Source of the DNA: Candidatus Deferrimicrobiaceae bacterium
GTDB lineage: Bacteria; Desulfobacterota; Deferrimicrobia; Deferrimicrobiales; Deferrimicrobiaceae
Assembly (NCBI GenBank): GCA_036504035.1
Contig: DASXVV010000011.1
Location: forward strand, 9,611 to 73,610
DNA length: 64,000 nucleotides
Direction of reading: 5' to 3'
Part shown: piece after piece, positions 1-64,000 of the stretch
Numbering within the stretch: the stretch's first letter is position 1
Layout of the letters: every line of letters starts with the position of its first letter
Translations under genes and position numbers: made by a program
The notes under the pieces: generated by a model
Databases searched by the model: none
Told to the model about the DNA's origin: nothing
What the model saw: the letters and a program-made list of their open reading frames with translations, nothing else

Positions 1-463
1 GGGACGACAGGGAAAAGCCGTCTCTCAGGAACAGGACCGCCAGGAGCACGCCGCCCGTAAGGCCCGCGAGGCCCGTCAAACCGGCCACCCCCCCGCTCGC
101 CGTGCGAAGCAACGCCTTGATCGGGCAGCCGATGAAGACCTCGCAGCCCAGCAGGATGAAGGCGCCGCCGACGAAATGGAGCAGCGTCGACGAGCCGCCG
201 CCGACCCGGAATTCCTTCGTGGAGAATGCCGCGAAGAAGGCGCCCAGCACGATGCCGAGCAGCTCTGGACGCAGGTAGCTTTGCGCAGCGCGCGCGTGAA
301 GCCCGATGCTTCCGGCGACGTTGACGAGGAAGCAGGAGGCGCACAGCCCGCTGGATGCGGGGTTCCCGAGAAGCGTCAGCGTCGCGGCCGCCAGCCCGAA
401 CAGGGCGCCCACGACCGCCAGCGACCACGCCTCCTCCGGATAGACCAGCAGCCGCCGGATCAT
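1..463 (-). CDS. Partial polytopic membrane protein, YeeE/YedE-like (putative sulfur-compound transporter). Only the N-terminal part is in the window; the gene continues past position 1.
   Basis: Reverse-complement translation from ATG at 463..461 gives MIRRLLVYPEEAWSLAVVGALFGLAAATLTLLGNPASSGLCASCFLVNVAGSIGLHARAAQSYLRPELLGIVLGAFFAAFS..., hydrophobic throughout with a conserved Cys-containing loop. Its ATG overlaps the stop of the upstream gene (ATGA). The ORF track does not list it because it runs off the window edge. Confidence 0.35.
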   Translation of the reverse strand, partial: MIRRLLVYPEEAWSLAVVGALFGLAAATLTLLGNPASSGLCASCFLVNVAGSIGLHARAAQSYLRPELLGIVLGAFFAAFSTKEFRVGGGSSTLLHFVGGAFILLGCEVFIGCPIKALLRTASGGVAGLTGLAGLTGGVLLAVLFLRDGFSLSS

Positions 464-861
464 CCGCAGCCCCCGTAGATGCGCCGGAACAGGAAGGAGG
501 CATCGGAGAGCGCCGCCGGCCCGGCATGGAGGCGTCCCGCCTTGAGATCCTTGACCCAGGCGTCGAGCCGGCGCTCGAACGCGCTGCCCAGGTAGCGGGT
601 GTCGGTCCGGTCGGCCAGCCGCGTGTCGGCCACGACGGCCGCCCGATATTGCGACAGCGCCGCGCCGACGTCCCCCCGCGCTTCCGCTTCCCGCGCCTTC
701 GACAGAAGCGATTGCGAAAACCCGGCATCCTGCGTCCTGCAGGCAGAGTCGCCGTCGACGGAAAGCGAAAAACGGCCGATCGCGGCCACGCGCCCCGCCC
801 CGGCCAGCGACAGGACGGCCAGCACCGCCGTCAGTCCCGTCAATTTACGCCCGTGCAACAC
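460..861 (-). CDS. Small secreted hypothetical protein
   Basis: 133-aa ORF with an N-terminal signal-like hydrophobic stretch (MLHGRKLTGLTAVLAVLSLAGAG). It is translationally coupled to the genes on both sides. Confidence 0.4.
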   Translation of the reverse strand: MLHGRKLTGLTAVLAVLSLAGAGRVAAIGRFSLSVDGDSACRTQDAGFSQSLLSKAREAEARGDVGAALSQYRAAVVADTRLADRTDTRYLGSAFERRLDAWVKDLKAGRLHAGPAALSDASFLFRRIYGGCG

Positions 862-881
862 GTCTATCGCCTCGCCGTCTT

Positions 882-1826
882 TCAGAATTTTTCGTAGGGG
901 GGCAGGTTGGCGCGACGGGCCATCCGCCTGAGAACGTCGAATTCTTCGTCGCGCGTGGGGGAATAACCGCGAACCCCATCCCTCTTTAATACGTTGAGAC
1001 GCTCGCCTTTTACTTCAGCGAAATCGCCGGGCGACAGCCGGAGCAACGCTTCCCGGAGCCGGTTGGCCTCTTTGGGGTCGAGCTGCGGCAGGGCGAAGAA
1101 GGTGCAGTTGGGAACGGGCGGGGATTTCGCGAGCACGCGGAAATCGGACATCCGCACCTTGCCCTCGGCCGACATCCGTTCGAGGTCGCCCACCTTGACC
1201 GCGCCGGCGTCGACCGCCCCGTAGAGGATCGAATAGACCACTTTCTCGTGCTGCCAGGCGCCGGGCAGGAAGGTGTAGCTGCCGAACAGTTTCTCGGGAT
1301 CGAGCCCCGCGGAGAGCAGCGTGTCGTACTGCGTCAGGTATCCGCCGGGCGAAAGGACGGGCCCGAAGACGATCTTCTTGCCGGCCAGGTCGGCCAGCGT
1401 GCGGGCGGGGGAATCGGAGCGGACCACGATGAGCCCGCCGGTATCGCGCCCCGTGTCGAGCTTTTCCTCGCGCGCGAGCAGCGTGCAGCCGACCTTCTCC
1501 TTGACGTTGACATAGATGTAGCCGTTGGCCTGGACGGCATCGAACCGCTTCTGCCTGGCCATCTCGACGAAATCGGTGGTGTTGACGTGGGATACGACGA
1601 CCTTGCGGCCGAGCTCCTTCTCGAGCCAGGCCCCGAGCACCTCGAAGCGCGCCTGGTTCTCCTCGAGCGAGTTGCACACCTGGAAGCCGATCCGCAAGGG
1701 GGGCTGCGGAGGGCGAAGAAGGGCCTTTGCCGAGACCAGCACGGTTCCCAGCAGAAGCAACGCGAATACGGCTTTGGATACTCTACTCAACCCGGACGAT
1801 TCCCAGACCCGGCACGACCTTGCCAT
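882..1826 (-). CDS. Periplasmic substrate-binding protein, PhnD/SsuA/transferrin-like family (ABC-type, phosphonate/sulfonate class)
   Basis: 314-aa ORF with a signal peptide. The overall sequence pattern fits PhnD-type binding proteins (LRIGF...TDF....G..D). A TTG at 1790..1788 would also give a clean signal peptide (SRVSKAVFALLLLGTV) and would remove the 44-nt overlap with the upstream gene. Confidence 0.55.
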   Translation of the reverse strand: MARSCRVWESSGLSRVSKAVFALLLLGTVLVSAKALLRPPQPPLRIGFQVCNSLEENQARFEVLGAWLEKELGRKVVVSHVNTTDFVEMARQKRFDAVQANGYIYVNVKEKVGCTLLAREEKLDTGRDTGGLIVVRSDSPARTLADLAGKKIVFGPVLSPGGYLTQYDTLLSAGLDPEKLFGSYTFLPGAWQHEKVVYSILYGAVDAGAVKVGDLERMSAEGKVRMSDFRVLAKSPPVPNCTFFALPQLDPKEANRLREALLRLSPGDFAEVKGERLNVLKRDGVRGYSPTRDEEFDVLRRMARRANLPPYEKF

Positions 1827-3459
1827 CGTGAACCGGAATATTTGTTGTCCCCTTGGGGGACCCGATCTTCGTGCCCTTCAGGACGACCGCTGCCGGACCG
1901 GACAGGTGGACCGCGTTGCGCCCGTAGCCGGCGATCTCGCCGCCAGAAAGGACCACGCTCCCCTTCGAGGCGCTGATCCCGTCGACCCGGCTTCCCGACG
2001 AACGGAATGACTCCATTGTAACATCGCCTTCGAGCAGCGAGAACGCGGCGAGCCCGGAATCGTCGACCGACACCCCGGTGATCCGCGCGGTCCCTTCCTG
2101 GACCGACAGCGGGACGTACATCCGCGAGAAGCGTCCCGGCCCGAAGCTCGCGCGGCTGTCGCGGAGCCGGATGCCGTACCACCCGGTGTCGCGCATCTCG
2201 ACCTTCGCCAGCGACACGGCGCTCCGGAACAGGTTGACGCCGGAGACCGCGTCGCGGACCGACAGCCCGTCGATGCGGACCGTGGCGTCGCGCCCGCGCA
2301 TGGCGCTTTGGACCTCATCGACCGAGATCCGGGCCAGCGACACCTCGGATTCCTGGAACTGCAAGCCCCGGCAGCAGCGGAAGATGCGGATGTCGGTGGC
2401 CGATAACCTGCTGAAGTGGGCGTGCAGCCCCCGATAGCTCCCGGCCACATCGACGTGTTCGAGCACGTTCTCGCCCTGGTCGCTCGCCATGAAGCTGATC
2501 GAATCCCACAGCCCCCGGGTGTCGCCCTCGGACGGGAAAAAGCCGATCGGCTTCTCTTTCGTGCCGCGCGCAGCCAGGTTGCCCTGGAGAAACAGGCCGT
2601 TCTCGCCGATGCCGTCGCCGTCCGTGTCGCGGAAAGTGAAGAAAAGGCGGGTGCCGGGCAAAAGCGTCAGCGTCGTTCCCGGCGCAACCCGGATGACCCC
2701 GTCGACGACGATGTCGCCCGAGAGCGTCCGGTCGTGGTCGATGAACGTGTCGCTCATCCGGGCGGCAGTCGACGGCGGCCGGGGGACGGCAAAGGAAACC
2801 GGGGGCGGCGGCGCGACGTCGGGATCCCACGCGACGGCGTCGGCCTCCTCGTTTCCCTCGGACACGAAGGATGCGGGGGCCGGGCCGGCGCCCGCAAAGC
2901 GGACGAATCCCACGCCGTTGCCGGCGGCCCGGAGCATTCCGGCCGGTTCGGTCCGGAGCCGCCCGCCGGGGAAGAGCGCGACGCCGGTGCGGCAGTCGCC
3001 CACGGACAGACGGCCGGAGACGGCGGCCTCTCCGCCAGCCAGCACCGTCAACCCCGCTTCGGCGCCGGTGATCGCACCGCCGGAAAACAGGGCGCGGCCG
3101 CCGTCGACCACGATCCCGCCGGTGCGCCCCGGAAAGCGGAAAGCGGCGTTGTCGGCCGCGAGCGTGCCCCGAACGACGATCTCGACGCCCCCGTAGAAAT
3201 ATTCGGGATCGACCTTGGTGGAATCGCTCCGGTCGAACAGGAAGACCGTTCCGGGCGCCGCGGACAGCGTCGCACCGGGAAGCACCATCACGTCGTCGGT
3301 GACATGGACCTCTCCCGAGACGCGCGTCTCCCCCGACAATTTTCCGGAAAGGGTTCGCCCCGCCGGGCCGACGCCGGGCGCCTCTGCCGCGCGGGATGCC
3401 GCGGAGACGAAGAGCAGTGCCGGCAACGCCAGCGACGCGGCGACGACGCGGAAGCGCAT
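1783..3459 (-). CDS. Secreted right-handed parallel beta-helix repeat protein
   Basis: 558-aa ORF with a signal peptide (MRFRVVAASLALPALLFVSAASRA). Gly/Ser/Thr/Val/Asp-rich beta-strand repeats (repeated LSGG.., VVDG.., ITG.. segments) typical of pectate-lyase/NosD-like beta-helices. It overlaps the upstream gene by 1 nt (TGATG). Confidence 0.5.
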   Translation of the reverse strand: MRFRVVAASLALPALLFVSAASRAAEAPGVGPAGRTLSGKLSGETRVSGEVHVTDDVMVLPGATLSAAPGTVFLFDRSDSTKVDPEYFYGGVEIVVRGTLAADNAAFRFPGRTGGIVVDGGRALFSGGAITGAEAGLTVLAGGEAAVSGRLSVGDCRTGVALFPGGRLRTEPAGMLRAAGNGVGFVRFAGAGPAPASFVSEGNEEADAVAWDPDVAPPPPVSFAVPRPPSTAARMSDTFIDHDRTLSGDIVVDGVIRVAPGTTLTLLPGTRLFFTFRDTDGDGIGENGLFLQGNLAARGTKEKPIGFFPSEGDTRGLWDSISFMASDQGENVLEHVDVAGSYRGLHAHFSRLSATDIRIFRCCRGLQFQESEVSLARISVDEVQSAMRGRDATVRIDGLSVRDAVSGVNLFRSAVSLAKVEMRDTGWYGIRLRDSRASFGPGRFSRMYVPLSVQEGTARITGVSVDDSGLAAFSLLEGDVTMESFRSSGSRVDGISASKGSVVLSGGEIAGYGRNAVHLSGPAAVVLKGTKIGSPKGTTNIPVHDGKVVPGLGIVRVE

Positions 3460-5289
3460 CAGTTCACGGCGGGGGCGAACCGGAGCACGGCCGGCGTGAG
3501 GCGGCCTCCCCGGGCCTGGACCACGACGGGGCCGATGCGTTCTTCCCCTACGCCGCCGGGGACGCCGGGGACGGACTTGCGCAGGAACGCCGCGAACTCG
3601 CCCTCCCCCGCCTGCGACACGGAAAACGCGCCCTGCGCGGAAACGACCGACGAACGCGCCAGCGGACGTCCGATCGTCTCTCCGGGACGATAGAAATAGA
3701 CGATGTACCCCTCGGCCGGAGAACCGCCGAGGGAGGCGGTCCCGGAGAGGAGGTTTCCCTCGGCGGAAGCCTCGGGATTTCCGGATGCCTCCTCCTGGCC
3801 GAGGTAACCGCGCTTCTCGAAAAGCGGAATCTCGAGATCGGTCACGGTCGATGCCACGACCTCGACCGGAGCATCGGGCCAGACGCCGAACAGCCCTCCC
3901 TCCTCGACCACGCCGATGACGGCGCCGCCGGGACGCTTCCGGGCGGCGGGCAGGTATTTCCCCGGGCGGAGGACCAGCAGCGCCGCACCCGTGGCGCCGG
4001 TCAGCGCCGACGCCTCCCCGGGCCCCCGGAAGTCGGGGGAATCGGGACGGAAGGCCTGGACGGTGGCTCCGGCGACGGGAATGCCGTCGAGCGTGACGCG
4101 CACGAGAAACCCGGACCGATTCGCGGCGGCAGCGCGCACAGTCTTGCCGGCCGGCGCCAGGATGGCGGGCAAGGCAAGGACGGCGCGCTCCCCCGCCTCG
4201 ACCGTGACCGGGTTGCGTCCCGGAAAAGCGAACAGCGACCCGGGACCTGTCCCCTTGCGGCCCGACACGAACCAGCGTCCGGGCGGTACGGGGAGGCGAT
4301 AGAGGCCGTCCGCGTCGGTGACGGCGCTCGCGGCGAAATCGTCGGGGAAAAGCCCGTCGGCGGGCGACGCCAGCGCACGGACTTCGGCGCCGGGAACCGG
4401 CGACTGCCCCCGGACGAAGACGCCGCGAATCTCTGCGCCGGTTGCGGGCGGAAGCGCGAGCATCGGCGCAAGCTTCGCCCGGCCGATCCCCGGAAGGCTG
4501 CCCCCGTCGTAGATTTTCGTGCGGGCGGATTCTTCATTGCGGGTGCCCCACCAGTTGCCGCCGGCATCGATGTCCTCGGCGTGGAGGTCGCCCAGCCGCA
4601 GGTTGAAGCGGCGGTTGGCGTAGATCGCGTTTTCGCGGATGAGGGATGCACTGTCCTTCGAGTGCAGGAAGATCCCGTCGCCGTTCCCGTAGACCAGGTT
4701 GCGCCGGATCTCGTTGCGGCAATCGCGGAAGTTGATGCCTCGGATCTCGTTGCACGTGAAGACCGAGTCTTCGATGCGCACTTTCGAGTTGCCCATCCGC
4801 ATCCCTTCCTCGTTGTCCCGGAACGTGCAGTGCGAGACGGAGAGCTCCGAGAAATGGGTGTGGAAGGCGTAGCGGGCGCCCTCGAAGATGCACCATTCGA
4901 ACCGACTGCCCGTGCTGAACGTGAACAGCAGCTTGTCCCATCCCCCGGCGAAGGCCTTGCCGCCGGACGGGGAAAACAGGATGGGCGCGTCTTCGGTCCC
5001 GGCGGCGACCACGCGACCTTCGATCTTGAATCCGCCCCCGACGAACCCTTCGTGCTCCTCGCCCGCCGCGTACGTGCGCGGCTCGAACAAAACCCGCGTC
5101 CCGGGGGCAAGCGTCAGCGTCGCCCCCTTGCGGACGTGGACGATGCCGTCGACGCGGACGTCGCCGTGCCATTCGGTGTCTTTCTCGATGACGACGACGG
5201 AGGGAACCGACGGCCCGCCTTTCGGGACATGCGCACAGGCAGCGAAAGTAAGCGCCAGCGCGAGAACCGTCAGGACACGCAGCTTCATC
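3459..5289 (-). CDS. Lipoprotein made of a parallel beta-helix domain followed by carboxypeptidase-regulatory-like (CarbReg) domains
   Basis: The true start is MKLRVLTVLALALTFAACAH (lipobox), not the R-rich N-terminal extension of the 750-aa ORF. The N-terminal half (KDTEWHGDVRVDG...GNWWGT) is paralogous to the 16904-17773 protein. The C-terminal half carries CarbReg-type repeats (LPVPPGRWFVSGRK...). Its ATG overlaps the DUF362 gene stop. Confidence 0.55.
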
Positions 5290-6235
5290 CCTCGGCGATC
5301 CGCCAGGCGGAGGGGGACGAAAACCAGAGGCCGGAATCGAGCGCCTTCTTGAGGTGGGCCACGTCGGCCGCCTTGAAGCCGAAGATCCGGTCGGCGGCGG
5401 CGAGATCGGCCGCCAGCGCGTTCCCCGAGGCGAACACGGTGTTGAACGCCTTGACGTCGGCCAGGTTGCCCCCGGACGGACCGTTCCGGAGCAGCACGCG
5501 CGTGGCGTCGATCACGGTCAGGCGGGCGGGGATGCGCCGCTGGAGATCGACCAGGCAGTCGGCCAGGTTGAAGTGAAGCTGCCCGCGGTTGCCGCCCATG
5601 ATGCCCATCATGTTTTTCAGCCCGAGCGTGATGCCCGCCAGCGAGTGGTGCTTGGCGACGGGGAGGTTGATGATCTTGTCGGCCTCGAGCGCGTCCCGGT
5701 AGAGTTCCCATTCCTTCATCGCCGTCGCTCCGGGGATGACGGTGCGGACGAACTTGCGATCCTCGACGTGGTAGATCTGCACGCTCCGCCCGGCGCCCGA
5801 CTTGGCGGCAAATCTCTCGACGGCATCCTGGATGCCGCTGTTGACGTAGCAGCGTCGCGGCTCGTTGCAGGTGCGGTCAAAGACGCGCACCGACTTTGCC
5901 CCTGCGGAAAGACACAGCTCGGCGACGGCGACGACCAGCTCCGGGTCGGTGTCGGCGGCCTGCTCGGGCTTGCGGTCCCAGCCGATGTTGGGCTTGAGTA
6001 CGACGACGTCGCCGCGCGAGACGAAGGCGCCGATGCCGCCGACGGCCGCGATCGCGCGACGCACATTGGCGGCGACGCCCGGCCCCGACGCGGCCCCCAC
6101 GACGGCGCCGCCCTTCGGATGCGGCGCGGGTGCGGCCTTGGCAAACGCCGGGATCGACCCCGAGGCGGCGGCCAGCCCCGCGGCCCCTCCGGCCAGCTTG
6201 AGAAAATCGCGTCGATTCATTCCGCCACGGTCCAT
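5285..6235 (-). CDS. Tat-exported DUF362 domain protein
   Basis: 316-aa ORF with a twin-arginine motif (NRRDFLKLAGGAAGLAAA). The DUF362-type core (VVLKPNIGW...NPELVVAVAELCL.AGA) is shared with the paralog at 15942-16877. Confidence 0.6.
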   Translation of the reverse strand: MDRGGMNRRDFLKLAGGAAGLAAASGSIPAFAKAAPAPHPKGGAVVGAASGPGVAANVRRAIAAVGGIGAFVSRGDVVVLKPNIGWDRKPEQAADTDPELVVAVAELCLSAGAKSVRVFDRTCNEPRRCYVNSGIQDAVERFAAKSGAGRSVQIYHVEDRKFVRTVIPGATAMKEWELYRDALEADKIINLPVAKHHSLAGITLGLKNMMGIMGGNRGQLHFNLADCLVDLQRRIPARLTVIDATRVLLRNGPSGGNLADVKAFNTVFASGNALAADLAAADRIFGFKAADVAHLKKALDSGLWFSSPSAWRIAEG

Positions 6236-6266
6236 GCGTACCCTTTCGTGTCCGGCGCGCCGCGCC

Positions 6267-8009
6267 TCAATCGGCGCCCGCGACCGGACGACGCTTCAAG
6301 ACGGGGGAGACGGGGATCTTTTCCTTGGTTCCGGGGTTGCGGAAGTCGCGCAGCTTCGGTTTGCGGCCGCCCCAGTAGTTACCCGACAGATCGAGACCGC
6401 CCTTGGCCCAGTCGCCGATCTTGGCGTCGACCTCCAGGTTCTCGATCCGGCACCCGTTGATTTTACCACCCCCGGCGCCGTCCCTGTAGAAGAGCCCGGT
6501 CCGGTTCCCGGAGATGACCGAGGCCGTGATGCGCGGACCGCCATCCCAAAAGCGAAGACCGATCTCGTTGCCGACGATGCTGCAGCGGTCGAAACGGGCC
6601 CCGGTGCCCTTGAGCCGCGCCCCGCCGCCGTTGCCCCGGAGCGTCGTCCGCGCGATCGTCACGTCGCCGTCGTGGATGTGCAGCCCCCAGAGCGCCCCCT
6701 CGAACAGCGCGTATCGGATCACGACGTCGGCCTCCTTCATGAAGACCTCGTTCCAGGGGCGAGCGGGGTCTAACCGGGCGAAGCGGACGGGCCTTCCGCG
6801 CTCGCCCTCGACGCGAAGCTTGCCGAACACCTTGAGGCCGCCGTCGGGAACACCCGCCTCCCCGTGCTCGTCGCCCGAGAGCAGCACCACGGTGCCGGGG
6901 CGGATCGTCAACGTCGCCCCCTTCTCGACCGTGACCGGCTCGGTGATCTTTACGGTGCCTTCCCAGCTCTCTTCGGCGGAGATCGAGCGCCCGAAGGCCG
7001 CGGCGTCGCCGGGACACGCGAAGGACAGGACGGCCGGAATGAGGAGCACGGCCGCCCCGAGTGGGGCGGCGCGCCTGGCCTTGCGAAACAGGTCGATCGA
7101 TAGGGAAACGCCGAACAGGAGCGCCCCGGCCCAGAACCATGGAGCGCCCGGCTCGCGCGTCATCTGCAGCCCGATGACCCGGCTGCCCGTCTCGTCGGGC
7201 CTGGCGACGGTCAGGCAGAAGGTGAAGCCGCCGAACGCGCCCGGGTGGTTGATCCGGATCTCTTCGACCTCGGGAGCGATTCCCGGCCGCACGAATCGGA
7301 CGCGAGCGACGTATTCGGCGATTTCGGGATCGGCCCACGCGACGGGAACGACCGTGAATCCGCCGGGCGCCGACGCTCCCGACGACCCGGTCCGAATCCC
7401 CGTTACGCGGAGGTCGCCGAGCGAGGCGTCGAACGTCAGCGCCTTCCGCGAGATATCGAAGCGGCGCGGAACGACCGTCAGGCCGGTGCCCGGGACGTCG
7501 AACGGAACGCCTTCCCGGACGTGAAACGGCCCGTGCTTGCCTCCGGATGCATCCCGGATGCCGATCTGGAGGTCCATGGGATGGTATCTCTCGGTGTATC
7601 CGAGCGCCTCGACCGTGAATGGAAAGGATTTGTCGACATTGTCGCGCCAGTCGAAGTACGCCGCGGAGCGCTCCCCGACCCGATAAAGCTGCGTCCCGAC
7701 GAATGCGAAGCGGGCATCGACGACGAGGCCCGCCATCAGCATGACCAGGCCGGCATGCAGCCCCAGGAAGACGGCGGCCCGGAAGCCCCGGAACTGACCG
7801 GTTCGCAGACGGGTGAAGGCGCAACAGGCGACGTTGAGTGCGAGGAGCAGCGCGGGTGCGAGAAACAGGGGGGAACGATAAAGGTTGATCGAGCCCTGGC
7901 TCGCGAACGAGGTGGCGCCGGTGTAAAGGAATGCCCCGACCGCGCCAAGCGCCGCCAGAACCAGGCACAGGGCGATGGTCAGCCGCGTCGACGAGAGGAA
8001 CCGGAGCAA
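6267..8009 (-). CDS. Fusion protein: ResB/CcsB-like N-terminal membrane domain plus C-terminal parallel beta-helix domain
   Basis: 580-aa ORF. The N-terminus (MLRFLSSTRLTIALCLVLAALGAVGAFLY...INLYRSPLFLAPALLLALNVACCAFTRL) resembles ResB family N-termini. The C-terminal 250 aa carry beta-helix repeats with a GNYWGG motif like the other beta-helix paralogs. Confidence 0.5.
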   Translation of the reverse strand: MLRFLSSTRLTIALCLVLAALGAVGAFLYTGATSFASQGSINLYRSPLFLAPALLLALNVACCAFTRLRTGQFRGFRAAVFLGLHAGLVMLMAGLVVDARFAFVGTQLYRVGERSAAYFDWRDNVDKSFPFTVEALGYTERYHPMDLQIGIRDASGGKHGPFHVREGVPFDVPGTGLTVVPRRFDISRKALTFDASLGDLRVTGIRTGSSGASAPGGFTVVPVAWADPEIAEYVARVRFVRPGIAPEVEEIRINHPGAFGGFTFCLTVARPDETGSRVIGLQMTREPGAPWFWAGALLFGVSLSIDLFRKARRAAPLGAAVLLIPAVLSFACPGDAAAFGRSISAEESWEGTVKITEPVTVEKGATLTIRPGTVVLLSGDEHGEAGVPDGGLKVFGKLRVEGERGRPVRFARLDPARPWNEVFMKEADVVIRYALFEGALWGLHIHDGDVTIARTTLRGNGGGARLKGTGARFDRCSIVGNEIGLRFWDGGPRITASVISGNRTGLFYRDGAGGGKINGCRIENLEVDAKIGDWAKGGLDLSGNYWGGRKPKLRDFRNPGTKEKIPVSPVLKRRPVAGAD

Positions 8010-8028
8010 CGGGGCTGCCGCCGCCGGG

Positions 8029-8673
8029 TCAGATCAGCTTGCGAGACTTGAGGAACTTCCGGGCGACCGTCTTCGGGTCGGAAGCGCCTGCTTCCCGCAC
8101 GAGCGTCGCCATCGTCTCGTTGTCGAGGACGCCGCGCAGCTTCCCGAGAAGCTTGGGGAGCGCCGGAAACTTGGAGAGCGCATCCTTGCAGAGCATCAGG
8201 CCGGCCGGTCCCGGCTTTTCGCCCGCCCGACCCTTCTCGGTGAAGTAGCGGTCGTATCCGAACGGCTCGAGCCAGACGACATTGAACTTGCGGTTGAGGA
8301 TCTCCTTGATGCGGGCGAAATTTTTCTCTTCGTCCTGGGACGGCGCCTCGCCGCCCCACTTGCGGAGGACGACGCCGGAGTAGTCGCTGTAGATGCTGAT
8401 CTTGTCGGTGCGCATCGCCTCGAACGCCTCGTCGCGGGTGGCGAAGCGGGTCAGCTTGACGGTCGTGCCGGTGCGCTCGTCGATGAACACGGCCAGCAGG
8501 TTGGCGACCATCACCTGGTCGGGGCTGTCGTAATGCCCGATGAACAGGGTGCGGCCGACGCAGGCCGACGCGCGGCCGGGGACCGAGGCCGAGATCGCGC
8601 ACGCGAGGGCGACGGTCAGCGCAACCGCCGAAAACCAATAGGCAAGTCTTTTCAACGTCTCCTCCGAAGTCAC
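8029..8673 (-). CDS. Secreted hypothetical protein, possibly an OpuAC-like (glycine-betaine-type) substrate-binding fold
   Basis: 214-aa ORF with a signal/anchor sequence. The motif KISIYSDYSG resembles the OpuAC signature e-ID-iYpEYTG. This is a weak assignment. Confidence 0.3.
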   Translation of the reverse strand: MTSEETLKRLAYWFSAVALTVALACAISASVPGRASACVGRTLFIGHYDSPDQVMVANLLAVFIDERTGTTVKLTRFATRDEAFEAMRTDKISIYSDYSGVVLRKWGGEAPSQDEEKNFARIKEILNRKFNVVWLEPFGYDRYFTEKGRAGEKPGPAGLMLCKDALSKFPALPKLLGKLRGVLDNETMATLVREAGASDPKTVARKFLKSRKLI

Positions 8674-8676
8674 GGT

Positions 8677-9555
8677 TCAGAACGAATAGTGGTGCGGGCA
8701 GTCTTCGTCGAATATGCGATGGTAGCCCGACTCCATGTCGGGGGTGAGCCACGGAGTGATCCCCCCGAGCGCATCGATCAGGTGGCGCTGGCCGACCCGG
8801 ACGTTTCCCCCTTCGACCGCAAGGATCGCCGCCTTGCGGCAGATGTTTTCGATATCCCAGCCGGTGCAGCCGATGGCCAGCCGGGCGACCTCGCCGAAAT
8901 CGACCGCGGGGTCGATCGGCATCTTTTTCGTGTAGATGCGGAAAACCTCCTCGCGATCCTGCGCGGACGGCGGGGCGACGAAAATCTTCCGGTTGAACCG
9001 CTTCTTCTCCTTGATGGCGGCCTGGTCGACCACGTCGATGCGGTAGCAGGAACCGACGAGACGGACGGCGGGCACCTCGAGCAGCCCGTCGATCAGCCGG
9101 AGGAACTTTTCGGTGAACGCCATGTCGGCGAAGGTGGGCGGCTTGGCGCGCAGGTTGCCCGGGGACCAGGAATAGTCGGCGCCGGCCCGGGGGCAAAGCC
9201 AGTCGATGTCGGAGATGAAGAAGACGCACGGGGCTTCCCGGACGGCGATCTCGAACGCTTCCTCCATCCGGTCGATCTTGCCCAGCATCTCCTGGCCCGA
9301 GACGTAGGCGTAGGTGACGCCCGCCTCGGTGGCCGCCGCCTCGGCCAGCATCGTGATGCCCTGCCCCAGCGGCCCCCAGACCATGACGCCGGAGGGCAGC
9401 TCGACGCCCATGCGGGCCAGCTCGTCGCGGCGGGTCAGCGGAAGGCAGACCATTTCCTTCATCTTTTCCTTGGGCCCCGCGAGGCCGCCGATGTCGGCCC
9501 AGGACAGGCGCGGGTCGCGCACCTCGTAGAAAACGTTTTCAAGCCGTCTATGCAC
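8677..9555 (-). CDS. AAA-family protein with degenerate nucleotide-binding motifs (pseudo-ATPase)
   Basis: 292-aa ORF that aligns to the AAA module of FtsH/VCP-type proteins. Walker A is GPLGQGIT where GPPGTGKT is expected, so the Lys is lost. Walker B is FFISDID where hhhhDEID is expected. Confidence 0.55.
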   Translation of the reverse strand: MHRRLENVFYEVRDPRLSWADIGGLAGPKEKMKEMVCLPLTRRDELARMGVELPSGVMVWGPLGQGITMLAEAAATEAGVTYAYVSGQEMLGKIDRMEEAFEIAVREAPCVFFISDIDWLCPRAGADYSWSPGNLRAKPPTFADMAFTEKFLRLIDGLLEVPAVRLVGSCYRIDVVDQAAIKEKKRFNRKIFVAPPSAQDREEVFRIYTKKMPIDPAVDFGEVARLAIGCTGWDIENICRKAAILAVEGGNVRVGQRHLIDALGGITPWLTPDMESGYHRIFDEDCPHHYSF

Positions 9556-9617
9556 GGGAGTCTCCGTCTGATGACAATCTTTATATGATACGTCCGGGGC
9601 GGGCGGAATTCTACATC

Positions 9618-10412
9618 TCAGGGGCAGCCGTCGTATCGGACCCGGATGGTCCGGACGCCGGAATCGGCCTGCGGCGCCTCGTCCTTCCGCTCGGCGAATC
9701 GCGCCTTCCCGCGCGCGATGAGATCATCCCCCATCGACGGCTCGCGCAGCCGCACCCGGCCTTCGCGGCAATGCCTCGGGCAGGCGGACACGGATGCGGA
9801 GGAGGCCCCGCCGAGCCACGGGCAGCGGTCGGACACGGTCACGATGGGCCACCCCTCGTGCACGAAGAGCAGCGGCGTCTCCCCTTCCCCGTCCGCCATG
9901 GGCATTGCCCGCGGGATACCCCACGGAAGCGCATCGACGTGAAAGCCCCGGATTCCCATCTTCCCGGTCAGGAATCGCGACGCGACGGGCGACGAATGGA
10001 GCCCCTCGCCGTGCCACGCGCGTTCTTCGTCCGTCAGCCGATCGGACACCCCGATGCGGGGGCAGCTTTTCTGGCCCGACAACAGCCGGCCGAGCGTCAG
10101 CGGGAGTTCGGGGAACAGCGTTCGCCACGCGTAGAGCGCGCCCCAGTCGTTGACCGAGAGCGTCACGTCGGCGCCGGCCGGGATCGATCGCAGCAACGCG
10201 GTGACGCGCTTGAGCTCGGCGTCGCGCAGGTATGGCGTCAGCAGCAGCAGCGGGATGTCGCGCGCCGACGTCTCTTCGATCGCCTGCGTGAGCGCTATTC
10301 GGCCCGGCAGAAGGTGGATGCAGTAGTCGCTGCCGATCGCGGCTCCCACGCCGGCCGGGAGGCGCGGGATCAGGACGCCGTCGGGGTCCGCGTAGCGGAT
10401 CTCGGAGATCAC
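9618..10412 (-). CDS. U32-family 'peptidase'-like protein, UbiV-like small subunit
   Basis: A GTG start overlaps the stop of the upstream U32 gene (GTGA). The sequence VISEIRYADPDGVLIPRLPAG... is U32-like. The Cys pattern C-x12/13-C-x3-C (CPWLGGASSASVSACPRHC) matches the Fe-S ligands of UbiV-type proteins. The longer 545-aa ORF in this frame is an R-rich artefact upstream. Confidence 0.45.
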   Translation of the reverse strand: MISEIRYADPDGVLIPRLPAGVGAAIGSDYCIHLLPGRIALTQAIEETSARDIPLLLLTPYLRDAELKRVTALLRSIPAGADVTLSVNDWGALYAWRTLFPELPLTLGRLLSGQKSCPRIGVSDRLTDEERAWHGEGLHSSPVASRFLTGKMGIRGFHVDALPWGIPRAMPMADGEGETPLLFVHEGWPIVTVSDRCPWLGGASSASVSACPRHCREGRVRLREPSMGDDLIARGKARFAERKDEAPQADSGVRTIRVRYDGCP

Positions 10413-11380
10413 GGGCGATCCTCCTCGCCGGGACGGAATTCGGGGAAATAGCAGTTGGCGGGGCTGCAGGGCCGGCCGAATATCTCCCGGTAGAGCGCCT
10501 TCCCCCGGCGTGCGCACGACGAAGCGCTCCCCGCGTCGGGCACACCCTCGTCGCGCATCCGGCGCACGGCTTCGACCGCCGCGACCTTCCGGGCGGTCTC
10601 GGACCCGCGCCCGACGATCTTGAACGCGTGGATGCCCGCGGCCGCCAGCATCGGCACCGCGCACAGCCCGCACGAATAGTAGCGGTCTGCGCCCTCGTTT
10701 CGGTCGAGCGCCTTGCGCACCATCGGCGGCATCTCGGGGGCGATCCCCTCCCATTGCTTTTCGTAATGCAGCTCGCACGGCCACGTCCGGTTCGGATCGT
10801 CGTGCAGGTGGCCGCAGAAGCCCTCGATGTTGGGGCAGCGCCCGCGCATCCCGATCACCTCGACCGGAGTCTTGCACGAGGCGGCCACCCGGGAGGCCTC
10901 GGCCACCGAGAGCTCGCGCGCCAGGACGACGCGTGCCGCGCCCAGCCGGGCCAGGAAGGAGACCGCGGCGCCGTTGAAGGCGGAGAACAGGGTGCTCGCG
11001 TGGAGCTCGAACCGCCGGAACCGCCGGTCGCGCAGTGCGAGCAGAAGCGCCAGGTCGGAGACGATCGCGCCGCGCACTTCCCGCGCCGCGAGCTCGACGA
11101 CGAAGTCGACGAGCCTGGGGAGCATGGCGTCGGGGATCGGCGTGGCATTCAGGACGACGTAGACGGGCAGGCCGCGCAGGTTGGCGGCGTAGACCAGCGC
11201 GTCGAGCTCCTTCAGGGAGGGCAGGTTGGCCGCGTCGAAGGTCCGGCGGTTGCACGAGACGAGCGGCCCGAACGCCTCGGCCCAGAACGGCGGGACGATG
11301 CCCGCGTAGAATTCCTCGGCGCCGGCATCAGCCAAAAGGGGCAGTTCGTCGGCGCGATCGACGGGGGACAGGATGCGCAT
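10409..11380 (-). CDS. U32-family 'peptidase'-like protein, UbiU-like large subunit
   Basis: The true start is MRILSPVDRADELPLLADAGAEEFYAGIV, the classic U32 N-terminus. Conserved Cys are present (CPNIEGFCGH...CELH...CGLC). Confidence 0.55.
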   Translation of the reverse strand: MRILSPVDRADELPLLADAGAEEFYAGIVPPFWAEAFGPLVSCNRRTFDAANLPSLKELDALVYAANLRGLPVYVVLNATPIPDAMLPRLVDFVVELAAREVRGAIVSDLALLLALRDRRFRRFELHASTLFSAFNGAAVSFLARLGAARVVLARELSVAEASRVAASCKTPVEVIGMRGRCPNIEGFCGHLHDDPNRTWPCELHYEKQWEGIAPEMPPMVRKALDRNEGADRYYSCGLCAVPMLAAAGIHAFKIVGRGSETARKVAAVEAVRRMRDEGVPDAGSASSCARRGKALYREIFGRPCSPANCYFPEFRPGEEDRP

Positions 11381-11385
11381 GGCCG

Positions 11386-11850
11386 CTATTTTCCCCCCTG
11401 GACGGTCACGCCGCGCCGCGTCACCCCGGCCTGGTCGCCCGAGATCCCCTTGGCCGCGCAGTGGACGACCGCGTTCTCGAGGATGCCCACCGAGCCGCGC
11501 TCGAAAACGATGCCGCCCCAGGGGCCCGCCGCGCAGCCCCCCGCCGTGTCGAAGCGCACCGGCTTCGAAGGAACGCCGCGCACCAGCAGACGCCCGCGCA
11601 CCACGATGTCGGCCCCGACCTTGGGCTGGACCAGCACCTCGGTGCCCGGCTCGATAGAGACCGTCACCCCTTCGGCGATGACGACCGTGCCCGTCAGCCG
11701 GATGATCCCTTCCCACGACCCGGAGGCCTTGATGTCGCCCCGGTAGAAGCGGGCATTCGCGTGCGGAAACGCCACCCCCGCCAGGCCGCAGGCAAGGAGC
11801 AGCGCAGCCAGGACGCCCGCACGGACTCGCGACACGTTCCGCCCTCCCAT
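11386..11850 (-). CDS. Small secreted parallel beta-helix protein
   Basis: Start at MGGRNVSRVRAGVLAALLLACGLAG, a signal peptide. It has beta-helix-like Gly/Val repeats. ATGA overlap with the upstream CarbReg gene. Confidence 0.4.
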   Translation of the reverse strand: MGGRNVSRVRAGVLAALLLACGLAGVAFPHANARFYRGDIKASGSWEGIIRLTGTVVIAEGVTVSIEPGTEVLVQPKVGADIVVRGRLLVRGVPSKPVRFDTAGGCAAGPWGGIVFERGSVGILENAVVHCAAKGISGDQAGVTRRGVTVQGGK

Positions 11851-12920
11851 CACCGTTTCTCCACCACGACGACCAGCGGCTCCGCGGGCGCGTCGGCCAT
11901 TGCTTCGGCCGAATGATCGGGCGTGCCGCCGTACCGGCCGTACCACTCGCCGTCGGCCGGCCCCCCGAGCCGCTCGCGCGCCAGCAGGTGATAGCGGCCC
12001 GGATCGGCGACGAGCAGGTCGACCCGCCCGTCGGCGCCCGACTTCCCGGAGACGTACGCGGGGTATCCGCTCATCGAGGCGTCCTTGTAGGCCAGCAGGC
12101 GGACACCCGGAACCGGATGCCCCTCCCCGTCGACCATGCGGGCCCGGATCGAGATCTCGTGCACGGGCTCCTTAGCCTCGCCCATCCGCTCCTGCTGCGA
12201 CAGCCGCGGCATCGCGTCGATCCGCAGGCCTCGCGGCACGCCTTCGACGAGCGTCACCGGATTGCCCGGGTAGAATCCGAAGTAGTCGCCCGGCGCCGTG
12301 GGACCGAACAGCTCCCCCGACTTCCGCTTGCGGGCGATCACGAAGAAGGTGCCCTTCTTCACGCGCACGCGGAACGCGCCGTCCTCCTTCGTGCGGACGA
12401 ACGTCCCGGGCATCCCCTTGAAACCGTCGGCGGCGCTCTTGTAGAGGTAGACCGTGGCGCCGGCCAGCGGCTTCCCCTTCTCGTCGTACACCAAGCCGGA
12501 GAGGCCCGCCTGCGCGTCGGGGGCGGGATCGGCGTCGAGCCGAGACAGGTTGAGCCCGACCAGCGCCGCCCTCCCCGTCTCGACGCGTACGGGGTTGCCG
12601 CCGAAGAAGCAGAACAGGTCGCCCGGCTTCGGCGCGGCGGGCGCGCCCGGGGCGCGCTGCCCGACGAGGAACCAGTTGCCGGGCGGCAGCGCGAGGGAAA
12701 ACATCCCGTCGGCCCCCGTCGCCCGGCTTTGCGCCTCGGGCTCCTGCGCGGCGCCCCGGTCGTAGTCGCGGTAAGCGAGGACGACCACGCCGGCGACGCC
12801 CTCGTTGTCGAGCGCCGCCTTGCCGCGGACCCCGGTGAACGGGGCGTCGGGCGTCGCCGCGAGGGCTACGGCCGCGGCAGCGAGCGTCAGGAGCAGGCAG
12901 GCGACGGCCCGGCGAATCAC
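11850..12920 (-). CDS. Secreted protein with three tandem carboxypeptidase-regulatory-like domains
   Basis: 356-aa ORF with a signal peptide. Three repeats each end in ...LPPGNWFLVGQRAPG / GTFFVIARKRKSG / ...GEWYGRYGG, the CarbReg signature shared by five other genes in the array. Confidence 0.55.
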   Translation of the reverse strand: MIRRAVACLLLTLAAAAVALAATPDAPFTGVRGKAALDNEGVAGVVVLAYRDYDRGAAQEPEAQSRATGADGMFSLALPPGNWFLVGQRAPGAPAAPKPGDLFCFFGGNPVRVETGRAALVGLNLSRLDADPAPDAQAGLSGLVYDEKGKPLAGATVYLYKSAADGFKGMPGTFVRTKEDGAFRVRVKKGTFFVIARKRKSGELFGPTAPGDYFGFYPGNPVTLVEGVPRGLRIDAMPRLSQQERMGEAKEPVHEISIRARMVDGEGHPVPGVRLLAYKDASMSGYPAYVSGKSGADGRVDLLVADPGRYHLLARERLGGPADGEWYGRYGGTPDHSAEAMADAPAEPLVVVVEKR

Positions 12921-14497
12921 GGGTATCCCCCGGCGTCCCCTCGGGTGGCGGTGTAGGACACCCCGGCGCGCGTCTCACCGCGGGAGGTGACCACGATGGC
13001 CGCCCGGTCGGGCAGGGGGCACTTGGTCTCGCAGATGCCGCACCCGATGCATTCGCGCTCGTCGATGTAGGGCCGCTTGAACGTCTTGACCTCGCCCCCC
13101 ATCGTGACGACCTTCTCTTCCTGGAGCACGATGGCCTTCTTCCCGGTGGGGCAATGTTCCTCGCAGACGATGCAGTCGGATTCGCCCTTCCAAGGCAGGC
13201 AATGGCTCCGGTCGACCTCGGCCAGCCCGAGCTTGACCTTGCGCTTCTCGGCGACCGGCATCCGGCGGATCGCACCCGTCGGGCAGACCTGGCCGCAGAG
13301 CGAGCAGTTGAACTCGCAGTAGCCGATGCGCGGGACGAGCACCGGGCTCCACAGTCCCTCGATCCCCGCCTCGAGCCAGGCCGGCTGCAGGCCGTTGGCG
13401 ATGCAGACGCGCATGCACTCACCGCAACGGGTGCAGCGGGCGAGGAATTCGGGTTCGGCCAGCGCACCCGGCGGGCGGATCAGCCACTGGGACGGAGCCT
13501 TCCCATGCGCCTGCGACCCGAAGAAGGGGACCGAAACGGCGCCGGCCGCCGCCGCCAGCATCACGCCCCGGCGCGACAGGTCGACCGGGTCGCCCTGACG
13601 CCCTTCCTTGCCCGTGAAGAAGATGACCTTTTCGGGGCAGACGACCTGGCAGTCCATGCACTCGATGCACTCGCCATGATCGGTCGCGAGATGGTCGCGG
13701 ATGGCGCCGGTGCGGCAGTCGCCGTCGCACAGGCCGCATTTGATGCAGCCGGCGGCCTCGACGCGCCGCCGGAACAGGCCGAAGCGGCCCAGGAGCGCCA
13801 GCAGCGCGCCGAGCGGGCACAGGTTCCGGCACCAGAAGCGGCGCTGATAGCGCTCGGCGGCGAGGATGCCGACGAACAGCCCGCCGACGACGATCGCGCT
13901 CCGGTAGACCGGCTGCTCGAAGGCGAGGAAGTGCCCCTTGAGGAAGCCGTAGGCAGGTTCGGTCACCCAGGTGACGGGCGGTCCGACCTTGTAGGCGGCG
14001 CCGAAGAGCGCGTTGAGCGCGGCATTGAGCGCGGGGTAGACGGAAAACGTCAGGGTGCGGATCAGCAGGCTGATCGGGTCGAACAGGAACACCCACTGCA
14101 GCGTAAAGAGCGAGGACGCCGCCAGCGCGACGAGCAGCAGGTACTTCCAGCGGCGCCAGGAGGAAGGGACCGTCGAGGGCTTCCGCCGACGCCGACGGAA
14201 CAGCGTCGCGGATGCCGCGTCGAGGACCGCCCCCATCGGGCAGAACCACCCGCAGAAAAAGCGGCCCAGGAGCAGCGTCAGGGCGACCGTGACCAGCGCG
14301 GGCCACACGAGCCCGATCAGGGCGCGGCCCGCGGCCACGGCCGCGCCGGCCACGAGCGGATCGAGCCGGAGGAACACGTTGACCGCGTAGCGGAGGACGT
14401 CGTTGTCCTTGTATTCGGTGTTGAGGAACAGGAAGCCGAACACGAGGAACACGGCCCATTGGGAAACACGCCGCAGCGTGCGCATCGACATCTTCAT
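12917..14497 (-). CDS. NapH/MauN-family integral-membrane polyferredoxin (quinol-dehydrogenase-like)
   Basis: Start at MKMSMRTLRRV with Shine-Dalgarno GGAAGGAGAG. The N-terminal membrane region carries CGWFCPMGA, the NapH/NosR/MauN-type CGWxCP motif. There are six CxxCxxCxxxCP-type ferredoxin clusters. ATGA overlap with the upstream gene. Confidence 0.7.
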   Translation of the reverse strand: MKMSMRTLRRVSQWAVFLVFGFLFLNTEYKDNDVLRYAVNVFLRLDPLVAGAAVAAGRALIGLVWPALVTVALTLLLGRFFCGWFCPMGAVLDAASATLFRRRRRKPSTVPSSWRRWKYLLLVALAASSLFTLQWVFLFDPISLLIRTLTFSVYPALNAALNALFGAAYKVGPPVTWVTEPAYGFLKGHFLAFEQPVYRSAIVVGGLFVGILAAERYQRRFWCRNLCPLGALLALLGRFGLFRRRVEAAGCIKCGLCDGDCRTGAIRDHLATDHGECIECMDCQVVCPEKVIFFTGKEGRQGDPVDLSRRGVMLAAAAGAVSVPFFGSQAHGKAPSQWLIRPPGALAEPEFLARCTRCGECMRVCIANGLQPAWLEAGIEGLWSPVLVPRIGYCEFNCSLCGQVCPTGAIRRMPVAEKRKVKLGLAEVDRSHCLPWKGESDCIVCEEHCPTGKKAIVLQEEKVVTMGGEVKTFKRPYIDERECIGCGICETKCPLPDRAAIVVTSRGETRAGVSYTATRGDAGGYP

Positions 14498-15936
14498 CTC
14501 TCCTTCCCGGGACGGATGGTCACCCGCCCCGGCCCGACGTTTCTTCTCTCGGCGACCGCGCCGCCGGGGAAGGTGACGCGCAGGTCGCACGGGCGGCCGC
14601 CCGGCAGCCGGAACAGCCATTCGGCGGGCGGTTGCGCGCAGTATCCGCTCCCGGCCTGCAATTCCATCGTCGAGAGCAGCGCGCGGGGATCGCCGAGCCT
14701 CCCGGCCTCATAAAGTCGCGCGACCGAGCCTACCGCGGTCCGCCCCGGCACCGACGGCCGGACCGCGAGCGCGGGAACACGCCCCGCCGTGTTTCGGTAA
14801 AGCCGGTTGTGGCCGTCGTAGTTGCTCGCGTAAAGATCGAGGGCGCCGTCGCCGTCGACGTCGGCGAACACGATTCCCTCGTTCCGCTTCCGGCTTCCGA
14901 CGCCCGCCCGCGCGCCCAGCTCCTCGAACCGCATCCCGCCCAGGTTGCGGAACAGCCGGACGGGCCCGGAAAAGCCGGCGCTCGCGATCTCGGGGAGCAG
15001 GTCGCCATCGAGGTCGCCCGCGGCCCCCCCGACGCTGTGGCCCGACCGGATCCCGGAGGACGCCGTCACGTCGGTGAAGCGTCCGTGCCCGTCGTTCCGG
15101 AACAACCGGTCGGGACCGTCGTACCCTCCGACGAACAGATCGAAGCTGCCGTCGCCGTCGAGGTCGGCCGCGACGACCGACATCGACCAGCGCAAGCCTC
15201 CGAGCCCCGCCGCCGCGGTGCAGTCTTCGAACGTGCCGGCGCCCCGGTTGCGGTAATACTTCAGCCCGTCGCTCTTGCCGTCGCCGCCGCGCGCGACGAC
15301 CAGGTCGGGGTGCCCGTCGCCATCGAGGTCGGAGAAGGTCGCCGACCAGCTTCGCCCTTCCTCGCCGAGCCCTGCGGCATCGGTGGCGTCGACGAAACGC
15401 AACCGCTCCGGCTCGGAGCGGTTGAGATAGAGCGTGTTGCGCCCCCAGTTGGCGACGAAAATATCCAGCCGCCCGTCGCCGTCGACATCGGCCATCGCGG
15501 TCGAGATGCCGTTGCGGCGCGCGGCGAGCCCGGCTTCGGCGGAGACTTCGCGCCACTTCCCGTCGGCGTCGGCCGCATAGAGCAGGTTGGTCCCGTACGG
15601 GTAAGCCCCGCGGACGACGAACAGCTCGTCCCGCCCGTCCCCGTCGAGGTCGGCGAAGAGCGCTCCGATGCCGCCCGTGCCGAAGGCCCCCGCATCGCCG
15701 GCGATTTCCGCGAAACGACCATCCCCCCGGTTGCGCAGCATCCGGTTGCGTCCCTTGACGACGGGGAGGAACAGGTCGGCGCGTCCGTTTTCCCCGTTGA
15801 ACGTGAAACAGGCGCCCTCGCCGTACTTGATCGACGGGATGCCCGAGGACGCGGTCGCGTCGGAGAGCCAGGCCGCCGGCATGTCGGATGCGGCGGCCGA
15901 GGCCAACAGCGAAGCGCAGGCCGAGGCCGCGAGCAA
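14494..15936 (-). CDS. FG-GAP/VCBS repeat protein with ASPIC/UnbV-like C-terminal domain (CRTAC1 family)
   Basis: 480-aa ORF with repeated DLDGDG.DL / FV.N...NRLYRN motifs. It is paralogous to 26545-28065. A TTG start with a signal-like N-terminus. Confidence 0.6.
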   Translation of the reverse strand: MLAASACASLLASAAASDMPAAWLSDATASSGIPSIKYGEGACFTFNGENGRADLFLPVVKGRNRMLRNRGDGRFAEIAGDAGAFGTGGIGALFADLDGDGRDELFVVRGAYPYGTNLLYAADADGKWREVSAEAGLAARRNGISTAMADVDGDGRLDIFVANWGRNTLYLNRSEPERLRFVDATDAAGLGEEGRSWSATFSDLDGDGHPDLVVARGGDGKSDGLKYYRNRGAGTFEDCTAAAGLGGLRWSMSVVAADLDGDGSFDLFVGGYDGPDRLFRNDGHGRFTDVTASSGIRSGHSVGGAAGDLDGDLLPEIASAGFSGPVRLFRNLGGMRFEELGARAGVGSRKRNEGIVFADVDGDGALDLYASNYDGHNRLYRNTAGRVPALAVRPSVPGRTAVGSVARLYEAGRLGDPRALLSTMELQAGSGYCAQPPAEWLFRLPGGRPCDLRVTFPGGAVAERRNVGPGRVTIRPGKER

Positions 15937-15941
15937 ACCCT

Positions 15942-16877
15942 TCAGGCCTTTAATATCCTCACCTTGGCGAGATCGATTTCCCCGAGCCCCTTCTGGGCGG
16001 CATAGAGCACGTGCGGGACGTCGCGTCCCGCGATCCCGAACAGCGTCGCGCCGTAGGCGTCGACGGCGACCGGATCGGTGCCCGCCACGACCGTGTCGAT
16101 CTTACGGACATCCTGCAGGCGGCCGCCCTGCGGGCCGTTGGCGGTCAGGATGCGCACCGCGTCGAGGACGATCAGGTCGAACTTGACGACCGTATTGAGC
16201 TCGACGATGTTCTGGTCGAGGTCGTGGTGGATGTTGCCGCGGTTGCCGCCGAGAACGCCCATGACGTTCTTGAGGCTCATCGTCAGGCGCGCCGCGTTGT
16301 GGTGCTTGGCGATCGGGATGTTGATGAGCCGGTCGGCCTCGAGGACATCTTTGTAGAAGCTCCAGCCCGGCAATGTCTTGCTGCCGCGGAACGCGCGGTC
16401 GACGAACTTGCGCGCATCCATGTGCTCGATGGTGACCGCGGGATCGCCGATCGACTCGATCGCGTCCTTGATGCCGCTGTTCTTGTAGCAGCGGCGCGGG
16501 TCGTTGCACGGCCGATCCATCACCCGGACCCTTTTCGCGCCCGCCTCGATGCACATGCGCGCGACGGCCTTCACGACCTCGGGGTTGGTGTTGGCCGCCT
16601 GCTCGACGGTGCGGTCCCATCCGATGTTGGGCTTGAGCAGGACGACGTCGCCCTTGCGGACAAACCGCTGCATGCCGCCCAGCGCCCGGACCGCGTTGCG
16701 CACCAGCGTCTCGGGCGGTGCCCCCTTGGCCACCGCGAGCGAGGTCGTCGCCCCGGACGCCGCCCCCGCCTCGCGCCCGAGCCCGATCCCGCGCCCGGCG
16801 CCGTCGATCATCCCGAATCCCGCGGCCAGCGAGCCCGCCGCGACTCCTTTCAGAAACGTTCGCCTGTCGATCGCCAT
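15942..16877 (-). CDS. Tat-exported DUF362 domain protein (paralog 2)
   Basis: The true start is MAIDRRTFLKGVAAGSLAAG, a Tat motif. The core VVLLKPNIGWDRTVEQAANTNPEVVKAVARMCIEAGA is paralogous to 5285-6235. The N-terminal 280 aa of the 596-aa ORF are R-rich artefact. Confidence 0.6.
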   Translation of the reverse strand: MAIDRRTFLKGVAAGSLAAGFGMIDGAGRGIGLGREAGAASGATTSLAVAKGAPPETLVRNAVRALGGMQRFVRKGDVVLLKPNIGWDRTVEQAANTNPEVVKAVARMCIEAGAKRVRVMDRPCNDPRRCYKNSGIKDAIESIGDPAVTIEHMDARKFVDRAFRGSKTLPGWSFYKDVLEADRLINIPIAKHHNAARLTMSLKNVMGVLGGNRGNIHHDLDQNIVELNTVVKFDLIVLDAVRILTANGPQGGRLQDVRKIDTVVAGTDPVAVDAYGATLFGIAGRDVPHVLYAAQKGLGEIDLAKVRILKA

Positions 16878-16903
16878 CCCGTACCCCTTCCGTCCTGATT
16901 CCG

Positions 16904-17773
16904 TCACGGCTGGATGCCGCATCCCTCCGGCGCCTTGTCGAGGAACGGGCGCCAGGTCACCCGGCCGAGCCCCGCCTCCCGGTCGCCGTCCCAGATCGTC
17001 TCGGCGATCTCGGCCGGATCGGCGGTTCCCCACCAGTTGTTCGCGAAGTCCATGTCCTGCTTCTGGTTCATGCCGAACTTGATGTTGTAGTGGATGCTCT
17101 CGGCGATGTCGTTCCCGAACGTCTTGACCGTTTCCCCGTTCTTCTGGACCGGGAAAAAGGCGAAATCGTTGCCCCGAAAACGGTTTTTGGTCACGATCGC
17201 GCGCGAGCCGTGCGCCTCGCTCCGGATGGCGTAGTAGTTCTCGACGAAGTCGTTGTTCTCGATGCGGACGTCGGTGGTCGAGAACCGGACGCCTTCGAAG
17301 TTGTAGCGGAAGAGGCAGTTGCGGATCACCGCGTCGGAGTAGTGGACCTGCAGTCCCGAGAATGCGTATTCGAACACGCAGTGCTCGACAAGCGCCTCCT
17401 TGTTGACCGAGATCTGCACGAACGTCCAGTCTTTCATCTTGGGGTTCGGCCGGGCCGACGTGAAGGTGATGACGTTGTCCTTCGTGCCGCGCGCGATCAG
17501 CTTCCCTTCGACGGTCAGCTCGCCGTCGCCGATCTCGTCGCCGTCCTCGTCGATCCACTCGAACTTCACTACGGTGCCCGGGAGGATGGTGAGCGTGACG
17601 CCGCGGCGCACCACGGTCTGCCCCACGATGGTCACGGTCCCGCTCCAGGTCGTGTCTTTCGTGATGTAGCCCTTCTCGTACCGCAACCAGTCCGCAGCCC
17701 CCGCCGGCTGGACGGCCACCACGACGGCGCACAGCGCCAGCGAGGCCAGGATGACGCTTCGAAGGATGCCCAT
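16904..17773 (-). CDS. Secreted parallel beta-helix protein (paralog of the N-terminus of 3459-5289)
   Basis: Start at MGILRSVILASLALCAVVVAVQPAGA. ITKDTTWSGTVTIVGQTVVRRGVTLTILPGT matches VIEKDTEWHGDVRVDGIVHVRKGATLTLAPGT in 3459-5289. It also has NNWWGT. Confidence 0.55.
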   Translation of the reverse strand: MGILRSVILASLALCAVVVAVQPAGAADWLRYEKGYITKDTTWSGTVTIVGQTVVRRGVTLTILPGTVVKFEWIDEDGDEIGDGELTVEGKLIARGTKDNVITFTSARPNPKMKDWTFVQISVNKEALVEHCVFEYAFSGLQVHYSDAVIRNCLFRYNFEGVRFSTTDVRIENNDFVENYYAIRSEAHGSRAIVTKNRFRGNDFAFFPVQKNGETVKTFGNDIAESIHYNIKFGMNQKQDMDFANNWWGTADPAEIAETIWDGDREAGLGRVTWRPFLDKAPEGCGIQP

Positions 17774-17790
17774 CGTGCCCCCCGGAATTC

Positions 17791-18963
17791 TCACTTGAGG
17801 ATCTGCTCGACCGCCATGTCGACCTTGTCGCGCACCTTGCCGGTCTCGACCTTGACCGAGTGGTCGCCGGTGCCCTCGTAGCGGCCGTACCATTCGCCGT
17901 AGCCCGGCGTGTCGCCGTAGTCGGACCGGGCGCCGATGTAGTAGGTGCCGCCCTGCGGCAGGTAGATCACGAACCGCCCCTCGGCGTCGACCGGCTTCGA
18001 GATGTGGTCGGGCCGCTGGTGCGCCATCGCCCGCTCGGTATAGGCGAAGGCGTAGACGCCCTTGACCGGCTTGCCGTCCTTGTCGAGGATGTGCCCCGAG
18101 ATATAGGTGCCCGTGTCGCGGAAAAGGCTGTCTTCCTTGCCGATCTCGCCCGCCTTGGCGATGACGCCCAGCTTGATGGTCGCCGACTGCCCCGCCTTCA
18201 CGTGGACCGGATTGACGATGTAGTAGCCGAACGCGTCGCCGTCGGTCAGCGGCCCCGCGGATTTGCCGGTGGCGCGCTTGCGCGCGATCACGAAATAGTC
18301 GGCCTCGGGAAGCATGTCGATGCGGAACTGGCCGTCCTTGCGGGTCGGGGGCGTGGACGAGTAGCCGACGCCGCGGAAATCGTTCTTGCCGTCGAGGTAG
18401 AGGATGACGCTGACGCCCTCGGCCGGCTTGCCGCCCAGCGAGACGACGCCCTTGAGCGTGCCCGTGCCCGAATCGGCCCCTTTTTCGTAAGTGACGCCCT
18501 CGTCGAGGGCGACGACTGAAAAGCCGACGTGGGTGTACTTCCCGGGCGCGACCGTGATCGGGTTCGACCCCTGGAAGGCGAAGAAGTCGCCGGGCGACAG
18601 CGGGCCGTCTTCCTTGCCCGCCTTCCGCTTCTTGACCGCAAGGTAGTATTTCCCGCGCGGGAGGTCGATCTTCCAGGAGCCGTCGTCGGCCGTCGGCCCC
18701 GACACGGCGGCCGGCTTGCAGGCGACCAGGTCGTCGAACGATTTGTAGGCGTAGACGCGCGCATCCTGGACGATCTCGCCGTCGCGGACGACGCGCCCCT
18801 CGAAGCCGGTGCCCGGGGGCGTCTCCCCCGCGATCTTCGCGGCGAGCGCTTCAGCCTGCTTCGCCTCTTTCTCATGGGCTGCGCCGGTCTCCGCCGCCGC
18901 CGGCAATGCCGCGCAGCAAAGGAGGAGGGCAAGCCCCGCCGCGATCCATCCCGCGCGCATCAT
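17791..18963 (-). CDS. Lipoprotein/secreted protein with tandem carboxypeptidase-regulatory-like domains
   Basis: The true start is MMRAGWIAAGLALLLCCAALPAAA. CarbReg repeats include LPRGKYYLAVKKRKAG and ADYFVIARKRATGK. ATGA overlap with the upstream gene. Confidence 0.55.
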   Translation of the reverse strand: MMRAGWIAAGLALLLCCAALPAAAETGAAHEKEAKQAEALAAKIAGETPPGTGFEGRVVRDGEIVQDARVYAYKSFDDLVACKPAAVSGPTADDGSWKIDLPRGKYYLAVKKRKAGKEDGPLSPGDFFAFQGSNPITVAPGKYTHVGFSVVALDEGVTYEKGADSGTGTLKGVVSLGGKPAEGVSVILYLDGKNDFRGVGYSSTPPTRKDGQFRIDMLPEADYFVIARKRATGKSAGPLTDGDAFGYYIVNPVHVKAGQSATIKLGVIAKAGEIGKEDSLFRDTGTYISGHILDKDGKPVKGVYAFAYTERAMAHQRPDHISKPVDAEGRFVIYLPQGGTYYIGARSDYGDTPGYGEWYGRYEGTGDHSVKVETGKVRDKVDMAVEQILK

Positions 18964-20048
18964 TCGACCACCTCCACGACGATGTCGATCGACTTCACCT
19001 TGTCGCCTTCCTTCAGCCGGACCGCGTGATCTTCGTTGCCGTCGTACTTCCCGAGAAGGTCGCCTTTTTCGGCCGGCCCGCCGATGGTGTTGCGCGCCCC
19101 GACGAAATACTCGCCGCCGCCCGAGAGCTGGATCGCGTAAGCGCCGTCGGCACCTGTGCGAGGGGAAATGAAATCGGGCTTCTGGGTCATCATCGCGTCG
19201 CGGTAGGCCGCCGCGTAGACGCCCTTGACCGGCTTGCCGTCCTTGTCGCGCACGACGCCCGAGATCATCGTCTCGCCCGCCTTGACGGTGCCGCCCAGCG
19301 TGACGCCCTCGCCGCCCTCCTTGACCTTGACGAGCTTGTTGACGGCGCTGATCGAGATCACGGTATAGCCGTCCTTGTCGACGCCGACCGGGTTGTCGTG
19401 CGCGTAGCCGAAGAAATCGCCGCCCCCGAGCGGCCCCATCTTGTCGTCGCCCGCCCGCTTGCGCGCCACGACGTAGTAGCTGCCCGGCTCGAGATTGAAC
19501 GAGAACTCGCCTTTGCCGTTGGTCAGCCCCGAGGCGTAGCCGATGCCACGGAAGATGGTCTCGCCATCCTGGTAGAGCGTCACGCGCGCGCGGTCGAGCG
19601 GCTTGCCGTCGGCCAGCACCTTGCCCCGGATGCCCGTGCCGCCCGCCTGCTTCCGCGCGCCGACGTCGATGACCTCGCTGCAGTTGATGCCGATGGCGAT
19701 CGACTCGCCATCGCCCACGACGACCGGGTTTCCGCCGTAATAGGCGAAGTGGTCGCCGGGCTTGACGGCCGCCGCCGTCCCGTTGACCAGCTTTCGGGCG
19801 AGGACGTAGTAGCGCCCCTTGGGCAGGTTGACTTCGAACAGGCCGTCGTCCCCGGTGGGCTTCGACTCGAAAGCGGGCTTTCCGTGGAAGCCGCCCTCGT
19901 ATCCCGAATAGAAGGAGACGACCGCGCCCGCGAGCGCCTTCCCCTGCGCATTGACCTTGCCCTTGACCGTCCCGCCGCCCGCCGCCCCGGCGCATAGCGG
20001 TAATGCCAACAACAAGAGCGCCAGCGCCCAGCCAGTAAAATGCTTCAT
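18960..20048 (-). CDS. Lipoprotein/secreted protein with three carboxypeptidase-regulatory-like domains
   Basis: Start at MKHFTGWALALLLLALPLCAGAAGG. Repeats include LPKGRYYVLARK and LEPGSYYVVARKRAG. ATGA overlap at 20045-20048. Confidence 0.55.
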   Translation of the reverse strand: MKHFTGWALALLLLALPLCAGAAGGGTVKGKVNAQGKALAGAVVSFYSGYEGGFHGKPAFESKPTGDDGLFEVNLPKGRYYVLARKLVNGTAAAVKPGDHFAYYGGNPVVVGDGESIAIGINCSEVIDVGARKQAGGTGIRGKVLADGKPLDRARVTLYQDGETIFRGIGYASGLTNGKGEFSFNLEPGSYYVVARKRAGDDKMGPLGGGDFFGYAHDNPVGVDKDGYTVISISAVNKLVKVKEGGEGVTLGGTVKAGETMISGVVRDKDGKPVKGVYAAAYRDAMMTQKPDFISPRTGADGAYAIQLSGGGEYFVGARNTIGGPAEKGDLLGKYDGNEDHAVRLKEGDKVKSIDIVVEVVE

Positions 20049-21490
20049 TTCGCCCGATCCTCTCTTTGTGCATCCGGGACGCCCGTGCCTGGAATCCGGG
20101 ACGTTTTCCAATCTTTATAGTTTATCCGATCCTGGAGATATTCTCCGGGATACCCCTCGTAGGTCCGGGTCGGCACATCGTAGCCGTCGACCAGCGAACC
20201 GATGTTTGCCGCAGGCCCCTTGGCCGCCATCTCGGCGGTGTCTTTCTCCCCCCACCAGTTGCCGGTCGCTTCGATGGTCCCCTCCCCCACCGGGACGTCG
20301 TTCTCCTCCTGCGTGGCCTTCGTTCCCGCAACCATTCCCTTCCCTTGCCCGGCCTGGGTCCTGGAGCGGGCAAACGCTCCCCTTCCCGGTTTCCGGCCGA
20401 CCCGCACTTCCCAGTCGTGCGACATGTTGTCCAGCTTGACCTGGATGTCATTTTTGTCGAAGTTGTTGCCATTGATGCGGGCATAGGACGACAGCGTCAG
20501 GTAGACGCCGGTCTCGTTCCGGGAGAAGTCGTTCGAGGCGATCCTCGGCGCGGACATCTGGGAGCACGCGATCCCGTTCTGGTTGCCGACAAGGCGGTTC
20601 TGGACGATGTCGGGGCTGGACGACCTGAAGCAGAAGATGCCGGCCCCGTTATTGTCGAACACGTTGCCCTCGATCTTGGGCGAGGAAAAATTCTCGATCC
20701 ACAAGCCGGTCGCATTGCGGAACAAATGATTACCCCGGACCGCCATCCCGTTTCCCACGTTGTTCAGCGCGATCCCGACGGTGCAGTTGTCGATCCGGTT
20801 CCCCTCGGGCGCGGGTGCGGGAGACCCGAAACTGATGCCGCTGTTGCATTCGCCGATGGCATTGCCCGAAATGACGGGGGCCGAGTTCCGTTGCGCGATG
20901 ATGCCGGACTTGTCGCACTTCCGGATGGTGTTGCCGACGATCGAAGGGGTGGAGCCTATCTGGCAATCGATCCCGTGCGTCGACATGTCGGTGATCGTGT
21001 TCTTCGAGATGTTCCCCGACATGTCCTTCCCGATGAAGACGCCGGTGATCATCCTCCGGATCGTGCACTCCGATATTTCGGGAGCACCGCCGTGGACCTG
21101 GACCGTCTCTGCATCGGTCACGACCGCCCGGTGCAGCACGCTGTTGTCGCCGGGCCCCGCGAGCAACAGGCCTTTCCAGTCGCCCCGCGCGGGGGCCGGT
21201 TCGGCGGATCCGAAGCGGATCGGCCGGTCGGAAGTGCCGACGGCCGACAGGATCCCCGACACTTCGAGCCCGGTCCCCTTGACGAAAAGGATCTCGGCGC
21301 CCGGGCGGATGGTCAGCCGGACGCCCGCCCTGACGGCCACGGTTTGCTCTACGAGCACGCGACCTTCCCATACGGCATCGTTGTCGATCGGGCCGGATAT
21401 CTTTCGGACTGGCCGATCATCGGCGGCGGCCGCCAACATCGCAACCGCCATCGCCAAAAAGGCCGCTCCCCATGCCAACCAATGCCTCAT
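20045..21490 (-). CDS. Periplasmic NosD-like parallel beta-helix (PbH1) repeat protein
   Basis: Start at MRHWLAWGAAFLAMAVAMLAAAA. More than ten consecutive ~22-aa PbH1 repeats (..IS.N.I....GI..), plus GNWWG. Confidence 0.65.
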   Translation of the reverse strand: MRHWLAWGAAFLAMAVAMLAAAADDRPVRKISGPIDNDAVWEGRVLVEQTVAVRAGVRLTIRPGAEILFVKGTGLEVSGILSAVGTSDRPIRFGSAEPAPARGDWKGLLLAGPGDNSVLHRAVVTDAETVQVHGGAPEISECTIRRMITGVFIGKDMSGNISKNTITDMSTHGIDCQIGSTPSIVGNTIRKCDKSGIIAQRNSAPVISGNAIGECNSGISFGSPAPAPEGNRIDNCTVGIALNNVGNGMAVRGNHLFRNATGLWIENFSSPKIEGNVFDNNGAGIFCFRSSSPDIVQNRLVGNQNGIACSQMSAPRIASNDFSRNETGVYLTLSSYARINGNNFDKNDIQVKLDNMSHDWEVRVGRKPGRGAFARSRTQAGQGKGMVAGTKATQEENDVPVGEGTIEATGNWWGEKDTAEMAAKGPAANIGSLVDGYDVPTRTYEGYPGEYLQDRINYKDWKTSRIPGTGVPDAQREDRAK

Positions 21491-22551
21491 CGATCGCCTC
21501 CCGAGCGTGTGAGCATATAGACATGCCCGTCGCGCGACCCGCACAAGACAGACCCGGACGGCCCCGGCGCTACCGCCTGAACGGCGCCCCCGGCCGCGAA
21601 CCGCGCGCGCTCGCGTCCGGTCGCGGGGTCGAGAAAATACACGCCGCCCCCGTTGTCCCCGAACACGACCGACCCGCCCGCGAGCACCGGCGACGAATAG
21701 ATCGGCCCGGCGGCCCGGAAGGTCCATGCGGACGACCCGTCGGCCGGGCGCAGGGCGTGAAGCATCCCGTCGCAGTCGCCGATGAACAGCAACCCTTCGA
21801 CGAGGAGCGGCGCGGAATATTCGATCCGGCTCCCGGTGTCCCGGATCCAGGCGACGCGCCCGCTCCCGGCGTCGACGCAGAAGATCTTTCCGTTCCGGCA
21901 ACCGAAATAGACGCGACCGCCGTACGCGACCGGCCCGCTGTTGACCGCATCGCCCGCGCCGAACCGCCAGCGCATCGCGCCCGTGGCGGGATCGAACGCG
22001 TAGAGGAATCCGTCGCCGGAGCCCGCGAAGCCCGCGGGATCGGGCCGGCATCGGATCGGGCCGCCCGTCGGCAGTTCCCACGCCTTCCGGCCCGAAGCGC
22101 TGTCGAGCGCGTACACGATCCCGTCGAACCCGCCGACCAGCACGTTATTCCCGGCAAGGACGGGGCTGGATTGGCGATGGTCGTCGAACGCCGAGGGGGG
22201 CATCTCGAAGGACCAGGAAAGTCGGCCGGAAAGGCCGTCAAGGCAGAACAAGCGCCGGTTCCAGGCGCAGGCGTAGACCATCCCGCGCGCAGCCAGCGGC
22301 GCCGAATCGATGAAATCTCCCGCATCGAAGGACCATCGCATGCGTCCCGTTTCCGTGTCCAGCGCGTAGAGGGAATGGTCCCACGACCCGGCGTAGACGA
22401 GATCGCCGGCCAAGGCCGGTGCCGAGTCGACGAAGCCGCCGGTCCCGAATCTCCAGAGTTCCTTCACCGTGCAGGAGGCCGGGGACGACGCCTTGAGCGT
22501 ACAGGCCGCCAAGAAAAGGATCGCAATGAGTGAGGGAAGACGATGCGTCAA
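21487..22551 (-). CDS. PQQ-like beta-propeller repeat lipoprotein (BamB-like fold)
   Basis: A TTG start gives M-THRLPSLIAILFLAACT with lipobox LAAC. Repeated G.VYAGS.D..LYALD..TG..RW motifs. ATGA overlap with the downstream gene. Confidence 0.6.
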   Translation of the reverse strand: MTHRLPSLIAILFLAACTLKASSPASCTVKELWRFGTGGFVDSAPALAGDLVYAGSWDHSLYALDTETGRMRWSFDAGDFIDSAPLAARGMVYACAWNRRLFCLDGLSGRLSWSFEMPPSAFDDHRQSSPVLAGNNVLVGGFDGIVYALDSASGRKAWELPTGGPIRCRPDPAGFAGSGDGFLYAFDPATGAMRWRFGAGDAVNSGPVAYGGRVYFGCRNGKIFCVDAGSGRVAWIRDTGSRIEYSAPLLVEGLLFIGDCDGMLHALRPADGSSAWTFRAAGPIYSSPVLAGGSVVFGDNGGGVYFLDPATGRERARFAAGGAVQAVAPGPSGSVLCGSRDGHVYMLTRSGGDR

Positions 22552-22628
22552 GGAAGAGAACCTACCCGGCTCAGGGACTAGGTGCGTTTCTAACAAGATA
22601 CCACTTCCCGGGCCGTTGCGTCGGGGCC

Positions 22629-23735
22629 TCACCGGACCTCGGAGACCTCGACATCGAAACCGGTAAGCCGGTCGCCGCCGCGGATCTTGACCGAATGCGC
22701 GGCATTCCCCTCGTACCGGCCGTAGAAGTCGCCCGGCACCGGGGAGCCGCCGTAGCCGCTGCGGGCGCCGAGGTAATAGTTCCCGGGGATCGGCACCGGC
22801 AGCCGGTAACGGCCGTCGTCACCCGTGACCTCGGAGATGAAGATCGGCCGGTTGAGCAGGTCGGGGTTGTCGTAGAGCGCCGCATAGATCCCGCGCCGGG
22901 GCCTGCCGTCCAAACCGAGGATGCGCCCCTCGATGAAGGACGGGGCGGCGGCGGACGCGGAATAGGTGGGCGTGTTCCTCAGCCGGAGCGTCGTCGCAGG
23001 GAGCGTGACCCGAAGCGGGTCGCCCGGGACGACGTCGACCGGGTTCCCCGGGTAATAGCCGAACGCGTCACCCTTGCGCAGCGGCCCGGCGATTCCGCCG
23101 GAGGCGCGCTTGCGCGCGACCAGGTAATAACGCCCCGGCGGAAGGTCGAGGAAGAAGGCGCCGTCGACCCCGGTCGGCGCCGAAGCGGCGAAGCCCATGT
23201 CGCGGAAGGCGGTGTCGGTCCGGAGGTAGGCGAAAACATGCGCATCGGCCAGCGGGGCGCCGTCGGCCAGCACCACGCCCGACACGCCGGCTGCCGTCGT
23301 CTCCTCTCCTGCCGCGGCAGGGGGCGGCCCGACGGCCTCGACCAGGCCGAGGAAGATCTCGCGGGGAGGCCCCGCGGAAAGGTAGACGGGGTTGCCGCCG
23401 AAGAAGGAGAAGCGGTCGCCCGGCTGGACGGGCCTGGCGTAGTTGCCGTCCTTGCGCCAGTGGGCCATCAAAAAATACCGGCCGGGCGGGATCGCGGAAC
23501 GGGCGATGCCGTCGGGCCCGGTCGATGCCGACCGGACGGCGCCGGGATCGTCGGGCGAGATGCCGGCACGCCATTCGACACGGGCGCCGGCGATCGGCGC
23601 CTCTTGCCAGGCGACCCGGACCGCGACCTCGACCGGCAGGTCGCCGTGCGCGGCGCGAAGCGTGGATCGGCCGGCGCAACCGGCGAGAGAGAGCGCCAGG
23701 ACGATCAGGATCCCGGTGCTGAGGCCCTTGCGCAA
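22629..23735 (-). CDS. Lipoprotein with three carboxypeptidase-regulatory-like domains
   Basis: MRKGLSTGILIVLALSLAGCAG (lipobox). Repeats include IPPGRYFLMAHWRKDG and LPPGRYYLVARKRASGG. Confidence 0.55.
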   Translation of the reverse strand: MRKGLSTGILIVLALSLAGCAGRSTLRAAHGDLPVEVAVRVAWQEAPIAGARVEWRAGISPDDPGAVRSASTGPDGIARSAIPPGRYFLMAHWRKDGNYARPVQPGDRFSFFGGNPVYLSAGPPREIFLGLVEAVGPPPAAAGEETTAAGVSGVVLADGAPLADAHVFAYLRTDTAFRDMGFAASAPTGVDGAFFLDLPPGRYYLVARKRASGGIAGPLRKGDAFGYYPGNPVDVVPGDPLRVTLPATTLRLRNTPTYSASAAAPSFIEGRILGLDGRPRRGIYAALYDNPDLLNRPIFISEVTGDDGRYRLPVPIPGNYYLGARSGYGGSPVPGDFYGRYEGNAAHSVKIRGGDRLTGFDVEVSEVR

Positions 23736-23742
23736 GCGACGT

Positions 23743-24492
23743 CTACCAGACCCGGAACACCATGATGTCGATGCCTTCCTTGCGCTCGCCGTCCTTGAGG
23801 ACGACGCCGGTCGGATTGATCGAGCCCTCGTCGTAGCGCCCGTAGAGATCGCCGATGCGGGGCGGGCCGCCGAAGCGGTCGCGCGCGGCCAGGTAATAGG
23901 TGCCGCCTTTCGGCAGGAAGATGACGAACTTCCCGTCGGGGCCGGTCCGCTCGCTCACGTACTTGGGACGCTCGGACATCTGCACGTAAGTGTATGCATG
24001 GACCCGGGTCCCCTGCACCGGGTTGCCCTCGGAGTCGCGGACCGTTCCGGCTACCGCGGTGGTCCATTCCTTCGGGGGGATGAAGGAGGACTTGTACTCG
24101 GCATCTTCCTTGACGTTCATCACGAGGTTGAGGACGATCTTGCCGTCGGTGCCGACCTTGATGTCGACCGGCTCGCTGCGGCGGTCGCCGGCGACCAGCG
24201 GCCCGCCGTTCTCGTTGGTGGCGCGGCGGCGGGCGACGACCGTGTACTCGCCGGGCGGCAGCTCGACCGAGAAGGCGCCGTCCGCCAGCGTCGAGAGCGG
24301 AGTGATCACCTCGGCCGGGCCATGGGGCGTGACGCCCTTCTTGTAGACATAGAGATACGCATTGTCGGCGGGGGCGAAGATGGTGCCGGTTAAGCCGGGC
24401 CTGCCGGCGACCTTGGGGGTCGCGCACCCCTCGATCATGAACGCGGCCATCAGGACCATGGCGGCGGTGAACAGCGTCGAGCGAACCTTCAT
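23743..24492 (-). CDS. Lipoprotein with carboxypeptidase-regulatory-like domains
   Basis: The true start is MKVRSTLFTAAMVLMAAFMIEGCAT. Repeats include LPPGEYTVVARRRAT and LPKGGTYYLAARDRFGG. The upstream part of the 542-aa ORF is artefact. Confidence 0.5.
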   Translation of the reverse strand: MKVRSTLFTAAMVLMAAFMIEGCATPKVAGRPGLTGTIFAPADNAYLYVYKKGVTPHGPAEVITPLSTLADGAFSVELPPGEYTVVARRRATNENGGPLVAGDRRSEPVDIKVGTDGKIVLNLVMNVKEDAEYKSSFIPPKEWTTAVAGTVRDSEGNPVQGTRVHAYTYVQMSERPKYVSERTGPDGKFVIFLPKGGTYYLAARDRFGGPPRIGDLYGRYDEGSINPTGVVLKDGERKEGIDIMVFRVW

Positions 24493-24512
24493 CCGGGGAA
24501 CCTCCTTATGGA

Positions 24513-25481
24513 TCAACCGTAGAACGCCTGGAACAGGTAGCCGCTGGCCAACGCCGCCGTCATGCCGACGGCCAGGTAGAGAACGAATGCCCGCCGCTCG
24601 TAGACGCCCGCCAGCGTCGCCAGCGCCGGGATGCTGGTGACGGGGCCGCCGACCAGCATGGCCATCCCCGCCCCCGGGCTCATGCCGGTGGCCAGCAACC
24701 CCTTGATGATGGCCGGTGCGGCCATCTGGTGAACCGGCAAGGGCACGGACAGGAGCGTCGCGAACAGGATCGACAGCGCCGACCGGCGCCCAAGAACGGG
24801 TTCGACCAGATTCAGCGGCAGGTAAAAGGTGATCAGCGCCTGGATGACCAGCGCGGCGAGCAGGAACTTGCCCACCTCGAACGCCATGTCGCGGAACCGT
24901 TCGAGGAAGAAGACGAACCGGTTCCCCCGGTCGTGCACATGCCCCTCGTGGCCGTCGGCGCTCTTGAAGCAACCGGCGTTCACGATGTCTTCGAAGCCGG
25001 GGCGGACCTTGCCGTCGCGGGCATACATTTTCTCGACCATGAAGCTGGTACTTGAAAGGACGCCGCGGGATGACAGCCACCGCGCCGTGAATCCTGCGGA
25101 AAGGCCGACCATGGCCGCGATCGCGAGTTTCCACAACGCCCACACCCAGCCGAGCTGCCCGACGGTCAGGATGAAAGCATCGGGCGCCATGAGGGGCGAG
25201 GTGATGAGGAGCGCCAGCACCGGTGCAATTGGGACGCCCGCCGCCGACAGCGCGATCACGACGGGCATGATGCCGCAGGAGCACAGTGGGGAAACGAGCC
25301 CGGCGCCGACGGCCACGAAGATGGCGGCCCGGTCGTACCGGATGAGCGAGGCCCTGATTCGCCGGTCCCATTTGAAGGTTTTTATGAGGGCTGCGAAGAC
25401 GACGCCGCCGAGATAATAAGGCCAGAGCGTCCGGGCCTGGGCCAGGAAAAGGTCTTTGATGATCGGAAGGTCGTTAAGCAC
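24513..25481 (-). CDS. DUF318/ArsP-like permease
   Basis: 322-aa polytopic membrane protein with the conserved CSCG motif (VSPLCSCGIMPV) typical of DUF318/ArsP permeases. Confidence 0.55.
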   Translation of the reverse strand: MLNDLPIIKDLFLAQARTLWPYYLGGVVFAALIKTFKWDRRIRASLIRYDRAAIFVAVGAGLVSPLCSCGIMPVVIALSAAGVPIAPVLALLITSPLMAPDAFILTVGQLGWVWALWKLAIAAMVGLSAGFTARWLSSRGVLSSTSFMVEKMYARDGKVRPGFEDIVNAGCFKSADGHEGHVHDRGNRFVFFLERFRDMAFEVGKFLLAALVIQALITFYLPLNLVEPVLGRRSALSILFATLLSVPLPVHQMAAPAIIKGLLATGMSPGAGMAMLVGGPVTSIPALATLAGVYERRAFVLYLAVGMTAALASGYLFQAFYG

Positions 25482-25487
25482 GGCCGG

Positions 25488-26450
25488 CTACCTGTAAAGA
25501 TTGTAGGGGAGCACTTTCTTCCCCTTGGCGTCGCGGTACAGCACCCGCTCGCCGGTGATGTTCTCGAGCGCCCGCGCCGACCACTCGCGCACGTTGGGGT
25601 CGGCGTCTTCGAGCGTCTTGCGCAAGGCGCCCTCGGAGGGCTTCGCGATGAGGATGCCCAGCGACCAGGCGCACTCGACGCGCACGCCAGTCTCGCCCTC
25701 GAGCAACCAACGCTCGAGCGGCGCATAGCACTTGACGGTGCCGCATTTGGACAGCGCCCGCGCCGCCGCCGCCTGGATCACAGGATCTTTTTCGGTGTCG
25801 AGGACGGCAAGCAGCGCGTCTTCGGCCCCCGTGTCCTCGATGTCCTCGAGCGCACGAAGCATCGCCTTCCGGGCCCGGCCCGACGATCCGGGGAGCGCCG
25901 AAACGATGGCCGGCGTCGACTTCTTGCCGATGTTGATGAGCGCGCGCGTGGAGGCCTTGACCACGCTCTCGGTGCGATCGGAAAGCGCCCCCACCAGCAC
26001 GGGAATGGAGCCCGGATCGCGGATCTCGCCCAATGCCCACGCCGCGATATACCGCCGCGACCGGTCGGACTTGAGCATCTCCGTCAGCCGGGGAACCGCT
26101 TCTTTGGCCCGGATCTCGCCCAACAGCCCCGCGGCCAGCTCGACCTTGGCCGGATCCGGGTCATCGAGCGCCGCCATCATCGGGGATTCGAGCTTGGGCC
26201 CCATCGCCGTCATGACGCGGATCAGCCGCTCGTTGTCTTCGGTCGCGAAATATCCCAACAATGCCCGGATCTTGCCCGGATCGCCCGCCTTTGCCTCTTC
26301 GACCGCCCGTTCGGCCTCGGGAGAGAGGGGGGTCCCCGGCATCGCTGTGTGGAGGACGCGACGCTCGCCGCCGGCCGTACCGCACGCCGCGAAGAGGAGG
26401 CAGAAGAACCCGATGCCGATCCACCGCACCCTTGACCGCGTCGACTTCAT
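25488..26450 (-). CDS. HEAT-repeat (PBS-lyase-type) lipoprotein
   Basis: MKSTRSRVRWIGIGFFCLLFAACG (lipobox). Repeated A.ALGEI.D...IP.L..AL.D motifs. Shine-Dalgarno GGAGGG. Confidence 0.55.
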   Translation of the reverse strand: MKSTRSRVRWIGIGFFCLLFAACGTAGGERRVLHTAMPGTPLSPEAERAVEEAKAGDPGKIRALLGYFATEDNERLIRVMTAMGPKLESPMMAALDDPDPAKVELAAGLLGEIRAKEAVPRLTEMLKSDRSRRYIAAWALGEIRDPGSIPVLVGALSDRTESVVKASTRALINIGKKSTPAIVSALPGSSGRARKAMLRALEDIEDTGAEDALLAVLDTEKDPVIQAAAARALSKCGTVKCYAPLERWLLEGETGVRVECAWSLGILIAKPSEGALRKTLEDADPNVREWSARALENITGERVLYRDAKGKKVLPYNLYR

Positions 26451-26460
26451 TCACCCTCCG

Positions 26461-26504
26461 CCAGAAAATGAAAAGCCCCGCCGCACGTGAACCGGCAGCG
26501 GGGC
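26461..26504 (-). terminator. Putative intrinsic terminator (minus-strand sense) downstream of the CRTAC1-like gene
   Basis: GC stem GCCCCGC...GCGGGGC at 26475-26504, followed on the minus strand by UUUUCAUUUU at 26474-26461. It lies between the stop of 26545-28065 and the start of the HEAT gene. Confidence 0.4.
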
Positions 26505-26544
26505 TAGGATCTTTCGCAGGAACCGCGTCTTGAAGGCCTTGGCG

Positions 26545-28065
26545 CTATTCGGTTTCCCGAACTTCGTAGGCCGCGCCGGCCGTGACATTTTTCGTGACCT
26601 TGATCCCGCTGGGGAACGTGACCTCGACCGTGTAGCTGCCACCCGCGGGGGCGCCGAAGTGAACTTCGAGCGGCGGGCAACTGCAGAATCCGTTGGAGGT
26701 CATCACCTGGCGGAAGCCGAGCAACTTGCCGGAGGCGTCGAACAGCTTGACGGTCGCGCCCACCGCATCGTGGCTGGACTTGGGCCGGTCGGACGGATCG
26801 GCCCAGGTCGTGCCGACGGCCTTGACCTTGATCCAGTTGCCGTCGTTCTGGTCGTTGCGGTAGAGGCGGGGGCCGACTTCCCAGTTCATCACGACCAGGT
26901 CCTGGTCGCCGTCGCCGTCGACGTCGAAGAACGCCACGCCCTTGGTGCGGATGGTCTCGAGCTTCATGGACGGGAACTTGTCGACGATATCGGTGAAGGT
27001 CAGGTTTCCGTTGTTGTGATAGAGCTGGTTCGAGAACTTGCAGTCGCCCTCGTACATGCTGAGGTAGCCGCTATGGTCGGTGTCGGCGAAGCCGGTGCCC
27101 TTGCCCCACCCGTTGTGGGCGGTGCCGGACTCTTTCGTGATGTCCTTGAACTTGCCGTTGCCCAGGTTGAGCATCATCTTGTTGCCGCCGACGTAGTTCG
27201 AGATATACATGGAGAGCCGGCCGCTGTTGTTGATGTCGCCCACGCCCGTGCCCAGCGTCCAGGCGCCGTTGGTGACGCCCGCGGTCTCGGCCACGTCGGT
27301 GAAGGTGCCGTCGTGGTTGTTGTGGTAGAGCAGGTTGCGGCCCACGCCGGGGTACCGGCCGGTGGAGACGTAGAGATCGTCCCACCCGTCGCCGTCGTAA
27401 TCGAACGCCACGGCGCTCCAGGACCAGGTGCCGGTGCCCACGCCGGCCTTGTCGGTGACGTCGACGAACTTGACGTCTTCGGGCCGTGGGCCGTTGGTCT
27501 CGTTGCGGAACAGCACGTTGTGCTGGCCCACGCCGTAGTTGGAACAGTAGATGTCGAGGCGACCGTCGTGATCATAATCGAACATCGTGGAACCGTAGGT
27601 GAACGCCTTGATGCCGGTTCCCGACGTTTCGGTGATGTCGATGAACTTCACGTGCCCGGGGGTGCTGGCGTTGAAATAGAGCCGGTTGGACTCGATCTCG
27701 TAGCGGCCGCCCTTGGCGACGTAGAGCTCGGGCTTGCCGTCGTTGTTGACGTCGCCGAAGGAAGACCCCATGGCATAGCCCGTTTCGGACAAGCCGGCCT
27801 CTTCGGTGACGTCCTTGAACTTGCCATTGCCCAGGTTAAGGTAAAGGTGGCTCGGGCCCCCTTTATTGGAAATGAAGATGTCCTGGAGGCCGTCTCCGTC
27901 GACGTCGGCGATTGCGACACCCTTGTTGCGCCCGTTTAGGGCCATGCCCGAGTCGGACGTGATGTCGACAAACGGCTCTGCCATCGAGATCGTGGCAAAC
28001 CCGGCGACAACCATGGCCGAGGCAAACGCGTACTTCCAGATTTGTGTCTGGAGTCCCATCCTCAT
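26545..28065 (-). CDS. FG-GAP/VCBS repeat protein with ASPIC/UnbV-like domain (CRTAC1 family, paralog 2)
   Basis: 506-aa ORF with a signal peptide and DVDGDG/FG-GAP repeats. Shine-Dalgarno AAGGAG; the second ATG (28059) may be the true start. Third-position GC is clearly lower than in neighbouring genes. Confidence 0.6.
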   Translation of the reverse strand: MRMGLQTQIWKYAFASAMVVAGFATISMAEPFVDITSDSGMALNGRNKGVAIADVDGDGLQDIFISNKGGPSHLYLNLGNGKFKDVTEEAGLSETGYAMGSSFGDVNNDGKPELYVAKGGRYEIESNRLYFNASTPGHVKFIDITETSGTGIKAFTYGSTMFDYDHDGRLDIYCSNYGVGQHNVLFRNETNGPRPEDVKFVDVTDKAGVGTGTWSWSAVAFDYDGDGWDDLYVSTGRYPGVGRNLLYHNNHDGTFTDVAETAGVTNGAWTLGTGVGDINNSGRLSMYISNYVGGNKMMLNLGNGKFKDITKESGTAHNGWGKGTGFADTDHSGYLSMYEGDCKFSNQLYHNNGNLTFTDIVDKFPSMKLETIRTKGVAFFDVDGDGDQDLVVMNWEVGPRLYRNDQNDGNWIKVKAVGTTWADPSDRPKSSHDAVGATVKLFDASGKLLGFRQVMTSNGFCSCPPLEVHFGAPAGGSYTVEVTFPSGIKVTKNVTAGAAYEVRETE

Positions 28066-28117
28066 CTCCTTGAAGGGGCTATGGCGTACCTGTTTCGATG
28101 TTGCTTTCCTGTTGCTG

Positions 28118-28180
28118 TCAGCAGGGATGGACGGTGGACGAACCGACGACTTTCGGGGCCGCGAAGCGGATCTTCTTCAT
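28118..28180 (-). CDS. Candidate 20-codon small ORF or leader peptide upstream of the CRTAC1-like gene
   Basis: Strong Shine-Dalgarno GGAGGA 7 nt upstream of ATG 28180..28178, encoding MKKIRFAAPKVVGSSTVHPC then TGA. It sits 52 nt upstream of the CRTAC1 start. Confidence 0.25.
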   Translation of the reverse strand: MKKIRFAAPKVVGSSTVHPC

Positions 28181-28199
28181 CTTTGTTTCCTCCACTGAG

Positions 28200-28387
28200 A
28201 AGTGTGTTTTTCGGCACCCTCGCGGGGTACCACGCTAAAGATTACACGCAAACTGCCGATATGTTACATCGTCGTCGAATATTTCGTCAAGCGCCACGTC
28301 CAACCCCGTGTGCGGATGTTTCCTGTAACACATGACCGGGTTGCTGTGATATAAGTCTACAAATTATTCTCAGGAGGATGTCCGGAA
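28200..28387. promoter_or_regulatory. Divergent promoter region between the CRTAC1-like gene (minus) and the TlpA-like pair (plus)
   Basis: Plus strand: extended -10 TGaTATAAG at 28347-28355, Shine-Dalgarno AGGAGG at 28371-28376, ATG at 28388. Minus strand: -35-like TTGACG at 28291..28286 with -10-like TAACAT at 28266..28261. An inverted pair TGTTACA (28263) and TGTAACA (28324) could be a regulator site. Confidence 0.3.
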
Positions 28388-28936
28388 ATGACCCGTAGAG
28401 CCCTTCTCCTTTGCTTGACCGCCGTGCTGGCGATCCTTTTCACTGTCCAGCCGGCGACGGCCTTCTTTGGCGGAGGCGGGGGCGGCATGAAAGAAGGCGA
28501 CGAAGCGCCCGCCTTCGCGGGCACGACCATCGACGGCCACCCCCTGAGCTTCGCCCAGCTCAAGGGCAAGAAAGTCGTCGTCCTCGACTTCTGGTCCATC
28601 TACTGCGCCTCGTGCGTCGAAGAGATTCCCCGCCTGGTCGAGATCTACAACGAGTTCAAGGACAAGGGGCTGGTGATGATCGGCGTCAACCTCGACTCCT
28701 TCGGCACCCAGCGCGTCGTCAAGTTCATGCAGGGCATGCCGACCAAGATCAACTTCCCCGTCCTCATCGACAAGGACCGCAAGGTCGCCACCTCCTTCAA
28801 CGCGATGGTGCTTCCCACCACGCTGGTCATCGGGGCCGACGGCCGGATCAAGTTTTATCATGTAGGCTACAAGGCGGGCGACGAGAAGCACATCCGCACC
28901 GTCGTCGCCGACGCCCTGAAACAAATCAAGAAATAG
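28388..28936 (+). CDS. TlpA/ResA-like periplasmic thiol-disulfide oxidoreductase (thioredoxin fold), atypical CASC active site
   Basis: 182-aa ORF with a signal peptide. The redoxin pattern VVVLDFWSIYCASCVEEIP...GVNLD is present, but the motif is C-A-S-C rather than WCxPC. Confidence 0.6.
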   Translation: MTRRALLLCLTAVLAILFTVQPATAFFGGGGGGMKEGDEAPAFAGTTIDGHPLSFAQLKGKKVVVLDFWSIYCASCVEEIPRLVEIYNEFKDKGLVMIGVNLDSFGTQRVVKFMQGMPTKINFPVLIDKDRKVATSFNAMVLPTTLVIGADGRIKFYHVGYKAGDEKHIRTVVADALKQIKK

Positions 28937-28950
28937 CGAGGCAGCCATCC

Positions 28951-29520
28951 ATGTTTCGGAACCTTTCCACCTTAGTCATCGCAGCTTCGATTACGCTCGC
29001 CCTGCTATCCGGCACGGCCAAGGCCGCCGACAAGCCCGCCACTTTCACCAAGATCCCCACCGTCAAGGGGATCGAAACTTTGAAAGCCGGCGCCAAGGCC
29101 CCCGATTTCGCCGTGACCGACCTGACCGACAAGGAGTTTCGGCTGAAAGACTCGCTCGACAAGGGCCCCACGCTGCTCTTCTTCTGGTCGTTTTTCTGCG
29201 GCCCGTGCCGTGAAGAGATCCCGATGATCAACGAGATGACCCGTCAGTTCTCTCCCAAGGGCCTTTCGGTCGTCGGCGTCAATCTCGACGGACGCGACAT
29301 GAAGAAAGCGGTCGACAAGTTCTACGCGGCCGAAAAGCTGACCTTCCGGATCGTCTTCGACGAGCTGGTCGGCGACGCGTTCGCGGTGGCAGACCCTTAC
29401 GGCGTCGCCGGCACGCCTGCGCTCTTCCTGGTCGGCAAGGACGGCACCATTTCCTTCAGCGTGGTCGGCTCCGTGACGGGCGAGCAGCTCAAGAAAGAAA
29501 TCGAAAAGGTCATCAAGTAG
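28951..29520 (+). CDS. TlpA/ResA-like periplasmic thiol-disulfide oxidoreductase, CGPC active site
   Basis: 189-aa ORF with a signal peptide and LLFFWSFFCGPCREEIP...VVGVNLDG. It immediately follows the first redoxin gene. Confidence 0.6.
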   Translation: MFRNLSTLVIAASITLALLSGTAKAADKPATFTKIPTVKGIETLKAGAKAPDFAVTDLTDKEFRLKDSLDKGPTLLFFWSFFCGPCREEIPMINEMTRQFSPKGLSVVGVNLDGRDMKKAVDKFYAAEKLTFRIVFDELVGDAFAVADPYGVAGTPALFLVGKDGTISFSVVGSVTGEQLKKEIEKVIK

Positions 29521-29522
29521 CT

Positions 29523-30317
29523 TTGCATCGGGAACAGGAGCCCCGGGTCGGCCCCTTCGATCCGGCCCGGGCCGACCGGGTTCACCTTTACCGGTCCGTA
29601 TTCGACTCCCGGAACCCGACTCGCCGCCACCTTCACCACGAGCGCAACGCGAGGCTGACCGGCCTGCTCAACCGCTACGCGGCCGGCAAGCGGTGCCTCG
29701 AAGTCGGCATCGGAGGCAATCTTTACCGCGAGACGCTTCGGATTGTCCCGCGCTTCTGCGTGCGCCTCGACATCGACGCCGAATTCGTCCGGTTTTCCTC
29801 ATTCGAGGACAAGCAGTCCCCGCCCCCCCATCCGTTCTTCATGCAGGGAGACCTGCTCCGCCTCCCGTTCGCAGACGGGTCGTTCGACCTGGTCTTCTGC
29901 TCCGAGGTGTTCGAGCATCTGCCGCCCGGCCGCAGCCTCGATGCGTTCGGCGAAATCCGCAGGGTGCTGGCCCCATCCGGCAAGCTGATCCTCTCGACTC
30001 CCCAGAGCCACAGCTCGGTCGAGCTCATCATGCGGCTGGCCACCAGTCGCCTCTTTCGTGCCATCGCCTGCCGGATATACCCCGAAGCCATCATCGACAA
30101 CGAACACATCAACCTGCTGACCCGGCGGCAGCTGCTCGCCGAGGCGGCGCAATCCGGTTTCCAACCGGTCGAGTCGGGCCGCTGCGGCCTCTACATCCCG
30201 CTTCTCGCCGAATTCGGAGGCGAGTGGGGCCGTCGAATCTCCTCGTCGCTCGAGCCGATCTTCGACCGGAGCCCGGCCGGGTTCCTCTTGTGGACGCAAT
30301 ACCATGTCCTATCCTGA
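29523..30317 (+). CDS. Class I SAM-dependent methyltransferase
   Basis: Motif I LEVGIGGNLY and motif DLVFCSEVFEHL. A TTG start is proposed, so the start is uncertain. Confidence 0.5.
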   Translation: MHREQEPRVGPFDPARADRVHLYRSVFDSRNPTRRHLHHERNARLTGLLNRYAAGKRCLEVGIGGNLYRETLRIVPRFCVRLDIDAEFVRFSSFEDKQSPPPHPFFMQGDLLRLPFADGSFDLVFCSEVFEHLPPGRSLDAFGEIRRVLAPSGKLILSTPQSHSSVELIMRLATSRLFRAIACRIYPEAIIDNEHINLLTRRQLLAEAAQSGFQPVESGRCGLYIPLLAEFGGEWGRRISSSLEPIFDRSPAGFLLWTQYHVLS

Positions 30318-31305
30318 TGCCGCGGTCGCGTCGGAGGCACCCTCCTTGACGCCGTTGCCCGAAACCATTTCCGTCGTCGTCCCGGCCTTCAACGAAGAGC
30401 CGAACGTGCGGGTGCTCTACGAAAAGCTGGTTCCGATCCTGTCCGCCTGCGCCTCGACCTTCGAGCTCATCTTCGTCGACGACGGAAGCACCGACCGCAC
30501 GCTGCCGATCATCCAGGCCATGAGCGAGGCCGACCCGCGCGTCCGGTTCGTCTCCTTCTCGAGGAACTTCGGCCACGAGGCCGCTTCCACCGCGGGCCTC
30601 GACATCGCCTCGGGCGAGGTCACGATCCTGATGGACGCCGACCTCCAGCATCCTCCCGAGGTGATTCCCGACATGGTCGCGCGCTGGCGCGAAGGGTACG
30701 AGATCGTCTACGCGACCCGCCGGCTGCGCGAAGACCGGGGATGGCTGAAACGCAGCACCTCCTCCCTGTTCTACCGCCTGTTCAACCAGCTTTCCGAGGT
30801 TCCCCTGCCGGCCGATACCGGCGACTTCCGGCTGATCGACCGCAAGGCGCTCCTCGCGCTCCGGCGCTGCCGCGAGACCACCCGCTTCGTCCGGGGCCTG
30901 TCGATCTGGGTGGGCTTCCGCCAGTGCGGCGTCGAATACGACCAGAAAGAACGGCACGGCGGGATCACGAAATACAACTACCTCCGCCTCTCGCTGCTTG
31001 CACTCGATGCCCTCTGCTCGTTTTCGATCGCGCCCCTGCGCTTCTGCTTGGCGCTCGGGATGCTCGGCTTCCTTTTCGGCGCGGGCTTTTCCGTCCAGAT
31101 CCTGTTCGTCTGGTTCGTCTGGGGGGTGCCGCTGCCCGGCTACACCTTCCAGACCATCTCCATCCTGTTCATCGGCTCGCTCAACTTCATCCTGCTGGGC
31201 CTCATCGCCGAATATGTCGGCAAGACCTACATCGAGACGCGCAACCGCCCTCTCTATATCGTGCGCGCCCAGAGCAGCGCGCTCGGCGATCCCGAGGACA
31301 AATGA
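30304..31305 (+). CDS. GT2 polyprenol-phosphate glycosyltransferase (GtrB/ArnC/DPM1-like) with C-terminal transmembrane helices
   Basis: VVVPAFNEE...FVDDGSTD...DADLQHPPE with two C-terminal TM helices, typical of GtrB-type enzymes. Confidence 0.7.
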   Translation: MSYPDAAVASEAPSLTPLPETISVVVPAFNEEPNVRVLYEKLVPILSACASTFELIFVDDGSTDRTLPIIQAMSEADPRVRFVSFSRNFGHEAASTAGLDIASGEVTILMDADLQHPPEVIPDMVARWREGYEIVYATRRLREDRGWLKRSTSSLFYRLFNQLSEVPLPADTGDFRLIDRKALLALRRCRETTRFVRGLSIWVGFRQCGVEYDQKERHGGITKYNYLRLSLLALDALCSFSIAPLRFCLALGMLGFLFGAGFSVQILFVWFVWGVPLPGYTFQTISILFIGSLNFILLGLIAEYVGKTYIETRNRPLYIVRAQSSALGDPEDK

Positions 31306-31308
31306 TCC

Positions 31309-33483
31309 ATGAAACCGGTTAAGCCGCCCAAAGGCCGGGCAAGCTGGTTGATCGCCGCGGGCGCCTTCGCGATCCTCTTCCTGTTCCTGGTTTCCCCTCT
31401 GCTGTTGAAATCGGCCGAGCCGAGATGGGATGCCCGCGACCAGTTCTATCCGGCGTACACCTATTTTTCGGATTCGGTGCGGGAAGGCCGCCTTCCGCTG
31501 TGGGATCCCTACTCGAACTGCGGTTACCCCTTCCTCGCAGATCCCGACCATGTCACGCTCAATCCCCTGGCGCTGCTCCTCGCCGGCATGACCGACGACA
31601 CGTGGGGCGCCTTCATCGGCTTCTGGTCGATCCACTGGCTTGCGGCCGGACTTGGCATGTTCCTCCTCGTCCGCCACCTTGCCGGAACGCCGACGGGCGC
31701 TTTCGCCGCGGCGATGGCCTACGCCTTCTCCGGATTCTTCATCAGCAACGCCGAGCACACGCCGTATATCTGCGTGGCCGCCTGGCTGCCCTTCCTCGTG
31801 CTGCTGGCCGACCGCGCCGTCGAAACGGGGCGCTGGTCGTACGCGGTGCTCGCCGGGGGTGCGATGGGGGTCTCGACCCTCGGCGGCTACCCCCCGCTCG
31901 CCATGTTCAACGGGTATGCGCTGGCGCTCTGGCTGGTGCTTCGCCACGGGTTCGCATTCGGCAAAGACGGCCCCGATGCGGAATCCGTTTCGGGCCTGAA
32001 GCGGGGCGTCCGGATCCTCGCCGTCCTCGGCATCGTCGGCGCAATCGGAATCGTCGTCTGGTCGCCCGTACTCCACGCCTTCTTCACCGAAGGGGCCAAC
32101 TATACCGACCGGACCCGCTCGCTCGGCGCCGGCATCATTCTCGGATCGCCCTTCTCGCTGCCGTCGCACGCGTCGCTGTTTTCCCCCTACGCCACGATCC
32201 TGGGACGCGAATGGATGGGCATCGACATCGCGATGACCGACGGCTACGCCGGCATCCTCGCGTTCCCCCTCGCCGCGATCTGGCTATTGTCCGCAAAAGG
32301 GCGCAAGCGCTGGTGGTGGATCCCTGTCTTTTTCCTGTTCATGTACTGGATCTCGGTCGGGGGAAAGGGCGGCCTCGGAACTGTGCTGTCTTACCTGTTT
32401 CCCCCCATCAAGTTCATGCGGTTTTCGAGCCCCTTCCGGCTCTACTGGCTGTTCGCGCTGGCCCTCGGCGCCGGCATGGGGATCTCGACGCTTTGCCGGG
32501 ACTCCGAGGCGTCGCGCTCGGCTTTCCGGCTCCTCGCGGGCTGGTCCGGAATTTCCCTGGCCGCCTTCGCCGCGATCGCCTCGTTCCTTTCCTCGCACGG
32601 CATCGATGTGGCCGGCAACGCCGTCCCCCTCTTCCTGCCCGCGGCGGTCCTCGCGGCCGCGACGCTCCTCGCCTGGCGGCTTCACACGGCGCCGACGCCT
32701 TCGGGCACCGTCCCGGCGCTCCTGGCGCTGCTCGTCGCGTTCGACCTGGGGGCGCACCTGCGCATCAACCAGGAGACCGTCTGGGTCTACCGGGACTCCA
32801 TCGCCCAGGTCGAGCAATACCACCGCCGGACGACCGACGTGGCCGGCGAGCCGGGACCGCGCCATCCTCCGCGCCAGTTTGGGTTCTTCAATGTCCAGCA
32901 GGTCATCAAGGAGCCGATCGTCCTCGCCTCCCTGTCGCTCAAGGCGAAAGCGTTCGAAGACAACCTGTGCGACAGCCGGTTCGCCGAAGTGATGGCGTCT
33001 CCCGTCCGCTTCTGGCTGTCTCCCGGGGTCGAGAAGGCCGTCTCCGACAACGCGGTCCTGGCGGCGCTGGGCTCCGTCGGCGCCGGGGCGCCGGTTCCCG
33101 TCTTCGTCGGCGATCCCGGCAAGCTTCCCCCCGGCGGCGTCGTCCCGGGCGCCTACGGAACGGCGCGGGTGGTCGGCTACGCCCCCGAGCGCGTCGAGGT
33201 CATCGTCGACGCCCCGGGGAGCGCGCCCTCGGTCCTGGCCAGCACCGAACGCTACGCCGCCGGATGGCACGCGACGATCGACGGCGCCCCTGCGGCGGTC
33301 TTCCCGGTGAATCTCTACTTCCGCGGCGTCGTCGTGCCCCCGGGCCGGCATACGGTCGTCTGGCGCTACGAACCGCGGCTCTGGACCGCCCTGTGCGCAC
33401 TGAGCGGCGTCACCCTGCTCGCCGCCTGCTGCGGCTTTGTCTTCCTCTCGCGCCGCGAGCGTCGTACGATGGTGCTGTCATGA
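31309..33483 (+). CDS. YfhO-family polytopic membrane protein (putative GT-C glycosyltransferase partner of GtrB-like enzymes)
   Basis: 724-aa protein with ~13 TM helices. The N-terminal pattern W..DPY...GYPFLADP fits YfhO. It is immediately downstream of, and coupled to, the GtrB-like gene. Confidence 0.5.
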   Translation: MKPVKPPKGRASWLIAAGAFAILFLFLVSPLLLKSAEPRWDARDQFYPAYTYFSDSVREGRLPLWDPYSNCGYPFLADPDHVTLNPLALLLAGMTDDTWGAFIGFWSIHWLAAGLGMFLLVRHLAGTPTGAFAAAMAYAFSGFFISNAEHTPYICVAAWLPFLVLLADRAVETGRWSYAVLAGGAMGVSTLGGYPPLAMFNGYALALWLVLRHGFAFGKDGPDAESVSGLKRGVRILAVLGIVGAIGIVVWSPVLHAFFTEGANYTDRTRSLGAGIILGSPFSLPSHASLFSPYATILGREWMGIDIAMTDGYAGILAFPLAAIWLLSAKGRKRWWWIPVFFLFMYWISVGGKGGLGTVLSYLFPPIKFMRFSSPFRLYWLFALALGAGMGISTLCRDSEASRSAFRLLAGWSGISLAAFAAIASFLSSHGIDVAGNAVPLFLPAAVLAAATLLAWRLHTAPTPSGTVPALLALLVAFDLGAHLRINQETVWVYRDSIAQVEQYHRRTTDVAGEPGPRHPPRQFGFFNVQQVIKEPIVLASLSLKAKAFEDNLCDSRFAEVMASPVRFWLSPGVEKAVSDNAVLAALGSVGAGAPVPVFVGDPGKLPPGGVVPGAYGTARVVGYAPERVEVIVDAPGSAPSVLASTERYAAGWHATIDGAPAAVFPVNLYFRGVVVPPGRHTVVWRYEPRLWTALCALSGVTLLAACCGFVFLSRRERRTMVLS

Positions 33484-34172
33484 AAACGATGGTCCTCATC
33501 CCCGCCTACCACGAAGATAAATCCATCGGGGCGATCGTATCCACCCTCCGCGCGACTCTTCCGTACGATGTCGTCGTCATCAACGACGGCTCGCCCGACG
33601 ACACCTCCGAGGTCGCACGCAGCGCCGGCGCCATCGTGCTCGACCTGCCGTGCAATCTCGGCATCGGCGGCGCCGTTCAGACCGGATACCTTTTCGCGAG
33701 GGAGAACGGATACGAAGCCGTCGTGCGCATCGACGCCGACGGCCAGCACGAGATCGGGGATATTCCCGCGATGCTCGAACCCATCTTCCAGGGACGCGCC
33801 GATGCCGTCATCGGATCGCGCTTCCTGGGCGAGACCGAATATCGCGGCACCTTCCTGCGACGCTTCGGCATCCGCTACTTCTGCATCCTGGTGCGACTCT
33901 TCACCGGCTACCGCGTGACCGATCCCACCTCGGGCTACTTCGCCATCAACCGCAAGCTGGTCGACTTCTACTCGCAGCACTACCCGTCCGACTACCCCGA
34001 GGTCGACGCCTACATCCTGATGCACCACATGCATGCGCGCGCGGTCGAGATCCCTACCCGGATGCACTCGCGCACCGAGGGGAAATCGTCGATCACCCCG
34101 CTCGGCTCGGTGTACTATATGGTCAAGGTAACGCTTTCCTTCTTCATCAATTGCATCCGGAGATTCGGTTGA
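33480..34172 (+). CDS. GT2 glycosyltransferase (DPM1-like, soluble catalytic type)
   Basis: MKTMVLIPAYHED...VVVINDGSPDDT...IDADGQHE. ATGA overlap with the YfhO stop. Confidence 0.65.
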   Translation: MKTMVLIPAYHEDKSIGAIVSTLRATLPYDVVVINDGSPDDTSEVARSAGAIVLDLPCNLGIGGAVQTGYLFARENGYEAVVRIDADGQHEIGDIPAMLEPIFQGRADAVIGSRFLGETEYRGTFLRRFGIRYFCILVRLFTGYRVTDPTSGYFAINRKLVDFYSQHYPSDYPEVDAYILMHHMHARAVEIPTRMHSRTEGKSSITPLGSVYYMVKVTLSFFINCIRRFG

Positions 34173-34195
34173 ACCGGGTTACGCTCCTCGCCGCC

Positions 34196-34516
34196 ATGAG
34201 CGCCTTCGCGCTCGCGGCCTACATCATCGAAATGGTCCGGCGCCGCAAACTGCGCGAGGAATATTCCATCCTGTGGCTGTTCGGCAGCATCGTCATGGTC
34301 GTCCTGTCGGTCCGGAGGGACTGGCTCGAGGCCGCCTCGCACACCGTGGGCATCTTCTATCCGCCCTCGTTCCTGTTCCTCGTCGCCATCTTCTTCGTCC
34401 TGCTCATCCTCATCCACTTCTCGATCACCGTGTCGCGGCTATACGTGATGAACAAGAAGATGGCGCAGGAGCTCGCGCTGCTCAAGGAGCGGTTGTCAGG
34501 CGAACGCCCCCGCTAG
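34196..34516 (+). CDS. DUF2304-like small membrane protein
   Basis: Two TM helices with the conserved VRRRKLREEYSILW segment. An alternative TTG start at 34169 overlaps the GT2 stop. Confidence 0.45.
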   Translation: MSAFALAAYIIEMVRRRKLREEYSILWLFGSIVMVVLSVRRDWLEAASHTVGIFYPPSFLFLVAIFFVLLILIHFSITVSRLYVMNKKMAQELALLKERLSGERPR

Positions 34517-35784
34517 ATTCCTTTCGTCCGCAGGAACGCCTCGAACCGCTCGATCAATCGACCCATCGTCTCGTCCGAGGTCATCGGCGACAGCCCGATA
34601 TAGAACCCCCGGTCGTGCACGCGGTCGGCCCCGGGATACGGCGTGCCGTCGAAGCAGTCGAACAGCTTCGCGACCGGCTGCCGCTGAAGGTTGCCCGCGA
34701 TGATCGGGCGCGTCTCGATCCCCTCCCCTTCGAGCCAGGCGGTAATCTCGTCGCGCGAGAACGGCGCATCGTCCCCCAGCATGATCGGCAACGACATCCA
34801 GATGGGCGCCGCCTTGGCGCCCACAGCCGGACGCGACAGGCACGGCACGCGGTCGACGAACGCGAAGAAGCGGGCGGCCAGCGCCAGCCGCCGTTCGGTG
34901 AAGCCGGGCAGCCGCTTGAGCTGCTCGAGGCCGAAGCCCGCCTGCAGGTCGGTCGGGCGCACATTGAAGCCCCAGTTGACGAAGGCGTAGCGCGGGTCGA
35001 TCCCGCACCCGTCGAGGTGCACGTGCGACGCCTCGACATTGCGAAGCCACCCGTGGGCGCGCAGGACGCGGAGCCGGTCGGCCGTCTCGGCGTCGTCGGT
35101 GACGACCATCCCGCCTTCCATCGTGGTCATGTGGTGCGAGAAGAAGAACGAGTAGGCGCTGCCCACCCCGAAATTGCCCACCTTCCGGCCGTCCCATTCG
35201 GATCCGAGCGACTCGCAGCAATCCTCGATGACCGGCAGCCCATGCTTTTCCGCGAGGGCGAGCACGCGGTCCATGTCGCAGGGGTTGCCCATGACGTGAA
35301 CCAAAAAGATCGCCTTCGTCTTCGGCGAGATCTTGCGCTCGAGGTCTTCGATCGAGAGGTTGAGCGTCGCGGGGTCTACGTCGACGAAGCGCACCTTGAG
35401 CCCCGCCATCAGCGGCGACCAGACCTGCGTCGGCCAGGTGACGACCGGCACGAGGATCTCGTCGCCCGGCTTCAGCCGGTTGTCGGGCGGGCTGGTCAGG
35501 AGAAACGACAGCAGCAGGTCGGCGGAGGACCCGCTGTTGACCATGACCGCCTCGCGGCAGCCCTGGTATTCGGCGAACCGCTGCTCGAACTCTCGCGTCT
35601 TCTCCCACATCGTCGTGCGGAAGTTGCACATCGAGTCGAGCGCCTGGAGGATCTCCTCGACGCCGTAGGTGGCCATGCTAAGCGGGTACCAGTATTTCTG
35701 CGGTTTGGCCTCGTTGATGCGGCTGCTGGATTCGATCAGGAACTCGACGACGCCCTTCAGCCGGCCGGTCAGGTCGATGTTCAA
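34513..35784 (-). CDS. DegT/DnrJ/EryC1 family PLP-dependent sugar 3-dehydratase (ColD/E1-like) rather than an aminotransferase
   Basis: TTG start with Shine-Dalgarno GAGGGGAGG. The PLP-lysine position in the SF.x.K....EGG motif is His here (SFFFSHHMTTMEGG), the hallmark of GDP-4-keto-6-deoxymannose 3-dehydratase ColD and CDP-sugar E1. Confidence 0.5.
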   Translation of the reverse strand: MNIDLTGRLKGVVEFLIESSSRINEAKPQKYWYPLSMATYGVEEILQALDSMCNFRTTMWEKTREFEQRFAEYQGCREAVMVNSGSSADLLLSFLLTSPPDNRLKPGDEILVPVVTWPTQVWSPLMAGLKVRFVDVDPATLNLSIEDLERKISPKTKAIFLVHVMGNPCDMDRVLALAEKHGLPVIEDCCESLGSEWDGRKVGNFGVGSAYSFFFSHHMTTMEGGMVVTDDAETADRLRVLRAHGWLRNVEASHVHLDGCGIDPRYAFVNWGFNVRPTDLQAGFGLEQLKRLPGFTERRLALAARFFAFVDRVPCLSRPAVGAKAAPIWMSLPIMLGDDAPFSRDEITAWLEGEGIETRPIIAGNLQRQPVAKLFDCFDGTPYPGADRVHDRGFYIGLSPMTSDETMGRLIERFEAFLRTKGI

Positions 35785-36749
35785 CGAACCTCCCCTCGGC
35801 GCTTGAGCTCGCGGTATTCCGCGATCGTCCGGCGGATGCCCTCGGGAAGCCCGATCTTCGGGCGGATGCCCAGCGCCAGCATCCGGGAGACCTCCATGCA
35901 CTTGCGCGGCATGCCGTCAGGCTTCGTCGGATCCCATCGGATCTCGCCCGCGTAGCCCACCGCCTCGGCGATCATCCCGGCCAGCTCCTTGATGGTGAGG
36001 TCGACGCCGGGCCCCATGTTGATGATCGCATTCTCCTCGTACCGTTCCATCAGCGCCAGCATGATCTCGGCTGCGTCGTCGACGTGCAGGAACTCGCGCC
36101 GCGCCGACCCGGTGCCCCAGAGTTCGAGCGACGGCTTCCCCTCGTCTTTCGCGTCAACGAAGCGGCGTACAAGGGACGACAAAACGTGCGAGCGCTGGAA
36201 ATCGAAATGGTCGCCGGTGCCGTAGAGGTTGCACGGCATCGGGCAAATGGTGACCATGCCGTGCTGGCGCCAGTAGTATTCGGCCATCTTGAGCCCCATG
36301 ATCTTGGCCAGCGCGTACCCCTCGTTGGTCGGCTCGAGCGGGCCGGTCATCAGGTATGACTCGCGGATCGGCTGGGGGCATTCGCGCGGGTAGATGCAGG
36401 AGCTGCCGAGGAACATGTTTTTCCGTGTCCCGTACTTCCGGCACGCCTCGAACAGGTTCATCTGCGTCTTGACGTTTTCGGACAGGAAACCGACTGGATC
36501 TGCGCTGTTTGCGGCGATGCCGCCGACTTTTGCGCCAGCCATGAACACGTAATCCGGGTGGTTACGGTCGAACCAGCGGTCGACCGAGTCGGATGACAAA
36601 AGGTCGAGCTCGGCGCGCGGCGGTGCGAGTACGTTGGTATAAGTTTCCTTCCGGAGCAACCTGACCAAAGCGCCACCAACCATGCCGGTTCCGCCGGCAA
36701 CCAGGATTTTCGCGTTTTTATCCACGTTCCCTCCTTGTTCGAATGCCAT
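35781..36749 (-). CDS. fcl: GDP-L-fucose synthase family reductase/epimerase (Fcl; possibly GDP-L-colitose synthase ColC given the coupled ColD-like gene)
   Basis: KILVAGGTGMVGGALVRLL...YxxxK pattern of Fcl/WcaG. The stop overlaps the start of the dehydratase gene (ATGA). Confidence 0.65.
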   Translation of the reverse strand: MAFEQGGNVDKNAKILVAGGTGMVGGALVRLLRKETYTNVLAPPRAELDLLSSDSVDRWFDRNHPDYVFMAGAKVGGIAANSADPVGFLSENVKTQMNLFEACRKYGTRKNMFLGSSCIYPRECPQPIRESYLMTGPLEPTNEGYALAKIMGLKMAEYYWRQHGMVTICPMPCNLYGTGDHFDFQRSHVLSSLVRRFVDAKDEGKPSLELWGTGSARREFLHVDDAAEIMLALMERYEENAIINMGPGVDLTIKELAGMIAEAVGYAGEIRWDPTKPDGMPRKCMEVSRMLALGIRPKIGLPEGIRRTIAEYRELKRRGEVR

Positions 36750-36922
36750 TGGAACAAACTCTCGATTATATCCCTAGTCGGCATCCCGGTGCGCGAGAGG
36801 CTGCACGCCATATCAGCATCCTTCAGTCGGCGGAACCCTGAGCCATTGCATCTCCCCTTGGGTTGCCTTAATATGTGGATTATAGTTCCATATATTAATA
36901 CTAATCAAAGGATCGCGCCGCC

Positions 36923-38047
36923 ATGATTCCACGAGCCCTGTCGCTCGACCGGTTGGTCCGCCCCGGGAAAGTGCTGGTCATCTACGGCCCCCGGCAGGCC
37001 GGGAAAACCACGCTTCTGAATGCGTGGCTGGATTCCTGCGGCCTGCGCTATCGCCTGGAAACCGGCGACGACATCCGCCTCCGCCACCTGCTGGGCTCCT
37101 CCGACATGGAACAGATCCTCGGCTTCGCGGAGGGATACGACCTGCTGGCGATCGACGAGGCGCAGCAAGTGCCCGAGATCGGCACGGGGCTGAAGATCCT
37201 CGTGGATCACAACCCGGGCCTGAGAATCATCGCCAACGGGTCGTCCTCCTTCGATCTGGCCCACGCGGTCGGCGAACCGCTGACGGGCCGCAAGAAAACC
37301 GTCACGCTTTTTCCGATCTGCCAGATAGAGCTGCTCAAGCAGCACAACGCCCACGACCTGCGGGAACGGCTCGCGGAGTTTCTCGTTTTCGGCAGCTATC
37401 CCGAAGTGGTGACGACCACCGGCAAAAAAGGGAAAGCGGCCCTGCTTGACGAACTTGCCGGTTCTTACCTGCTCAAGGATGTGCTCGCGCTGGAACGAAT
37501 CCGCGAATCGCGGTCGCTGGTCGACCTGCTCAAGCTGGTCGCGTTCCAGGTCGGAAGCGAAGTCTCGCTCAGCGAATTGGCAACCCAGGTTCGCTTGGAC
37601 GTCAAGACCGTCGGCCGGTACCTCGACATCCTCGAGAAGGCGTTCGTCATCGTGCGTGTCGGGGGTTTCAGCCGGAACCTGCGGACCGAGATCGTCTCGA
37701 AGGCCAAATATTATTTTCTCGACAACGGCATTCGCAACGCCGTCATCGGCCAATACAATCCGCTCGATTCACGCAACGACATCGGCGCTCTGTGGGAAAA
37801 CTTCATCGTCTCCGAACGCATGAAAAAAAGGGCCTATGCCGGAATCCATGGCACCTTCCATTTCTGGCGAACGTATGGCGGACAAGAGGTCGATTACGTG
37901 GAGGAACGCGACGGCGGCCTTTTCGGTTACGAGTGCAAGTGGTCTTCGAACAAGCGCATCAAGGCGCCTTCCGCCTGGGCGGACGCCTATCCGGATGCGA
38001 CCTTCGAGACGATCACGCCCATAAATTACCTGTCGTTCGTGGGCTAA
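36923..38047 (+). CDS. AAA+ ATPase with C-terminal DUF4143 (AAA_14/DUF4143 family), copy A
   Basis: Walker A GPRQAGKTTLL. Overall collinear with 51272-52438 and 52549-53718. An AT-rich promoter-like region (36811-36905) lies upstream. Confidence 0.65.
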   Translation: MIPRALSLDRLVRPGKVLVIYGPRQAGKTTLLNAWLDSCGLRYRLETGDDIRLRHLLGSSDMEQILGFAEGYDLLAIDEAQQVPEIGTGLKILVDHNPGLRIIANGSSSFDLAHAVGEPLTGRKKTVTLFPICQIELLKQHNAHDLRERLAEFLVFGSYPEVVTTTGKKGKAALLDELAGSYLLKDVLALERIRESRSLVDLLKLVAFQVGSEVSLSELATQVRLDVKTVGRYLDILEKAFVIVRVGGFSRNLRTEIVSKAKYYFLDNGIRNAVIGQYNPLDSRNDIGALWENFIVSERMKKRAYAGIHGTFHFWRTYGGQEVDYVEERDGGLFGYECKWSSNKRIKAPSAWADAYPDATFETITPINYLSFVG

Positions 38048-38086
38048 CCCGCGGCACAAATCTCCTATGGCAGATATTCCGTCAAG

Positions 38087-38216
38087 GCGTGAAACAAAAT
38101 ACATGGCACGGAGAATCTCCCGGAACGGTCCTGACCGGCACCCGCCAGGTCGGGAAAAGCACGCTCCTTCGGCGCGAGTTTCCCGAATTGACCTACCGGT
38201 CGCTCCATTCGGGGAA
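38087..38216 (+). pseudogene. 5' remnant of a fourth AAA/DUF4143 ATPase gene, truncated where it meets the HepT/MntA module
   Basis: VKQNTWHGESPGTVLTGTRQVGKSTLLRREFPELTYRSL matches the N-terminal P-loop region of the DUF4143 paralogs, but the frame then runs into antisense of the HepT gene. Confidence 0.45.
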
Positions 38217-38636
38217 TCAGTCCGGTAAGTGTTTCAGGATGGCCCCTCGAAATTCCCCGAAATCGCCGAGATGCTTTCTCAGGACCAGCACCACGATCTC
38301 TGCATCCACACTTTCGTACTGGTGGACGACGATGTTCCGGAATTTCGCCATCTTTTCCATCACAGAAGAAAGGTCCGGGGAAATCACCCCGTTTTCGGAA
38401 AGGACCCGGAAGGTATCTGCATAACCGGTCGGAACGCGCATGCATTCGTCGGAAATGACGTGATTGGCTATATCGGCGCAGGTTTCAATCATCATCTGCA
38501 ACGTTCTTTCGACGATGCGCTGAACTTTCCAGTCGGCTCGGTATGCGCCGACCTCGATCGTCGAATATTCGCCCATTTCGACGATGTAGCGATCTAGTTC
38601 GGCAACTTTTCTGAGAATCAGATATTTATCGACCAA
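38217..38636 (-). CDS. hepT: HepT-like (DUF86/HEPN) RNase toxin
   Basis: 139-aa ORF with the Rx4HxY motif (RNIVVHQY). It overlaps the upstream MntA-like gene by 11 nt. Confidence 0.65.
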   Translation of the reverse strand: MVDKYLILRKVAELDRYIVEMGEYSTIEVGAYRADWKVQRIVERTLQMMIETCADIANHVISDECMRVPTGYADTFRVLSENGVISPDLSSVMEKMAKFRNIVVHQYESVDAEIVVLVLRKHLGDFGEFRGAILKHLPD

Positions 38637-39018
38637 GCCCGTACCTCAGCGATAGGAGTGTTTCTTCCTTTTTCCGAAAATCGAAAAACTGCCGCAACAT
38701 GGACGATTCGAATCGATGCCGGATGAACGGATGCTTGTCCACAAGCAACCTCCGGTTTTGAAGTACCCTTCCCGTGATGCTGACCGAGGATACGTTGAGG
38801 ACGACGAGATCGATCTCGGAAGTCCCGAGAACATCGCTGATCTTCGAGAACAGGTCCAGTTTGGTCTGTGCGATGGATTCGGTATCGGACAGATAAACCG
38901 CAAGATCGATGTCGGAAACCGGCTTGACCGGTCCGGTCGCACACCCTCCGAACAGATAGGCAAAAATGACCAGCGGATCACCCTGGAACATCCCGCAAAG
39001 CGCGGGCAGGCGATCCAT
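38626..39018 (-). CDS. mntA: MntA-like minimal nucleotidyltransferase antitoxin
   Basis: Start at MDRLPALCGMF. The GSx9-10DxD nucleotidyltransferase motif is FGGCATGPVKPVSDIDLAV. The longer 158-aa ORF has an artefactual N-terminus. Confidence 0.6.
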   Translation of the reverse strand: MDRLPALCGMFQGDPLVIFAYLFGGCATGPVKPVSDIDLAVYLSDTESIAQTKLDLFSKISDVLGTSEIDLVVLNVSSVSITGRVLQNRRLLVDKHPFIRHRFESSMLRQFFDFRKKEETLLSLRYGLGR

Positions 39019-39118
39019 GATTCCCACTGGCAATTTATCGAATTTGTACAATGCCCCCCCGGAACAGGAAGTCCTGACGGGCAGTTTACACCCAATCCAC
39101 AACGGAAGGAGTGCCTCC

Positions 39119-39163
39119 AGGCAACAACCTCGCGGGCTCCGGCTGGACCGCCCTGCTGGGGCT
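39119..39163 (+). repeat. Degenerate copy 1 of the wzx 5'-end segment
   Basis: aacctcgcgggctccggctggaccgccctgctggggctg versus aacctcgcgggatcgggctggaccgccctgctcggtctg in wzx (about 90% over 39 bp). In frame it encodes NNLAGSGWTALLGL. Confidence 0.5.
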
Positions 39164-39376
39164 GATCGGGGTCACCGCCAACCTTCCCGTAGGGTCCAGG
39201 CCCCATCCCTCGCAATAATCCACCCATGGGAGCACTTTCCGAAGACAGGAGCCATGTCATGCTGCCGAAAGACATCATTCTGGCGTCTCTGGAAGAGTTC
39301 GAGTTTTATCGGAAGGAAGCCGGCTCGGCATTTGGTGGTATACTACGTTGTAGCCACAAACGTGCCGGAGGTTTAC

Positions 39377-39706
39377 ATGTCCGAATCCGTAATCCGATCC
39401 CGCATCGACTCTGCCTTAAAGCTGGAAGCCCAATCGCTCCTCTCCAAATTCGGGCTGTCCATGAGCGACGCCATCCGGCTTTTCCTGCACCAGGTCGTCA
39501 TGGAAAAAGGGCTTCCCTTTGCCGTCCGGCTTCCCGAGGAAGCGGCAAAAGAGCACGACCGCTGGTTCCGGCTGCAGGTCGAGGAGGCCTTGAAGAAAGC
39601 CGACAACCCGAAAGCAGACTTCGCACCACACGATTCCGTCCATGCCCGTTGGAACCGGAAGCGAAAGGAATTGCAATCCCGCGTCGGCAAGGCCGACAAG
39701 GGATGA
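39377..39706 (+). CDS. RelB/DinJ-family antitoxin
   Basis: MSESVIRSRIDSALKLEAQSLLSKFGLSMSDAIRLFLHQVV is a DinJ/RelB-type ribbon-helix-helix N-terminus. The stop overlaps the toxin start (ATGA). Confidence 0.6.
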   Translation: MSESVIRSRIDSALKLEAQSLLSKFGLSMSDAIRLFLHQVVMEKGLPFAVRLPEEAAKEHDRWFRLQVEEALKKADNPKADFAPHDSVHARWNRKRKELQSRVGKADKG

Positions 39707-39954
39707 TCGTCGAGTGGTTGTCCGACGCACTCCAGGATTTCGATTCGATCGTGGAATATATCGCTGCCGACAATCCGGCAGCAGCTATCGAACAAGGTGA
39801 TGCCATCGAACAACAGGTCGGGCATCTGGGTTCCTATCCCCGAAGCGGACGCGTCGGCCGAACACCTTATCTTGCCGTCTATCGCATCCGGAAGGATCGG
39901 GTCCAGATCCTGCGGATTCTCCACGGGGCACAACTGCGGCCAAAAACATTTTGA
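39703..39954 (+). CDS. RelE/ParE-family toxin
   Basis: 83-aa ORF (MIVEWLSDALQDFDSIVEYIAADNPAAA...RIRKDRVQILRILHGAQ), the ParE-like size and pattern. Confidence 0.6.
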   Translation: MIVEWLSDALQDFDSIVEYIAADNPAAAIEQGDAIEQQVGHLGSYPRSGRVGRTPYLAVYRIRKDRVQILRILHGAQLRPKTF

Positions 39955-39967
39955 CCCAGCCGAACCC

Positions 39968-40102
39968 GTCCACCCCATGAGCCGGGTCAAGAAGAACTTC
40001 ATCGCCAACCTCGCGGGATCGGGCTGGACCGCCCTGCTCGGGCCGGCCTGCACGCCGCTCTACTTTGACGATTATTTGCCGGATTTCCGGGTCTGTTCGT
40101 AA
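39968..40102 (+). pseudogene. Duplicated 5' fragment of wzx (direct-repeat copy 2 at 39968-40063, then divergent sequence)
   Basis: 39971-40063 is about 98% identical to 40456-40548. It encodes MSRVKKNFIANLAGSGWTALLGPACTPLY, identical to the Wzx N-terminus, then diverges and stops. Confidence 0.6.
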
Positions 40103-40114
40103 TAAACTATCCCC

Positions 40115-40387
40115 ATGGGGCGAATCGAAGACATTCTCGGAGACGCCGTTGCACGTATCCGTAGCGTTTGCGACCCGCAAAAGATCATCCTTTTCGGTTC
40201 CCAGTCCGCAGGGGTACCAACGGGAGACAGCGATATCGACCTGATGGTCATATTGCCGACCGACGAGTTGCCACACCGGCGTTCCCTCCCGATTCGCAAA
40301 GCCTTGCGCGGGATATCCCTACCCAAGGACATCATTGTCAAGACCCCTGCCGCCCACTTCGGCACGATTCTCTATGAACGACCTTAA
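40115..40387 (+). CDS. Orphan minimal nucleotidyltransferase (MntA-like) with no adjacent HEPN partner
   Basis: FGSQSAGVPTGDSDIDLMV is a GSx9DxD motif. 90-aa ORF between wzx repeat copies 2 and 3. Confidence 0.55.
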   Translation: MGRIEDILGDAVARIRSVCDPQKIILFGSQSAGVPTGDSDIDLMVILPTDELPHRRSLPIRKALRGISLPKDIIVKTPAAHFGTILYERP

Positions 40388-40446
40388 AAGGGATTCGATT
40401 CGACGCTGGGTTCCGGCAATAACTCCTGCAATTCCTTGATGTCTAC

Positions 40447-40548
40447 GTCCACCTCCACCCCATGAGCCGGGTCAAGAAGAACTTCATCGCCAACCTCGCG
40501 GGATCGGGCTGGACCGCCCTGCTCGGTCTGGCCTGCACGCCGCTCTAC
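40447..40548 (+). repeat. Direct-repeat copy 3, the authentic wzx 5' end
   Basis: Matches 39968-40063 with a 6-nt indel and 2 mismatches over the 93-bp core. Confidence 0.6.
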
Positions 40549-41964
40549 ATCAAGTTCCTGGGGATGGAAGCGTACGGGCTGATCGGTTTCTACCTCACGA
40601 TGAACGGGGTGATCCAGATCCTCGACCTGGGCCTCAGCCCCACCATGACGCGGGAGATGGCGCGCTACTCCGCCCTGCCCGAGAAGGCCGGCGAAGCGCG
40701 CGACTTCGTCCGAACGCTCGAGATCGGCTACTGGGCGATCGGCCTCCTGATCGGCGCGGTGGTATATTTCGCCGCCCCCCTCATCGCCACCCACTGGATC
40801 AAGCCGGGGCGGCTGACGCCCGACGAGGTCCTCCACGCCATCCGGATCATGGGCGCCCTCGCGGCGCTGCAATGGCCCTTCAGCTTCTACCAGGGGGGGT
40901 TGATCGGGCTGCAACGGCAGGTGCTCCTGAACGGCCTCTCAATCGCGATGGCAACGCTGTCCAGCGTCGGCGCCGTGCTCATCCTGTGGCGCGTCTCGCC
41001 GACCGTTTCCGCCTTCTTCACCTGGCAGATCGCGGTGTGGTGCCTCCAGGTTGTCCTGATCACCGTGGCCTTGTGGCGCTGCCTGCCCGCAACGGAACGG
41101 CCAGCACGCATCACGCCCGCCCTTGTCCGCAACGTCTGGCAGTTCGCAGCCGGAATGAGCGGTATCACTCTGTCAGCGCTCATCTTGACGCAAATCGACA
41201 AAGTCATCCTGAGCAAGCTGCTCGACCTGACGACGTTTGGCTACTACATGCTTGCGAGCGTGATCACGACCGGAATTTCCTCGGTCCTGATCACGCCGAT
41301 GTTCAACACCGTCTTCCCCCGCTTCTCGGCGCTCGTGGCCGAGAAGGACGAAAAAGGTCTGACCGACATGTACCACGGCTCGACTCAGGTCATGGCCGTC
41401 TTGATTCTGCCCGTTGCGGCGGTTCTTTGCCTCTTTTCGCACGAGGTCATGATGCTTTGGACGCAGAACACGGAAGTGGCACGCAATACGGCCCCCATCG
41501 TCACCATCCTGGTCATCGGTACTGCTCTAAATGGACTAATGAATCTTCCCTATGCGCTCCAACTCGCACACGGATGGACCAAGATAGGCCTGCAGATCAA
41601 CACGGTCTTTATTTTCACGCTGGTTCCGACTATCCTTTTCCTGGCAACCAGATACGGGGCAGTGGGTGCGGCAGCGGTCTGGGTCTTATTGAATGGCACA
41701 TATATGGCCGTCGGCGTCCCATTGACTCATCGCCGACTCCTCCAAGGTGAGGCAGGAAGGTGGTTTTTACGCGATGTCGGCCTTCCCTTGACCGGTTCCT
41801 TGCTGGTGGTCCTGATCGGGAAGCAAGTACTCGATATCCCCCCGGCGCCGATCCCTGCAATCCTTTCCCTGGGGGCTCTTCTTCTTCTCGCCTTCACCGT
41901 CGCGGCCTTGGCAACTCCGCAATTGCGATATCTGTTGATGAAGCCAAAAGTCCCTGGGGCATAG
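40462..41964 (+). CDS. wzx: Wzx-type oligosaccharide flippase (MOP superfamily)
   Basis: 500-aa protein with about 12 TM helices and a typical Wzx N-terminus (KNFIANLAGSGWTALLGLACTPLYIKFLG). Confidence 0.65.
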   Translation: MSRVKKNFIANLAGSGWTALLGLACTPLYIKFLGMEAYGLIGFYLTMNGVIQILDLGLSPTMTREMARYSALPEKAGEARDFVRTLEIGYWAIGLLIGAVVYFAAPLIATHWIKPGRLTPDEVLHAIRIMGALAALQWPFSFYQGGLIGLQRQVLLNGLSIAMATLSSVGAVLILWRVSPTVSAFFTWQIAVWCLQVVLITVALWRCLPATERPARITPALVRNVWQFAAGMSGITLSALILTQIDKVILSKLLDLTTFGYYMLASVITTGISSVLITPMFNTVFPRFSALVAEKDEKGLTDMYHGSTQVMAVLILPVAAVLCLFSHEVMMLWTQNTEVARNTAPIVTILVIGTALNGLMNLPYALQLAHGWTKIGLQINTVFIFTLVPTILFLATRYGAVGAAAVWVLLNGTYMAVGVPLTHRRLLQGEAGRWFLRDVGLPLTGSLLVVLIGKQVLDIPPAPIPAILSLGALLLLAFTVAALATPQLRYLLMKPKVPGA

Positions 41965-41985
41965 ACACACTTGTGGAGGATTTGA

Positions 41986-42933
41986 TTGAAATCGGTTTAT
42001 GCTTCCATTCCCGAAAAAGCCGCGTCTCGGCCGTTGTGGAAGCGATTGTTGTTTTCCCTGTACGGATGTGCGGCGTCACTGCCCTGCTGGCTCGCGGCGC
42101 ATGCGTTGGGCACCCCCGGACTTGCCTTCCATCGCGATTACTCCATGCTGGGGCTCTCGCTCCTGTTCAACCGGAAGGCGCCCCTCGGCTTCACGGAACT
42201 TCATACGTCGATCTTCGCCCCGGTCATCCTGACGCGCTATTTCGAGTTCGAGTTTGCCTGGCAGTCGCTGGCGGGACATCCAATGGCGAATTATCTCGAT
42301 GTCTCATCCCCCTACGCCTTCCCCCTGTTGCTGACCTGTCGAACGCCTAATTTGCGGACGGAGCTGATCAATCCAAATTCCAGCGATCTTCCTATCACCA
42401 CCCGATTCGTCGATGCGGCCGGAATCCGGAATCGTTGCGGATTACACGATTGCCTCGTCGAGGACGCCCCCTTCCCGTCTGCCTCGTTCGACGCCATCAC
42501 GAGCCTTTCGGTTGTGGAGCACATCCCCGAAGTGCGTCCCGCCATCGAGAAGATGTGGGCGCTCCTTAAGCCGGGCGGTAAACTCGTGCTGACGGTTCCG
42601 TGCGCGAGGGAGGCGTACTCCCTTCACGTCGACCAGAACGAATACGGTCTGCTCGAAACCGACGAACGAGGCTATGTCTTCCTGGAACACATCTTCGACG
42701 ACGAATTATTGAAGCGCGAAATATTTGCCGTCACGGGGGAGCCGGTCCGCAGCGCCATCTATGGCGAAAAGCGCGACGGGTTCCTTCGCCAGGTGTTGCT
42801 GGACCGCTGGTCCGGACAGCCATGGCGCTACTGGCGAGAGCCGATCATGATGGGCAAGGAATTGGGATTCTACGAGCGCATCGGCGACTTGCCTGGTGAA
42901 GGAGTCATCGGGCTGGAATTTATCAAGCGATGA
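41986..42933 (+). CDS. Methyltransferase-domain protein (class I SAM-MTase-like)
   Basis: SFDAITSLSVVEHIPEV...LLKPGGKLVLTVP. A TTG start follows an in-frame TGA. Confidence 0.4.
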   Translation: MKSVYASIPEKAASRPLWKRLLFSLYGCAASLPCWLAAHALGTPGLAFHRDYSMLGLSLLFNRKAPLGFTELHTSIFAPVILTRYFEFEFAWQSLAGHPMANYLDVSSPYAFPLLLTCRTPNLRTELINPNSSDLPITTRFVDAAGIRNRCGLHDCLVEDAPFPSASFDAITSLSVVEHIPEVRPAIEKMWALLKPGGKLVLTVPCAREAYSLHVDQNEYGLLETDERGYVFLEHIFDDELLKREIFAVTGEPVRSAIYGEKRDGFLRQVLLDRWSGQPWRYWREPIMMGKELGFYERIGDLPGEGVIGLEFIKR

Positions 42934-44384
42934 AGATTCTTTTCCTGGCCCACCGGCTGCCCTGGCCCACCAACACGGGCGGCAAGCAGCTTCTCTACAA
43001 CCAGATCAGGCAGCTTTCCGCCTCGCATGACGTCAGCTTGATCTGCTTCAGGCATCCGGATTCCAGCGGGGACGGCGGACTGTCGGACATGTGCCGGATG
43101 ATGAAGGTGCTCGAGATTCCGACCACGAGAAAGGTAGCCCTCAACGCGTTTGCCGGACTGGTCGGAGACGTTCCCTTGATCGTCTCGCTCTATGCCTCGC
43201 GATCCTCCGCAAACATAATCAGACGGCATCTCGAAGAAGACCGGTACGACGTCGTGATATCCCAGATCGAAATGGCCCAATTCATACCGGAATCGTACTC
43301 GGGGCCGAAGATCCTGCTCATGGAAGACCCCGAGCCGTTGAAATTCACTCGAGTAGACAAACGCGGCTGGACGATTCGACAGCGCCTGTGGCGGGGATTC
43401 GAAACCGGAAGGCTTAGCCGATACGAACGGCGTCAATCGCCCCGTTTCGACCGGGTGACGCTGCTTTCGGAAGAGGACGCCCGCGATAACCAGTCTTTCC
43501 TGCCGGATGCGCGGTTGGCCTGCGTCCCCTATGGCACGGACCCGGACTGGTTCAGCCCGTCGGATGCGGTCAAGCGGGTCGAGGGGATGATCGTGATCAG
43601 CGGCAACATGTACCACCCCCATAACGCTGCGGCGGCGCTCCACTTCGCGCGCGACATCTATCCGACGGTGAAGAAGGAAGTCCCCGACGCAACGCTGTGG
43701 ATCGTCGGAGCGAACCCGATCCCCGAGATTCTTAGCTTGGGGAAAACAGAGGGAATCACGGTGACCGGCGCCGTTCCCGAAATCCGGGATTACCTCAGGA
43801 TGGCGCGGGTGAGCATCTGCCCGATTGCACTGAAGATCGGCGTCCAGACCAAGGTGCTGGAGGCCATGGCATGCGGCACGCCGGTCGTGACCACGTCAGC
43901 CGGCAACAGCGGCATCGGCGCCCCTTCCGGGGAAGGGCTATACGTAGCGGACTCCGACGAGGATTTTTCGCGATGGGTCGTGGAACTTTTGAGAGGCAAA
44001 GGATGGGATGACATGTCGGCGCGTGCGCGACGGTTCGTCCTCGATCATTTTTCGTGGGAAATAAGCGCGAACAAAATGGAAAAACTGATCGCCGATATCA
44101 TGAAAGGCAAACGCATGAACATTATCCCCCCCCCCCCGGCGGTATTCCGTAACGAATATCCGCTCGTCAACCTGCTGGTCGTAAATATATACGTCCACGA
44201 AAACCGCGTTACCGAAAACAACCAGAACATCGGTCAACTCGGCGCCAAACTCTACGTCGTTCCGAAACCAAACGTCCTTCTCGGCCGCTTTGTGTCGTGG
44301 ACATCCCAGTCCATGCTCTTGAAATCCGCAGTCAAGACCAATGAAGACTTCCGCGCGTTTCTCGGACGGCCGGCAACCGTATGA
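42930..44384 (+). CDS. GT4 glycosyltransferase (GT-B fold); the 3' end is suspect after a poly-C tract
   Basis: MKILFLAHRLPWPTNTGGKQ... EAMACGTPVVTT. After ...IMKGKRMN, a C12 run (44126-44137) is followed by an 80-aa low-GC tail that does not look like a GT4 C-terminus. Confidence 0.6.
   Translation: MKILFLAHRLPWPTNTGGKQLLYNQIRQLSASHDVSLICFRHPDSSGDGGLSDMCRMMKVLEIPTTRKVALNAFAGLVGDVPLIVSLYASRSSANIIRRHLEEDRYDVVISQIEMAQFIPESYSGPKILLMEDPEPLKFTRVDKRGWTIRQRLWRGFETGRLSRYERRQSPRFDRVTLLSEEDARDNQSFLPDARLACVPYGTDPDWFSPSDAVKRVEGMIVISGNMYHPHNAAAALHFARDIYPTVKKEVPDATLWIVGANPIPEILSLGKTEGITVTGAVPEIRDYLRMARVSICPIALKIGVQTKVLEAMACGTPVVTTSAGNSGIGAPSGEGLYVADSDEDFSRWVVELLRGKGWDDMSARARRFVLDHFSWEISANKMEKLIADIMKGKRMNIIPPPPAVFRNEYPLVNLLVVNIYVHENRVTENNQNIGQLGAKLYVVPKPNVLLGRFVSWTSQSMLLKSAVKTNEDFRAFLGRPATV
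44126..44137 (+). repeat. Homopolymeric C12 tract inside the 3' end of the GT4 gene
   Basis: Twelve consecutive C. With 11 C the ORF ends about 20 codons later; with 13 C it ends after 9 codons (PPPPGGIP stop). Confidence 0.8.
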
Positions 44385-45394
44385 ATCCTCGTACACCGCC
44401 CATGCTGTCCATCTGCATCTCCACCTTCAACCGGGCCGCCTTCATCGCGGAGACGCTGGAATGCATCCTTTCCCAATCCCCCGACAACGTCGAAATATTG
44501 ATCGTTGATGGTGCGTCGACCGACAACACCGAATCGGTGATTCGCCCCTTCCTGAGCCGACATCCGCAAATCCGGTATCAGCGGCAGGAAAAGAACCAGG
44601 GAATTGACCGCGACTTCGATGCTGCGGTCGTATTGGCTCGCGGAAAATACTGTTGGCTGTTTTCGGATGACGATTTGCTAAAACCCGGCACGGTCGACCT
44701 TGTATTGCAAAAACTTTCCTCGGGCACCGACCTGCTCATCCTGAACGCCGAGATAAGAAACGCCGACTTGCGCGAAACGATCCGGGAGCGCAGCTTGCGG
44801 ATGACCAGTGACCGCTTCTACTCCCCTGAAGAAACAGATACGCTGATGGCTGAAACTGCAGACTATCTTTCGTTCATTGGCTGCGTGATCGTCCGGAGAA
44901 GTCTCTGGCTTGAACGGGAGCGGGAACGCTACTATGGGTCGTTTTTCATCCACGTTGGCGTCATCTTTCAGGAGCGTCTGGCAAATGGTGCCCTGGTCAT
45001 CGCCGCCCCTATGATCATTATTCGGTACGGAAACGCAACCTGGACATCCCGTGCTTTCGAAATCCTCCACTTCAAATGGCCCGAACTCATCTGGTCTTTC
45101 TCGGGGATATCCGAGCAAGCCAAGTCCGCCGTGTGCCCAAAATATCCGTGGAGAAGCGTACGCCGCCTCATGTTCGACCGTGCCAAAGGGATGTACTCCA
45201 TAGCGGAATATCGGAAACTTATTGCGAGCCGTTGCAACTCGATTTCAGAACGATTGCTCTTCTCCGTCATCTCGCTCTTGCCGGGAATGTTGCTGAACCT
45301 CGTGCTATTTGGCTATTTCCGAATGCGCTACACAGACCCAAGATTTGCCGTCTTCGAACTTAAAAATAGCCGTTTTTACTTCCGTAAAAGTTAA
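44381..45394 (+). CDS. GT2 glycosyltransferase (GT-A fold)
   Basis: LSICISTFNRAAFIAETLECILSQ...ILIVDGASTDNT...FSDDDD-like motifs. The ATG overlaps the GT4 stop. Confidence 0.65.
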   Translation: MNPRTPPMLSICISTFNRAAFIAETLECILSQSPDNVEILIVDGASTDNTESVIRPFLSRHPQIRYQRQEKNQGIDRDFDAAVVLARGKYCWLFSDDDLLKPGTVDLVLQKLSSGTDLLILNAEIRNADLRETIRERSLRMTSDRFYSPEETDTLMAETADYLSFIGCVIVRRSLWLERERERYYGSFFIHVGVIFQERLANGALVIAAPMIIIRYGNATWTSRAFEILHFKWPELIWSFSGISEQAKSAVCPKYPWRSVRRLMFDRAKGMYSIAEYRKLIASRCNSISERLLFSVISLLPGMLLNLVLFGYFRMRYTDPRFAVFELKNSRFYFRKS

Positions 45395-45445
45395 CTGCAG
45401 GCATTTCGCAGAAAACCAAGCGCGTTCCATTCAATTTCCGCCCCG

Positions 45446-45670
45446 TCCGAGGAAAAGTTTTACATCGCGGACACGCCCGATGATTTTGCCCGGCGGGTGG
45501 TCGATCTGCCGCGGGGCGACGGTTGGGATGACATGTCGGCGCGTGCGCGACGGTTCGTCCTCGATCATTTTTCGTGGGATAAAAGTGTCGAAAAGCTGGA
45601 GATGCTGATGACCGAGATCATGGAAGAGCACGCCACGGGAGCCCCCCTGGGGCGCCAAGCGCGGGGCTGA
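45446..45670 (+). pseudogene. 3' remnant of a GT4 glycosyltransferase gene
   Basis: ...FYIADTPDDFARRVVDLPRGDGWDDMSARARRFVLDHFSWDKSVEKLEMLMTEIMEE... is collinear with the C-terminus of the intact GT4 (..LYVADSDEDFSRWVVELLRGKGWDDMSARARRFVLDHFSWEISANKMEKLIADIMKGK). It contains the 56-bp exact repeat 45524-45579 (= 44004-44059). It lies in frame directly after the GT2 stop but has no start codon of its own. Confidence 0.55.
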
Positions 45671-45675
45671 CCTCT

Positions 45676-47049
45676 TTATGCAGCCGGAGCCAGCATCTTC
45701 TTCAGCCGGTTGATCCTCCCGCTGATGTCTAGCCGATACATGAATTCCTTGCTGATGATCCCGTGGTTGATGAGCTTGATGACGATGTTGTAGTAGATCC
45801 AGTCCTTCGGGGACGCTCCGAGCACTTTGTAGATGCACTTGTTGACGAAGCGGTAATCGACGCCCTTGATCTTGGCCCCGCTGTCGAGGTTGCGCCGGTA
45901 CCCTTCGCTTGTCGTGATCAGGTTGAGATCGTGCTCCATGCAGTAATCGTAGAGCTCGCTGCCCGGGGTCGGCGTGAAGATCGCGGGGCTGGGGATCGCC
46001 GGCTTGATCTCGCGGACCATCTTGACGGTCATTTCCATTTCGGCCTTCGTCTCGGTCGGAAGACCGAACATCAGGTTCGCGAAGATGTTGATCCCGAGTG
46101 ACCTGCAGATTTTTCCCGCCTCGATATTCTGGGCGACGGTCGTTTCTTTCTTGATGAAATCGAGAACCCGGTCGCTGCCGCTCTCGAAGCCGATCAGCAC
46201 CCAGAGCAACCCCACCGACTTGAGCTTCTCGATCAGGTCGGGACGCTTGCAGACGATGTCGGACCGCGTCTGGCAGACGAACGTCTGGGTGAGCCCCCGC
46301 TGCTTCTTCTTCTCGCAGAACTCCTCGACCCAGCCGTAATACTGCGTGAAGCAGTCGTCGTGGATCATGAACGACTTCATCCCGTAGTCGCGGGCGAGCA
46401 TCTCGAGCTCGTCGAGGATGTTGTCGACGCTCCGCCGCCGGACACGGTCGCCGAACACGTTCCGTTCGGCGGGCTGGCAGAACGTGCACTTGTAGAGGCA
46501 TCCCCGGGATGCCGTGATCGAGTAGTACGGCTTCTCGAGATAGCGCCAGGGCGTCTCGCCTTCGGGCGAGAGGCTCCGGTCGACGAACGGGATCGCGTCG
46601 AGGTTTTCGGGCACAGCGCCGCGGACGATCCGCGGCGCGTTCTTGAGATCGGCGAGGATGCCCGGCAGGGTGACCTCGGCTTCGTGGGTGAAGATGATGT
46701 CGAATTCGGGGACGGCGGCGGTTTCCTCGGTCATCAGTGTGGGGTGGGGACCGCCCACCATGACCGGCGCCTGGGGGCGCGTTTTCTTGAGGATGGCGCC
46801 CATTCGCTTCGCCGCATCGAAATCGACGGTCGCGATCGAGATCATGGCGACATCGTAGGGAACCGCTTCGACGGTCGACTCGAACTCGGCCCAGTCCTTC
46901 AACTTGCGGCAATCGATGTAATGGACCGAATGGCCCTCGCGCTTCGAGATGGCGCTCAGGATGCCGATGCCGTGATTGAACCAGTTGGCGCCACGGTCAT
47001 AGGAAGCGAAACCTTCGACGAGCCCGGGATAGATCAGGAGAATATTCAT
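45676..47049 (-). CDS. B12-binding-domain radical SAM protein (class B radical SAM, putative sugar methyltransferase/modifier)
   Basis: Start at MNILLIYPGL. An N-terminal B12-binding-like domain and CxxxCxxC (CLYKCTFC). The upstream part of the 489-aa ORF is artefact. Confidence 0.6.
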   Translation of the reverse strand: MNILLIYPGLVEGFASYDRGANWFNHGIGILSAISKREGHSVHYIDCRKLKDWAEFESTVEAVPYDVAMISIATVDFDAAKRMGAILKKTRPQAPVMVGGPHPTLMTEETAAVPEFDIIFTHEAEVTLPGILADLKNAPRIVRGAVPENLDAIPFVDRSLSPEGETPWRYLEKPYYSITASRGCLYKCTFCQPAERNVFGDRVRRRSVDNILDELEMLARDYGMKSFMIHDDCFTQYYGWVEEFCEKKKQRGLTQTFVCQTRSDIVCKRPDLIEKLKSVGLLWVLIGFESGSDRVLDFIKKETTVAQNIEAGKICRSLGINIFANLMFGLPTETKAEMEMTVKMVREIKPAIPSPAIFTPTPGSELYDYCMEHDLNLITTSEGYRRNLDSGAKIKGVDYRFVNKCIYKVLGASPKDWIYYNIVIKLINHGIISKEFMYRLDISGRINRLKKMLAPAA

Positions 47050-47092
47050 CCGTGAATTGTACCATCCGGCATCCCCGCCGGCCAGATTCGCG

Positions 47093-48061
47093 CTAGCATG
47101 ACCGCAGCAAATACCGCACTGCCCCCGCCACCATTCCGCCGACACCTCCTTGCGCCCGCCAGGCCGCCGAGCGCGTGCATGCGTATTCCTCGCCGGTCAT
47201 GCCGTTCAAACATGCCTTTTTCCGGACGAGCAGCAGCATCAGGGTGGTCCAGGCGAAACGGGAATGCGACGCACTGTCGAGGATCCCCTTGAGCCGGTCC
47301 GCGTGCTTCATGAACAGGAGGCACAGCTCCGGGATCACCCGCCCCTCCGCTGCGTTGACCTGTGACGTTTGCCCTTCATGGACCCGCCACTGGCTCAAGA
47401 ACCTGGGAACGAACACGGCATCGGAATCGAGCAGCAGCCGGATCCAGCCGTCGATGTCGATCAGTTGCCGGAAGCGGACGTCGAATCCGCCGATCCGCCC
47501 GAGCGCGCTTTTCCGGATCAGCGTGTTGGTGGGTTCGCCGACGACGTTTTCGAGGCCCGGGAACAGCGTGTTCAGCACCTTGCTGCCGGTGTTCAGCCCC
47601 GGGGCCAGTTCCTTCTGCCGCGCATGGACGCCCAGCAGGAAGCGAAGGTTCGCGACGTTGGCCTCGCCGGGGAGAAGGTCGTGCAGCAGGAAATCCCGGG
47701 CCGAAAAGACCAGCCCCGCCTCCGGATGCGCCATGGCCGCGGCAACCAGGGTCGAGACGCAATCCGTGTAACAGAGGTCGTCGCAATGCACGAACTTGAT
47801 GTATTCGCCTTCGGCAAGCTCGACGCACCGGTTCCAGTTGCCGCCGATCCCGAGGTTGTCGGGGTTCCGGTAGAGCCGGACGCCGGGCGCTCCCGCATAT
47901 TTCTGCAGCCGGTCCCAGGAATCGTCCTTCGAAGCGTCGTCGACCACGACGATTTCCCGGTTCGGATAATCCTGGTACAGGACGGTGGCCATCGCCTGGT
48001 CGATATGCGCCGACGCGTTGTAGACCGGGATGCAGATGGAGACCTTGGGACCTAGGTTCAT
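47093..48061 (-). CDS. GT2 glycosyltransferase
   Basis: Start at MNLGPKVSICIPVYNASAHIDQ, then VVVDDASKDDS...CDDL. Confidence 0.6.
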   Translation of the reverse strand: MNLGPKVSICIPVYNASAHIDQAMATVLYQDYPNREIVVVDDASKDDSWDRLQKYAGAPGVRLYRNPDNLGIGGNWNRCVELAEGEYIKFVHCDDLCYTDCVSTLVAAAMAHPEAGLVFSARDFLLHDLLPGEANVANLRFLLGVHARQKELAPGLNTGSKVLNTLFPGLENVVGEPTNTLIRKSALGRIGGFDVRFRQLIDIDGWIRLLLDSDAVFVPRFLSQWRVHEGQTSQVNAAEGRVIPELCLLFMKHADRLKGILDSASHSRFAWTTLMLLLVRKKACLNGMTGEEYACTRSAAWRAQGGVGGMVAGAVRYLLRSC

Positions 48062-48143
48062 GGGTGGATATCCCTCCGCAAGCCATGGTAGCAGAACGGA
48101 AACGAACTCGGCACTCTTGGGGACGGAATCCCCGCGCCGAAGA

Positions 48144-48815
48144 TCAAATGACCAGCGAAGCCCCCGTTTTTTCCGATGGAGGGAGCGGTTTGTCCCATGC
48201 GGCCCTGACGGAAGCTTGCAACGATTGCCTGCACCGATCCGGCAGAGAAACCAGTTCGGGTTCATTGAACCAGCAGAGGATGCGAAGACATTCGGCGGGC
48301 GAGAAGGATTTCCCGAAAAGGGTGATCGCGTCGGAAAGACCTTGGAGGAGGCTCCCGCCATTTCCCAGGATTTCCGCGACATCGAGATAATCCTTCGGCT
48401 CGACACGATCGAATAGCGCTTTCAGCTTGGTGGCCAGCAGATCCCTGATCGAAGCGGCCAGGATCACCCCGTCACTTGAACGCTCCGGTACCCCCACTCT
48501 CCCGATTTTCAACCCTCCGAAGAAAGAGACCTTCACGCCAGCCCGCGACTTCGGTGGAACGGCGAGAACGACATAGGTCCCAGGTTCGTCCTGGAGAACC
48601 GTTGCATCCCCGATCCACGGGAGGGATTCAAGAAGAGTCCGGTCGAGAAGGCGGTCGCTGAAAAAGTCGAAATCAATCGATTGCCTGTGCCCGAACCGCA
48701 ATGCCAGCGCCGTTCCTCCGTAGAGGCAATACCCCATCCCCGACAGAGGCGCGAGCAGCGGCCACAGTTTTTTCTGGGCAGCGGGAAGGATGTCAGGCCG
48801 GGTCTGGAAGACCAT
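48144..48815 (-). CDS. AbiEii/AbiGii-family nucleotidyltransferase toxin (type IV TA)
   Basis: Start at MVFQTRPDILPAAQKKLWPLL. CLYGGTALALRFGHRQSIDFDFFS matches the GG[TS]A...R.S.D.D motif of AbiEii/DUF1814 proteins. It overlaps the upstream HTH gene by 23 nt. Confidence 0.55.
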   Translation of the reverse strand: MVFQTRPDILPAAQKKLWPLLAPLSGMGYCLYGGTALALRFGHRQSIDFDFFSDRLLDRTLLESLPWIGDATVLQDEPGTYVVLAVPPKSRAGVKVSFFGGLKIGRVGVPERSSDGVILAASIRDLLATKLKALFDRVEPKDYLDVAEILGNGGSLLQGLSDAITLFGKSFSPAECLRILCWFNEPELVSLPDRCRQSLQASVRAAWDKPLPPSEKTGASLVI

Positions 48816-49314
48816 CGCGCCTCCTCGTCGGCATCGGGGGAATCTCCACAGGTGGATCGAAACCCAGAACGGTGTGCCAGAGCGCCCATGATCTCGGGCG
48901 GAACCAACCGGGGCGCGCCTGCCTGAGGACGTCGATGAACGCTCTTTTCCCGAGCACCCCGGCGAGTTCCTGGATGTCTTCGAGTGTCCCGACATCCATT
49001 ACCTGTGCGATCACCCGAAGCGGGGTCTTGACTGATTCGACTGGCGGCTGCCACCAGATGTAACGCCCGGCCATCCGGCGAAGGATTCCCCCCACTCGGC
49101 TGGCGTTCCGTGGCGACCGGACGGGAGCAAGGTCATATCCGACTATGCCCAGAATCTTGTCGAGTTTTGCGAACCCCAGTTCGTTTTTGGTCCCTTTTTC
49201 GAGACTGTTCAGCGTCGCCCGGGAGACGCCGGCAAGTTCCGCAAGACGCGCCTGCGTGAGGTGCTCCTTCAGGCGTTCCTCCCGAACGATTTTCCCGATC
49301 GCGTAAAGTTCCAC
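48793..49314 (-). CDS. XRE-family HTH protein, putative antitoxin/regulator partner of the AbiEii-like toxin
   Basis: The N-terminal helix-turn-helix (LTQARLAELAGVSRATLNSLEKG) is XRE-type. An additional C-terminal domain follows. Operonic with the AbiEii-like gene. Confidence 0.5.
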   Translation of the reverse strand: MELYAIGKIVREERLKEHLTQARLAELAGVSRATLNSLEKGTKNELGFAKLDKILGIVGYDLAPVRSPRNASRVGGILRRMAGRYIWWQPPVESVKTPLRVIAQVMDVGTLEDIQELAGVLGKRAFIDVLRQARPGWFRPRSWALWHTVLGFDPPVEIPPMPTRRRDGLPDPA

Positions 49315-49519
49315 GAACGCCTCTTTCCCGACCAGACCTTGATGTCAATTATATTATACATTCGCGTGCCGGTGACCGGCAACGTCAACTTGTTACGGCG
49401 GCGTGCTGATCAGACGCACCAGTGCGAGAACATGCGATAACCCTGCCCCTTTTTTGAATCGCTGGCATCCCGCCCCAATTAGTCTTATAATTACCCTTAT
49501 GTCGTTTAAGGGGTCATGT

Positions 49520-49867
49520 ATGACTCATTTGCTGCTAGGAAGTCAAGCACTTCTGCCGGATGTCTCTCGGGTGGTCACCCTTCTCGGCGAACGGATCCGG
49601 ATTGCCCGGAAGCGGCGTGCAATGACCATCCAGGAGCTTGCATCGCGAATGTTCGTTACCCGAAAAACGGTTTCCCGGCTCGAAAAAGGTGATCCCGGCG
49701 TCTCTCTTGGCGTATTCGCGTCGGCGCTCTGGGTCCTGGGCCTCGACAAATCCCTTCTGGAGGTCGCCGTTCCCGAACGAGACGAAGTCGGGCTTTTCCG
49801 CGAGCGGCAGCGCCTCCCGCTCCGCATCCGGCCTTCCGCTAACCCGGACGACGATCCGGATTTTTGA
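49520..49867 (+). CDS. hipB: HipB-like XRE-family HTH antitoxin
   Basis: MTHLLLGSQALLPDVSRVVTLLGERIRIARKRRAMTIQELASRMFVTRKTVSRLEKG. Shine-Dalgarno AAGGGG. A TATAAT at 49486-49491 lies upstream. The stop overlaps the hipA start (ATGA). Confidence 0.6.
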   Translation: MTHLLLGSQALLPDVSRVVTLLGERIRIARKRRAMTIQELASRMFVTRKTVSRLEKGDPGVSLGVFASALWVLGLDKSLLEVAVPERDEVGLFRERQRLPLRIRPSANPDDDPDF

Positions 49868-51114
49868 CGATGCCCGTGCGTCGCCTAACGGTTTTCATCT
49901 ACTTGCCGGGGGAAACGACAGCGGTCCCGGCCGGAATTTTCACCCATGACGATGACGCCGGCATCGGCGCCTTCGCTTATGGGCGGCGATATCTCGATCG
50001 CGGAAATGCGCTTCCGGTCGACCCGATCGCACTGCCGCTTGGCTTGCGGCCGCGTGAGATTACAACCAACGGCGGGTTGTACGGCGCCTTTCGCGATGCG
50101 TCGCCCGATTACTGGGGGCGGATTGTCATCGCCGCCGAAGCCGGGACTGCCCCCGAGGCGCTATCGGAAATCGACTTTCTGGTCGCCGCAAACGCCACCC
50201 GGGTCGGCAATATCGATTTTCGCCTGTCTTCGGAAGATCCGGAACCGGCCTTGGGTCCGCCTCATTTCGATCAACTCGCAAACATCATCGACGTTGCCGG
50301 AAAAATCGAAGCGCACGAACCGGTCGAGACGCACCTGCTCCAAATTCTCCGCCAAGGAACCAGCATGGGGGGGGCCCGGCCGAAATGCGTCGTCGAATGG
50401 AATGACGCCCTGTGGATCGCGAAATTTCCCGCGAAAGACGACTCGCTCGACATACCCCGAATCGAATACGCCACGATGACGCTCGCCCGCCGATGCGGGA
50501 TCCAGATCCCCGACACACACCTCATGACGATCGGAAACAGGAACGTGTTCCTGATCCGGCGTTTCGACCGGGAAAAAGGCGATGGAGGGTGGCTGCGGAC
50601 CGGCTTCCTGAGCGCACTTTCGCTGATGCAGTGGGACGAGCGCGATCGGCAGAAGTGGGACTACACCGCAATCGCCGACACGATGCGCCGACACACACCG
50701 CCCTCGGATCTCCGTGAGTTGTATCGACGGATGATTTTCAATATTTTCGTCAGGAACACGGACGATCATCCCCGCAATCACGCCTTTCTCGTCGAGAAGG
50801 ACGGTTTGTTGCGGCTCTCTCCGGCCTACGACATCGTTCCCTCGCTGACGCAACCCGGCGTGGGGACGCAATTCCGGCTCGCCATGTCGGTCGGAGCACA
50901 TGGGCGGGAAGCCACGCCCGAAAACGCGCTGAGCCGCGCCGCGCGATTCGGCTTATCGGGTGAGGAGGCCGGCGGGGTGATCGCGTCGATGGCCGAAACC
51001 GTCTCGGGTTGGCAAGATCATTTTCGGGGATGCGGGATACCGAAAAAGGAATGCGACATCCTGCGGGCATCGTTTCGTGGAACGTCAAGCCGTACGTCCC
51101 GAGGCAAGGCCTGA
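49864..51114 (+). CDS. hipA: HipA-family serine/threonine kinase toxin
   Basis: 416-aa protein with a HipA N-terminal coupling region and a kinase-like core (...GGARPKCVVEW...DDHPRNHAFL...). Confidence 0.65.
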   Translation: MTMPVRRLTVFIYLPGETTAVPAGIFTHDDDAGIGAFAYGRRYLDRGNALPVDPIALPLGLRPREITTNGGLYGAFRDASPDYWGRIVIAAEAGTAPEALSEIDFLVAANATRVGNIDFRLSSEDPEPALGPPHFDQLANIIDVAGKIEAHEPVETHLLQILRQGTSMGGARPKCVVEWNDALWIAKFPAKDDSLDIPRIEYATMTLARRCGIQIPDTHLMTIGNRNVFLIRRFDREKGDGGWLRTGFLSALSLMQWDERDRQKWDYTAIADTMRRHTPPSDLRELYRRMIFNIFVRNTDDHPRNHAFLVEKDGLLRLSPAYDIVPSLTQPGVGTQFRLAMSVGAHGREATPENALSRAARFGLSGEEAGGVIASMAETVSGWQDHFRGCGIPKKECDILRASFRGTSSRTSRGKA

Positions 51115-51271
51115 GCGGGATCCGCCTCTCCTTCTGCATCACCACGCGTAACCGGTGCGACGTGCTCGGAGAAACGGTCCGGAACCTGCTCGATGGGGCC
51201 CGGACTTTAGCAGGGGTGATCTCTTCGCACTTATCCTTGCATTCATGGACTATTAGTCCATAATTGCAAGC

Positions 51272-52438
51272 ATGATTGCCCGTCGATCTGCCAAGCGTCT
51301 TCAGGATCTGATCCGCCAGTTCCCGGCCGTCGCCCTGCTGGGGCCAAGGCAGGTCGGAAAGACGACGCTGGCCCGGACGCTCGCCGGCATCGCCGAAACG
51401 GTCTATCTCGATCTCGAAAATCCCCACGATCTCGAAAAGCTCGGCGACGCCCGTGGCTACCTGGAAGGTCAGTCGGGCAAGCTCGTCATCCTCGACGAGG
51501 TCCAGCGCGCCCCGGGCCTTTTCCGGACGTTGCGGGGCCTGATCGACGATGGCATCCTGGCCGGGCGGACTTCGGGACGGTTCCTGTTGCTGGGATCCGC
51601 TTCGATCGACCTCCTTCGACAGTCCGGCGAAAGCCTGGCGGGGCGGATCGCCTATGCCGAACTGGCGCCTCTCGATGTGCTGGAAATCGATCCAGGACAT
51701 GCGTCGCCGCTCTGGATCCGGGGCGGGTTCCCGCGCAGTTTCCTGGCTGCCAACGATCGCCAGAGCGCCGCCTGGCGGGAAAATTTCATCCGGACTAACC
51801 TTGAGCGGGATATCCCGCAACTGGGACCGCGCATCCCGGCGGAAACCTTGCGCCGTTTCTGGACCATGCTGGCGCATTCGCAAGGCGCGCTGCTGAATGC
51901 CGCCCAACTCGCCCGGAGTCTGGCCGTCGACGGCAAGACGGTCGCGAAGTATCTCGATCTCATGGTGGACCTGCTGCTGGTTCGCCGACTCCCCCCCTTC
52001 CATGCCAACGCCGGCAAGCGGCTCGTCAAATCGCCGAAGACCTATGTCCGGGACAGCGGGATCCTGCACGCGCTTCTGCGCCTGGATACCGAGGATGCCG
52101 TCCTGGGCCATCCGGTCTGCGGGGCGAGCTGGGAAGGGTTCGTCATCGAAAATCTGCTTCGCGTCGCGCCGGATCGAACCGAGGCAAGTTTCTACAGGAC
52201 TTCCTCCGGCGCCGAGATCGACCTGCTGCTGGAATTGCCCGACAACCGGACTTGGGCGATCAAGATCAAGCGGGGCGGAGTGCCGAAGATCGAAAAAGGC
52301 TTTCACGTCGCGCTGGAGGACATCCGGCCCGACAAGGCGTTTGTCGTGTATTCGGGGGATGATCGCTACACGAAGGGGAAAGGCATCGAGGCGATCGGCG
52401 TCCGCGAAATGGCCGAAGCGCTGGCCGGTCTGTCGTAG
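51272..52438 (+). CDS. AAA+ ATPase with DUF4143 domain, copy B
   Basis: LLGPRQVGKTTLAR as Walker A. Paralog of copies A and C. A perfect 8+8 inverted repeat (ATGGACTA/TAGTCCAT) lies 5-25 nt upstream. Confidence 0.65.
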   Translation: MIARRSAKRLQDLIRQFPAVALLGPRQVGKTTLARTLAGIAETVYLDLENPHDLEKLGDARGYLEGQSGKLVILDEVQRAPGLFRTLRGLIDDGILAGRTSGRFLLLGSASIDLLRQSGESLAGRIAYAELAPLDVLEIDPGHASPLWIRGGFPRSFLAANDRQSAAWRENFIRTNLERDIPQLGPRIPAETLRRFWTMLAHSQGALLNAAQLARSLAVDGKTVAKYLDLMVDLLLVRRLPPFHANAGKRLVKSPKTYVRDSGILHALLRLDTEDAVLGHPVCGASWEGFVIENLLRVAPDRTEASFYRTSSGAEIDLLLELPDNRTWAIKIKRGGVPKIEKGFHVALEDIRPDKAFVVYSGDDRYTKGKGIEAIGVREMAEALAGLS

Positions 52439-52548
52439 AGGCGCCCCGGCATATCCGGTCGGCTTCCTGCCCCGGGCCTCGCAAAGTCGCCGCTAAAGAT
52501 TGAAATCACGCCACCAGGCCTACATGATTTCATGGTAATATGTGTCCC

Positions 52549-53718
52549 ATGATCGCACGTGAAAAGGCATTGAAAATGGTCAAAACCGCCCTCGCTCACT
52601 CGCCCGTCGTGGGGTTGCTGGGCGCGCGACAGGTGGGGAAAAGCACCCTGGCCCGCCAGCTCGCCGCCGGGTGGCGGGGGTCGAAAACCACATTTTTCGA
52701 CCTCGAAGATCCTGCGGATCAAAGCCGTCTCTCCGAGCCGTCGCTTACCTTGCGAGCGCTTCGCGGTCTCGTGGTGCTTGACGAAATCCAGCTTCGGCCA
52801 GACCTCTTCCCGCTGCTGCGGGTACTGGCCGACCGACCCGGCACGCCTGCCCGCTTCCTCCTTCTCGGCAGCGCCTCGCCCGAGCTGATCCGGAATTCTT
52901 CCGAAAGTCTCGCCGGCCGCATCCAGTTCGTTCATCTTGCCGGTTTCAACCTGTCGGAAGTCGGCGGCGAAGCTTATGACCGGTTGTGGCTTCGAGGCGG
53001 TTTTCCGAAGTCGTTCCTTGCGCCCGGCAACCCGGCCAGCGCAGAATGGCGCCGCGGTTTCGTTCGCACCTTTCTCGAACGCGACATCCCGCAACTCGGT
53101 ATCCGGATTCCCGCCGCAACGCTTCGCCGCTTCTGGTCCATGCTGGCGCACTGCCACGGACAACTCTGGAACGGGGCGGAATTTGCCCGCTCATTCGGCG
53201 TCGGCGAACATACCGTCCGTCGCTATCTCGATCTGTTGACAGCCACATATGTCATTCGACAGCTCCCCCCATGGCACGCGAATCTCGGAAAACGCCAGGT
53301 GAAATCTCCGAAAATCTACTTCACGGACAGCGGACTTCTGCACACCCTGCTGCAACTCGAGACGAAAGACGCGCTCCTCGGCCATCCGCGCCTCGGGGCC
53401 TCGTGGGAAGGATTCGCCCTTCAGGAAGTTATCGCGCATACCGGCGCTCGTCCCGAAGAATGCCACTTCTGGGGGACACACGGAGGCGCCGAACTCGACC
53501 TGCTGTTGGTCCGCGGCAATGCCCGAATCGGATTCGAATTCAAGCGGACCGATGCCCCGCGCGTCACACCGTCCATGCGCTCGGCGCTTGCCGATCTTGA
53601 ACTCGATGCACTTTTCGTCGTTCACGCCGGAGAACATGAATTTTTCCTCGCGGAAAGGATCACCGCCGTGCCGATCGCCCGGCTGCTCGAATCGGTGCCC
53701 AGGCTCGGGCCGGGGTAA
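52549..53718 (+). CDS. AAA+ ATPase with DUF4143 domain, copy C
   Basis: MIAREKALKMVKTALAHSPVVGLLGARQVGKSTLARQLA. It is collinear with copy B (for example, LAVDGKTVAKYLDLMVDLLLVRRLPPFHAN in B versus FGVGEHTVRRYLDLLTATYVIRQLPPWHAN in C). Confidence 0.65.
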   Translation: MIAREKALKMVKTALAHSPVVGLLGARQVGKSTLARQLAAGWRGSKTTFFDLEDPADQSRLSEPSLTLRALRGLVVLDEIQLRPDLFPLLRVLADRPGTPARFLLLGSASPELIRNSSESLAGRIQFVHLAGFNLSEVGGEAYDRLWLRGGFPKSFLAPGNPASAEWRRGFVRTFLERDIPQLGIRIPAATLRRFWSMLAHCHGQLWNGAEFARSFGVGEHTVRRYLDLLTATYVIRQLPPWHANLGKRQVKSPKIYFTDSGLLHTLLQLETKDALLGHPRLGASWEGFALQEVIAHTGARPEECHFWGTHGGAELDLLLVRGNARIGFEFKRTDAPRVTPSMRSALADLELDALFVVHAGEHEFFLAERITAVPIARLLESVPRLGPG

Positions 53719-53767
53719 TCGCCCTGTCCGGGATAGGCCAAAAGGCAATGGCTCCAGGAGGCATCTA

Positions 53768-54733
53768 TTGAAAACCGCATTGATCACGGGCATCGCCGGG
53801 CAGGACGGCTCCTACCTGGCCGAACGACTCATCGAAACCGGCTACCGGGTAGCGGGGACCGTACACGATCCCGTCGTTGCCGATTACGAACATCTCCGGA
53901 AGTTCCGCGACCGCGTCGAAATCCACCAGGCCGACCTGCTCGATCAAGGGCAGCTCGAAACCCTCCTGCGCAACGTGCGGCCCGACGAAGTCTATAACTT
54001 GGCCGCACACTCGTCGCTGGCGGCCGCATTCGACCAACCGGTCTGGACGGGCGAATCGCTCGGCATCGGCGTCGCCCGGCTTCTCGAGGCCATCCGCGTG
54101 ACCGACCCTTTGATCCGCTTCTTCCAGGCCGGAAGTCGGGAGATGTTCGGCTACGCGGCCGAATCGCCCCAGGACGAGTCGACGCCGTTCCGGCCCAACA
54201 ACCCTTACGGCTACGCCAAGGCCTACGCGCACTGGATCACGGGCTACTACCGCGAGCGGCACGGGCTGTTCGCCTGCGCCGGCATCCTCTACAACCACGA
54301 AAGCCCCCGGCGGAAAGCCGAATTCGTGTTCCGGAAAATTACCCGGGCCGCGGCCATGATCCGGCTGGGGCGCCAGAAAGAGCTGCGGCTGGGCAATCTC
54401 GATGCCCGGCGCGACTGGGCGTATGCGGGCGATTTCGTCCGGGGGATGTGGCTGATGCTGCAGGCCGAACAGGCCGGCGATTACGTCCTCGCGACAGGGC
54501 AGACGCACTCGGTCCGCGAGCTTTGTGCGGAGGCGTTCGCCTGCGTGGGGCTGCATTATGAGGACCACGTCGTGCAGGAGGCGGAAACCACCCCCCGGCT
54601 GCCCGAGGCGACGCTGCCGGTCGGGAACGCAGACAAAGCGCGGCGACTGCTCGGCTGGTCACCCCAGGTGACGTTCCGGGAGCTGGTGAGGATGATGGTC
54701 GAGGCCGATCTGGAGTCCCCAAACAACGGCTGA
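53768..54733 (+). CDS. gmd: GDP-mannose 4,6-dehydratase
   Basis: A TTG start 11 nt after AGGAGG. ALITGIAGQDGSYLAERLIETGY...YGYAKAYAHWITGYYRERHGLFACAGILYNHESPRR is the Gmd signature. Confidence 0.75.
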   Translation: MKTALITGIAGQDGSYLAERLIETGYRVAGTVHDPVVADYEHLRKFRDRVEIHQADLLDQGQLETLLRNVRPDEVYNLAAHSSLAAAFDQPVWTGESLGIGVARLLEAIRVTDPLIRFFQAGSREMFGYAAESPQDESTPFRPNNPYGYAKAYAHWITGYYRERHGLFACAGILYNHESPRRKAEFVFRKITRAAAMIRLGRQKELRLGNLDARRDWAYAGDFVRGMWLMLQAEQAGDYVLATGQTHSVRELCAEAFACVGLHYEDHVVQEAETTPRLPEATLPVGNADKARRLLGWSPQVTFRELVRMMVEADLESPNNG

Positions 54734-54782
54734 TGGTTTATCATAAATCACACATTTTTCGTTCAAGGGAGAAATTGACCAG

Positions 54783-56036
54783 ATGATCACCCGGACCACC
54801 TGCCGCGTTTGCGAAGGCGCGCTCGAACCGATCCTGTCGCTGGGCGACACTTACGTCTCCGACTTCCCCGCTCCCGGCGATCCCGACGGCACGAAGGCCC
54901 CGCTCGAGCTGGTGCTGTGCCGCCGTTGCCGTCTGCTTCAGCTCAAGCACACCGTGCCCGGCGAGGCGATGTACCAGAACTACTGGTACCGGTCGGGCAC
55001 GAACCAGACCATGCGCACCGCCCTGGCCGACATCGCCAACACGGCCGAGCATCTCGTCCACCTGAAGGCGGGCGACTCGGTGCTCGACATCGGCTGCAAC
55101 GACGGCACGCTTCTGGGCTCCTACAAGACCGGCGACATCTTCAAGATCGGCTTCGATCCGGCCGAAAACCTGGCGCAGTACTCGCGGAAGATCGCCGATT
55201 ACCACAAGCTCGGCTACTTCGAGGCCGAGCCGTTCCTGGCCGCCCCCGAGCTCGCAAATCACCGCCCCAAGGTCGTCACCAGCATCGCCATGTTCTACGA
55301 CCTCGAAGACCCCAACAAGTTCGTGGGCGACATCAAGAAGGTCATGCACCAAGACGGCCTGTGGATCGTGCAGATGAGCTACCTGCCGCTCATGCTCAAG
55401 ACCAACGAGCTGGGCAACGTCTGCCACGAGCATCTCGAATATTATTCGCTCCACTCGTTCGAATACCTGCTGCAGCGCCACGACTTCGAGGTCGTCGACC
55501 TCGAGATGAACGACGTCAACGGCGGCAGCATGCGCGCCTACATCCGCAACCGCGCCGCCGACCCGCATTCCTTCGCCGACGAGACCTACCGCGAGCTGGC
55601 GGCCGACCGCGTGGCTGCGTTCCGCGAAGAGGAAGCCCGGCTCGGACTCGACACAAACGTTCCCTACCTCGAGTTCGCCACCTGGGTCGACCGCATCAAG
55701 GGCGACCTCGTCGACTTCATCTCGGCCGAAGTCGCCAAGGGGAAGAAGGTCTACGTCTACGGCGCCTCGACGAAGGGCAACACGCTGCTCCAGTACTACG
55801 GCCTCGACCACAAGCTCATCGCGGGCGCGGCCGAGCGCAACAAAGACAAGTTCGGGCGGGTGACCGTGGGCACGCGCATTCCCATCGTGTCGGAAGAAGC
55901 AGCGCGCGCGGCGAAGCCCGATTATTTCCTCGTGCTGCCGTGGCACTTTCTCGAAGAGTTTCAAGCGAGGGAGAAGGAATTCCTGTTGGGCGGCGGCCGC
56001 TTCATCGTGCCGATGCCGCATTTCACGCTGATCTGA
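54783..56036 (+). CDS. SAM-dependent sugar C-methyltransferase (TylCIII/NovU-like; zinc-ribbon, MTase and C-terminal domain)
   Basis: N-terminal CRVCEG...CRRC zinc ribbon, motif I VLDIGCNDGTLL, and a C-terminal domain typical of NDP-hexose C-methyltransferases. Confidence 0.5.
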   Translation: MITRTTCRVCEGALEPILSLGDTYVSDFPAPGDPDGTKAPLELVLCRRCRLLQLKHTVPGEAMYQNYWYRSGTNQTMRTALADIANTAEHLVHLKAGDSVLDIGCNDGTLLGSYKTGDIFKIGFDPAENLAQYSRKIADYHKLGYFEAEPFLAAPELANHRPKVVTSIAMFYDLEDPNKFVGDIKKVMHQDGLWIVQMSYLPLMLKTNELGNVCHEHLEYYSLHSFEYLLQRHDFEVVDLEMNDVNGGSMRAYIRNRAADPHSFADETYRELAADRVAAFREEEARLGLDTNVPYLEFATWVDRIKGDLVDFISAEVAKGKKVYVYGASTKGNTLLQYYGLDHKLIAGAAERNKDKFGRVTVGTRIPIVSEEAARAAKPDYFLVLPWHFLEEFQAREKEFLLGGGRFIVPMPHFTLI

Positions 56037-56061
56037 CCGGGGCCGGGCGCGGCCTTCACCG

Positions 56062-56958
56062 CTACCGGATTTGCCAGGACCGGGAATATCTTGCCTTGAG
56101 TCGGAAGTAGGCCGATTTCAGCCGATCGGAAGCCGTCTTTCCGGCGACCCGCTCGATCAGGGCGGAAAAGCGCTTCATCAGGTCGTACCGCGCCCTGAAA
56201 AGACGGAAGGCGGCATAAGTCCGGATGGGCATGTGCCGCCGCATGGTCTCGGTCGCCTCCCGGAGGCTCTCCCGATAATAACGGTCGCTGGCCCCCGACG
56301 TCCGGAAGTTGGCCAGCACCCTGTCGGACAGGACAAAGGGCACCCCGCCGGTATACAACCGCAACACCATGTCGAGGTCGGCCGCATACCGGTATTTCAG
56401 GTCGTGGAGCCCGACCGAATCGTAAGCCGCCTTCGGGATGAACATCGCCTGGTGGCTGAACGGCATCCCCTTGCTGAAATCGAACGAGGGGCTCGACTCG
56501 ATGGTGAAATCCATGTCCTCGATGACGATTCGCCATCGCCCGGCGATCACCCGCCCCGCCCCTTCTTCGCTATTCCAGATGGCCGCCACGTCGGCAAGGG
56601 TATCCTCGGCGTACCAGTCGTCGCTGTTGAGGAACCCGATGAGGTCGCCGGTCGAGAGCCCGATGCCCTTGTTCATCGCATCGTAGATCCCCTGATCGGG
56701 CTCGCTGGCCCAATAGGCGATCCGGTCCTCGTAGCGCCGGATGATTTCGGGCGTCCGGTCGGTCGATCCGCCGTCAAGGACGATGTACTCGACGTTTCCG
56801 TAGGCCTGCGAAAGGACGCTGCGGATGGCCTGCTCGATATGGGCCTCGCCGTCCCGGACGACGGTCACGACGGTGATCAACGGGCCATTCGGCGTGCGGC
56901 GCGGGGAGACCCCCTTCAGCCGGAGACCGCCGGACATCGGTTCGGCCGGAATCGTCAT
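56062..56958 (-). CDS. GT2 glycosyltransferase
   Basis: ITVVTVVRDGEAHIEQAIRSVLSQ...IVLDGGSTDRT...NSDDWY. The start may be an internal Met. Confidence 0.6.
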   Translation of the reverse strand: MTIPAEPMSGGLRLKGVSPRRTPNGPLITVVTVVRDGEAHIEQAIRSVLSQAYGNVEYIVLDGGSTDRTPEIIRRYEDRIAYWASEPDQGIYDAMNKGIGLSTGDLIGFLNSDDWYAEDTLADVAAIWNSEEGAGRVIAGRWRIVIEDMDFTIESSPSFDFSKGMPFSHQAMFIPKAAYDSVGLHDLKYRYAADLDMVLRLYTGGVPFVLSDRVLANFRTSGASDRYYRESLREATETMRRHMPIRTYAAFRLFRARYDLMKRFSALIERVAGKTASDRLKSAYFRLKARYSRSWQIR

Positions 56959-56977
56959 GTCGTCTCCTCGACGGGGA

Positions 56978-58144
56978 TCACTTCCCGCCCGCCTCGGCCA
57001 GGGCGCCTTCGACCGTCCTCAAGAACCCGTCGTGAGAGAAGCGGGACCGCGCGAAGGCGAGGCCGTTCCCGCCGATGCGCTGCCGGAGCGGCGCGTCGTC
57101 CAGGAGCGCGCACACTTTCGCTGCGAACGCCTCCGGATCGTCGGCGACCAGCAGCTCGTCGCCGTCCGCCGCGTCGATGCCCTCGTTGCCATACGTCGTG
57201 GTGACTACGGGAAGCCCCATGGAAAGCGCATCGAGGATCTTGACGATCACCCCCCCGCCCAACAGGATCGGCGCCACGAACACGGATGCGGTCGCGTAGA
57301 CCGCCTCTAGGCTGTCGACGTACCCGGTCAGCCGGACGCCCGGCGTCCGGGTCAATTCGGATCGAAGCGCCTCGGGACAACCGCCGCCTGCGACGAGGAA
57401 CTCGGCGGCGGGGTGAGAAGCGGAAATCGCCGGCCAGACTTTTTCGACGAAGTACCGGACGGCATCGATGTTCTGGGGCCGGTTGAGCGCACCCGCAAAC
57501 AGGACGCGGCCCGGCGCCTCTCGGCGCGCAAGCCCCGTGAAATCGACCCCGCCCGGATAGCGGAGGACTTCGATCCGGGGCAAGCCGTAGAGGCGTTCCG
57601 CCCAACGGCGGTCTTCTTCCGACAGCACGAGGATCTTCCCGAAACGGGCAACGGCGCGCCGCTCGGCCATGCTTTTGATCCGGTACGCCATCCAGGCCCT
57701 CGACTTTGCCAGGGGCCCCCGTGCGGACTCGAATACCCGGAACGCGGGCTTTGCGATGACGTCGTGCAGCGTGAGGACAGCGGGCAGCCCCGCGGGGGGG
57801 CGCCAGAAGATCGCCGTCTCGGTATGCTCGACCTGGCAGGCGTCGAACCGGCCGGACCGCGCGACTTCGGATGCGCGCCGCGCCAGCCGCAGATAGGACC
57901 CGATCGTCCTGAGGACGGAAATCGTGGAGCCGGCCTGCAAGGGCGCGTCGGCCGGCACGGCGTCGAAACCGGCCAGCATGTTCCGCAGGGCGGGAAAATG
58001 CCGTTCCTCCCCCGGGTAATATCGGGTGACGAGGTGGATCGCGTGCCTTTCGGCCAAGGACTTGAGGAGGAAATGGACCAGTTTCCCGCCGGCGTGCGAA
58101 ACGCCCTCGAACGGAAGAAACGGCGTGACGATCAACAAGTTCAC
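56978..58144 (-). CDS. GT4 glycosyltransferase
   Basis: MNLLIVTPFLPFEGVSHAGGK...ILVLSEEDRRWAERLYGL...ALSMGLPVVTT. Confidence 0.65.
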   Translation of the reverse strand: MNLLIVTPFLPFEGVSHAGGKLVHFLLKSLAERHAIHLVTRYYPGEERHFPALRNMLAGFDAVPADAPLQAGSTISVLRTIGSYLRLARRASEVARSGRFDACQVEHTETAIFWRPPAGLPAVLTLHDVIAKPAFRVFESARGPLAKSRAWMAYRIKSMAERRAVARFGKILVLSEEDRRWAERLYGLPRIEVLRYPGGVDFTGLARREAPGRVLFAGALNRPQNIDAVRYFVEKVWPAISASHPAAEFLVAGGGCPEALRSELTRTPGVRLTGYVDSLEAVYATASVFVAPILLGGGVIVKILDALSMGLPVVTTTYGNEGIDAADGDELLVADDPEAFAAKVCALLDDAPLRQRIGGNGLAFARSRFSHDGFLRTVEGALAEAGGK

Positions 58145-58199
58145 GACGTCGGAACCCCGGCTCGGGACGACGGCGTCACGATCGCGATTTTCGGCAGTA

Positions 58200-59066
58200 T
58201 CATCGACCTTCGATGTAACGGGCGAGCGATTGCTCCCAGGATGGAAGCAGATCGTGCGGCAGGAAGCGTCGGATGGAATCCTTCGACAGGACCGAGTAGG
58301 CCGGGCGTTGCGTTTTCTCTCCGAAGAACCCGGTTTTCACGGCGGTCATGGTGGCGGGAATGCCGGCAAGCTCGATGACCTTCGCCGCGAATTCGAACCA
58401 GGAACACGCGCCCTCGTCGGTGAAGTGATAAAGGCCGTAAGGCACCCGGTTGAGCAGCCCGGGTATCCGCAGGGCGATGCTCAAGGTGGCGGTCGGGGTC
58501 AAGACCTGGTCGTCGACGACCTTGAGTTCGCCACGCTCGCGCGCCAGCCTGATCATCAGGTCGGGGAAGTTGAACCCCTTGCCGCGCGGCCCGGTTTTCC
58601 CGTAGAGTCCGGACACGCGAAGGACGTAATGCTTTTCGGAATACGCCGCGACCGCGAGTTCGCCCGCCAGTTTTGAAATGCCGTAGACGTTCAAGGGGCA
58701 CGGCATATCGGACTCGTGCCACGGCGTGCTTCGCGCCCCCCCGAACACGTAATCGGTGCTGAAATGGACCAGCGTCGCCCCGGAATCGGCGCAAACCTGC
58801 GCCAGCCCCTTGACCGCAACCGCGTTCACGTCGAACGCCAACGCCGCTTCCTCTTCGCACCGGTCGAGGTTATGGAAGGCCGCAGTGTTGATGACGATGT
58901 CGGGCCTGTATTCCCGGACGGCCTCGACCACGGCGTCTTTCCGGCCGATTTCGAGCCGGTCGTGCGTCAGGCCGACGCAATCGAACCCGGGATCGGCAGC
59001 CAGGACCGCCGCGATGTCGGAACCCAGCTGCCCGTTGGCGCCGATCAGGAGGACGCGAGCGGCCAT
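58200..59066 (-). CDS. rfbD: dTDP-4-dehydrorhamnose reductase
   Basis: MAARVLLIGANGQLGSDI... with the YxxxK SDR motif and RmlD-type length and organisation. Confidence 0.65.
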   Translation of the reverse strand: MAARVLLIGANGQLGSDIAAVLAADPGFDCVGLTHDRLEIGRKDAVVEAVREYRPDIVINTAAFHNLDRCEEEAALAFDVNAVAVKGLAQVCADSGATLVHFSTDYVFGGARSTPWHESDMPCPLNVYGISKLAGELAVAAYSEKHYVLRVSGLYGKTGPRGKGFNFPDLMIRLARERGELKVVDDQVLTPTATLSIALRIPGLLNRVPYGLYHFTDEGACSWFEFAAKVIELAGIPATMTAVKTGFFGEKTQRPAYSVLSKDSIRRFLPHDLLPSWEQSLARYIEGR

Positions 59067-59069
59067 CGA

Positions 59070-60110
59070 TCAGAAGACCTTTCCGTTGACCGCGATGATC
59101 CGCTCGGATTCCTCGAGCAGTTTCATCCACGAAATATTGTAGTAGAGCGGATTGTCGTAGTCGGTCATCCCGTTGGCCCGGATCTGCGTCAGGATGTTGA
59201 CCACCGATTCCTCGACCGTGACGGCCGGCTCGAACCCCAGGACCCGACGGATCTTGTCGGTGTCGACCCGGTAGGAGCGAACCCCCTTGTACTGGAAATC
59301 GGGATAAAGATCGACCGTGACCCCCTGTGCGCGAAGCGCCTCGCGCGTGCGGAGCGCCAGCTCGGAGATGCGGAAGTTCCGGTAGGCGACGTTGAAGATC
59401 TGGGCGCGCACCGCCGACGAATCGGCCTGGAGCGCGGCGATGTAGGCCCGGGCCGCGTCGCGCACCTCGACCAGGGGGCGCCACATCTCCCCGCCAAGAT
59501 GGAGGTTGATGCGGCCGGACCGGAGCGCATCCTTGATGAACGTGTTGACGACGAGGTCATAGCGCATCCGATGGGAAAAACCGAACACGGTTCCCTTGCG
59601 CAGCATGACGGGGCAGAATGTCGGATGCTTCTCGGCCAGCGCCAGCAATTCGCGCTCGCCTTCGAACTTCGATCGGGAATAGGCCGCCTTCGGGTCGATC
59701 TTCGACTCTTCGTTCAGCAGGTTGTCTTCCTTCTCGAGGCCGGCCGCGCTGTAGTAGACCGAGCAGGAGGAGGCGAACACATAGCGGTCGATCCCCATCC
59801 GGATGGCCGCCTCGGCGCTCTTGCGGGTTGCCACCGTATTCATTTCCGTGTTGGCCTTGGGATTGTATTCGGCCGTCGGGTCGTTGGATAATCCGCCCAG
59901 GTTGACCACCGCTTCGACATCTTCGTAGGCCGAATCGGGGATATCGCGCACATCCCCGACCATGAGATCGATCCGGTCCTCGATGTCGGCAATGCCCCGC
60001 TTTCCGAAGAACAACCGGTCGAATACGCGCACAGTGTATCCGCGTTCCAGCAATTCGTGCGTGAGCACGGACCCGACATAGCCGGCCCCGCCGATGATCA
60101 ATATTCGCAT
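59070..60110 (-). CDS. NAD-dependent sugar epimerase/dehydratase (extended SDR)
   Basis: Start at MRILIIGGAGYVGSVLTHELLERGY, with YSRSK. The 23-aa N-terminal extension of the ORF was rejected. Confidence 0.6.
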   Translation of the reverse strand: MRILIIGGAGYVGSVLTHELLERGYTVRVFDRLFFGKRGIADIEDRIDLMVGDVRDIPDSAYEDVEAVVNLGGLSNDPTAEYNPKANTEMNTVATRKSAEAAIRMGIDRYVFASSCSVYYSAAGLEKEDNLLNEESKIDPKAAYSRSKFEGERELLALAEKHPTFCPVMLRKGTVFGFSHRMRYDLVVNTFIKDALRSGRINLHLGGEMWRPLVEVRDAARAYIAALQADSSAVRAQIFNVAYRNFRISELALRTREALRAQGVTVDLYPDFQYKGVRSYRVDTDKIRRVLGFEPAVTVEESVVNILTQIRANGMTDYDNPLYYNISWMKLLEESERIIAVNGKVF

Positions 60111-60129
60111 GATGGCGTCCCGTGACGGT

Positions 60130-60588
60130 TTATTTGAATTGCACCGACCAGTCGTACCCGAAGGAATCGAATGGGACACGGACTTCGTCGGTTTTATCGC
60201 GATTATAGACCTCGCTGCCCGTGCTGATCAGCTGCGTGTCGTCCTGGAGCGACATCCAGCCGTGGTATACGCCGGGCGGAACGACCAGCAGTCCCGGCTG
60301 GCGGTCTCCGATGATGAACGTGTTGGTTTCCTTGTAGGTGGGACTCTCGGGGCGATCGTCGACCAGCGCAAACTTGGCGCAACCGTGCGAGATGAAGAAC
60401 CAGTCCCAAAGTTCATCGTGCTTGTGAAATGCGCGGATCGTGCCCCGGGTCAGGTTGCCGACCAGGTAGACCTGCCCGAATTTCGTGAAATGCGGATCGG
60501 TGGCGCGCAGGATCTCGATCAGATAACCGCGATCGTCGCTGCGCACGACCAGGTTTTCGAGCTTGACGTCCTTGATCATCGTTCTCAC
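60130..60588 (-). CDS. RmlC-like cupin (dTDP-4-dehydrorhamnose 3,5-epimerase-like or sugar ketoisomerase)
   Basis: 152-aa ORF with an RmlC-fold pattern (...RGYLIEILR...GQVYLVGNLTRGTIRAFHKH...DDTQLISTGSEVY). Confidence 0.5.
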   Translation of the reverse strand: MRTMIKDVKLENLVVRSDDRGYLIEILRATDPHFTKFGQVYLVGNLTRGTIRAFHKHDELWDWFFISHGCAKFALVDDRPESPTYKETNTFIIGDRQPGLLVVPPGVYHGWMSLQDDTQLISTGSEVYNRDKTDEVRVPFDSFGYDWSVQFK

Positions 60589-60630
60589 TCCCGAAGAGAT
60601 TTGTGATGACGCGTTTCGTCGCGTTTGCGG

Positions 60631-61686
60631 CTAGTCTTTAAGCGCGACTTCCTCGGCCGTCATGGCGAACCGGCGAAGTTGATCCCGGAATGCCGCCCCT
60701 GACAGGACCCGGGTCTTCCGGAACCGGTAGCGGTCGGACAGGATGTGCGGCAACCCGGCCAGGGCGCTGAACTCGGCCTTGAGAACCGTGAAGAACAGCT
60801 TCCAGCTGGATGTGCTTTCGGTGAATCGGTAGGTGGCGCCCTGCTTTTTCAGGATCCCGCGAAAATGGGCGATGTATCGCCACATCGTAAAGGCGGGGGA
60901 AAGCAGTATTTCCCTGACGGGGAAATATTTGAGCAGTATCCAGAACCGGTTGCGCTCGACGAAGAATACCTTGCCCGGGGAGTATTTGCCCCAGGTCGCC
61001 GAATATTTGTGGTAAAGCTTGGCTTTCGCGACGAACCAGCATGGGTAGCCGGCCACGCGACCGCGTAGCCCGAGATCGGTGTCTTCGCCGAACGCGAAGA
61101 AGCGCTCGTCGAACAGGCCGATCCGTTCGAGCATCTTCCGGTTGTAGACTCCCGCGCATCCGCTCGGGTAGAAAACCTCTTCGTCGGCGTCAAACCTGCC
61201 ATCGTCTTTTTCGAGACGCGATCGCCCGCGAGACATGCCATCGGCATACATCACGTGCCCCGTGTTGTCGATGACGTCCGGGTGGTCGTATTCGAGAATC
61301 TTGGGGGTGAACATCCCCGCCTCGGGATGGTTGCGAACCGCCTCGGCGCACGCCTCGAGCCAGTCGGTCTCGACGCGGGTGTCGTTGTTGAGCAGAATGA
61401 CCCATTCGCCGCGGGTCTGGGGGATGGCGACGTTGTAGGCGCCGACGTAACCGCGGTTGTCGGGAAGGGCGATGATCCGGACCCGGTCGCCGTACCGCTC
61501 GCGGACATAGTCGACCGACCCGTCGGTCGAGCCGTTGTCGGCGATGACCGTTTCGTAGTCGTCGATGGTCTGGCCCAGCACGGAATCGATACATTCTTCG
61601 AGCAGCGCACGGCCGTTCCAGTTCAGGATGATCACGGAAAAGAGCGGAACGCGTGGTGACTTGCCGATGTCCGGTTGTGAGATCAC
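60631..61686 (-). CDS. GT2 glycosyltransferase (rhamnosyltransferase-like)
   Basis: A GTG start overlaps the upstream stop (GTGA). LFSVIILNWNGRALLEECIDSVLGQ...IADNGSTDGS...GEDTDL. Confidence 0.6.
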   Translation of the reverse strand: MISQPDIGKSPRVPLFSVIILNWNGRALLEECIDSVLGQTIDDYETVIADNGSTDGSVDYVRERYGDRVRIIALPDNRGYVGAYNVAIPQTRGEWVILLNNDTRVETDWLEACAEAVRNHPEAGMFTPKILEYDHPDVIDNTGHVMYADGMSRGRSRLEKDDGRFDADEEVFYPSGCAGVYNRKMLERIGLFDERFFAFGEDTDLGLRGRVAGYPCWFVAKAKLYHKYSATWGKYSPGKVFFVERNRFWILLKYFPVREILLSPAFTMWRYIAHFRGILKKQGATYRFTESTSSWKLFFTVLKAEFSALAGLPHILSDRYRFRKTRVLSGAAFRDQLRRFAMTAEEVALKD

Positions 61687-63584
61687 CGAAACGCGCCGCC
61701 CCCCTGGATCTGGAGCAGCCGGCCGTTGAGCATATTGGCCTCTTCGCCGCCCACTTCGCCGGCGCCCTTGCGGAGCGCGGCGATGGCGCCCTGCCGGTCG
61801 CCGACGAGCTGGTACATGTCGGAAATGGTCATGTAGGCCACGACGGGCGAGATGCCGAGGTACATGTAATGGTAGGCCTCTTGAATGATCTGGTTCGGAA
61901 GCGTCGTGTTCTTGGGAAGCGCGTATTTCCGGATCAAATCGTGATTCTCGGGAATGTCGCGCGCAAAGACCACGAACAACCCGTCGGCGAAGATGAGCTG
62001 CCACTCGGGAGCGTTGGCGAGGGTGGAGATGATCGGAAGCACCATCCCCGAGGAATCCATCGTCTTGAGGACGACATAGGTGATGCCGTGCTCGTTGAAC
62101 ATCGCGTCCCAGCCCGGCAGGCTGCCGGTGCCCATCTGGTGATCCATGAATATCTTGGAGTTGTAAGTGCGGCCGTCGATGAAGGTGAGCTTGCCGGGAT
62201 AGAGCTGCCAGTCGAGGAATCCGCCGATATCGAAGAAGTTGAACATGTTCCCCTTGATCGGGAGCTGCCGAAGGAACTGGCCCGCCTTGAGGGAGAACTT
62301 GTGCTCGGTGAGCCCAACGCCGTATTCGAGTTGTGAAAAGGAGAACGAAAGCGTCAGCACGCCGAAGCCGAGCAGGCATGCGGCGATGACGCCCATGGCG
62401 GCGCTGCGCCCGAGCGAGCGGCGTGTGTCAGCGGGGGCGGGTTCGGCGACCGGGGCGGCCTTGGAAGCAGAAGGAGGCGACGGCTTGTCTTTCGCCTTGA
62501 GGTTTTTAGGTTTGAGCGGGGAGGCGGGTGCGACCCAGCGTCCGACCGCTTCGAGGAATCCGGTGATCTGGAGCGAGGCCCCCGGAGAAAGGAACAGCCC
62601 CATCATCGACACGGCGCGCGCCGAATCCCAGGAATATTTGAAGGCGATGCCGAACAGAACGACGTCGAGCAGGTAGAGCCGGCGGCCGACGAGCCCCATG
62701 AAGATCGTGGCCACGGCAAACCAGGCGGCGGCCTTGTAGTAGATGAGGAAACCGGTCTCGCGCACCGGGGTAAGCTCGGAAATCGACATGAGCACCGGGT
62801 TGCTCCCGCCGCCTCCGGTCGCGCTGTTGCTGCGTGATATGAGGTTCAAAGGAACCAGCAGGGCGTCCCACCCATGCGGATTGATCCCGCAAAGCAGACC
62901 CGCCAGGATCGTGAGGATGGCGGGGATCAGCAATTTTTCCTTGGCAAACCGGACATCGAGCTCGCCCTTGAACAAGGCGTGCAGGAACCGCTCTCCGGCG
63001 AAGGCGCAGGCGAGCCCGAACGCCATGAGGTAGGTGGGGTGCATGTTGGCCCAGACCAGCACCATGACGGGAAACGCGTAGATCAGCTTCTTGCGCGCGC
63101 CGAAGTAATACTCGCTGAAGAGATAGATGGTGGCCGCCGTGAACAGGTAGGTGAAGATTTCGGGGCGCGGCTGGATTCGGATGCGCAGGAAGCCCGAGAA
63201 GGCGAAGATGGCAGCGACGGCGATGTAGGGATTGGCGCCCCGCAGCACGGTCGCGCGGTGCAGGAGCAGGAAGATTCCGAAGACGACCGCCCAGCACAGG
63301 AACGACACCGTGTAGTGCCCGTATTGGCCGCCAAGGGAAAAGACGATCCAAAGGAGCGCCTCGAACCCCCACTCGCCGTTCGGATTTTCCATGCCGAGCG
63401 ACGGGTAGTTGAGGAATTCCTTGTCGGGAATCGAAAGCGCCTGGACGATTTGACGCCCGATCGCGAGATGGGTGCCGTAGTCGCTGGTGAACGTCTTGGT
63501 GAGCATCGGAAGCGTGATGAGGAGCAACAGCGCGTAGACGATCACGCGCTGCCGCTGCCCGGTGAGCAGGGAATCGGTCTTCAT
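61683..63584 (-). CDS. Large polytopic membrane protein, putative polysaccharide polymerase or GT-C-type glycosyltransferase
   Basis: 633-aa protein with more than ten N-terminal TM helices and a soluble C-terminal region. It is coupled to the GT2 gene. No recognisable motif was found. Confidence 0.35.
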   Translation of the reverse strand: MKTDSLLTGQRQRVIVYALLLLITLPMLTKTFTSDYGTHLAIGRQIVQALSIPDKEFLNYPSLGMENPNGEWGFEALLWIVFSLGGQYGHYTVSFLCWAVVFGIFLLLHRATVLRGANPYIAVAAIFAFSGFLRIRIQPRPEIFTYLFTAATIYLFSEYYFGARKKLIYAFPVMVLVWANMHPTYLMAFGLACAFAGERFLHALFKGELDVRFAKEKLLIPAILTILAGLLCGINPHGWDALLVPLNLISRSNSATGGGGSNPVLMSISELTPVRETGFLIYYKAAAWFAVATIFMGLVGRRLYLLDVVLFGIAFKYSWDSARAVSMMGLFLSPGASLQITGFLEAVGRWVAPASPLKPKNLKAKDKPSPPSASKAAPVAEPAPADTRRSLGRSAAMGVIAACLLGFGVLTLSFSFSQLEYGVGLTEHKFSLKAGQFLRQLPIKGNMFNFFDIGGFLDWQLYPGKLTFIDGRTYNSKIFMDHQMGTGSLPGWDAMFNEHGITYVVLKTMDSSGMVLPIISTLANAPEWQLIFADGLFVVFARDIPENHDLIRKYALPKNTTLPNQIIQEAYHYMYLGISPVVAYMTISDMYQLVGDRQGAIAALRKGAGEVGGEEANMLNGRLLQIQGGGAFR

Positions 63585-63591
63585 GGGCTCC

Positions 63592-64000
63592 TCAGCGTCC
63601 GGCAGGAGCCGAAGCGTTTTTCCAGTCGGAGAGAGTCTGGGCCGCGTCCTTGTCGGGATGGCACTTCTTGCATGCGTCTTCCATCGACATCGGCTCGCCG
63701 TACTTGAGTCGGGTGAAGTGGAACTCGTGCTTGTACCCCGGCTTGCGGTAGTAGCGGTCGGTCTTGTCGGACAGGTCGTGGCACTCGGAGCATTCGAGCT
63801 CGGGGCCCGAGAAGTCGAACTTGTGATCGTGGATGCTGTACCGCTTGCCGTCCTTGGTGGGCGAAGCCGGATGGCAGTCGATGCACTCGGCCTCGGACGG
63901 GTCGTGGCGCGAATGGAGCTTTGAGATCTTGAGAATCTTCTGGTGACACGTGCCGCAGTATTCGTCGCGGCTCATGTAACGCTCGGCCTTGGCCGGACCG
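63592..64000 (-). CDS. Multihaem c-type cytochrome (partial; the gene continues beyond the window end)
   Basis: Four CxxCH motifs within 127 aa (CGTCH, CIDCH, CSECH, CKKCH). This is the 3' part of a gene running off the window. Confidence 0.6.
   Translation of the reverse strand, partial: GPAKAERYMSRDEYCGTCHQKILKISKLHSRHDPSEAECIDCHPASPTKDGKRYSIHDHKFDFSGPELECSECHDLSDKTDRYYRKPGYKHEFHFTRLKYGEPMSMEDACKKCHPDKDAAQTLSDWKNASAPAGR

Follow-up and report, generated by a model that had tools for sequence, protein, structure and literature searches.

A widespread DUF362-polyferredoxin pair at the core of a probable extracytoplasmic redox module, expanded in Candidatus Deferrimicrobiaceae

Layout and gene content of the array

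What is encoded by a 28-kb array that combines secreted beta-helix proteins, carboxypeptidase-regulatory-like (CarbReg) proteins, twin-arginine DUF362 proteins and a polyferredoxin (PFD), and does it form one system? The array opens the window, by which we mean the whole 64,000-nt stretch of a Candidatus Deferrimicrobiaceae contig analysed here. GC3 frame analysis and the genes called by JGI on this contig agreed on 26 consecutive minus-strand genes at 1-28065, running from 28065 to position 1, with the last gene cut by the window start. An initial annotation had counted about 27 co-directional genes, nearly all joined by overlapping stop and start codons. The single strand holds, while the overlaps were overstated: 10 of the 25 junctions overlap, by 1-4 nt, and 3-116 nt separate the genes at the remaining 15. 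The packing is operon-like, and the sole promoter-like site lies upstream of g01 (28290-28261, minus strand). The array borders on some 30 kb of genes of glycosyltransferase, flippase and sugar-nucleotide type. The features are as follows, with counterparts at other loci (L numbers) where found.

g01, 26545..28065, minus: 506-aa secreted FG-GAP/ASPIC protein that heads the array (FG-GAP_3 1.6e-43, UnbV_ASPIC 8.8e-7, signal peptide)
g02, 25488..26450, minus: HEAT-repeat lipoprotein, 320 aa (HEAT_2 1.1e-29, lipobox LLFAAC); homologues at L002, L006, L089
g03, 24513..25481, minus: ArsP_1-family permease, 322 aa (ArsP_1 1.4e-32); found again with shell genes at L088, L089, L093, L110, L139, L140, L147, L171
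g04, 23743..24492, minus: CarbReg lipoprotein, 249 aa (CarboxypepD_reg 7.6e-11, lipobox MIEGC)
g05, 22629..23735, minus: CarbReg lipoprotein, 368 aa, domain in three tandem copies (CarboxypepD_reg 1.7e-14, lipobox SLAGC)
g06, 21487..22551, minus: PQQ_2/BamB-like beta-propeller lipoprotein (Beta-prop_ACSF4 4.3e-69, PQQ_2 8.7e-45); counterpart fused to a beta-helix at L002-L004
g07, 20045..21490, minus: large secreted beta-helix protein, 481 aa (Beta_helix 2.5e-30, NosD 4e-25)
g08, 18960..20048, minus: triple-CarbReg protein, 362 aa (CarboxypepD_reg 6.9e-16); 58-68% identity to orthologues in Nitrospirota-type loci
g09, 17791..18963, minus: triple-CarbReg protein, 390 aa (CarboxypepD_reg 3.6e-11); 54-63% identity to orthologues
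g10, 16904..17773, minus: small secreted beta-helix protein, 289 aa (Beta_helix 7.1e-13, NosD 7.1e-6)
g11, 15942..16877, minus: DUF362 protein with Tat signal, 311 aa, LarA-like predicted fold, proposed catalytic subunit
g12, 14494..15936, minus: FG-GAP protein, 480 aa (FG-GAP_3 2.1e-68), a variable insert separating DUF362 and PFD; counterpart shorter at L088, missing from L089 and L170
g13, 12917..14497, minus: PFD, a NapH+NapG fusion, 526 aa (Fer4_5/Fer4_7)
g14, 11850..12920, minus: triple-CarbReg protein, 356 aa (CarboxypepD_reg 8.4e-14); forms a block with g15-g17 at L088, L089, L171
g15, 11386..11853, minus: small lipoprotein of about 154 aa, probably a short beta-helix (lipobox LLAC)
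g16, 10409..11380, minus: cytoplasmic UbiU-like U32 protein, 323 aa (Peptidase_U32 3.2e-27)
g17, 9618..10412, minus: partner of g16, orphan family with UbiV-like features, 264 aa
g18, 8677..9555, minus: cytoplasmic AAA+ protein with dead Walker A, 292 aa (AAA 2.1e-14)
g19, 8029..8673, minus: small OpuAC-like lipoprotein, 214 aa (partial OpuAC match, 1e-11)
g20, 6267..8009, minus: 580 aa, ResB-like N-terminal membrane region joined to a periplasmic beta-helix (ResB 2e-9); conserved at L088, L170
g21, 5285..6235, minus: second DUF362 paralogue, 311-316 aa (DUF362 4.9e-46, TAT signal)
g22, 3459..5288, minus: lipoprotein, beta-helix then CarbReg domains in the C-terminal half, 609 aa (NosD 1.5e-10, CarboxypepD_reg 2.3e-9, lipobox TFAAC)
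g23, 1783..3459, minus: secreted protein, probable double beta-helix, 558 aa
g24, 882..1826, minus: PhnD-like periplasmic binding protein (Phosphonate-bd 2.6e-50); conserved at L170, with PhnD-like genes adjoining g19-like genes at L123, L158, L164, L167
g25, 460..861, minus: small secreted protein, 133 aa, family not found
g26, 1..463, minus: YeeE/Sulf_transp-like membrane protein, N-terminal part only (Sulf_transp E 0.0034, weak); full length 352 aa (L087, contig beyond the window start)
Redoxin pair, 28388..29520, plus: two divergent TlpA/AhpC-type redoxins (AhpC-TSA 2.4e-23, 4.6e-23); also at L088, L171

Almost all of the domain calls made earlier were confirmed by Pfam. Both DUF362 proteins carry the RR signal, FG-GAP repeats occur in g01 (with UnbV_ASPIC) and g12, and the CGWxCP motif of the polyferredoxin is present as CGWFCP at residues 82-87 of g13. 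The PQQ propeller, HEAT lipoprotein, ArsP permease and redoxin calls stand, as does the pseudo-AAA call on g18. Of six announced beta-helix domains, those of g07, g10 and g22 exceeded the Beta_helix/NosD threshold. g20 (1.7e-5) fell just short at 25.0 against 25.9 bits, and its ResB match spans only 38 residues. g23 was also below threshold (Beta_helix E 0.026); its L170 orthologue matches Beta_helix faintly and tblastn gave cross-matches to beta-helix genes of extended loci. The g15 window protein had no Pfam match, a weak Beta_helix_4 match appearing only in its L089 and L170 homologues. The six supposed CarbReg lipoproteins all contain CarboxypepD_reg (g04, g05, g08, g09, g14, g22); a lipobox is clear in just three of them (g04, g05, g22) and possible in g08. 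For the PhnD/YeeE pair, the binding protein was confirmed and the YeeE match was weak. A Pfam search with g25 gave no match; L170 has a 137-aa gene at the equivalent position.

A near-universal pair and its variable surroundings

Relatives of the DUF362 protein account for at least 598 matching stretches among species-representative genomes, spread over many anaerobic phyla, from which 84 genome loci were sampled. By tblastn, PFD adjoins DUF362 in 81 of the 84. The PFD reading frame is on the same strand in 79 loci, and in 68 of those it lies directly downstream (-60 to +150 nt). Carriers available in culture include Geomonas paludis Red736 (L052) and Desulforhopalus sp. IMCC35007 (L056). The core is thus a near-universal pair, a Tat-signal DUF362 gene followed by the NapH+NapG-fusion PFD. 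Around simple pairs no further gene is conserved, and in about 70 of the 84 loci the core occurs without the shell.

That shell comprises the beta-helix, CarbReg, PQQ-propeller and OpuAC-like lipoprotein genes, the ArsP permease and the Walker-A-dead AAA protein. Several independent lineages (Nitrospirota, Desulfuromonadales-type, Rokubacteria and others) combine shell genes with the core, in varied order. In most of 13 mapped extended loci, a g10-type gene closely precedes either DUF362 or OpuAC-DUF362. At L139, L140 and L164 the shell is found without an adjacent core. The U32 pair, the ResB-like/beta-helix fusion, PhnD/YeeE and the divergent redoxins were found in close relatives only. Array genes are therefore co-conserved in other genomes, and the idea of one 28-kb system needs amending: the array is not indivisible, being a mosaic of universal core, multi-lineage shell and family-restricted additions.

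The DUF362 protein and its redox partner

Neither a characterised cluster nor a known catalytic subunit could be matched to the array in Pfam, NCBIfam, PDB or the literature, and a literature search on DUF362 function found no paper. The initial annotation had likewise recognised no catalytic subunit. It had offered either the DUF362 or the beta-helix proteins as the functional core. The DUF362 half of that proposal is the best-backed part, given its pairing with PFD; the beta-helix proteins belong to the shell, which the core mostly lacks.

Among the DUF362 proteins, 84 of 88 from the loci and 113 of 131 representatives carry the RR motif. With a structure model of pLDDT 89, the top 19 Foldseek matches were all of the family of LarA, the nickel-dependent lactate racemase, and genuine LarA scores 26.1 bits with the Pfam DUF362 HMM, above the gathering score. 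DUF362 thus appears, from the model, to share the fold of the cofactor-binding half of this nickel-pincer enzyme; unlike LarA, it lacks the LarA_C domain. Eight residues (K82, N84, K191, H193, K203, R213, H217 and D239) show little or no variation, each being kept in at least 129 of about 136 sequences; cysteines are not conserved in the same set. The paralogue g21 is 46% identical to g11 and retains the KPN, AKHH, LKN, H and D motifs. Local alignments repeatedly placed H193 on LarA H174 and K203 on K184, the lysine that tethers the cofactor in LarA. Neither profile-profile nor HMM alignment of the Tat-DUF362 subfamily with LarA reached statistical significance, so we infer these residue equivalences tentatively. 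In one alignment the LarA nickel ligand H200 falls in a LarA-specific insertion missing from DUF362; LarA homologues with a single catalytic histidine exist.

Genes for the nickel-pincer (NPN) cofactor flank the pair at L080 (larCBE, with NikR and CbiMNQO) and L082 (larBEC). Further transporters lie there (ZnuA/ABC-3 at L080, Nramp at L082). The two loci are syntenic and count as one lineage. Both also encode an AKR-Fer4 protein, and since the AKR family is a known NPN user, this protein alone could account for the lar genes. No lar gene occurs in the window, in the next 8 kb of contig past the window start (L087) or in 162 of 164 loci. We know of no precedent for a hydride-carrying pincer cofactor passing single electrons to Fe-S clusters.

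PFD gave partial NapG and NapH matches in NCBIfam. All 28 of its cysteines are conserved at 85-100%, a number consistent with, and enough for, seven [4Fe-4S] clusters. An internal twin-arginine motif (SRRGVML, residues 308-314) precedes a hydrophobic helix. NapH-like proteins are modular electron conduits to periplasmic oxidoreductases, and g13 matches a PFD family with experimentally shown dependence on both Sec and Tat (PMC5449189).

We put at roughly 50% the probability that the array is a Candidatus Deferrimicrobiaceae-specific expanded form of a widespread, uncharacterised extracytoplasmic redox module, in which DUF362 is catalytic and PFD quinone-linked. The DUF362-PFD module probably represents a novel type of periplasmic redox enzyme. 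DUF362 (g11, and its duplicate g21) would receive its cofactor in the cytoplasm, possibly of nickel-pincer/pyridinium type and held at the invariant K203/H217/H193 site, and then be exported by Tat as the periplasmic catalytic subunit; loading in the cytoplasm would explain the need for Tat. PFD, a membrane NapH-like quinol-dehydrogenase domain fused to a NapG-like periplasmic four-cluster ferredoxin exported through the internal twin-arginine motif, would pass electrons between DUF362 and the quinone pool by way of its seven clusters, whichever the direction of flow. A variable shell for substrate binding or scaffolding may be formed by the secreted beta-helix, CarbReg, propeller, FG-GAP, HEAT and SBP-like lipoproteins, and the ArsP and YeeE permeases may transport a small, possibly thiol-reactive molecule.

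Alternative functions and accessory proteins

NosR, NosD and NosL build the copper centres of NosZ, and by that model PFD could be the source of reductant, with the beta-helix, CarbReg and DUF362 proteins carrying metal or sulfur to a metalloprotein or cytochrome encoded elsewhere. We consider this unlikely. The NosD matches in g07, g10 and g22, a partial NosR-type match of g13 (NCBIfam), the ResB-like module, TlpA-type redoxins and YeeE-like sulfur transporter, and multihaem cytochromes near the cluster in the source contig, L089 and L171 speak for it, as do CarbReg matches to DUF4198, a family linked to metal uptake. Yet the universal unit is DUF362 with PFD alone, with no conserved client gene nearby, and the invariant Lys, His and Asp residues of DUF362, set on a LarA fold, have an enzyme-like arrangement. 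The NosD analogy drawn earlier is itself weak (TIGR04247, 19.7 bits against a cut-off of 300), the ResB match is short, and an NCBIfam search found no NosZ, NosF, NosY or NosL. Metal or metalloid reduction or detoxification, less probable again, would have PFD reduce its substrate at the periplasmic face like the NapH-type cupric reductase CcoG, with DUF362, Ig-like and beta-helix proteins binding metal and ArsP-type permeases moving the product. Two ArsP_1 permeases (the window copy g03 with a vicinal CSC motif, Cys67 and Cys69), hgcA plus hgcB within 10 kb of the pair (6 of the 84 genome loci), an hgcA homologue at 3 of 24 loci from metagenomes, and the NikR, CbiMNQO, ZnuA/ABC-3 and Nramp genes noted above fit this. 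These genes are confined to a minority of loci, possibly of related lineages, and about 70 of the 84 have the core pair with none of them; the non-conserved cysteines disfavour a thiol-based metal site in DUF362, and the CcoG match of the NapH part is far under its cut-off (16.3 against 316.7 bits, NCBIfam).

A cell-envelope, adhesion or polysaccharide-processing locus, with beta-helix, CarbReg, FG-GAP and propeller proteins that are surface or glycan-active and the redox pair present by synteny and not function, is very unlikely. The beta-helix is a typical glycan-active or adhesin fold, the glycosyltransferase region is adjacent, and the shell at times stands alone. Against this, shell and core recur together in several lineages with differing gene orders, which makes inherited synteny alone hard to invoke; the OpuAC-like gene typically lies directly before DUF362; and Pfam detected no domain of a carbohydrate-active enzyme, such as a glycoside hydrolase or lyase, in the array. 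Sulfur or metal handling by the array is a guess. New pointers toward metals were limited to the nickel/NPN genes at L080 and L082 and hgcAB beside some relatives.

Under the redox-module reading, the Walker-A-dead AAA protein and the UbiU/UbiV-like pair would be cytoplasmic accessory or maturation factors. Of the pair, g16 was confirmed as a U32 protein. Its best NCBIfam match is UbiU (58 bits, under the 440-bit cut-off), and its cysteine pattern is C182-x6-C189-x12-C202-x34-C237 against CX6CX16CX38C in UbiU. A sequence-profile search with g17 gave no match; the protein is nevertheless modelled as a TIM barrel and carries cysteines in a UbiV-type motif. The pair's family has 127 members, the few source-named ones all from Deferrimicrobiaceae or unclassified MAGs. 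The OpuAC-like g19 has an invariant ACVG(K/R) N-terminus and the motifs ERTGT and KFPAL, and genes of its type usually precede DUF362 immediately, with small gaps. In g18, GPLGxGIT (GPLGQGIT) replaces GxxGxGKT, so that the Walker A lysine is missing, and its C-terminal DCPHHYxF motif is kept in six homologues from other lineages at 53-56% identity.

Gene organization of the array and its surroundings

The window lies within a 290-kb metagenome contig (JGI 3300035523, Ga0376481_000072), and NCBI has a protein identical to g17, annotated as hypothetical, from a Candidatus Deferrimicrobiaceae MAG. Because the window DNA has a G+C content of ~68%, raw ORF lists were swamped by spurious frames. Using codon-position GC and start-site inspection, we resolved 26 consecutive minus-strand genes (g01 to g26) running from 28065 to position 1, which establishes the one-strand array described in the initial annotation as real. 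The JGI gene calls agree almost exactly with this model, and the co-directionality is far beyond chance expectation. The statement that nearly all of the genes overlap was too strong, as 10 of the 25 junctions overlap by 1–4 nt but the others have gaps of 3–116 nt. The only promoter-like match in a scan of the array lies in the divergent intergenic region 5′ of g01, and terminator-like matches are weak and intragenic.

Pfam and NCBIfam profile searches bore out the previously listed domains with small corrections. Both DUF362 proteins, g11 and g21, carry the expected twin-arginine (RR) signal. Of the six beta-helix domains that had been proposed, those in g07, g10 and g22 score above the Beta_helix/NosD thresholds, whereas three are below threshold or indirect:

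g20: Beta_helix match marginally short of threshold (25.0 bits vs. 25.9)
g23: probable beta-helix (Beta_helix, E 0.026)
g15: probable beta-helix, matched through homologues only

Carboxypeptidase-regulatory-like (CarbReg) domains are present in g04, g05, g08, g09, g14 and the C-terminal half of g22, matching the six proteins anticipated, but only some of these have the lipobox expected of lipoproteins. The putative ResB-like/beta-helix fusion, g20, is not a full-length ResB; its ResB similarity is limited to 38 residues (profile positions 417–454 of 486). The permease g03 is a full-length ArsP_1 protein (PF03773, residues 9–318, 113.5 bits vs. a cut-off of 32.3) with vicinal Cys67 and Cys69.

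The AAA-like protein g18 (8677–9555, minus strand) reads GPLGQGIT where the lysine of the Walker A motif GxxGxGK[ST] is expected, in keeping with its description as a pseudo-AAA protein, and six homologues from other lineages (loci L093, L110, L139, L140, L147 and L149) read GPLG(T/V)GIT. The Walker B of this family reads SD(C/I/T)(E/D)W, missing the usual DE, and a C-terminal DCPHHYxF is invariant and common to the six homologues. The g18 family has the look of a conserved pseudo-ATPase, or of a chaperone that binds a metal or cofactor.

The operon-like array extends past window position 1 on the source contig (L087, 12997–21677), where the following genes are found:

Full YeeE-like gene, a second ArsP_1 permease, a 278-aa unknown protein and a 1170-aa multihaem cytochrome
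ECF sigma factor with a zf-HC2/CBM48 anti-sigma factor
PqqD-like protein with a radical-SAM/SPASM maturase, a peptide-modification pair without an obvious precursor

To the right of 28.1 kb are two divergent redoxins, followed by a methyltransferase, glycosyltransferases, YfhO, a flippase, sugar-nucleotide enzymes and several toxin-antitoxin pairs. We regard the content of this flank as unrelated to the array. Two further observations concern this part of the window:

36900–40000 and 48000–52500: defence- and toxin-antitoxin-rich stretches within the polysaccharide-synthesis region, with G+C down to 55–60%, encoding HepT/MNT, RelB/ParE, AbiEii+HTH, HipA+HTH and two AAA_14/DUF4143 ATPases
61683–63999, minus strand: 633-aa ORF without a Pfam family; immediately upstream, in the same orientation, a gene that starts past the window end encodes the C-terminal portion of a multihaem cytochrome c (Cytochrome_C7/c3)

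The DUF362–polyferredoxin core

When a DUF362 alignment was used to scan species-representative genomes, at least 598 stretches matched. By tblastn, the polyferredoxin represented by g13 (PFD) adjoins DUF362 in 81 of 84 genome loci; a PFD ORF lies on the same strand as DUF362 in 79 of them and directly downstream (−60 to +150 nt) in 68. In four of the five loci without a PFD ORF, DUF362 is at or within ~400 nt of the sequence end, and two of these four still contain a partial PFD tblastn match; L065 is the only one of the five with ~3 kb of sequence downstream of DUF362. Among the carriers are two isolates as well as MAGs assigned to Desulfobacterota/Deltaproteobacteria, Nitrospirota, Acidobacteriota, Zixibacteria, Ignavibacteria, Caldithrix, Planctomycetes and Verrucomicrobia. 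In the wider DUF362 family, a cut-off of E ≤1e-3 gives 6456 representative clusters and one of E ≤1e-30 gives 417. Our literature searches found no functional study of DUF362, PF04015, COG2006 or Deferrimicrobia. All-versus-all clustering of neighbouring ORFs returned no further conserved partner beside the simple DUF362–PFD pairs, and we dropped the idea of an additional partner gene for them.

The N-terminal membrane domain of g13 matches Pfam Fer4_5 and contains the NapH-type CX3CP motifs CGWFCP (at 82) and CRNLCP (at 223), which are 96–100% conserved among 80 sequences, together with two cytoplasmic CxxCxxCxxxC groups. An internal twin-arginine segment, SRRGVMLAAAAGAVSVPFFG, occupies residues 308–327 before the last transmembrane helix, with R310 at least 80% conserved. 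The SRRGVML motif is followed by a moderately hydrophobic helix and then by four CxxCxxCxxxC-type cluster motifs predicted to be periplasmic. All 28 cysteines of g13 are 85–100% conserved among the 80 orthologues. On these sequence features, we assign g13 to the 'PFD' dual Sec/Tat family of PMC5449189. In that paper, Tooke et al. (2017) described the PFD of delta proteobacterium MLMS-1 as a fusion of NapH and NapG, carrying three clusters on the cytoplasmic side and four on the periplasmic side, and showed that Sec and Tat together insert it. Membrane insertion is the only aspect of PFD that had been studied, and the passages searched give neither a partner nor a function. The MLMS-1 protein so described and g13 are alike in having seven predicted [4Fe-4S] clusters and an internal twin-arginine motif before the last transmembrane helix.

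The likeness of g13 to NapGH extends to the CX3CP motifs and membrane domain of NapH and to a four-cluster periplasmic domain resembling that of NapG. NCBIfam assigns its N-terminal part to NapH and its C-terminal part to NapG, each under the family cut-off (79–81 bits vs. 213–234 for NapH; 101 bits vs. 269 for NapG), and domain searches of 74 kb of the contig found no NapA or NapB and no molybdopterin subunit. NapH-like membrane Fe-S proteins are modules that join membrane electron pools to varied periplasmic oxidoreductases (Meheust et al. 2021, PMC8238504). In the systems described there, the periplasmic relay is a flavinylated FMN-binding domain and the partner is NirS, ExaA, NosZ or PceA, whereas in the window a NapG-type tetra-cluster domain would be the relay, with DUF362 as its partner.

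The best-supported reading of the system is a quinone-linked, Tat-dependent periplasmic oxidoreductase, in which PFD would act as the electron conduit and DUF362 is the candidate catalytic, cofactor-bearing subunit. A NapH-type membrane Fe-S protein serving a Tat-exported periplasmic partner is already known. What is previously undescribed is the partner family and the LarA-like fold predicted for it, along with the fused relay and the accessory-protein shell. In the window organism, DUF362 is duplicated, the putative secreted binding or scaffold shell is greatly expanded, and permeases, SBP-like lipoproteins, the dead AAA protein and a UbiU/UbiV-like pair are added. The carriers of DUF362–PFD are anaerobes behind iron, sulfur and carbon cycling in sediment and groundwater, and if DUF362 is catalytic, the pair would represent a new class of quinone-linked periplasmic oxidoreductase.

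Three other readings account less well for the universal DUF362–PFD pairing. Secreted right-handed beta-helix proteins (Pfam NosD), a NapH-type Fe-S membrane protein and Tat export all recall a Nos-like maturation system. However, the array proteins score far under the models of NosD proper (TIGR04247, 19.7 bits vs. a cut-off of 300) and NosR proper (50.7 bits vs. 1000, with no FMN-binding domain detected), and domain searches of the array found no NosZ, NosF, NosY, NosL or ABC domains. The same pairing is also explained less well by an envelope or glycan locus in which the redox pair is a hitch-hiker.

Metal(loid) handling would fit the ArsP permeases and the presence of the mercury-methylation genes hgcA/hgcB within 10 kb of the core in 6 of the 84 genome loci (L007, L010, L013, L016, L033 and L047), but it too leaves the constant association of DUF362 with PFD less well explained. 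Metagenome loci L111, L134 and L139 likewise have mercury-methylation genes within 10 kb of the pair or the shell. The hgcA products contain the cap-helix motif N(V/I)WCAAGK, in five of the six genome loci the neighbour of hgcA encodes an hgcB-like ferredoxin (ending in CC in the case of L033), and the hgc genes are usually on the opposite strand immediately past the gene for the secreted DUF3047 protein. Some relatives have hgcAB close by, which raises the possibility of an environmentally relevant connection to mercury methylation.

A LarA-like fold and a candidate cofactor site in DUF362

Orthologues of g11 (120 matches, 58–85% identity) occur in MAGs labelled Deferrimicrobiaceae and Nitrospirota. 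When an AF2 model of DUF362 (pLDDT 89) was searched with Foldseek, the best 19 matches were all LarA-family chains, so that DUF362 is predicted to share the fold of the LarA cofactor-binding domain. DUF362 and the LarA N-domain belong to one Pfam clan, and a genuine Loigolactobacillus LarA passes the gathering score of the Pfam DUF362 HMM (LarA 82–245 aligned to profile positions 18–171). Genuine LarA proteins (~424 aa) match both Lar_N and LarA_C, whereas g11 and g21 (311 aa) match PF04015 only and lack this two-domain architecture. DUF362 is tied to LarA solely by fold searches and by the broad Pfam HMM. PDB sequence searches with g11 and the DUF362 profile gave nothing meaningful; hhalign comparisons of DUF362 profiles with LarA (one, three or ~23 sequences) were non-significant, with partly inconsistent registers; the Tat-DUF362 subfamily HMM had no significant match to LarA; and a database search with a LarA profile returned close LarA orthologues only (73–99% identity), with no bridge to DUF362.

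At least 129 of 136 diverse Tat-DUF362 relatives retain each of K82, N84, K191, H193, K203, N204, G207, R213, H217, D239, G248 and P249, with H193 present in 136 and K203 in 134. The RR motif is found in 84/88 and 113/131 DUF362 sequences. A cysteine-ligated Fe-S cluster was ruled out as a family feature, since Cys109, Cys124 and Cys130, seemingly invariant in close relatives, are kept in only 111, 69 and 46 of ~136 sequences.

We compared these residues to LarA, whose sequence and numbering were checked against 5HUQ and whose residue roles were taken from the literature: K184 tethers the cofactor, H200 is a Ni ligand, R75 is the phosphate Arg, and His108 and His174 are catalytic. The DUF362 motif LEADxLINxPIAKHH...LKN aligns without gaps to LarA AAEADLLISEGFIESH...GGRK, placing H193 at the catalytic H174 and K203 at the cofactor-tethering K184 in three alignments, none of which is statistically significant. 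In such non-significant alignments, R89 adjoins the R75 position, and either C124 or D121 stands where LarA has H108; LarA homologues with a single catalytic His are known in the literature. Because H200 may lie in a LarA-specific insertion that DUF362 lacks, H217 is a candidate substitute for it. The conserved His and Lys, spaced like H174 and K184, mark a candidate cofactor site. LarA enzymes are cytoplasmic, redox-neutral racemases and epimerases, whereas DUF362 has a mature length of ~270 residues, has no LarA_C, is predicted to be exported by Tat to the periplasm and is partnered with an Fe-S electron chain.

We searched 164 related loci by tblastn with LarB, LarC and LarE from a Lactiplantibacillus lar operon. 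Only two, both from Smithella-like MAGs, gave matches, and no lar genes were found in the ~74 kb of readable source contig:

L080, 4567–15759: larB, larC and larE directly upstream of an AKR-Fer4–DUF6599–Tat-DUF362–PFD operon; NikR and CbiMNQO nickel-uptake genes after PFD
L082, 4563–17261: larB, larC and larE directly upstream of the same operon; Nramp ~3.4 kb further downstream, past a flavin oxidoreductase gene in the opposite orientation

In this single lineage, the lar and nickel-related neighbours are suggestive of a nickel link for DUF362. Alternatively, the lar genes may serve the AKR-Fer4 protein, because the AKR family is itself a demonstrated user of the pincer cofactor (literature).

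We put forward, with odds of about one in five, the hypothesis that Tat-DUF362 proteins are a large, unrecognised periplasmic family of LarA-fold enzymes that hold a nickel-pincer or pyridinium cofactor at K203/H217 and exchange electrons with the quinone pool through PFD as their dedicated seven-cluster conduit. If true, these would be the first extracytoplasmic enzymes with a pincer cofactor and the first coupled to a respiratory chain, bringing pincer chemistry to the periplasm and to respiration. Non-LarA users of the cofactor are actively sought in the field, and a pincer-type cofactor in DUF362 would bear on which enzymes use it in LarA-less organisms, helping to account for the retention of larBCE without LarA in many anaerobes. 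The beta-helix/CarbReg/propeller shell of the window would then be a substrate-capture apparatus, possibly for a polymeric or mineral-bound substrate. The minimal pair is present in both of the isolates, Geomonas paludis Red736 and Desulforhopalus sp. IMCC35007, and the hypothesis is therefore directly testable in culture.

Shell and family-level additions

The proposal that the array forms one system holds in that its genes are co-conserved elsewhere, but they are so at three nested levels, namely the core, the shell and family-level additions. The core is embedded among CarbReg and small and large beta-helix genes in 14 of the 84 genome loci, 13 of which also have the gene for the OpuAC-like lipoprotein (g19 in the window); DUF3467, DUF3047 and a large membrane protein are often present in these 14 as well. 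A reverse scan anchored on the OpuAC-like lipoprotein yielded 292 metagenome relatives, and in the 24 loci of at least 8 kb that we examined, we found beta-helix (20 loci), CarbReg (17), DUF362 (15), PFD (12), PhnD-like (7), ArsP (6) and dead AAA (6, 53–56% identity) genes. Variations on one gene order, AAA-ArsP-CarbReg-beta-helix-PQQ-(beta-helix)-(DUF3467)-OpuAC-DUF362-PFD, are shared by L093, L110 and L147; L149 also has it but lacks ArsP. In L139, L140 and L164, the shell is present and an adjacent DUF362–PFD core is absent.

Two of the associated families were noted in L003, L004, L007, L010, L013, L016, L017, L020, L025, L030, L033, L047, L110, L139 and L140. DUF3467, a ~100-aa cytoplasmic protein that could be a Tat-substrate chaperone, is usually encoded just 5′ of the small beta-helix/OpuAC-DUF362 genes. 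The DUF3047 gene is immediately 3′ of PFD in Desulfuromonadales-type loci, L013 and L110, directly after OpuAC in L139, and upstream on the opposite strand in L003 and L004. DUF3467, DUF3047 and hgcA are absent from the window and its extensions, nor does the window contain hgcB.

The gene order of the window is preserved in the close relatives L088, L089 and L170, including the U32 pair (g16/g17), the ResB-like/beta-helix fusion and the second DUF362, with PhnD-g25-YeeE in L170; the L089 sequence viewed stops at the AAA gene. The g11 orthologues of L088 and L089 are 83% and 75% identical, and L170, which is without a g11-type gene, was found via a g17 homologue (~54% identity). The g17 family has 127 members in 5.8 billion proteins, and the few with a named source are from Deferrimicrobiaceae or unclassified MAGs.

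UbiU-UbiV is an O2-independent hydroxylase of the U32 family (PMC6747719), and g16 and g17 resemble it in being adjacent, cytoplasmic and encoded with a 4-nt overlap. A U32 domain (3.2e-27) and a UbiU-like CX6CX12CX34C pattern are present in g16, which scores 58 bits against the UbiU model (cut-off 440). No U32 match was obtained for g17, but a TIM barrel is predicted along with a UbiV-like CXnCX13CX3C pattern. BLASTP found no similarity between g16 and g17, and no UbiT/SCP2 partner was seen for them. Unlike UbiU/UbiV, the pair sits inside an operon of exported proteins and was seen in close-relative loci only.

In L171 (6264–18248), an ArsP-CarbReg-g15-U32-g17 block and divergent redoxins lie beside a gene for a 2436-aa multihaem cytochrome, and DUF362 and PFD are absent from the locus. 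The position of this sub-block beside giant multihaem cytochromes in both L171 and L089 hints that the Deferrimicrobiaceae-specific U32 module is connected with extracellular electron transfer and not with DUF362 itself. The L089 sub-block spans 15860–20555, and the cytochrome that it adjoins is 498 aa long.

Follow-up and report, generated by a model that had tools for sequence, protein, structure and literature searches.

The fusion gene and its surroundings

The window analysed here, a stretch of 64,000 nucleotides, encodes on its minus strand (6267..8009) a 580-aa protein in which a ResB-like membrane module is fused to a parallel beta-helix. As read from the list of open reading frames and their translations, the gene begins with a TTG start codon at 8009 and ends with a stop codon at 6267-6269, forming one open frame of 580 codons plus stop. 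Its GC content by codon position (0.67/0.52/0.85) is typical of coding sequence, the DNA as a whole being 68% GC, and the N-terminus of the product, (M)LRFLSSTRL, matches the consensus of its homologs, MxRFLSSTKL. A protein 100% identical to it is held at NCBI (HEY3490269.1, from a Candidatus Deferrimicrobia MAG), where it is merely named 'right-handed parallel beta-helix repeat-containing protein', and our NCBIfam scan of the protein assigned it to no family, the sole match ('invert_tail') being at chance level.

The fusion gene belongs to a cluster whose order is constant in about 25 loci: AAA ATPase, small binding protein, ResB::beta-helix, TAT-exported DUF362 protein and beta-helix protein, all of which lie on the minus strand in the window. 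The upstream and always adjacent gene (8029..8673) encodes a small OpuAC-like homolog of periplasmic binding proteins (Pfam OpuAC, E 1e-11), with an N-terminal signal peptide followed by an invariant A-C-VGRT, and always two genes upstream (8677..9555) stands a single-domain classical AAA ATPase of 292 aa (Pfam AAA and AAA_lid_3), which has partial matches to the CDC48, PAN and FtsH models. Downstream, and likewise always adjacent, is the gene for the DUF362 protein (5285..6235; Pfam DUF362, E 5e-46; TAT signal MNRRDFLK...), which in relatives overlaps the fusion gene by 4 nt; no solved structure is related to this protein by sequence. It is followed by a gene for a secreted NosD-like beta-helix protein with a CarboxypepD_reg (transthyretin-like) domain (3459..5288), identified by Pfam, paralogy and synteny.

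Minus-strand genes in 1..3459 constitute the rest of a GeoRSP-type core inside the window, as judged by tblastn to the related loci L001 and L004 and by Pfam and NCBIfam. They encode another beta-helix protein (1783-3459), a binding protein of the PhnD-like type (882-1826), an unknown protein of 133 aa (460-861) and a YedE-family transporter (8-523) that is truncated at the window start. Beyond the ATPase, also on the minus strand, five further conserved cluster genes encode a UbiV-like partner with a CX13CX3C motif (about 9618-10409), a UbiU-like peptidase U32 (about 10430-11380), a small protein of 125 aa (11389-11763) that shows a relation to the N-terminus of the beta-helix, a secreted protein of the transthyretin-like type (11850-12920) and a fused polyferredoxin resembling NapH-NapG (12917-14620). 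The window then continues into a large glycan biosynthesis locus, which lies outside the conserved synteny in L001, L002 and L039.

The module is flanked by the cassette known as GeoRSP (TIGR04302-04304), which comprises a radical SAM/SPASM protein, a PqqD protein and a SPASM protein, occurs in Desulfuromonadales and is of unknown function; a literature search for GeoRSP returned nothing. Beyond the window start (locus L040) we found genes for ArsP, PqqD and the GeoRSP radical SAM protein, followed by a 300-aa gene without a Pfam match that occupies the place of the SPASM protein in L001, and a GeoRSP protein so named by NCBI (P0292) lies about 5 kb past the window start, on the same 290-kb contig. 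In L001, the GeoRSP radical SAM protein scores 407.4 bits against TIGR04303 (curated cut-off 400) and YedE 312 bits against TIGR04112 (cut-off 200), and the PqqD and SPASM partners stand in the right order, with family-model scores of 49.9 (vs 100) and 105.3 (vs 300), respectively.

The GeoRSP system and the cassette beside the module also have in common YedE, a PhnD-like protein, NosD-like beta-helix proteins and a small binding protein that bears a signal peptide and a cysteine. The cluster of Desulfuromonas versatilis consists of genes for a small binding protein, two beta-helix proteins, PhnD, YedE, PqqD, the radical SAM protein and the SPASM protein; in contrast to the loci described here, it has no ResB, DUF362, AAA, U32 or polyferredoxin gene, and the ResB::beta-helix fusion is a lineage-specific add-on to the GeoRSP-type cluster. 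The fused beta-helix could be considered an ortholog of the first Desulfuromonas beta-helix protein, yet only their position speaks for this, the sequence similarity being weak (27% identity, E 9e-6) and higher with other paralogs. Similarly, we did not adopt a general ResB-DUF362 gene pair, because we found a single unfused example (L023) and the close DUF362 homologs of other phyla pair with PqqD/SPASM, not with ResB. The DUF362-PqqD pairs of other phyla adjoin GT2 and flippase genes.

The CcsB-like module and the beta-helix

The N-terminal module (aa 1-313; 7071..8009, minus strand, as are all features of the protein given below) comprises three transmembrane helices, a periplasmic beta-rich domain and a fourth helix. 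In the initial annotation, the first 330 or so residues had been likened to ResB/CcsB, and profile as well as structural searches bear this out. Pfam ResB (PF05140) matches the protein over two stretches with 37.2 bits, the gathering cut-off being 24.6 (E 2e-9), and the same family is precomputed on nearly all fusion homologs. An AlphaFold2 model of the whole protein reached a pLDDT of 84.3, with a pTM of 0.48 that makes the mutual placement of the two domains unreliable. When this model was compared with the PDB by Foldseek, CcsBA (7s9y/7s9z) came top (E 1e-10, probability 1.00, 352 columns), the Helicobacter hepaticus protein being the best fold match. A profile of the wider family of short ResB-like proteins also found CcsBA among PDB sequences (25vk_A, E 3.8e-21; 7s9y_A, E 6e-16), and a profile of the fusion family alone found nothing there at E up to 1.

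The modelled helices span residues 8-28, 47-69, 75-101 and 289-313, with a beta-rich region at 103-284, and the first three each carry a conserved residue located 6-10 residues from the cytoplasmic helix end. TM3 (7707..7787) contains H85 (codon 7755-7757), which in an HMM alignment with 7s9y_A falls on the histidine of 'LLLHASFIVIIIGA' ('LLLHASF') in H. hepaticus CcsBA, that is, on TM-His1, and is invariant in alignments of 49 fusion homologs and 40 members of the wider family. Hence, the sole conserved haem-ligand histidine belonging to CcsB is present. In TM2 (7803..7871) lies C63 (codon 7821-7823), which never varies among the short ResB-like proteins of the wider family and is part of the motif LNxxxC[TS]xxR, and TM1 (7926..7988) contains C15 (codon 7965-7967), which is invariant in the fusion family only and not conserved outside the fusion clade. 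The membrane haem site of CcsBA requires a second histidine, supplied by CcsA; this histidine is absent from the fusion protein. TM-His1 serves as an axial haem ligand in CcsBA (PMC6299221), and Bacillus subtilis ResB binds haem covalently, probably via a cysteine (PMC3884852). The periplasmic domain of about 185 aa (aa 102-288; 7146..7706), delimited by modelled strands and by conservation, retains P130-F131, H143-P144 and N254-x-P256, together with an invariant G-L-Q-x-T-R-E-P-G (280-288), and it is with these motifs that CcsBA residues 229-246 and 253-329 align. The haem-binding Cys-138 of B. subtilis ResB may be the cysteine in TM2, but none of our conclusions draws on this.

A fifth helix, TM5 (aa 314-332; 7014..7070), follows a cytoplasmic RKARR and is delimited by hydropathy and charge (helix 319-331 in the AlphaFold2 model). 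It resembles a one-time signal peptide or signal anchor by which the beta-helix is taken across the membrane; in relatives with separate halves, the beta-helix half starts exactly at TM5, with its own signal-like sequence MLPLLNAAVGASLLLFLCLSPVASHVFG. The fusion protein is thus predicted to be a five-helix inner-membrane protein with a cytoplasmic N-terminus and a periplasmic beta-helix, the latter placed outside the cytoplasm, as had been proposed, by hydropathy and the positive-inside rule, with positive charges on the predicted cytoplasmic loops.

The right-handed parallel beta-helix (aa 340-560; 6330..6992) is confidently predicted when modelled alone (pLDDT 95.2, pTM 0.92), is further recognised by paralogy and motifs, and scores 25.0 bits with Pfam Beta_helix, slightly below the cut-off of 25.9. 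It features an asparagine ladder, a G-N-Y-W-G motif (6369-6383) and an H444-x-H446 motif (6672-6680) that is invariant in the fused domain; H-x-H is also conserved in two other beta-helix orthologous groups, the second histidine being universal. The beta-helix was initially described as being of the same type as those of the neighbouring secreted proteins, and indeed its closest paralog is the 3459-5288 protein (28% identity over 255 aa, E 2e-23), with GN(Y/W)WG present in both. The best fold matches of the domain, namely the pectate lyase Pel9A, the alginate epimerases AlgE4 and AlgG, alginate lyases and tailspikes, are weak and generic (E 1e-3 or worse, query-normalised TM-scores of at most 0.58).

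A homology search gave 76 hits of 578-662 aa; about 75 full-length homologs share 47-70% identity with the fusion protein. The gene has been seen solely in Deferrimicrobiota-type MAGs, which belong to an uncultured bacterial phylum. The claim that the architecture is undescribed holds as far as our literature search reached, since no paper describing it was found. In one sublineage the two halves are separate genes with a toxin-antitoxin (MNT/HEPN) cassette inserted between them. This split form is a secondary fission caused by insertion of the cassette, not the ancestral state; still, because the halves are naturally separate there, covalent linkage is dispensable, which agrees equally with a loose scaffold and with a hand-off between the two parts.

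Relation to CcsBA and NosDFYL

The fusion protein shares with CcsB/ResB, and with the CcsB half of CcsBA (PDB 7s9y, 7s9z, 25vk), the fold of three helices, beta-rich periplasmic domain and fourth helix, as well as TM-His1, the TM2 cysteine and the periplasmic motifs before TM4. Moreover, in both CcsBA and the fusion protein a second module is fused directly after TM4. In the fusion protein, however, this module consists of one helix and the beta-helix rather than CcsA, and no WWD domain, P-His or TM-His2 is encoded near the gene. Its cluster also differs in having no c-type cytochrome, the partners being the AAA ATPase, the small binding protein and the TAT-exported DUF362 protein.

The absence of a nearby CcsA, remarked on at the outset, extends beyond the immediate neighbourhood: the WWD motif is found neither in the six frames of the 64-kb window nor in about 25 related loci with flanks of up to 10 kb, and Pfam scans of the larger window ORFs gave no CcsA-family match. 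As a positive control, the same regular expression detected CcsA beside more distant ResB genes in L037 and L038. Likewise, none of the 23 cluster proteins contains a CXXCH motif. Among unfused relatives, the nearest ones (300-350 aa) have no adjacent CcsA, whereas more distant ones have CcsA directly downstream; the former adjoin genes for TPR/PMT_2 membrane proteins, Big_1 surface proteins or, once, DUF362. The organism does have multihaem cytochromes, represented by a cytochrome c7-like ORF at 63592-63999 and a 1170-aa cytochrome encoded about 10 kb beyond the window start.

The layout of the cluster also resembles that of NosDFYL (PDB 7osf), which matures nitrous oxide reductase. There, too, a membrane protein holds a right-handed beta-helix on the periplasmic side, and the genes alongside encode a cytoplasmic ATPase as well as a small binding-protein-type protein of the periplasm; in addition, paralogs neighbouring the fusion match Pfam NosD, and the cluster encodes a NapH/NosH-like polyferredoxin. 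In contrast, the membrane part is CcsB-like rather than the ABC-2 permease NosY, the ATPase is of the AAA and not the ABC type, and the cluster includes neither NosZ nor NosL; the NosF/NosY ABC transporter and NosZ are absent among the scanned window ORFs and related loci. The likeness is an analogy of layout, not membership. We considered whether the fusion protein is itself a NosD, but it matches neither PF05048 nor TIGR04247, and as a fold match of its beta-helix NosD (7osf_A) appears only at rank 31 (E 0.05, TM-score 0.33), below generic beta-helix enzymes. The beta-helix paralog at 3459-5711 scores 40.8 against a cut-off of 23.6 with PF05048, but 25 against 300 with TIGR04247.

Possible functions of the fusion protein

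To our knowledge, the only role in which CcsB/ResB is understood is that of one half of the cytochrome c synthetase of system II, and its own contribution there is still debated. Considering the features described above, we tentatively favour a reading in which the fusion protein is a CcsA-independent membrane subunit that tethers the beta-helix and most likely binds a ligand, which it would pass or couple to the periplasmic side. It would be the membrane-embedded subunit of a periplasmic machine made up by the cluster, with one beta-helix held at the membrane surface by the ResB module. H85 and C63, joined in the fusion clade by C15, would form a putative ligand site in the inner leaflet for haem or another metal or metallocofactor, and the ligand might be passed or coupled to the periplasmic side, where the beta-helix family has its H-x-H. 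In evolutionary terms, a new periplasmic acceptor may have replaced CcsA as the partner of a re-used CcsB module, and the overall logic would be like that of NosDFYL, which likewise combines an ATPase and a membrane part with a beta-helix and a small binding-protein-type protein in the periplasm. Several observations count against this reading, namely, the missing CcsA histidine, the restriction of C15 to one clade and the generic fold matches of the beta-helix; in addition, we know of no AAA ATPase that powers the transport of small ligands across membranes, and, our searches having covered part of the genome, a CcsA may be encoded elsewhere.

A conserved clade in which a CcsB module keeps its transmembrane histidine and cysteine while CcsA is swapped for a beta-helix, among non-cytochrome partners, offers a natural way to learn what CcsB is capable of by itself. 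It also links DUF362, GeoRSP radical SAM proteins, arrays of NosD-like beta-helix proteins and YedE in one syntenic unit, and because the core cluster has a cultured reference (Desulfuromonas), the function of these families is experimentally approachable. The initial annotation had suggested that the fusion could bring a cofactor or substrate to the array's beta-helix proteins. Such a role would agree with the Cys/His site conserved in the membrane and with the H-x-H of the beta-helix; plain anchoring or scaffolding agrees with these sites equally well. A bolder form of the delivery idea, which we regard as unlikely, is that the AAA ATPase, binding protein, CcsB-like::beta-helix and DUF362 module is an unrecognised trans-membrane delivery machine built from the haem-channel half of cytochrome c synthetase, loading a metallocofactor of cytoplasmic origin, or a metal-chalcogen species that enters by way of YedE and the ArsP-like permease, onto secreted beta-helix proteins matured by GeoRSP. 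If so, CcsB modules would be general membrane devices for ligand handling, not dedicated to cytochrome c.

A pure anchor or scaffold is possible, although we consider it somewhat doubtful: the ResB-like module would have lost any ligand role and would tether the beta-helix and a periplasmic complex of DUF362, beta-helix and transthyretin-like proteins, its histidine and cysteines being structural. In line with this, the two parts can exist as individual polypeptides, the half of the haem site that CcsA contributes is lacking, and the core cluster of Desulfuromonas runs with free secreted beta-helix proteins and no ResB. However, one transmembrane helix would be enough as an anchor, whereas here a 313-aa module is kept, with invariant TM-His1 and TM2 cysteine and a strongly conserved periplasmic QxTREPG across 17-70% identity, and the kept positions are exactly those implicated in haem handling by CcsB/ResB.

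It is improbable that the protein is a membrane-tethered polysaccharide-active enzyme, in which the target of the beta-helix, as lyase, epimerase or binding module, would be an exopolysaccharide or a glycan of the surface, with the cluster serving cell-envelope biogenesis. The polysaccharide-active proteins and tailspikes that head its list of fold matches, the glycan locus further along the window, the PMT_2/TPR glycosyltransferase-like neighbours of short ResB-like relatives, and the GT2 and flippase genes beside DUF362-PqqD pairs in other phyla are consistent with such a role; but all of these fold matches are generic for beta-helices, the glycan locus falls outside the conserved synteny, and it is redox, radical-SAM and transport proteins that make up the conserved partners.

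Improbable too, in our judgement, is a role as half of a dedicated cytochrome c synthetase, in which the CcsB module would act with a CcsA encoded elsewhere on a particular c-type cytochrome recruited by the beta-helix. Wolinella has multiple CcsBA paralogs, each maturing particular c-type cytochromes, and the retained fold and TM-His1, as well as the multihaem cytochromes of the organism, would agree with this role. Against it stand the lack of CcsA in the window and within 10 kb in the related loci, the lack of an adjacent CcsA in the closest unfused relatives, the lack of CXXCH in any cluster protein, and a synteny with AAA, binding-protein and DUF362 genes, not with cytochromes.

Finally, the probability that two genes were joined by a frameshift, by loss of a stop codon or by misassembly is negligible, because the fusion is conserved in many genomes, recurring as a single ORF with a conserved junction in 76 sequence clusters, which stem from assemblies made independently (NCBI, JGI, ENA, Logan). 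Separate genes in relatives had been named at the outset as a sign of such an artefact, and they do exist in one sublineage, but a single inserted MNT/HEPN cassette accounts for them.

A CcsB-type membrane module joined to a beta-helix

The gene at window 6267-8009 (-) reads as one open frame, 580 codons long and starting at TTG, and its third-position GC of 0.85 is typical for genes of this ~68% GC DNA. Pfam ResB (PF05140) matches it at 37.2 bits (cut-off 24.6), the matching stretches lying close to either end of residues 1-313, and Beta_helix at 25.0 bits over residues 443-526, slightly below the cut-off of 25.9; an NCBIfam scan returned no family for the protein. In the AlphaFold2 model (alignment of 49 homologs; mean pLDDT 84.3), helices occupy residues 8-28, 47-69, 75-101, 289-313 and 319-331, residues 103-284 form a beta-rich domain, and the beta-helix follows helix 319-331. 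The top PDB fold matches are two H. hepaticus CcsBA structures (E 1e-10, probability 1.00, 352 columns), all others being weak beta-helix ones. Hydropathy and charge distribution place the N-terminus inside, residues 102-288 outside, the RKARR segment inside and the beta-helix outside, in agreement with the periplasmic location given to it in the initial annotation.

The profile of the fusion family alone, which is too divergent, found no match among PDB sequences. With natural ResB-only members as the profile query, an exhaustive search gathered 582 representative relatives, mostly of 300-420 aa, and the wider ResB-like profile matches two CcsBA structures at E 3.8e-21 and 6e-16, bearing out the ResB-like character first proposed for the N-terminus. 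In a 40-sequence alignment of such relatives only three columns are invariant, two of them C63 (TM2) and H85 (TM3). The profile alignment to CcsBA sets H85 against the histidine of 'LLLHASFIVIIIGA', which precedes the periplasmic region starting at residue 98; that counterpart is TM-His1, the transmembrane histidine of CcsB, which serves as an axial haem ligand at the membrane site (PMC6299221). The WWD domain and the other three conserved histidines of CcsBA are those of CcsA (PMC6299221). B. subtilis ResB has been reported to bind haem covalently, a cysteine being probably the attachment (PMC3884852). Each of C15, C63 and H85 sits within the third of its helix nearest the cytoplasm. The protein thus holds a conserved CcsB-type module that retains TM-His1 and the TM2 cysteine.

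Modelled by itself, the beta-helix is predicted with high quality (pLDDT 95.2, pTM 0.92) and is structurally generic: pectate lyase, alginate epimerases and tailspikes match best, at E 1e-3 or worse, and NosD ranks 31st. It is of the same type as the secreted paralogs, as had been supposed, sharing 28% identity (E 2e-23) with the beta-helix of the protein encoded at 3459-5288, together with an N-terminal W-G-V motif, FEGA..H.H and GN(Y/W)WG. The extra helix of the fusion protein exports a beta-helix paralog.

Reality of the fusion and its natural split

Among 101 homology matches, 76 are 578-662 aa long and, with few exceptions, align with the query end to end (47-70% identity). The assemblies behind them are from NCBI, JGI, ENA and Logan, under the names Candidatus Deferrimicrobia, Deferrimicrobiaceae and 'Deltaproteobacteria' MAGs. 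Invariant across the family are C15, C63, H85, Q282-x-T-R-E-P-G288, H444, H446, an Asn ladder and N544-x-W546. The initial annotation had allowed that the halves might be separate genes in relatives, and in a few they are: a ResB-only gene of 325-341 aa is followed by an MNT (NTP_transf_2)/HEPN toxin-antitoxin cassette and a 277-aa beta-helix gene, which opens with its own signal-like sequence at the TM5 position. The cassette (L004:11041-11743, in one such relative; likewise in L005, L006, L007, L018, L033 and L034) falls precisely within the cytoplasmic TM4-TM5 loop, making two genes of one. All split loci share this cassette (at 100% or 91-93% identity), so the split represents one secondary insertion that has since been tolerated. 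An artefactual origin of the fusion is excluded by the 76 full-size homologs from several assembly sources, and the split form is accounted for by this single insertion. A distant MNT homolog lies in the window at 40124-40351.

A conserved cluster with neither CcsA nor cytochrome clients

Called genes of relatives mapped onto the window, together with HMM scans of 40 loci, revealed an invariant order: polyferredoxin, small protein, U32, UbiV-like, AAA ATPase, OpuAC-like, ResB::beta-helix, DUF362, beta-helix/transthyretin-like, second beta-helix, PhnD-like, small protein, YedE, ArsP-like permease, PqqD, radical SAM/SPASM and SPASM. Around the fusion gene, the genes for the AAA ATPase, the binding protein and the TAT-exported DUF362 protein keep fixed positions. 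The cluster has two TAT-exported DUF362 proteins, DUF362 sharing a Pfam clan with the LarA N-terminal domain, and also an SO_0444-like permease. Two proteins of the related locus L001 score above the cut-offs of their models: the radical SAM enzyme with the curated GeoRSP model (407 vs 400 bits), and the transporter with the YedE 'putative selenium transporter' model (312 vs 200 bits). In the present genome, the GeoRSP cassette carries on just past the window start.

The half-size OpuAC-like binding protein (8029-8673, -) has orthologs at about 15 loci. In every case a signal peptide leads into an invariant A-C-V-G-R-T, and from this sequence the mature protein would begin with, or be lipidated on, the conserved cysteine. 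At ~9618-11380 (-), a peptidase-U32 protein that matches UbiU in part precedes a 260-aa protein that lacks a Pfam match and carries CX13CX3C, a pair resembling the UbiU/UbiV O2-independent hydroxylase heterodimer. The gene at 12917-14620 (-) joins a NapH-like membrane ferredoxin (Fer4_5) and a NapG-like polyferredoxin in one polypeptide, which might supply the periplasmic side of the cluster with electrons derived from quinol. Interspersed in the beta-helix/transthyretin-like array are FG-GAP repeat, PQQ/BamB-type beta-propeller and HEAT/PBS-lyase repeat genes (14494-15936, 21487-22632, 25488-26450 and 26545-28065, all -), which are not in the conserved core of L001 or of a second relative, L002.

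A regular expression for the WWD motif, which detects CcsA immediately downstream of more distant ResB genes, found none anywhere in the window, nor at any locus with the fusion (up to 10 kb of flank). The lack of a CcsA partner noted at the outset extends to these relatives. No cluster protein has a CXXCH motif, and the cluster has neither CcsA nor cytochrome clients. Multihaem c-type cytochromes lie on both sides of the region, namely a cytochrome c7-like ORF with four CXXCH motifs, cut by the window end (63592-63999, -), and a 1170-aa cytochrome past the window start (L040:10708-14220); therefore, the organism must somewhere encode functional machinery for cytochrome c maturation.

Possible roles and related systems

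The structural part of the initial annotation holds. For a CcsB module, both the architecture and the setting are new, and our literature search found no paper describing a ResB::beta-helix architecture. We propose that the module would function independently of CcsA and form the membrane subunit of a machine in the periplasm, probably handling a ligand at the Cys/His site and coupling it to the beta-helix family, which has a conserved H-x-H motif. Rival explanations are that the protein is a plain scaffold, that it is a synthetase half relying on a distant CcsA, or that it is a tethered glycan-active enzyme. The fusion gives a natural way to learn what CcsB can do on its own, and it ties several uncharacterised families into one unit.

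The GeoRSP cluster of the cultured Desulfuromonas versatilis comprises two NosD-like beta-helix genes, PhnD, YedE, PqqD, rSAM, SPASM and a class V aminotransferase, headed by a short binding-protein-like gene (signal peptide plus cysteine) weakly similar to the OpuAC-like protein. It lacks ResB, DUF362, AAA and U32 genes; the fusion therefore belongs to a lineage-specific extension of the GeoRSP cluster, in which its beta-helix half sits where a free secreted beta-helix would. The cluster layout is reminiscent of NosDFYL, but the protein has no NosD profile match, and NosF, NosY and NosZ were not found among the window ORFs scanned or in the related loci.

CcsA is also missing next to the nearest unfused ResB-like proteins (300-350 aa), their neighbours being TPR/PMT_2 membrane, Big_1 surface and CarboxypepD_reg proteins and, once, DUF362. 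On metagenome contigs (L024, L027, L028, L031 and L036), such short CcsA-less genes recurrently adjoin genes for large membrane proteins with PMT_2-like N-termini and TPR C-termini, as well as Big_1/invasin-like secreted proteins; this neighbourhood is a second, uncharacterised context for CcsA-less ResB. Close DUF362 homologs of other phyla are paired with PqqD/SPASM genes, with glycosyltransferases alongside. Unrelated MAGs, among them one labelled Limnocylindria, encode DUF362 proteins with 64-66% identity to that of the window (L041:8001-9296 and L043:2451-4762). These are directly followed by PqqD, in L043 with a SPASM protein too, and GT2, DUF2304 and flippase genes lie alongside, suggesting that the DUF362-PqqD/SPASM association extends past this cluster.

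The remaining window is a glycan biosynthesis locus with the cytochrome c7-like ORF at its end. Within it, GC falls from ~0.68 to 0.55-0.60 at 36000-46000, and two paralogous AAA_14/DUF4143 ATPase genes (36905-38047 and 51257-52438) are found within or close to these positions; part of the glycan locus may therefore have been horizontally acquired.

Follow-up and report, generated by a model that had tools for sequence, protein, structure and literature searches.

Gene content of the locus

The window analyzed here (the whole stretch of DNA, 64,000 nt in length) carries a variable islet of toxin-antitoxin and defence genes, in which two partial copies of a flippase 5′ end (R1 and R2) accompany small, partly decayed cassettes; a third copy (R3) is the start of the working flippase gene. 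The features are as follows.

36787..40445, no strand assigned: variable toxin-antitoxin/defence islet, between an epimerase gene (- strand) and the flippase gene
36923..38047, + strand: AAA_14/DUF4143 ATPase gene, intact (Pfam PF13173, PF13635)
38051..38211, + strand: N-terminal stub (P-loop) of an AAA_14 ATPase gene, 161 nt, weak AAA_14 match
38217..38636, - strand: HepT (HEPN RNase toxin), apparently intact (PF01934, E = 1.5e-31)
38626..39018, - strand: MntA nucleotidyltransferase antitoxin, partner of HepT (PF18765 and PF01909; start as in the source record)
39123..39168, + strand: R1, internal relic of the flippase 5′ end (codons ~10–24), cut on both sides, of an L091-like allele
39210..39345, + strand: relic of an MNT-type nucleotidyltransferase gene; the region of the ATG at 39226 and a C-terminal piece (39265–39345) are kept and the middle is deleted
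39377..39706, + strand: RelB antitoxin (PF04221)
39703..39954, + strand: ParE toxin, 83 aa (PF05016)
39967..40063, + strand: R2, flippase stub from -10 to +87, with two private substitutions (GGGCCG)
39977..40102, + strand: 41-aa ORF opened by R2, called in the source record
40064..40445, + strand: cassette X, 382 nt, absent from strain L100
40446..40548, + strand: R3, the copy in the working gene, in which TCCACC (6 nt) is tandemly duplicated 8 nt ahead of the ATG
40462..41964, + strand: Wzx-like oligosaccharide flippase, 500 aa, full length (PF01943 and PF13440, Polysacc_synt)

The islet occupies the position that in the gene orders of two relatives (L091 and L092) is taken by a DegT aminotransferase gene on the plus strand, which precedes the flippase gene and overlaps its start codon. 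In a blastn comparison of L091 with the window, homology ends at 36786 and resumes at 40463, and no remnants of the aminotransferase gene were found in the islet, the GC content of which is 0.50–0.58 vs. ~0.65 outside. A recent 5′ duplication was considered as the source of the ATPase stub at 38.1 kb and rejected, since only its P-loop resembles the ATPase genes of the window.

The minus-strand genes at 38217–39018 combine PF01934 with PF18765 and can be classed as a HEPN/MNT (HepT/MntA-type) pair; the unit at 40115–40387 falls outside this class, its HEPN gene being truncated to a stub. The RelB/ParE pair is predicted from sequence: each domain match has E = 2.9e-14, the two genes overlap by 4 nt, RelB has a 97% identical homolog in L100, and ParE is ~11–14 residues shorter than its solved homologs (6x0a, 7etr) in a gapped alignment. 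A scan of 38900–40700 found neither promoters nor terminators.

The flippase has full-length homologs at 60–71% identity and belongs with the Wzx proteins of the MOP superfamily, with Polysacc_synt covering ~500 aa and a location within a cluster of glycosyltransferase and sugar-modification genes; its substrate and the name wzx are presumptive. The 5′ end of the gene is unusually conserved (80–90% nucleotide identity over the first ~90 nt among 43 loci, a level of conservation extending across phyla), and identity to L091 drops from ~90% to ~50% along the gene. The flippase 5′ end constitutes the edge of a conserved flank at a variable polysaccharide locus.

Repeats of the flippase 5′ end and the cassettes beside them

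A repeat search revealed a 95-nt direct repeat (39969–40063 vs. 40454–40548) with 98% identity (93/95, ungapped) between R2 and R3; once the 6-nt TCCACC indel is allowed, the homology extends to 10 nt upstream of the ATG. R1 matches R2 at 36/40 positions over 39125–39164, and R3 likewise at 36/40. A 36-nt core with no more than three mismatches occurs at these three sites only in the 64-kb window, with 0.00 sites expected (100 shuffles). The three repeats are thus real and non-random, and the earlier note, made from the same DNA, had reported them with coordinates only 2–6 nt off. Its view that R1 arose by decay from a copy of the present gene has to be replaced: when aligned with the L091 allele, R1 widens to 39123–39168 and agrees at 40/43 positions, compared with 38/48 for R3, and so stems from a different, L091-like flippase allele and not from R3.

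An MNT-type nucleotidyltransferase gene comes after R1 and another after R2, the spacing being similar. The stubs end at ~+72 (R1) and ~+87 (R2), and the nucleotidyltransferase ATG codons lie 57 and 66 nt past +72, a comparison that comprises two events only. The bracketing of toxin-antitoxin cassettes by flippase 5′-end remnants that the note had described is borne out; its proposal of a different cassette after each copy does not hold, the MNT(-HEPN) type following both R1 and R2. RelB/ParE does lie between these two copies, as it had stated, but is preceded there by the degraded nucleotidyltransferase gene.

This first relic (39210–39345) matches protein P0122 with 39% amino-acid identity over 33 residues (BLASTP E = 4e-6), a score reached in 0 of 2000 shuffles; DNA similarity between its start region and that of the second cassette is weak (attained in ~5% of shuffles). 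The two nucleotidyltransferase copies are ~70–75% alike in DNA, vs. 98% for R2 and R3.

Cassette X consists, in order, of a 51-nt leader, a nucleotidyltransferase gene (40115–40387) that has lost 16 aa in frame, the stub of a HEPN toxin gene (ORF 40374–40439, homologous over ~14 codons up to 40415) and ~30 nt without assigned origin. DNA homology to its closest relative, an intact cassette in L093, runs from ~40085 to 40415, beginning ~30 nt ahead of the ATG and reaching into the HEPN gene, and the leader DNA at the left end is unlike the L093 leader. The intact HEPN partner is a 134-aa PF05168 protein, and intact pairs of 105-aa MNT and 134-aa HEPN genes are present in L094 and L097. By this homology, cassette X is recognizable as the remnant of an ordinary MNT-HEPN operon. 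The L093 cassette is bracketed by 97–98% identical repeats, made of fragments of a different, neighbouring gene. No flanking repeats were found around the MNT-HEPN cassettes of L094 and L095, and flanking repeats were accordingly rejected as a general trait of this family. Carriage by phage was likewise rejected, as viral contigs contained no exact match to the repeat or the cassette.

The empty site in a sister strain

The lineage is known from three contigs, one of which may share the reads of the window. In strain L100, which is 98.8–99.0% identical to the window on both sides of the site, ParE directly adjoins the flippase gene, which is intact and has R once. The two alignments between L100 and the window overlap by 95 nt, corresponding to its single R copy, and what is missing from L100 is precisely the cassette with one repeat, 485 nt in total (the 382-nt cassette and a target duplication of ~97–103 nt). 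L100 is the empty site for cassette X and its duplication, and thus provides the variation in cassette number between strains for which a check had been suggested in the earlier note; homology-driven acquisition with target duplication, as proposed there, is a fair description of the difference. An empty site of this kind would follow from gain here as well as from loss in L100, where a crossover joining R2 to R3 could have removed the cassette; the direction can only be inferred.

R1 (unchanged in sequence) and the first nucleotidyltransferase relic are found in both strains. Gene content differs at two more points within 6 kb: the window has an aminotransferase gene that L100 lacks, and a 387-aa Fic gene of L100 corresponds to the 161-nt ATPase stub in the window. 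R2 and R3 differ at 2/95 positions, the between-strain difference being ~1%. Beyond R3 on the right, flippase DNA shares 99.0% identity with L100 (7 mismatches in 700); it is no more diverged than the rest, and thus no foreign flank arrived with the cassette. The differences between R2 and R3 sit on the cassette side, where R2 carries GGGCCG at its right end and R3 its TCCACC duplication at the left; the outer sides of both match L100. This pattern would fit, weakly, a crossover within R, since its chance of arising anyway is ~1/3 to 1/2.

Probable nested insertion, its alternatives and known systems

On balance, we regard as probable that the locus arose by nested insertions with long target duplication, through homology-assisted (not site-specific) recombination within a toxin-antitoxin islet. 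A 3.7-kb patchwork of toxin-antitoxin and ATPase genes would have replaced the aminotransferase gene, and on two or more occasions a cassette of the MNT-HEPN type would have inserted within the initial ~90 bases of the flippase gene, each time turning the old 5′ end into a dead stub at the left and leaving an intact 5′ end at the right. Joining would have been the work of general host recombination, with the flippase 5′ end as the homology and a dedicated recombinase probably not involved. Two routes may be envisaged: a small circle of R and the cassette (a hypothetical molecule that nobody has observed) could enter by one crossover, or sister-strain DNA could be taken up, homologous at the flippase side and joined illegitimately at the other. 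The same repeats would permit loss by looping out, so that the cassette may be present or absent among strains. The toxin genes have decayed, on this reading after their entry: only a stub is left of the HEPN gene, the nucleotidyltransferase gene of the first cassette is gutted, and ParE is shortened.

Searches for site-specific features are consistent with this reading. No integrase or recombinase (including Phage_integrase and other recombinase domains) was found in the genes examined between 16.9 and 63.6 kb, nor were inverted repeats found at the cassette boundaries. Single-strand DNA folds were computed for R2 and the cassette tail on both strands and for the two leaders on the plus strand only; none of these repeats and boundaries gave an attC-like fold (z from -0.4 to +2.3 vs. 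shuffles). An RNA-gene attachment site was rejected, as the window has no tRNA or tmRNA gene and 36500–41000 has no Rfam match at E <= 1. By tblastn, a second copy of the flippase N-terminus was present at 0 of 88 related loci (53 genome and 35 metagenome loci), and the idea of an insertion hotspot, as a property of the flippase family, is not sustained.

The recurrence of related cassettes near one point is a counterpoint to the favoured reading, being unlike the expectation for random illegitimate joining; a site preference, or a single ancestor for both units of stub and cassette, is possible. One explanation, which we hold to be unlikely, is that the flippase 5′ stub and the MNT-HEPN cassette together form a minimal mobile unit devoid of a recombinase. 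Such a unit would exit as a ~0.5-kb circle through the flanking repeats or travel on transforming DNA, with the stub as a portable homology arm for entering any genome that has this flippase. If true, it would account for related cassettes landing twice near the same codon, and might account for the 97–98% repeats of a neighbouring gene around the L093 cassette.

Also doubtful is a series of tandem decayed integrative elements, site-specific for the flippase 5′ end, that each carried a replacement 5′ end, left R1–R3 as attL/attR scars and later lost their integrases and most of their cargo. Elements that target and restore gene ends are known, and several observations are in line with them: a left-to-right gradient of decay (R1 a relic, R2 still at 98%, R3 intact), the same kind of gene at similar spacing after both stubs, a left limit at -10 common to R2 and R3, and the foreign allele of R1, as elements carrying a site copy of their own would leave. 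Against this stands the youngest insert, which at 382 nt is the exact difference from a 99% identical strain and thus leaves almost no time for the loss of an integrase, none being found beside an att-like repeat in the genes examined. The L093 cassette, moreover, has unrelated left leader DNA and fragments of a different gene around it, the intact L094 cassette has no flanking repeats, and none of the 88 flippase loci is an occupied site.

A segment comprising the cassette and the flippase 5′ end may also have been duplicated locally in tandem and undergone unequal crossing-over, the copies then decaying differently with no new DNA arriving; this appears improbable. It would agree with the head-to-tail repeat, with the similar spacing of stub, leader and nucleotidyltransferase in the two units, and with reciprocal losses whereby unit 1 kept RelB/ParE and unit 2 the nucleotidyltransferase. 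However, the nucleotidyltransferases are far apart (39% amino-acid identity over 33 residues against P0122, ~70–75% in DNA) while R2 and R3 are 98% identical, R1 is a different allele, and ParE adjoins R in L100 with no cassette between them, so that the cassette cannot stem from duplication of resident DNA.

The least credible alternative is an assembly artefact in which two strains, or a strain and a small circle, were threaded through the shared repeat: the source is a metagenome contig, a cassette-free strain exists, and Logan contig L102 stops at the repeat, a sign of branching in the graph; yet the path needs reads across the R2(+87)-leader and cassette-R3 junctions (a linear genome with both has two R), private variants in R2 and in R3 are consistent with two separate copies, the longest exact run common to them (~80 nt) is shorter than usual large k-mers and read lengths, and R1 with the first relic occurs in both strains. 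L102 is 100% identical to 33703–39998 of the window and ends exactly 30 nt into R2, which is how a graph built at k = 31, the value used by Logan, behaves at a repeat. This contig may derive from the reads of the window and thus provides no independent confirmation of the join between R2 and the cassette.

Returning to nested insertion with target duplication, the locus can be set beside several known systems. As in an integron array, small units, most of them poor in promoters and several encoding toxin-antitoxin genes, line up in one orientation before a fixed point. The locus differs in having no IntI among the genes examined and no attC hairpins, repeats that are coding sequence of the downstream gene, and two or three units only, and an integron, to which the earlier note had likened the arrangement, was therefore rejected. 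Gene-end islands that restore their target include the dusA-specific islands, SXT in prfC, and e14 and phage 21 in icd. There, as here, direct repeats of a gene end flank an insert that supplies a replacement end and leaves the gene intact; those islands, however, are kilobases long, as against 0.4–0.8 kb for the inserts here, and encode their own recombinase, of which the genes examined here gave none. Minimal mobile elements and homology-facilitated illegitimate recombination allow cassettes to be exchanged through flanking homology in naturally transformable bacteria. The use of conserved neighbouring sequence as a recombination arm and the lack of mobility genes are shared with our locus, whereas the classical exchange proceeds without duplication; here the arm is duplicated and the duplicate could be portable.

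The closest correspondence is with restriction-modification units, which are found with target duplications of 30–420 bp at their flanks and without mobility genes (PMC2853133; PMC3874152), and for which the term 'insertion with long target duplication' is used (Nobusato et al., 2000, Gene 259:99; Furuta, Abe and Kobayashi, 2010, PMC2853133). Compared with the features listed for such insertions by Furuta et al. (2010, PMC2853133), the cargo at 40064–40445 is of the addiction type (an MNT-HEPN remnant with a 14-codon toxin stub and a 16-aa deletion in the antitoxin), the insert of 382 nt is below the 20-kb limit with no mobility gene in the genes examined, the repeats exceed 30 bp (95 nt, or 97 and 103 nt with the indel) and are unique in 64 kb apart from the R1 relic, and L100 supplies the related genome with a single target (ParE flank and flippase body at 99.0%). 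Both systems thus involve a small addiction-type unit between direct target repeats of tens to hundreds of bp, with no transposase or integrase and with repeats that allow amplification or loss. The differences are that the cargo here is toxin-antitoxin (MNT-HEPN, RelB/ParE), that the events are nested at one site with the 5′ end of a working gene regenerated, and that the DNA-breaking enzyme proposed to drive restriction-modification insertion has no counterpart here, HEPN being an RNase. No paper using the term for toxin-antitoxin cassettes came up in a literature search.

The locus is genuine and probably for the most part an unremarkable recombination scar, of a type known from restriction-modification genes, and its scope is one lineage of an uncultured bacterium, with the pattern absent at 88 other loci of the gene family. 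Movement of chromosomal toxin-antitoxin cassettes without mobility genes is poorly documented, and the locus offers a clean example: two strains of ~99% identity have the site in its occupied and its empty form, the duplicated target is long, and an older scar of the same type adjoins. It would extend the restriction-modification pattern to toxin-antitoxin cassettes and suggests that a flippase 5′ end, conserved and bordering a variable polysaccharide locus, can serve as a recombination arm. It also illustrates how quickly toxin genes may decay after arrival.

Copies of the flippase start and the genes between them

The wzx-like flippase gene is preceded by two further direct copies of a flippase 5' end (R1 and R2, with R3 as the start of the working gene) and by several small toxin-antitoxin genes, the earlier calls for which, like that of the flippase itself, were borne out by Pfam.

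Genes and larger flippase-start copies ahead of and including the flippase (limits of R2 and R3 with a 6-nt indel allowed)
38217-38636, minus strand: HepT
38626-39018, minus strand: MntA
39377-39706: RelB
39703-39954: ParE
39967-40063: R2, flippase stub, -10 to +87
40115-40387: small nucleotidyltransferase
40446-40548: R3, working flippase start
40462-41964: Polysacc_synt flippase, 500 aa

A repeat search of the window recovered R2 and R3 as a 95-nt direct repeat (39969-40063 and 40454-40548, 93/95 identical), extending leftward to 10 nt before the ATG when a 6-nt indel is allowed, and R1 as a 40-nt third copy (39125-39164) identical to each of the other two at 36 of 40 positions. A 36-nt core occurs at exactly three sites in 64 kb at up to three mismatches (0 expected from shuffles), and the repeats reported in the earlier note are thus real. 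R2 is a young stub, differing from R3 at 2/95 positions (the window and its sister strain differ by about 1%); its two private changes (GGT CTG to GGG CCG) include one Leu-to-Pro replacement, and that of R3 is a tandem duplication of TCCACC 8 nt before the ATG. R1 covers flippase codons ~10-24 only and is truncated at both ends. The shorter upstream relic of the earlier note does exist, but not as a decayed copy of the present-day gene: R1 agrees better with the flippase of a related locus, L091 (40/43), than with R3 (38/48), and at the allele-distinguishing sites (GGC, TCC, GGG, CTG, ATC) it has the L091 state and not that of R2/R3. Judging from these states, R1 is the remnant of a different flippase allele, and not a decay product of the present gene.

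The nucleotidyltransferase behind R2 lies in a 382-nt cassette (cassette X, 40064-40445). Proteins of its family are ~105 aa long, and against its closest relative (65%), P0122 of locus L093, it shows an in-frame 16-aa deletion. In the intact relative, the edges of this 48-nt deletion form a short direct repeat, CC(C/T)GCCG, the apparent mark of a slippage deletion. DNA homology between cassette X and L093 runs from ~40085 (about 30 nt before the ATG) to 40415, reaching the first ~14 codons of an overlapping HEPN toxin gene, and then ends; the intact form of the pair elsewhere consists of a 105-aa nucleotidyltransferase and a 134-aa PF05168 HEPN protein. What had been called an orphan gene is therefore an MNT-HEPN operon whose toxin has been lost. 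Nor does a different cassette follow each copy, as had been proposed, since the DNA behind R1 also opens with an MNT-type gene: when translated, 39226-39375 aligns with the C-terminal portion of P0122 (PKDII..EFE.YR..G..FG.IL; BLASTP E=4e-6; score reached in 0/2000 shuffles), covering the segment missing from the second nucleotidyltransferase copy. The start region of this first unit, TCGCAATAATCCACCCATGGG, shows a weak likeness to the start of the second copy (about 5% of shuffles), and the ATG lies 57 nt (unit 1) or 66 nt (unit 2) past flippase position +72. The order of parts is R1, MNT relic, RelB/ParE, R2, deleted MNT gene, HEPN stub and R3-flippase. ParE is 11-14 residues shorter than its solved homologs; most toxins of the 36.8-40.4 kb islet look disabled, and HepT/MntA appears to be its only whole toxin-antitoxin pair.

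An empty site in a sister strain

A RelB search identified a Logan contig of a ~99% identical sister strain (L100) encoding a 97% identical protein.

blastn blocks between L100 and the window
Block 1: L100 1-5326, window 29193-34518, 98.8%
Block 2: L100 5337-7590, window 35797-38050, 97.6%
Block 3: L100 8836-10687, window 38212-40063, 99.0%
Block 4: L100 10593-11292, window 40454-41153, 99.0%

Blocks 3 and 4 overlap by 95 nt in L100, which thus has a single R, and ParE is followed there directly by an intact flippase gene (at least 230 aa up to the contig end). The window carries 485 nt extra at this point, made up of the cassette (382 nt) and the second copy of the target, so that cassette number does vary among related strains and the proposed description as a homology-driven insertion that duplicates its target stands. 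R1, the MNT relic and RelB/ParE are retained in L100; the first event therefore predates the split of the two strains. The presence/absence itself would be compatible with either gain in the window or loss in L100. Two further differences, neither with a flanking duplication, are a minus-strand DegT aminotransferase gene (window 34519-35796) missing in L100 (5327-5336), and a 387-aa Fic gene (L100 7591-8835) whose window counterpart is a 161-nt ATPase N-terminal stub (38051-38211). Together with the cassette, they show that gene content at this locus turns over between near-identical strains.

An assembly artefact behind the duplicated R is unlikely, since the R2-leader and cassette-R3 junctions are both required in reads and any single linear genome with both has two copies of R. 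Contig L102, from another run (possibly of the same sample as the window, which is part of a 290-kb JGI metagenome contig), is 100% identical to window 33703-39998 and stops exactly 30 nt into R2, as expected at a repeat for a graph with the Logan setting, k=31; L100 passes unbroken through its lone R. The recombination scar at the flippase start is genuine and well defined, and shows presence/absence at the level of strains.

Mode of insertion

The favoured reading is a homology-assisted insertion with long target duplication, because signs of site-specific recombination were not found, a conserved arm is available, no foreign flank arrived with the cassette and, more weakly, the R2/R3 variants are suitably placed. 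The first ~90 nt of the flippase gene are 80-90% identical over 43 loci from several phyla and make a good homology arm; this 5' end also lies at the border of the conserved flank of a variable locus. Flippase DNA past R3 diverges from L100 no more than background, hence the lack of a foreign flank, and the variants distinguishing R2 from R3 lie on the cassette-facing sides, with the L100 state on the outer sides, as a crossover within R would give (chance odds about 1/3 to 1/2). The insertion could have proceeded via a small circle of R plus cassette entering by a single crossover, or via sister-strain DNA recombining homologously at the flippase side and illegitimately at the other; in reverse, recombination between R2 and R3 would lose the cassette.

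The locus shows all four features by which, for restriction-modification units, Furuta, Abe and Kobayashi recognised "insertion with long target duplication" (PMC2853133; pattern also summarised in PMC3874152): addiction genes carried by the insert, its short length and lack of mobility genes, repeats >30 bp and a one-copy empty site (L100). Our literature search found no paper using this term for toxin-antitoxin cassettes. The same-family cassettes of units 1 and 2 are far diverged (about 70-75% DNA identity where comparable), and the ends of the stubs ahead of them lie no more than about 15 nt apart, which is odd and not predicted by random illegitimate joining; some site preference, a long-circulating stub-plus-cassette unit with its stub kept neighbour-like by conversion, and coincidence are all possible.

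Site-specific recombination has no evidence in its favour: the genes examined (16.9-63.6 kb) include no integrase or recombinase, neither repeats nor boundaries show attC-like folding, no tRNA or known RNA gene was found, and the left-end leader of cassette X is unrelated to that of L093. The integron-like framing of the earlier note was therefore dropped, the defining parts of integrons, and likewise of integrase-borne islands, being missing here.

Genomic setting and relatives of the locus

From ~28 kb to beyond 63 kb the window holds a polysaccharide-synthesis cluster (glycosyltransferases, sugar epimerases and dehydratases, methyltransferases), broken by two islets of low GC that carry toxin-antitoxin and AAA_14/DUF4143 ATPase genes. 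A 633-aa ORF on the minus strand (61683-63584) has a gene-like codon GC pattern and no Pfam match at E<=1e-5.

Islets within the cluster
36.8-40.4 kb: islet 1, carrying the R1-R3 region
48144-53718: islet 2, AbiEii/AbiEi-like, HipB/HipA and two tandem AAA_14/DUF4143 ATPase genes (51272-52438 and 52540-53718)

The loci of the two closest flippase relatives, L091 (71%) and L092, share the order epimerase (minus strand), DegT aminotransferase (plus strand) and flippase, with the aminotransferase stop overlapping the flippase start (GTGA). Window and L091 DNA are homologous up to 36786, within the epimerase/DegT spacer, and again from 40463, at the flippase start; the 3.7-kb islet thus occupies the exact place of the relatives' aminotransferase gene, of which this comparison revealed no remnant in the islet. 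The flippase gene starts out 88-90% identical to L091 over its first 300 nt, and identity then declines steadily, reaching about 50% at the 3' end (L091 vs. L092: 96% down to about 40%); its GC goes down near 41200, from about 0.66 to about 0.55. This suggests that the gene straddles the edge of a conserved flank, beyond which a variable part of the locus has been swapped. Across the flippase family (L003-L055; 45-70% protein identity) the N-terminus is nearly invariant (MSRVKTNFFANLAGSGWTALVGLACTPLYI...), and MAG labels of very different phyla, including Bacteroidota, Acidobacteriota, Anaerolineae, Planctomycetota, Cyanobacteria and delta-proteobacteria point to a probable wide horizontal spread of the locus.

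The L093 cassette is likewise bracketed by direct repeats (2366-3682 with the repeats), in this case fragments of a neighbouring AbiEii-like gene: copy A (2366-2717) and copy B (3484-3682, with two in-frame deletions, 63 and 90 nt long) share three segments (131 nt, 97%; 58 nt, 98%; 25 nt, 96%), and the HEPN gene, like that of cassette X, is cut short, here at the junction. No flanking repeats surround the intact MNT-HEPN pair in two other loci (L094 and L095); bracketing is thus not a rule of the family. At another locus with a cassette relative (L097), every gap between small defence/toxin-antitoxin genes (881-1104, 1974-2176, 3742-3990) contains the same octamer-array composite, in the order (CGAAGGTC)n, (GGAAACTG/GGAAAATG)n, AAACAGTAAACAGT, which looks like a repeated cassette boundary.
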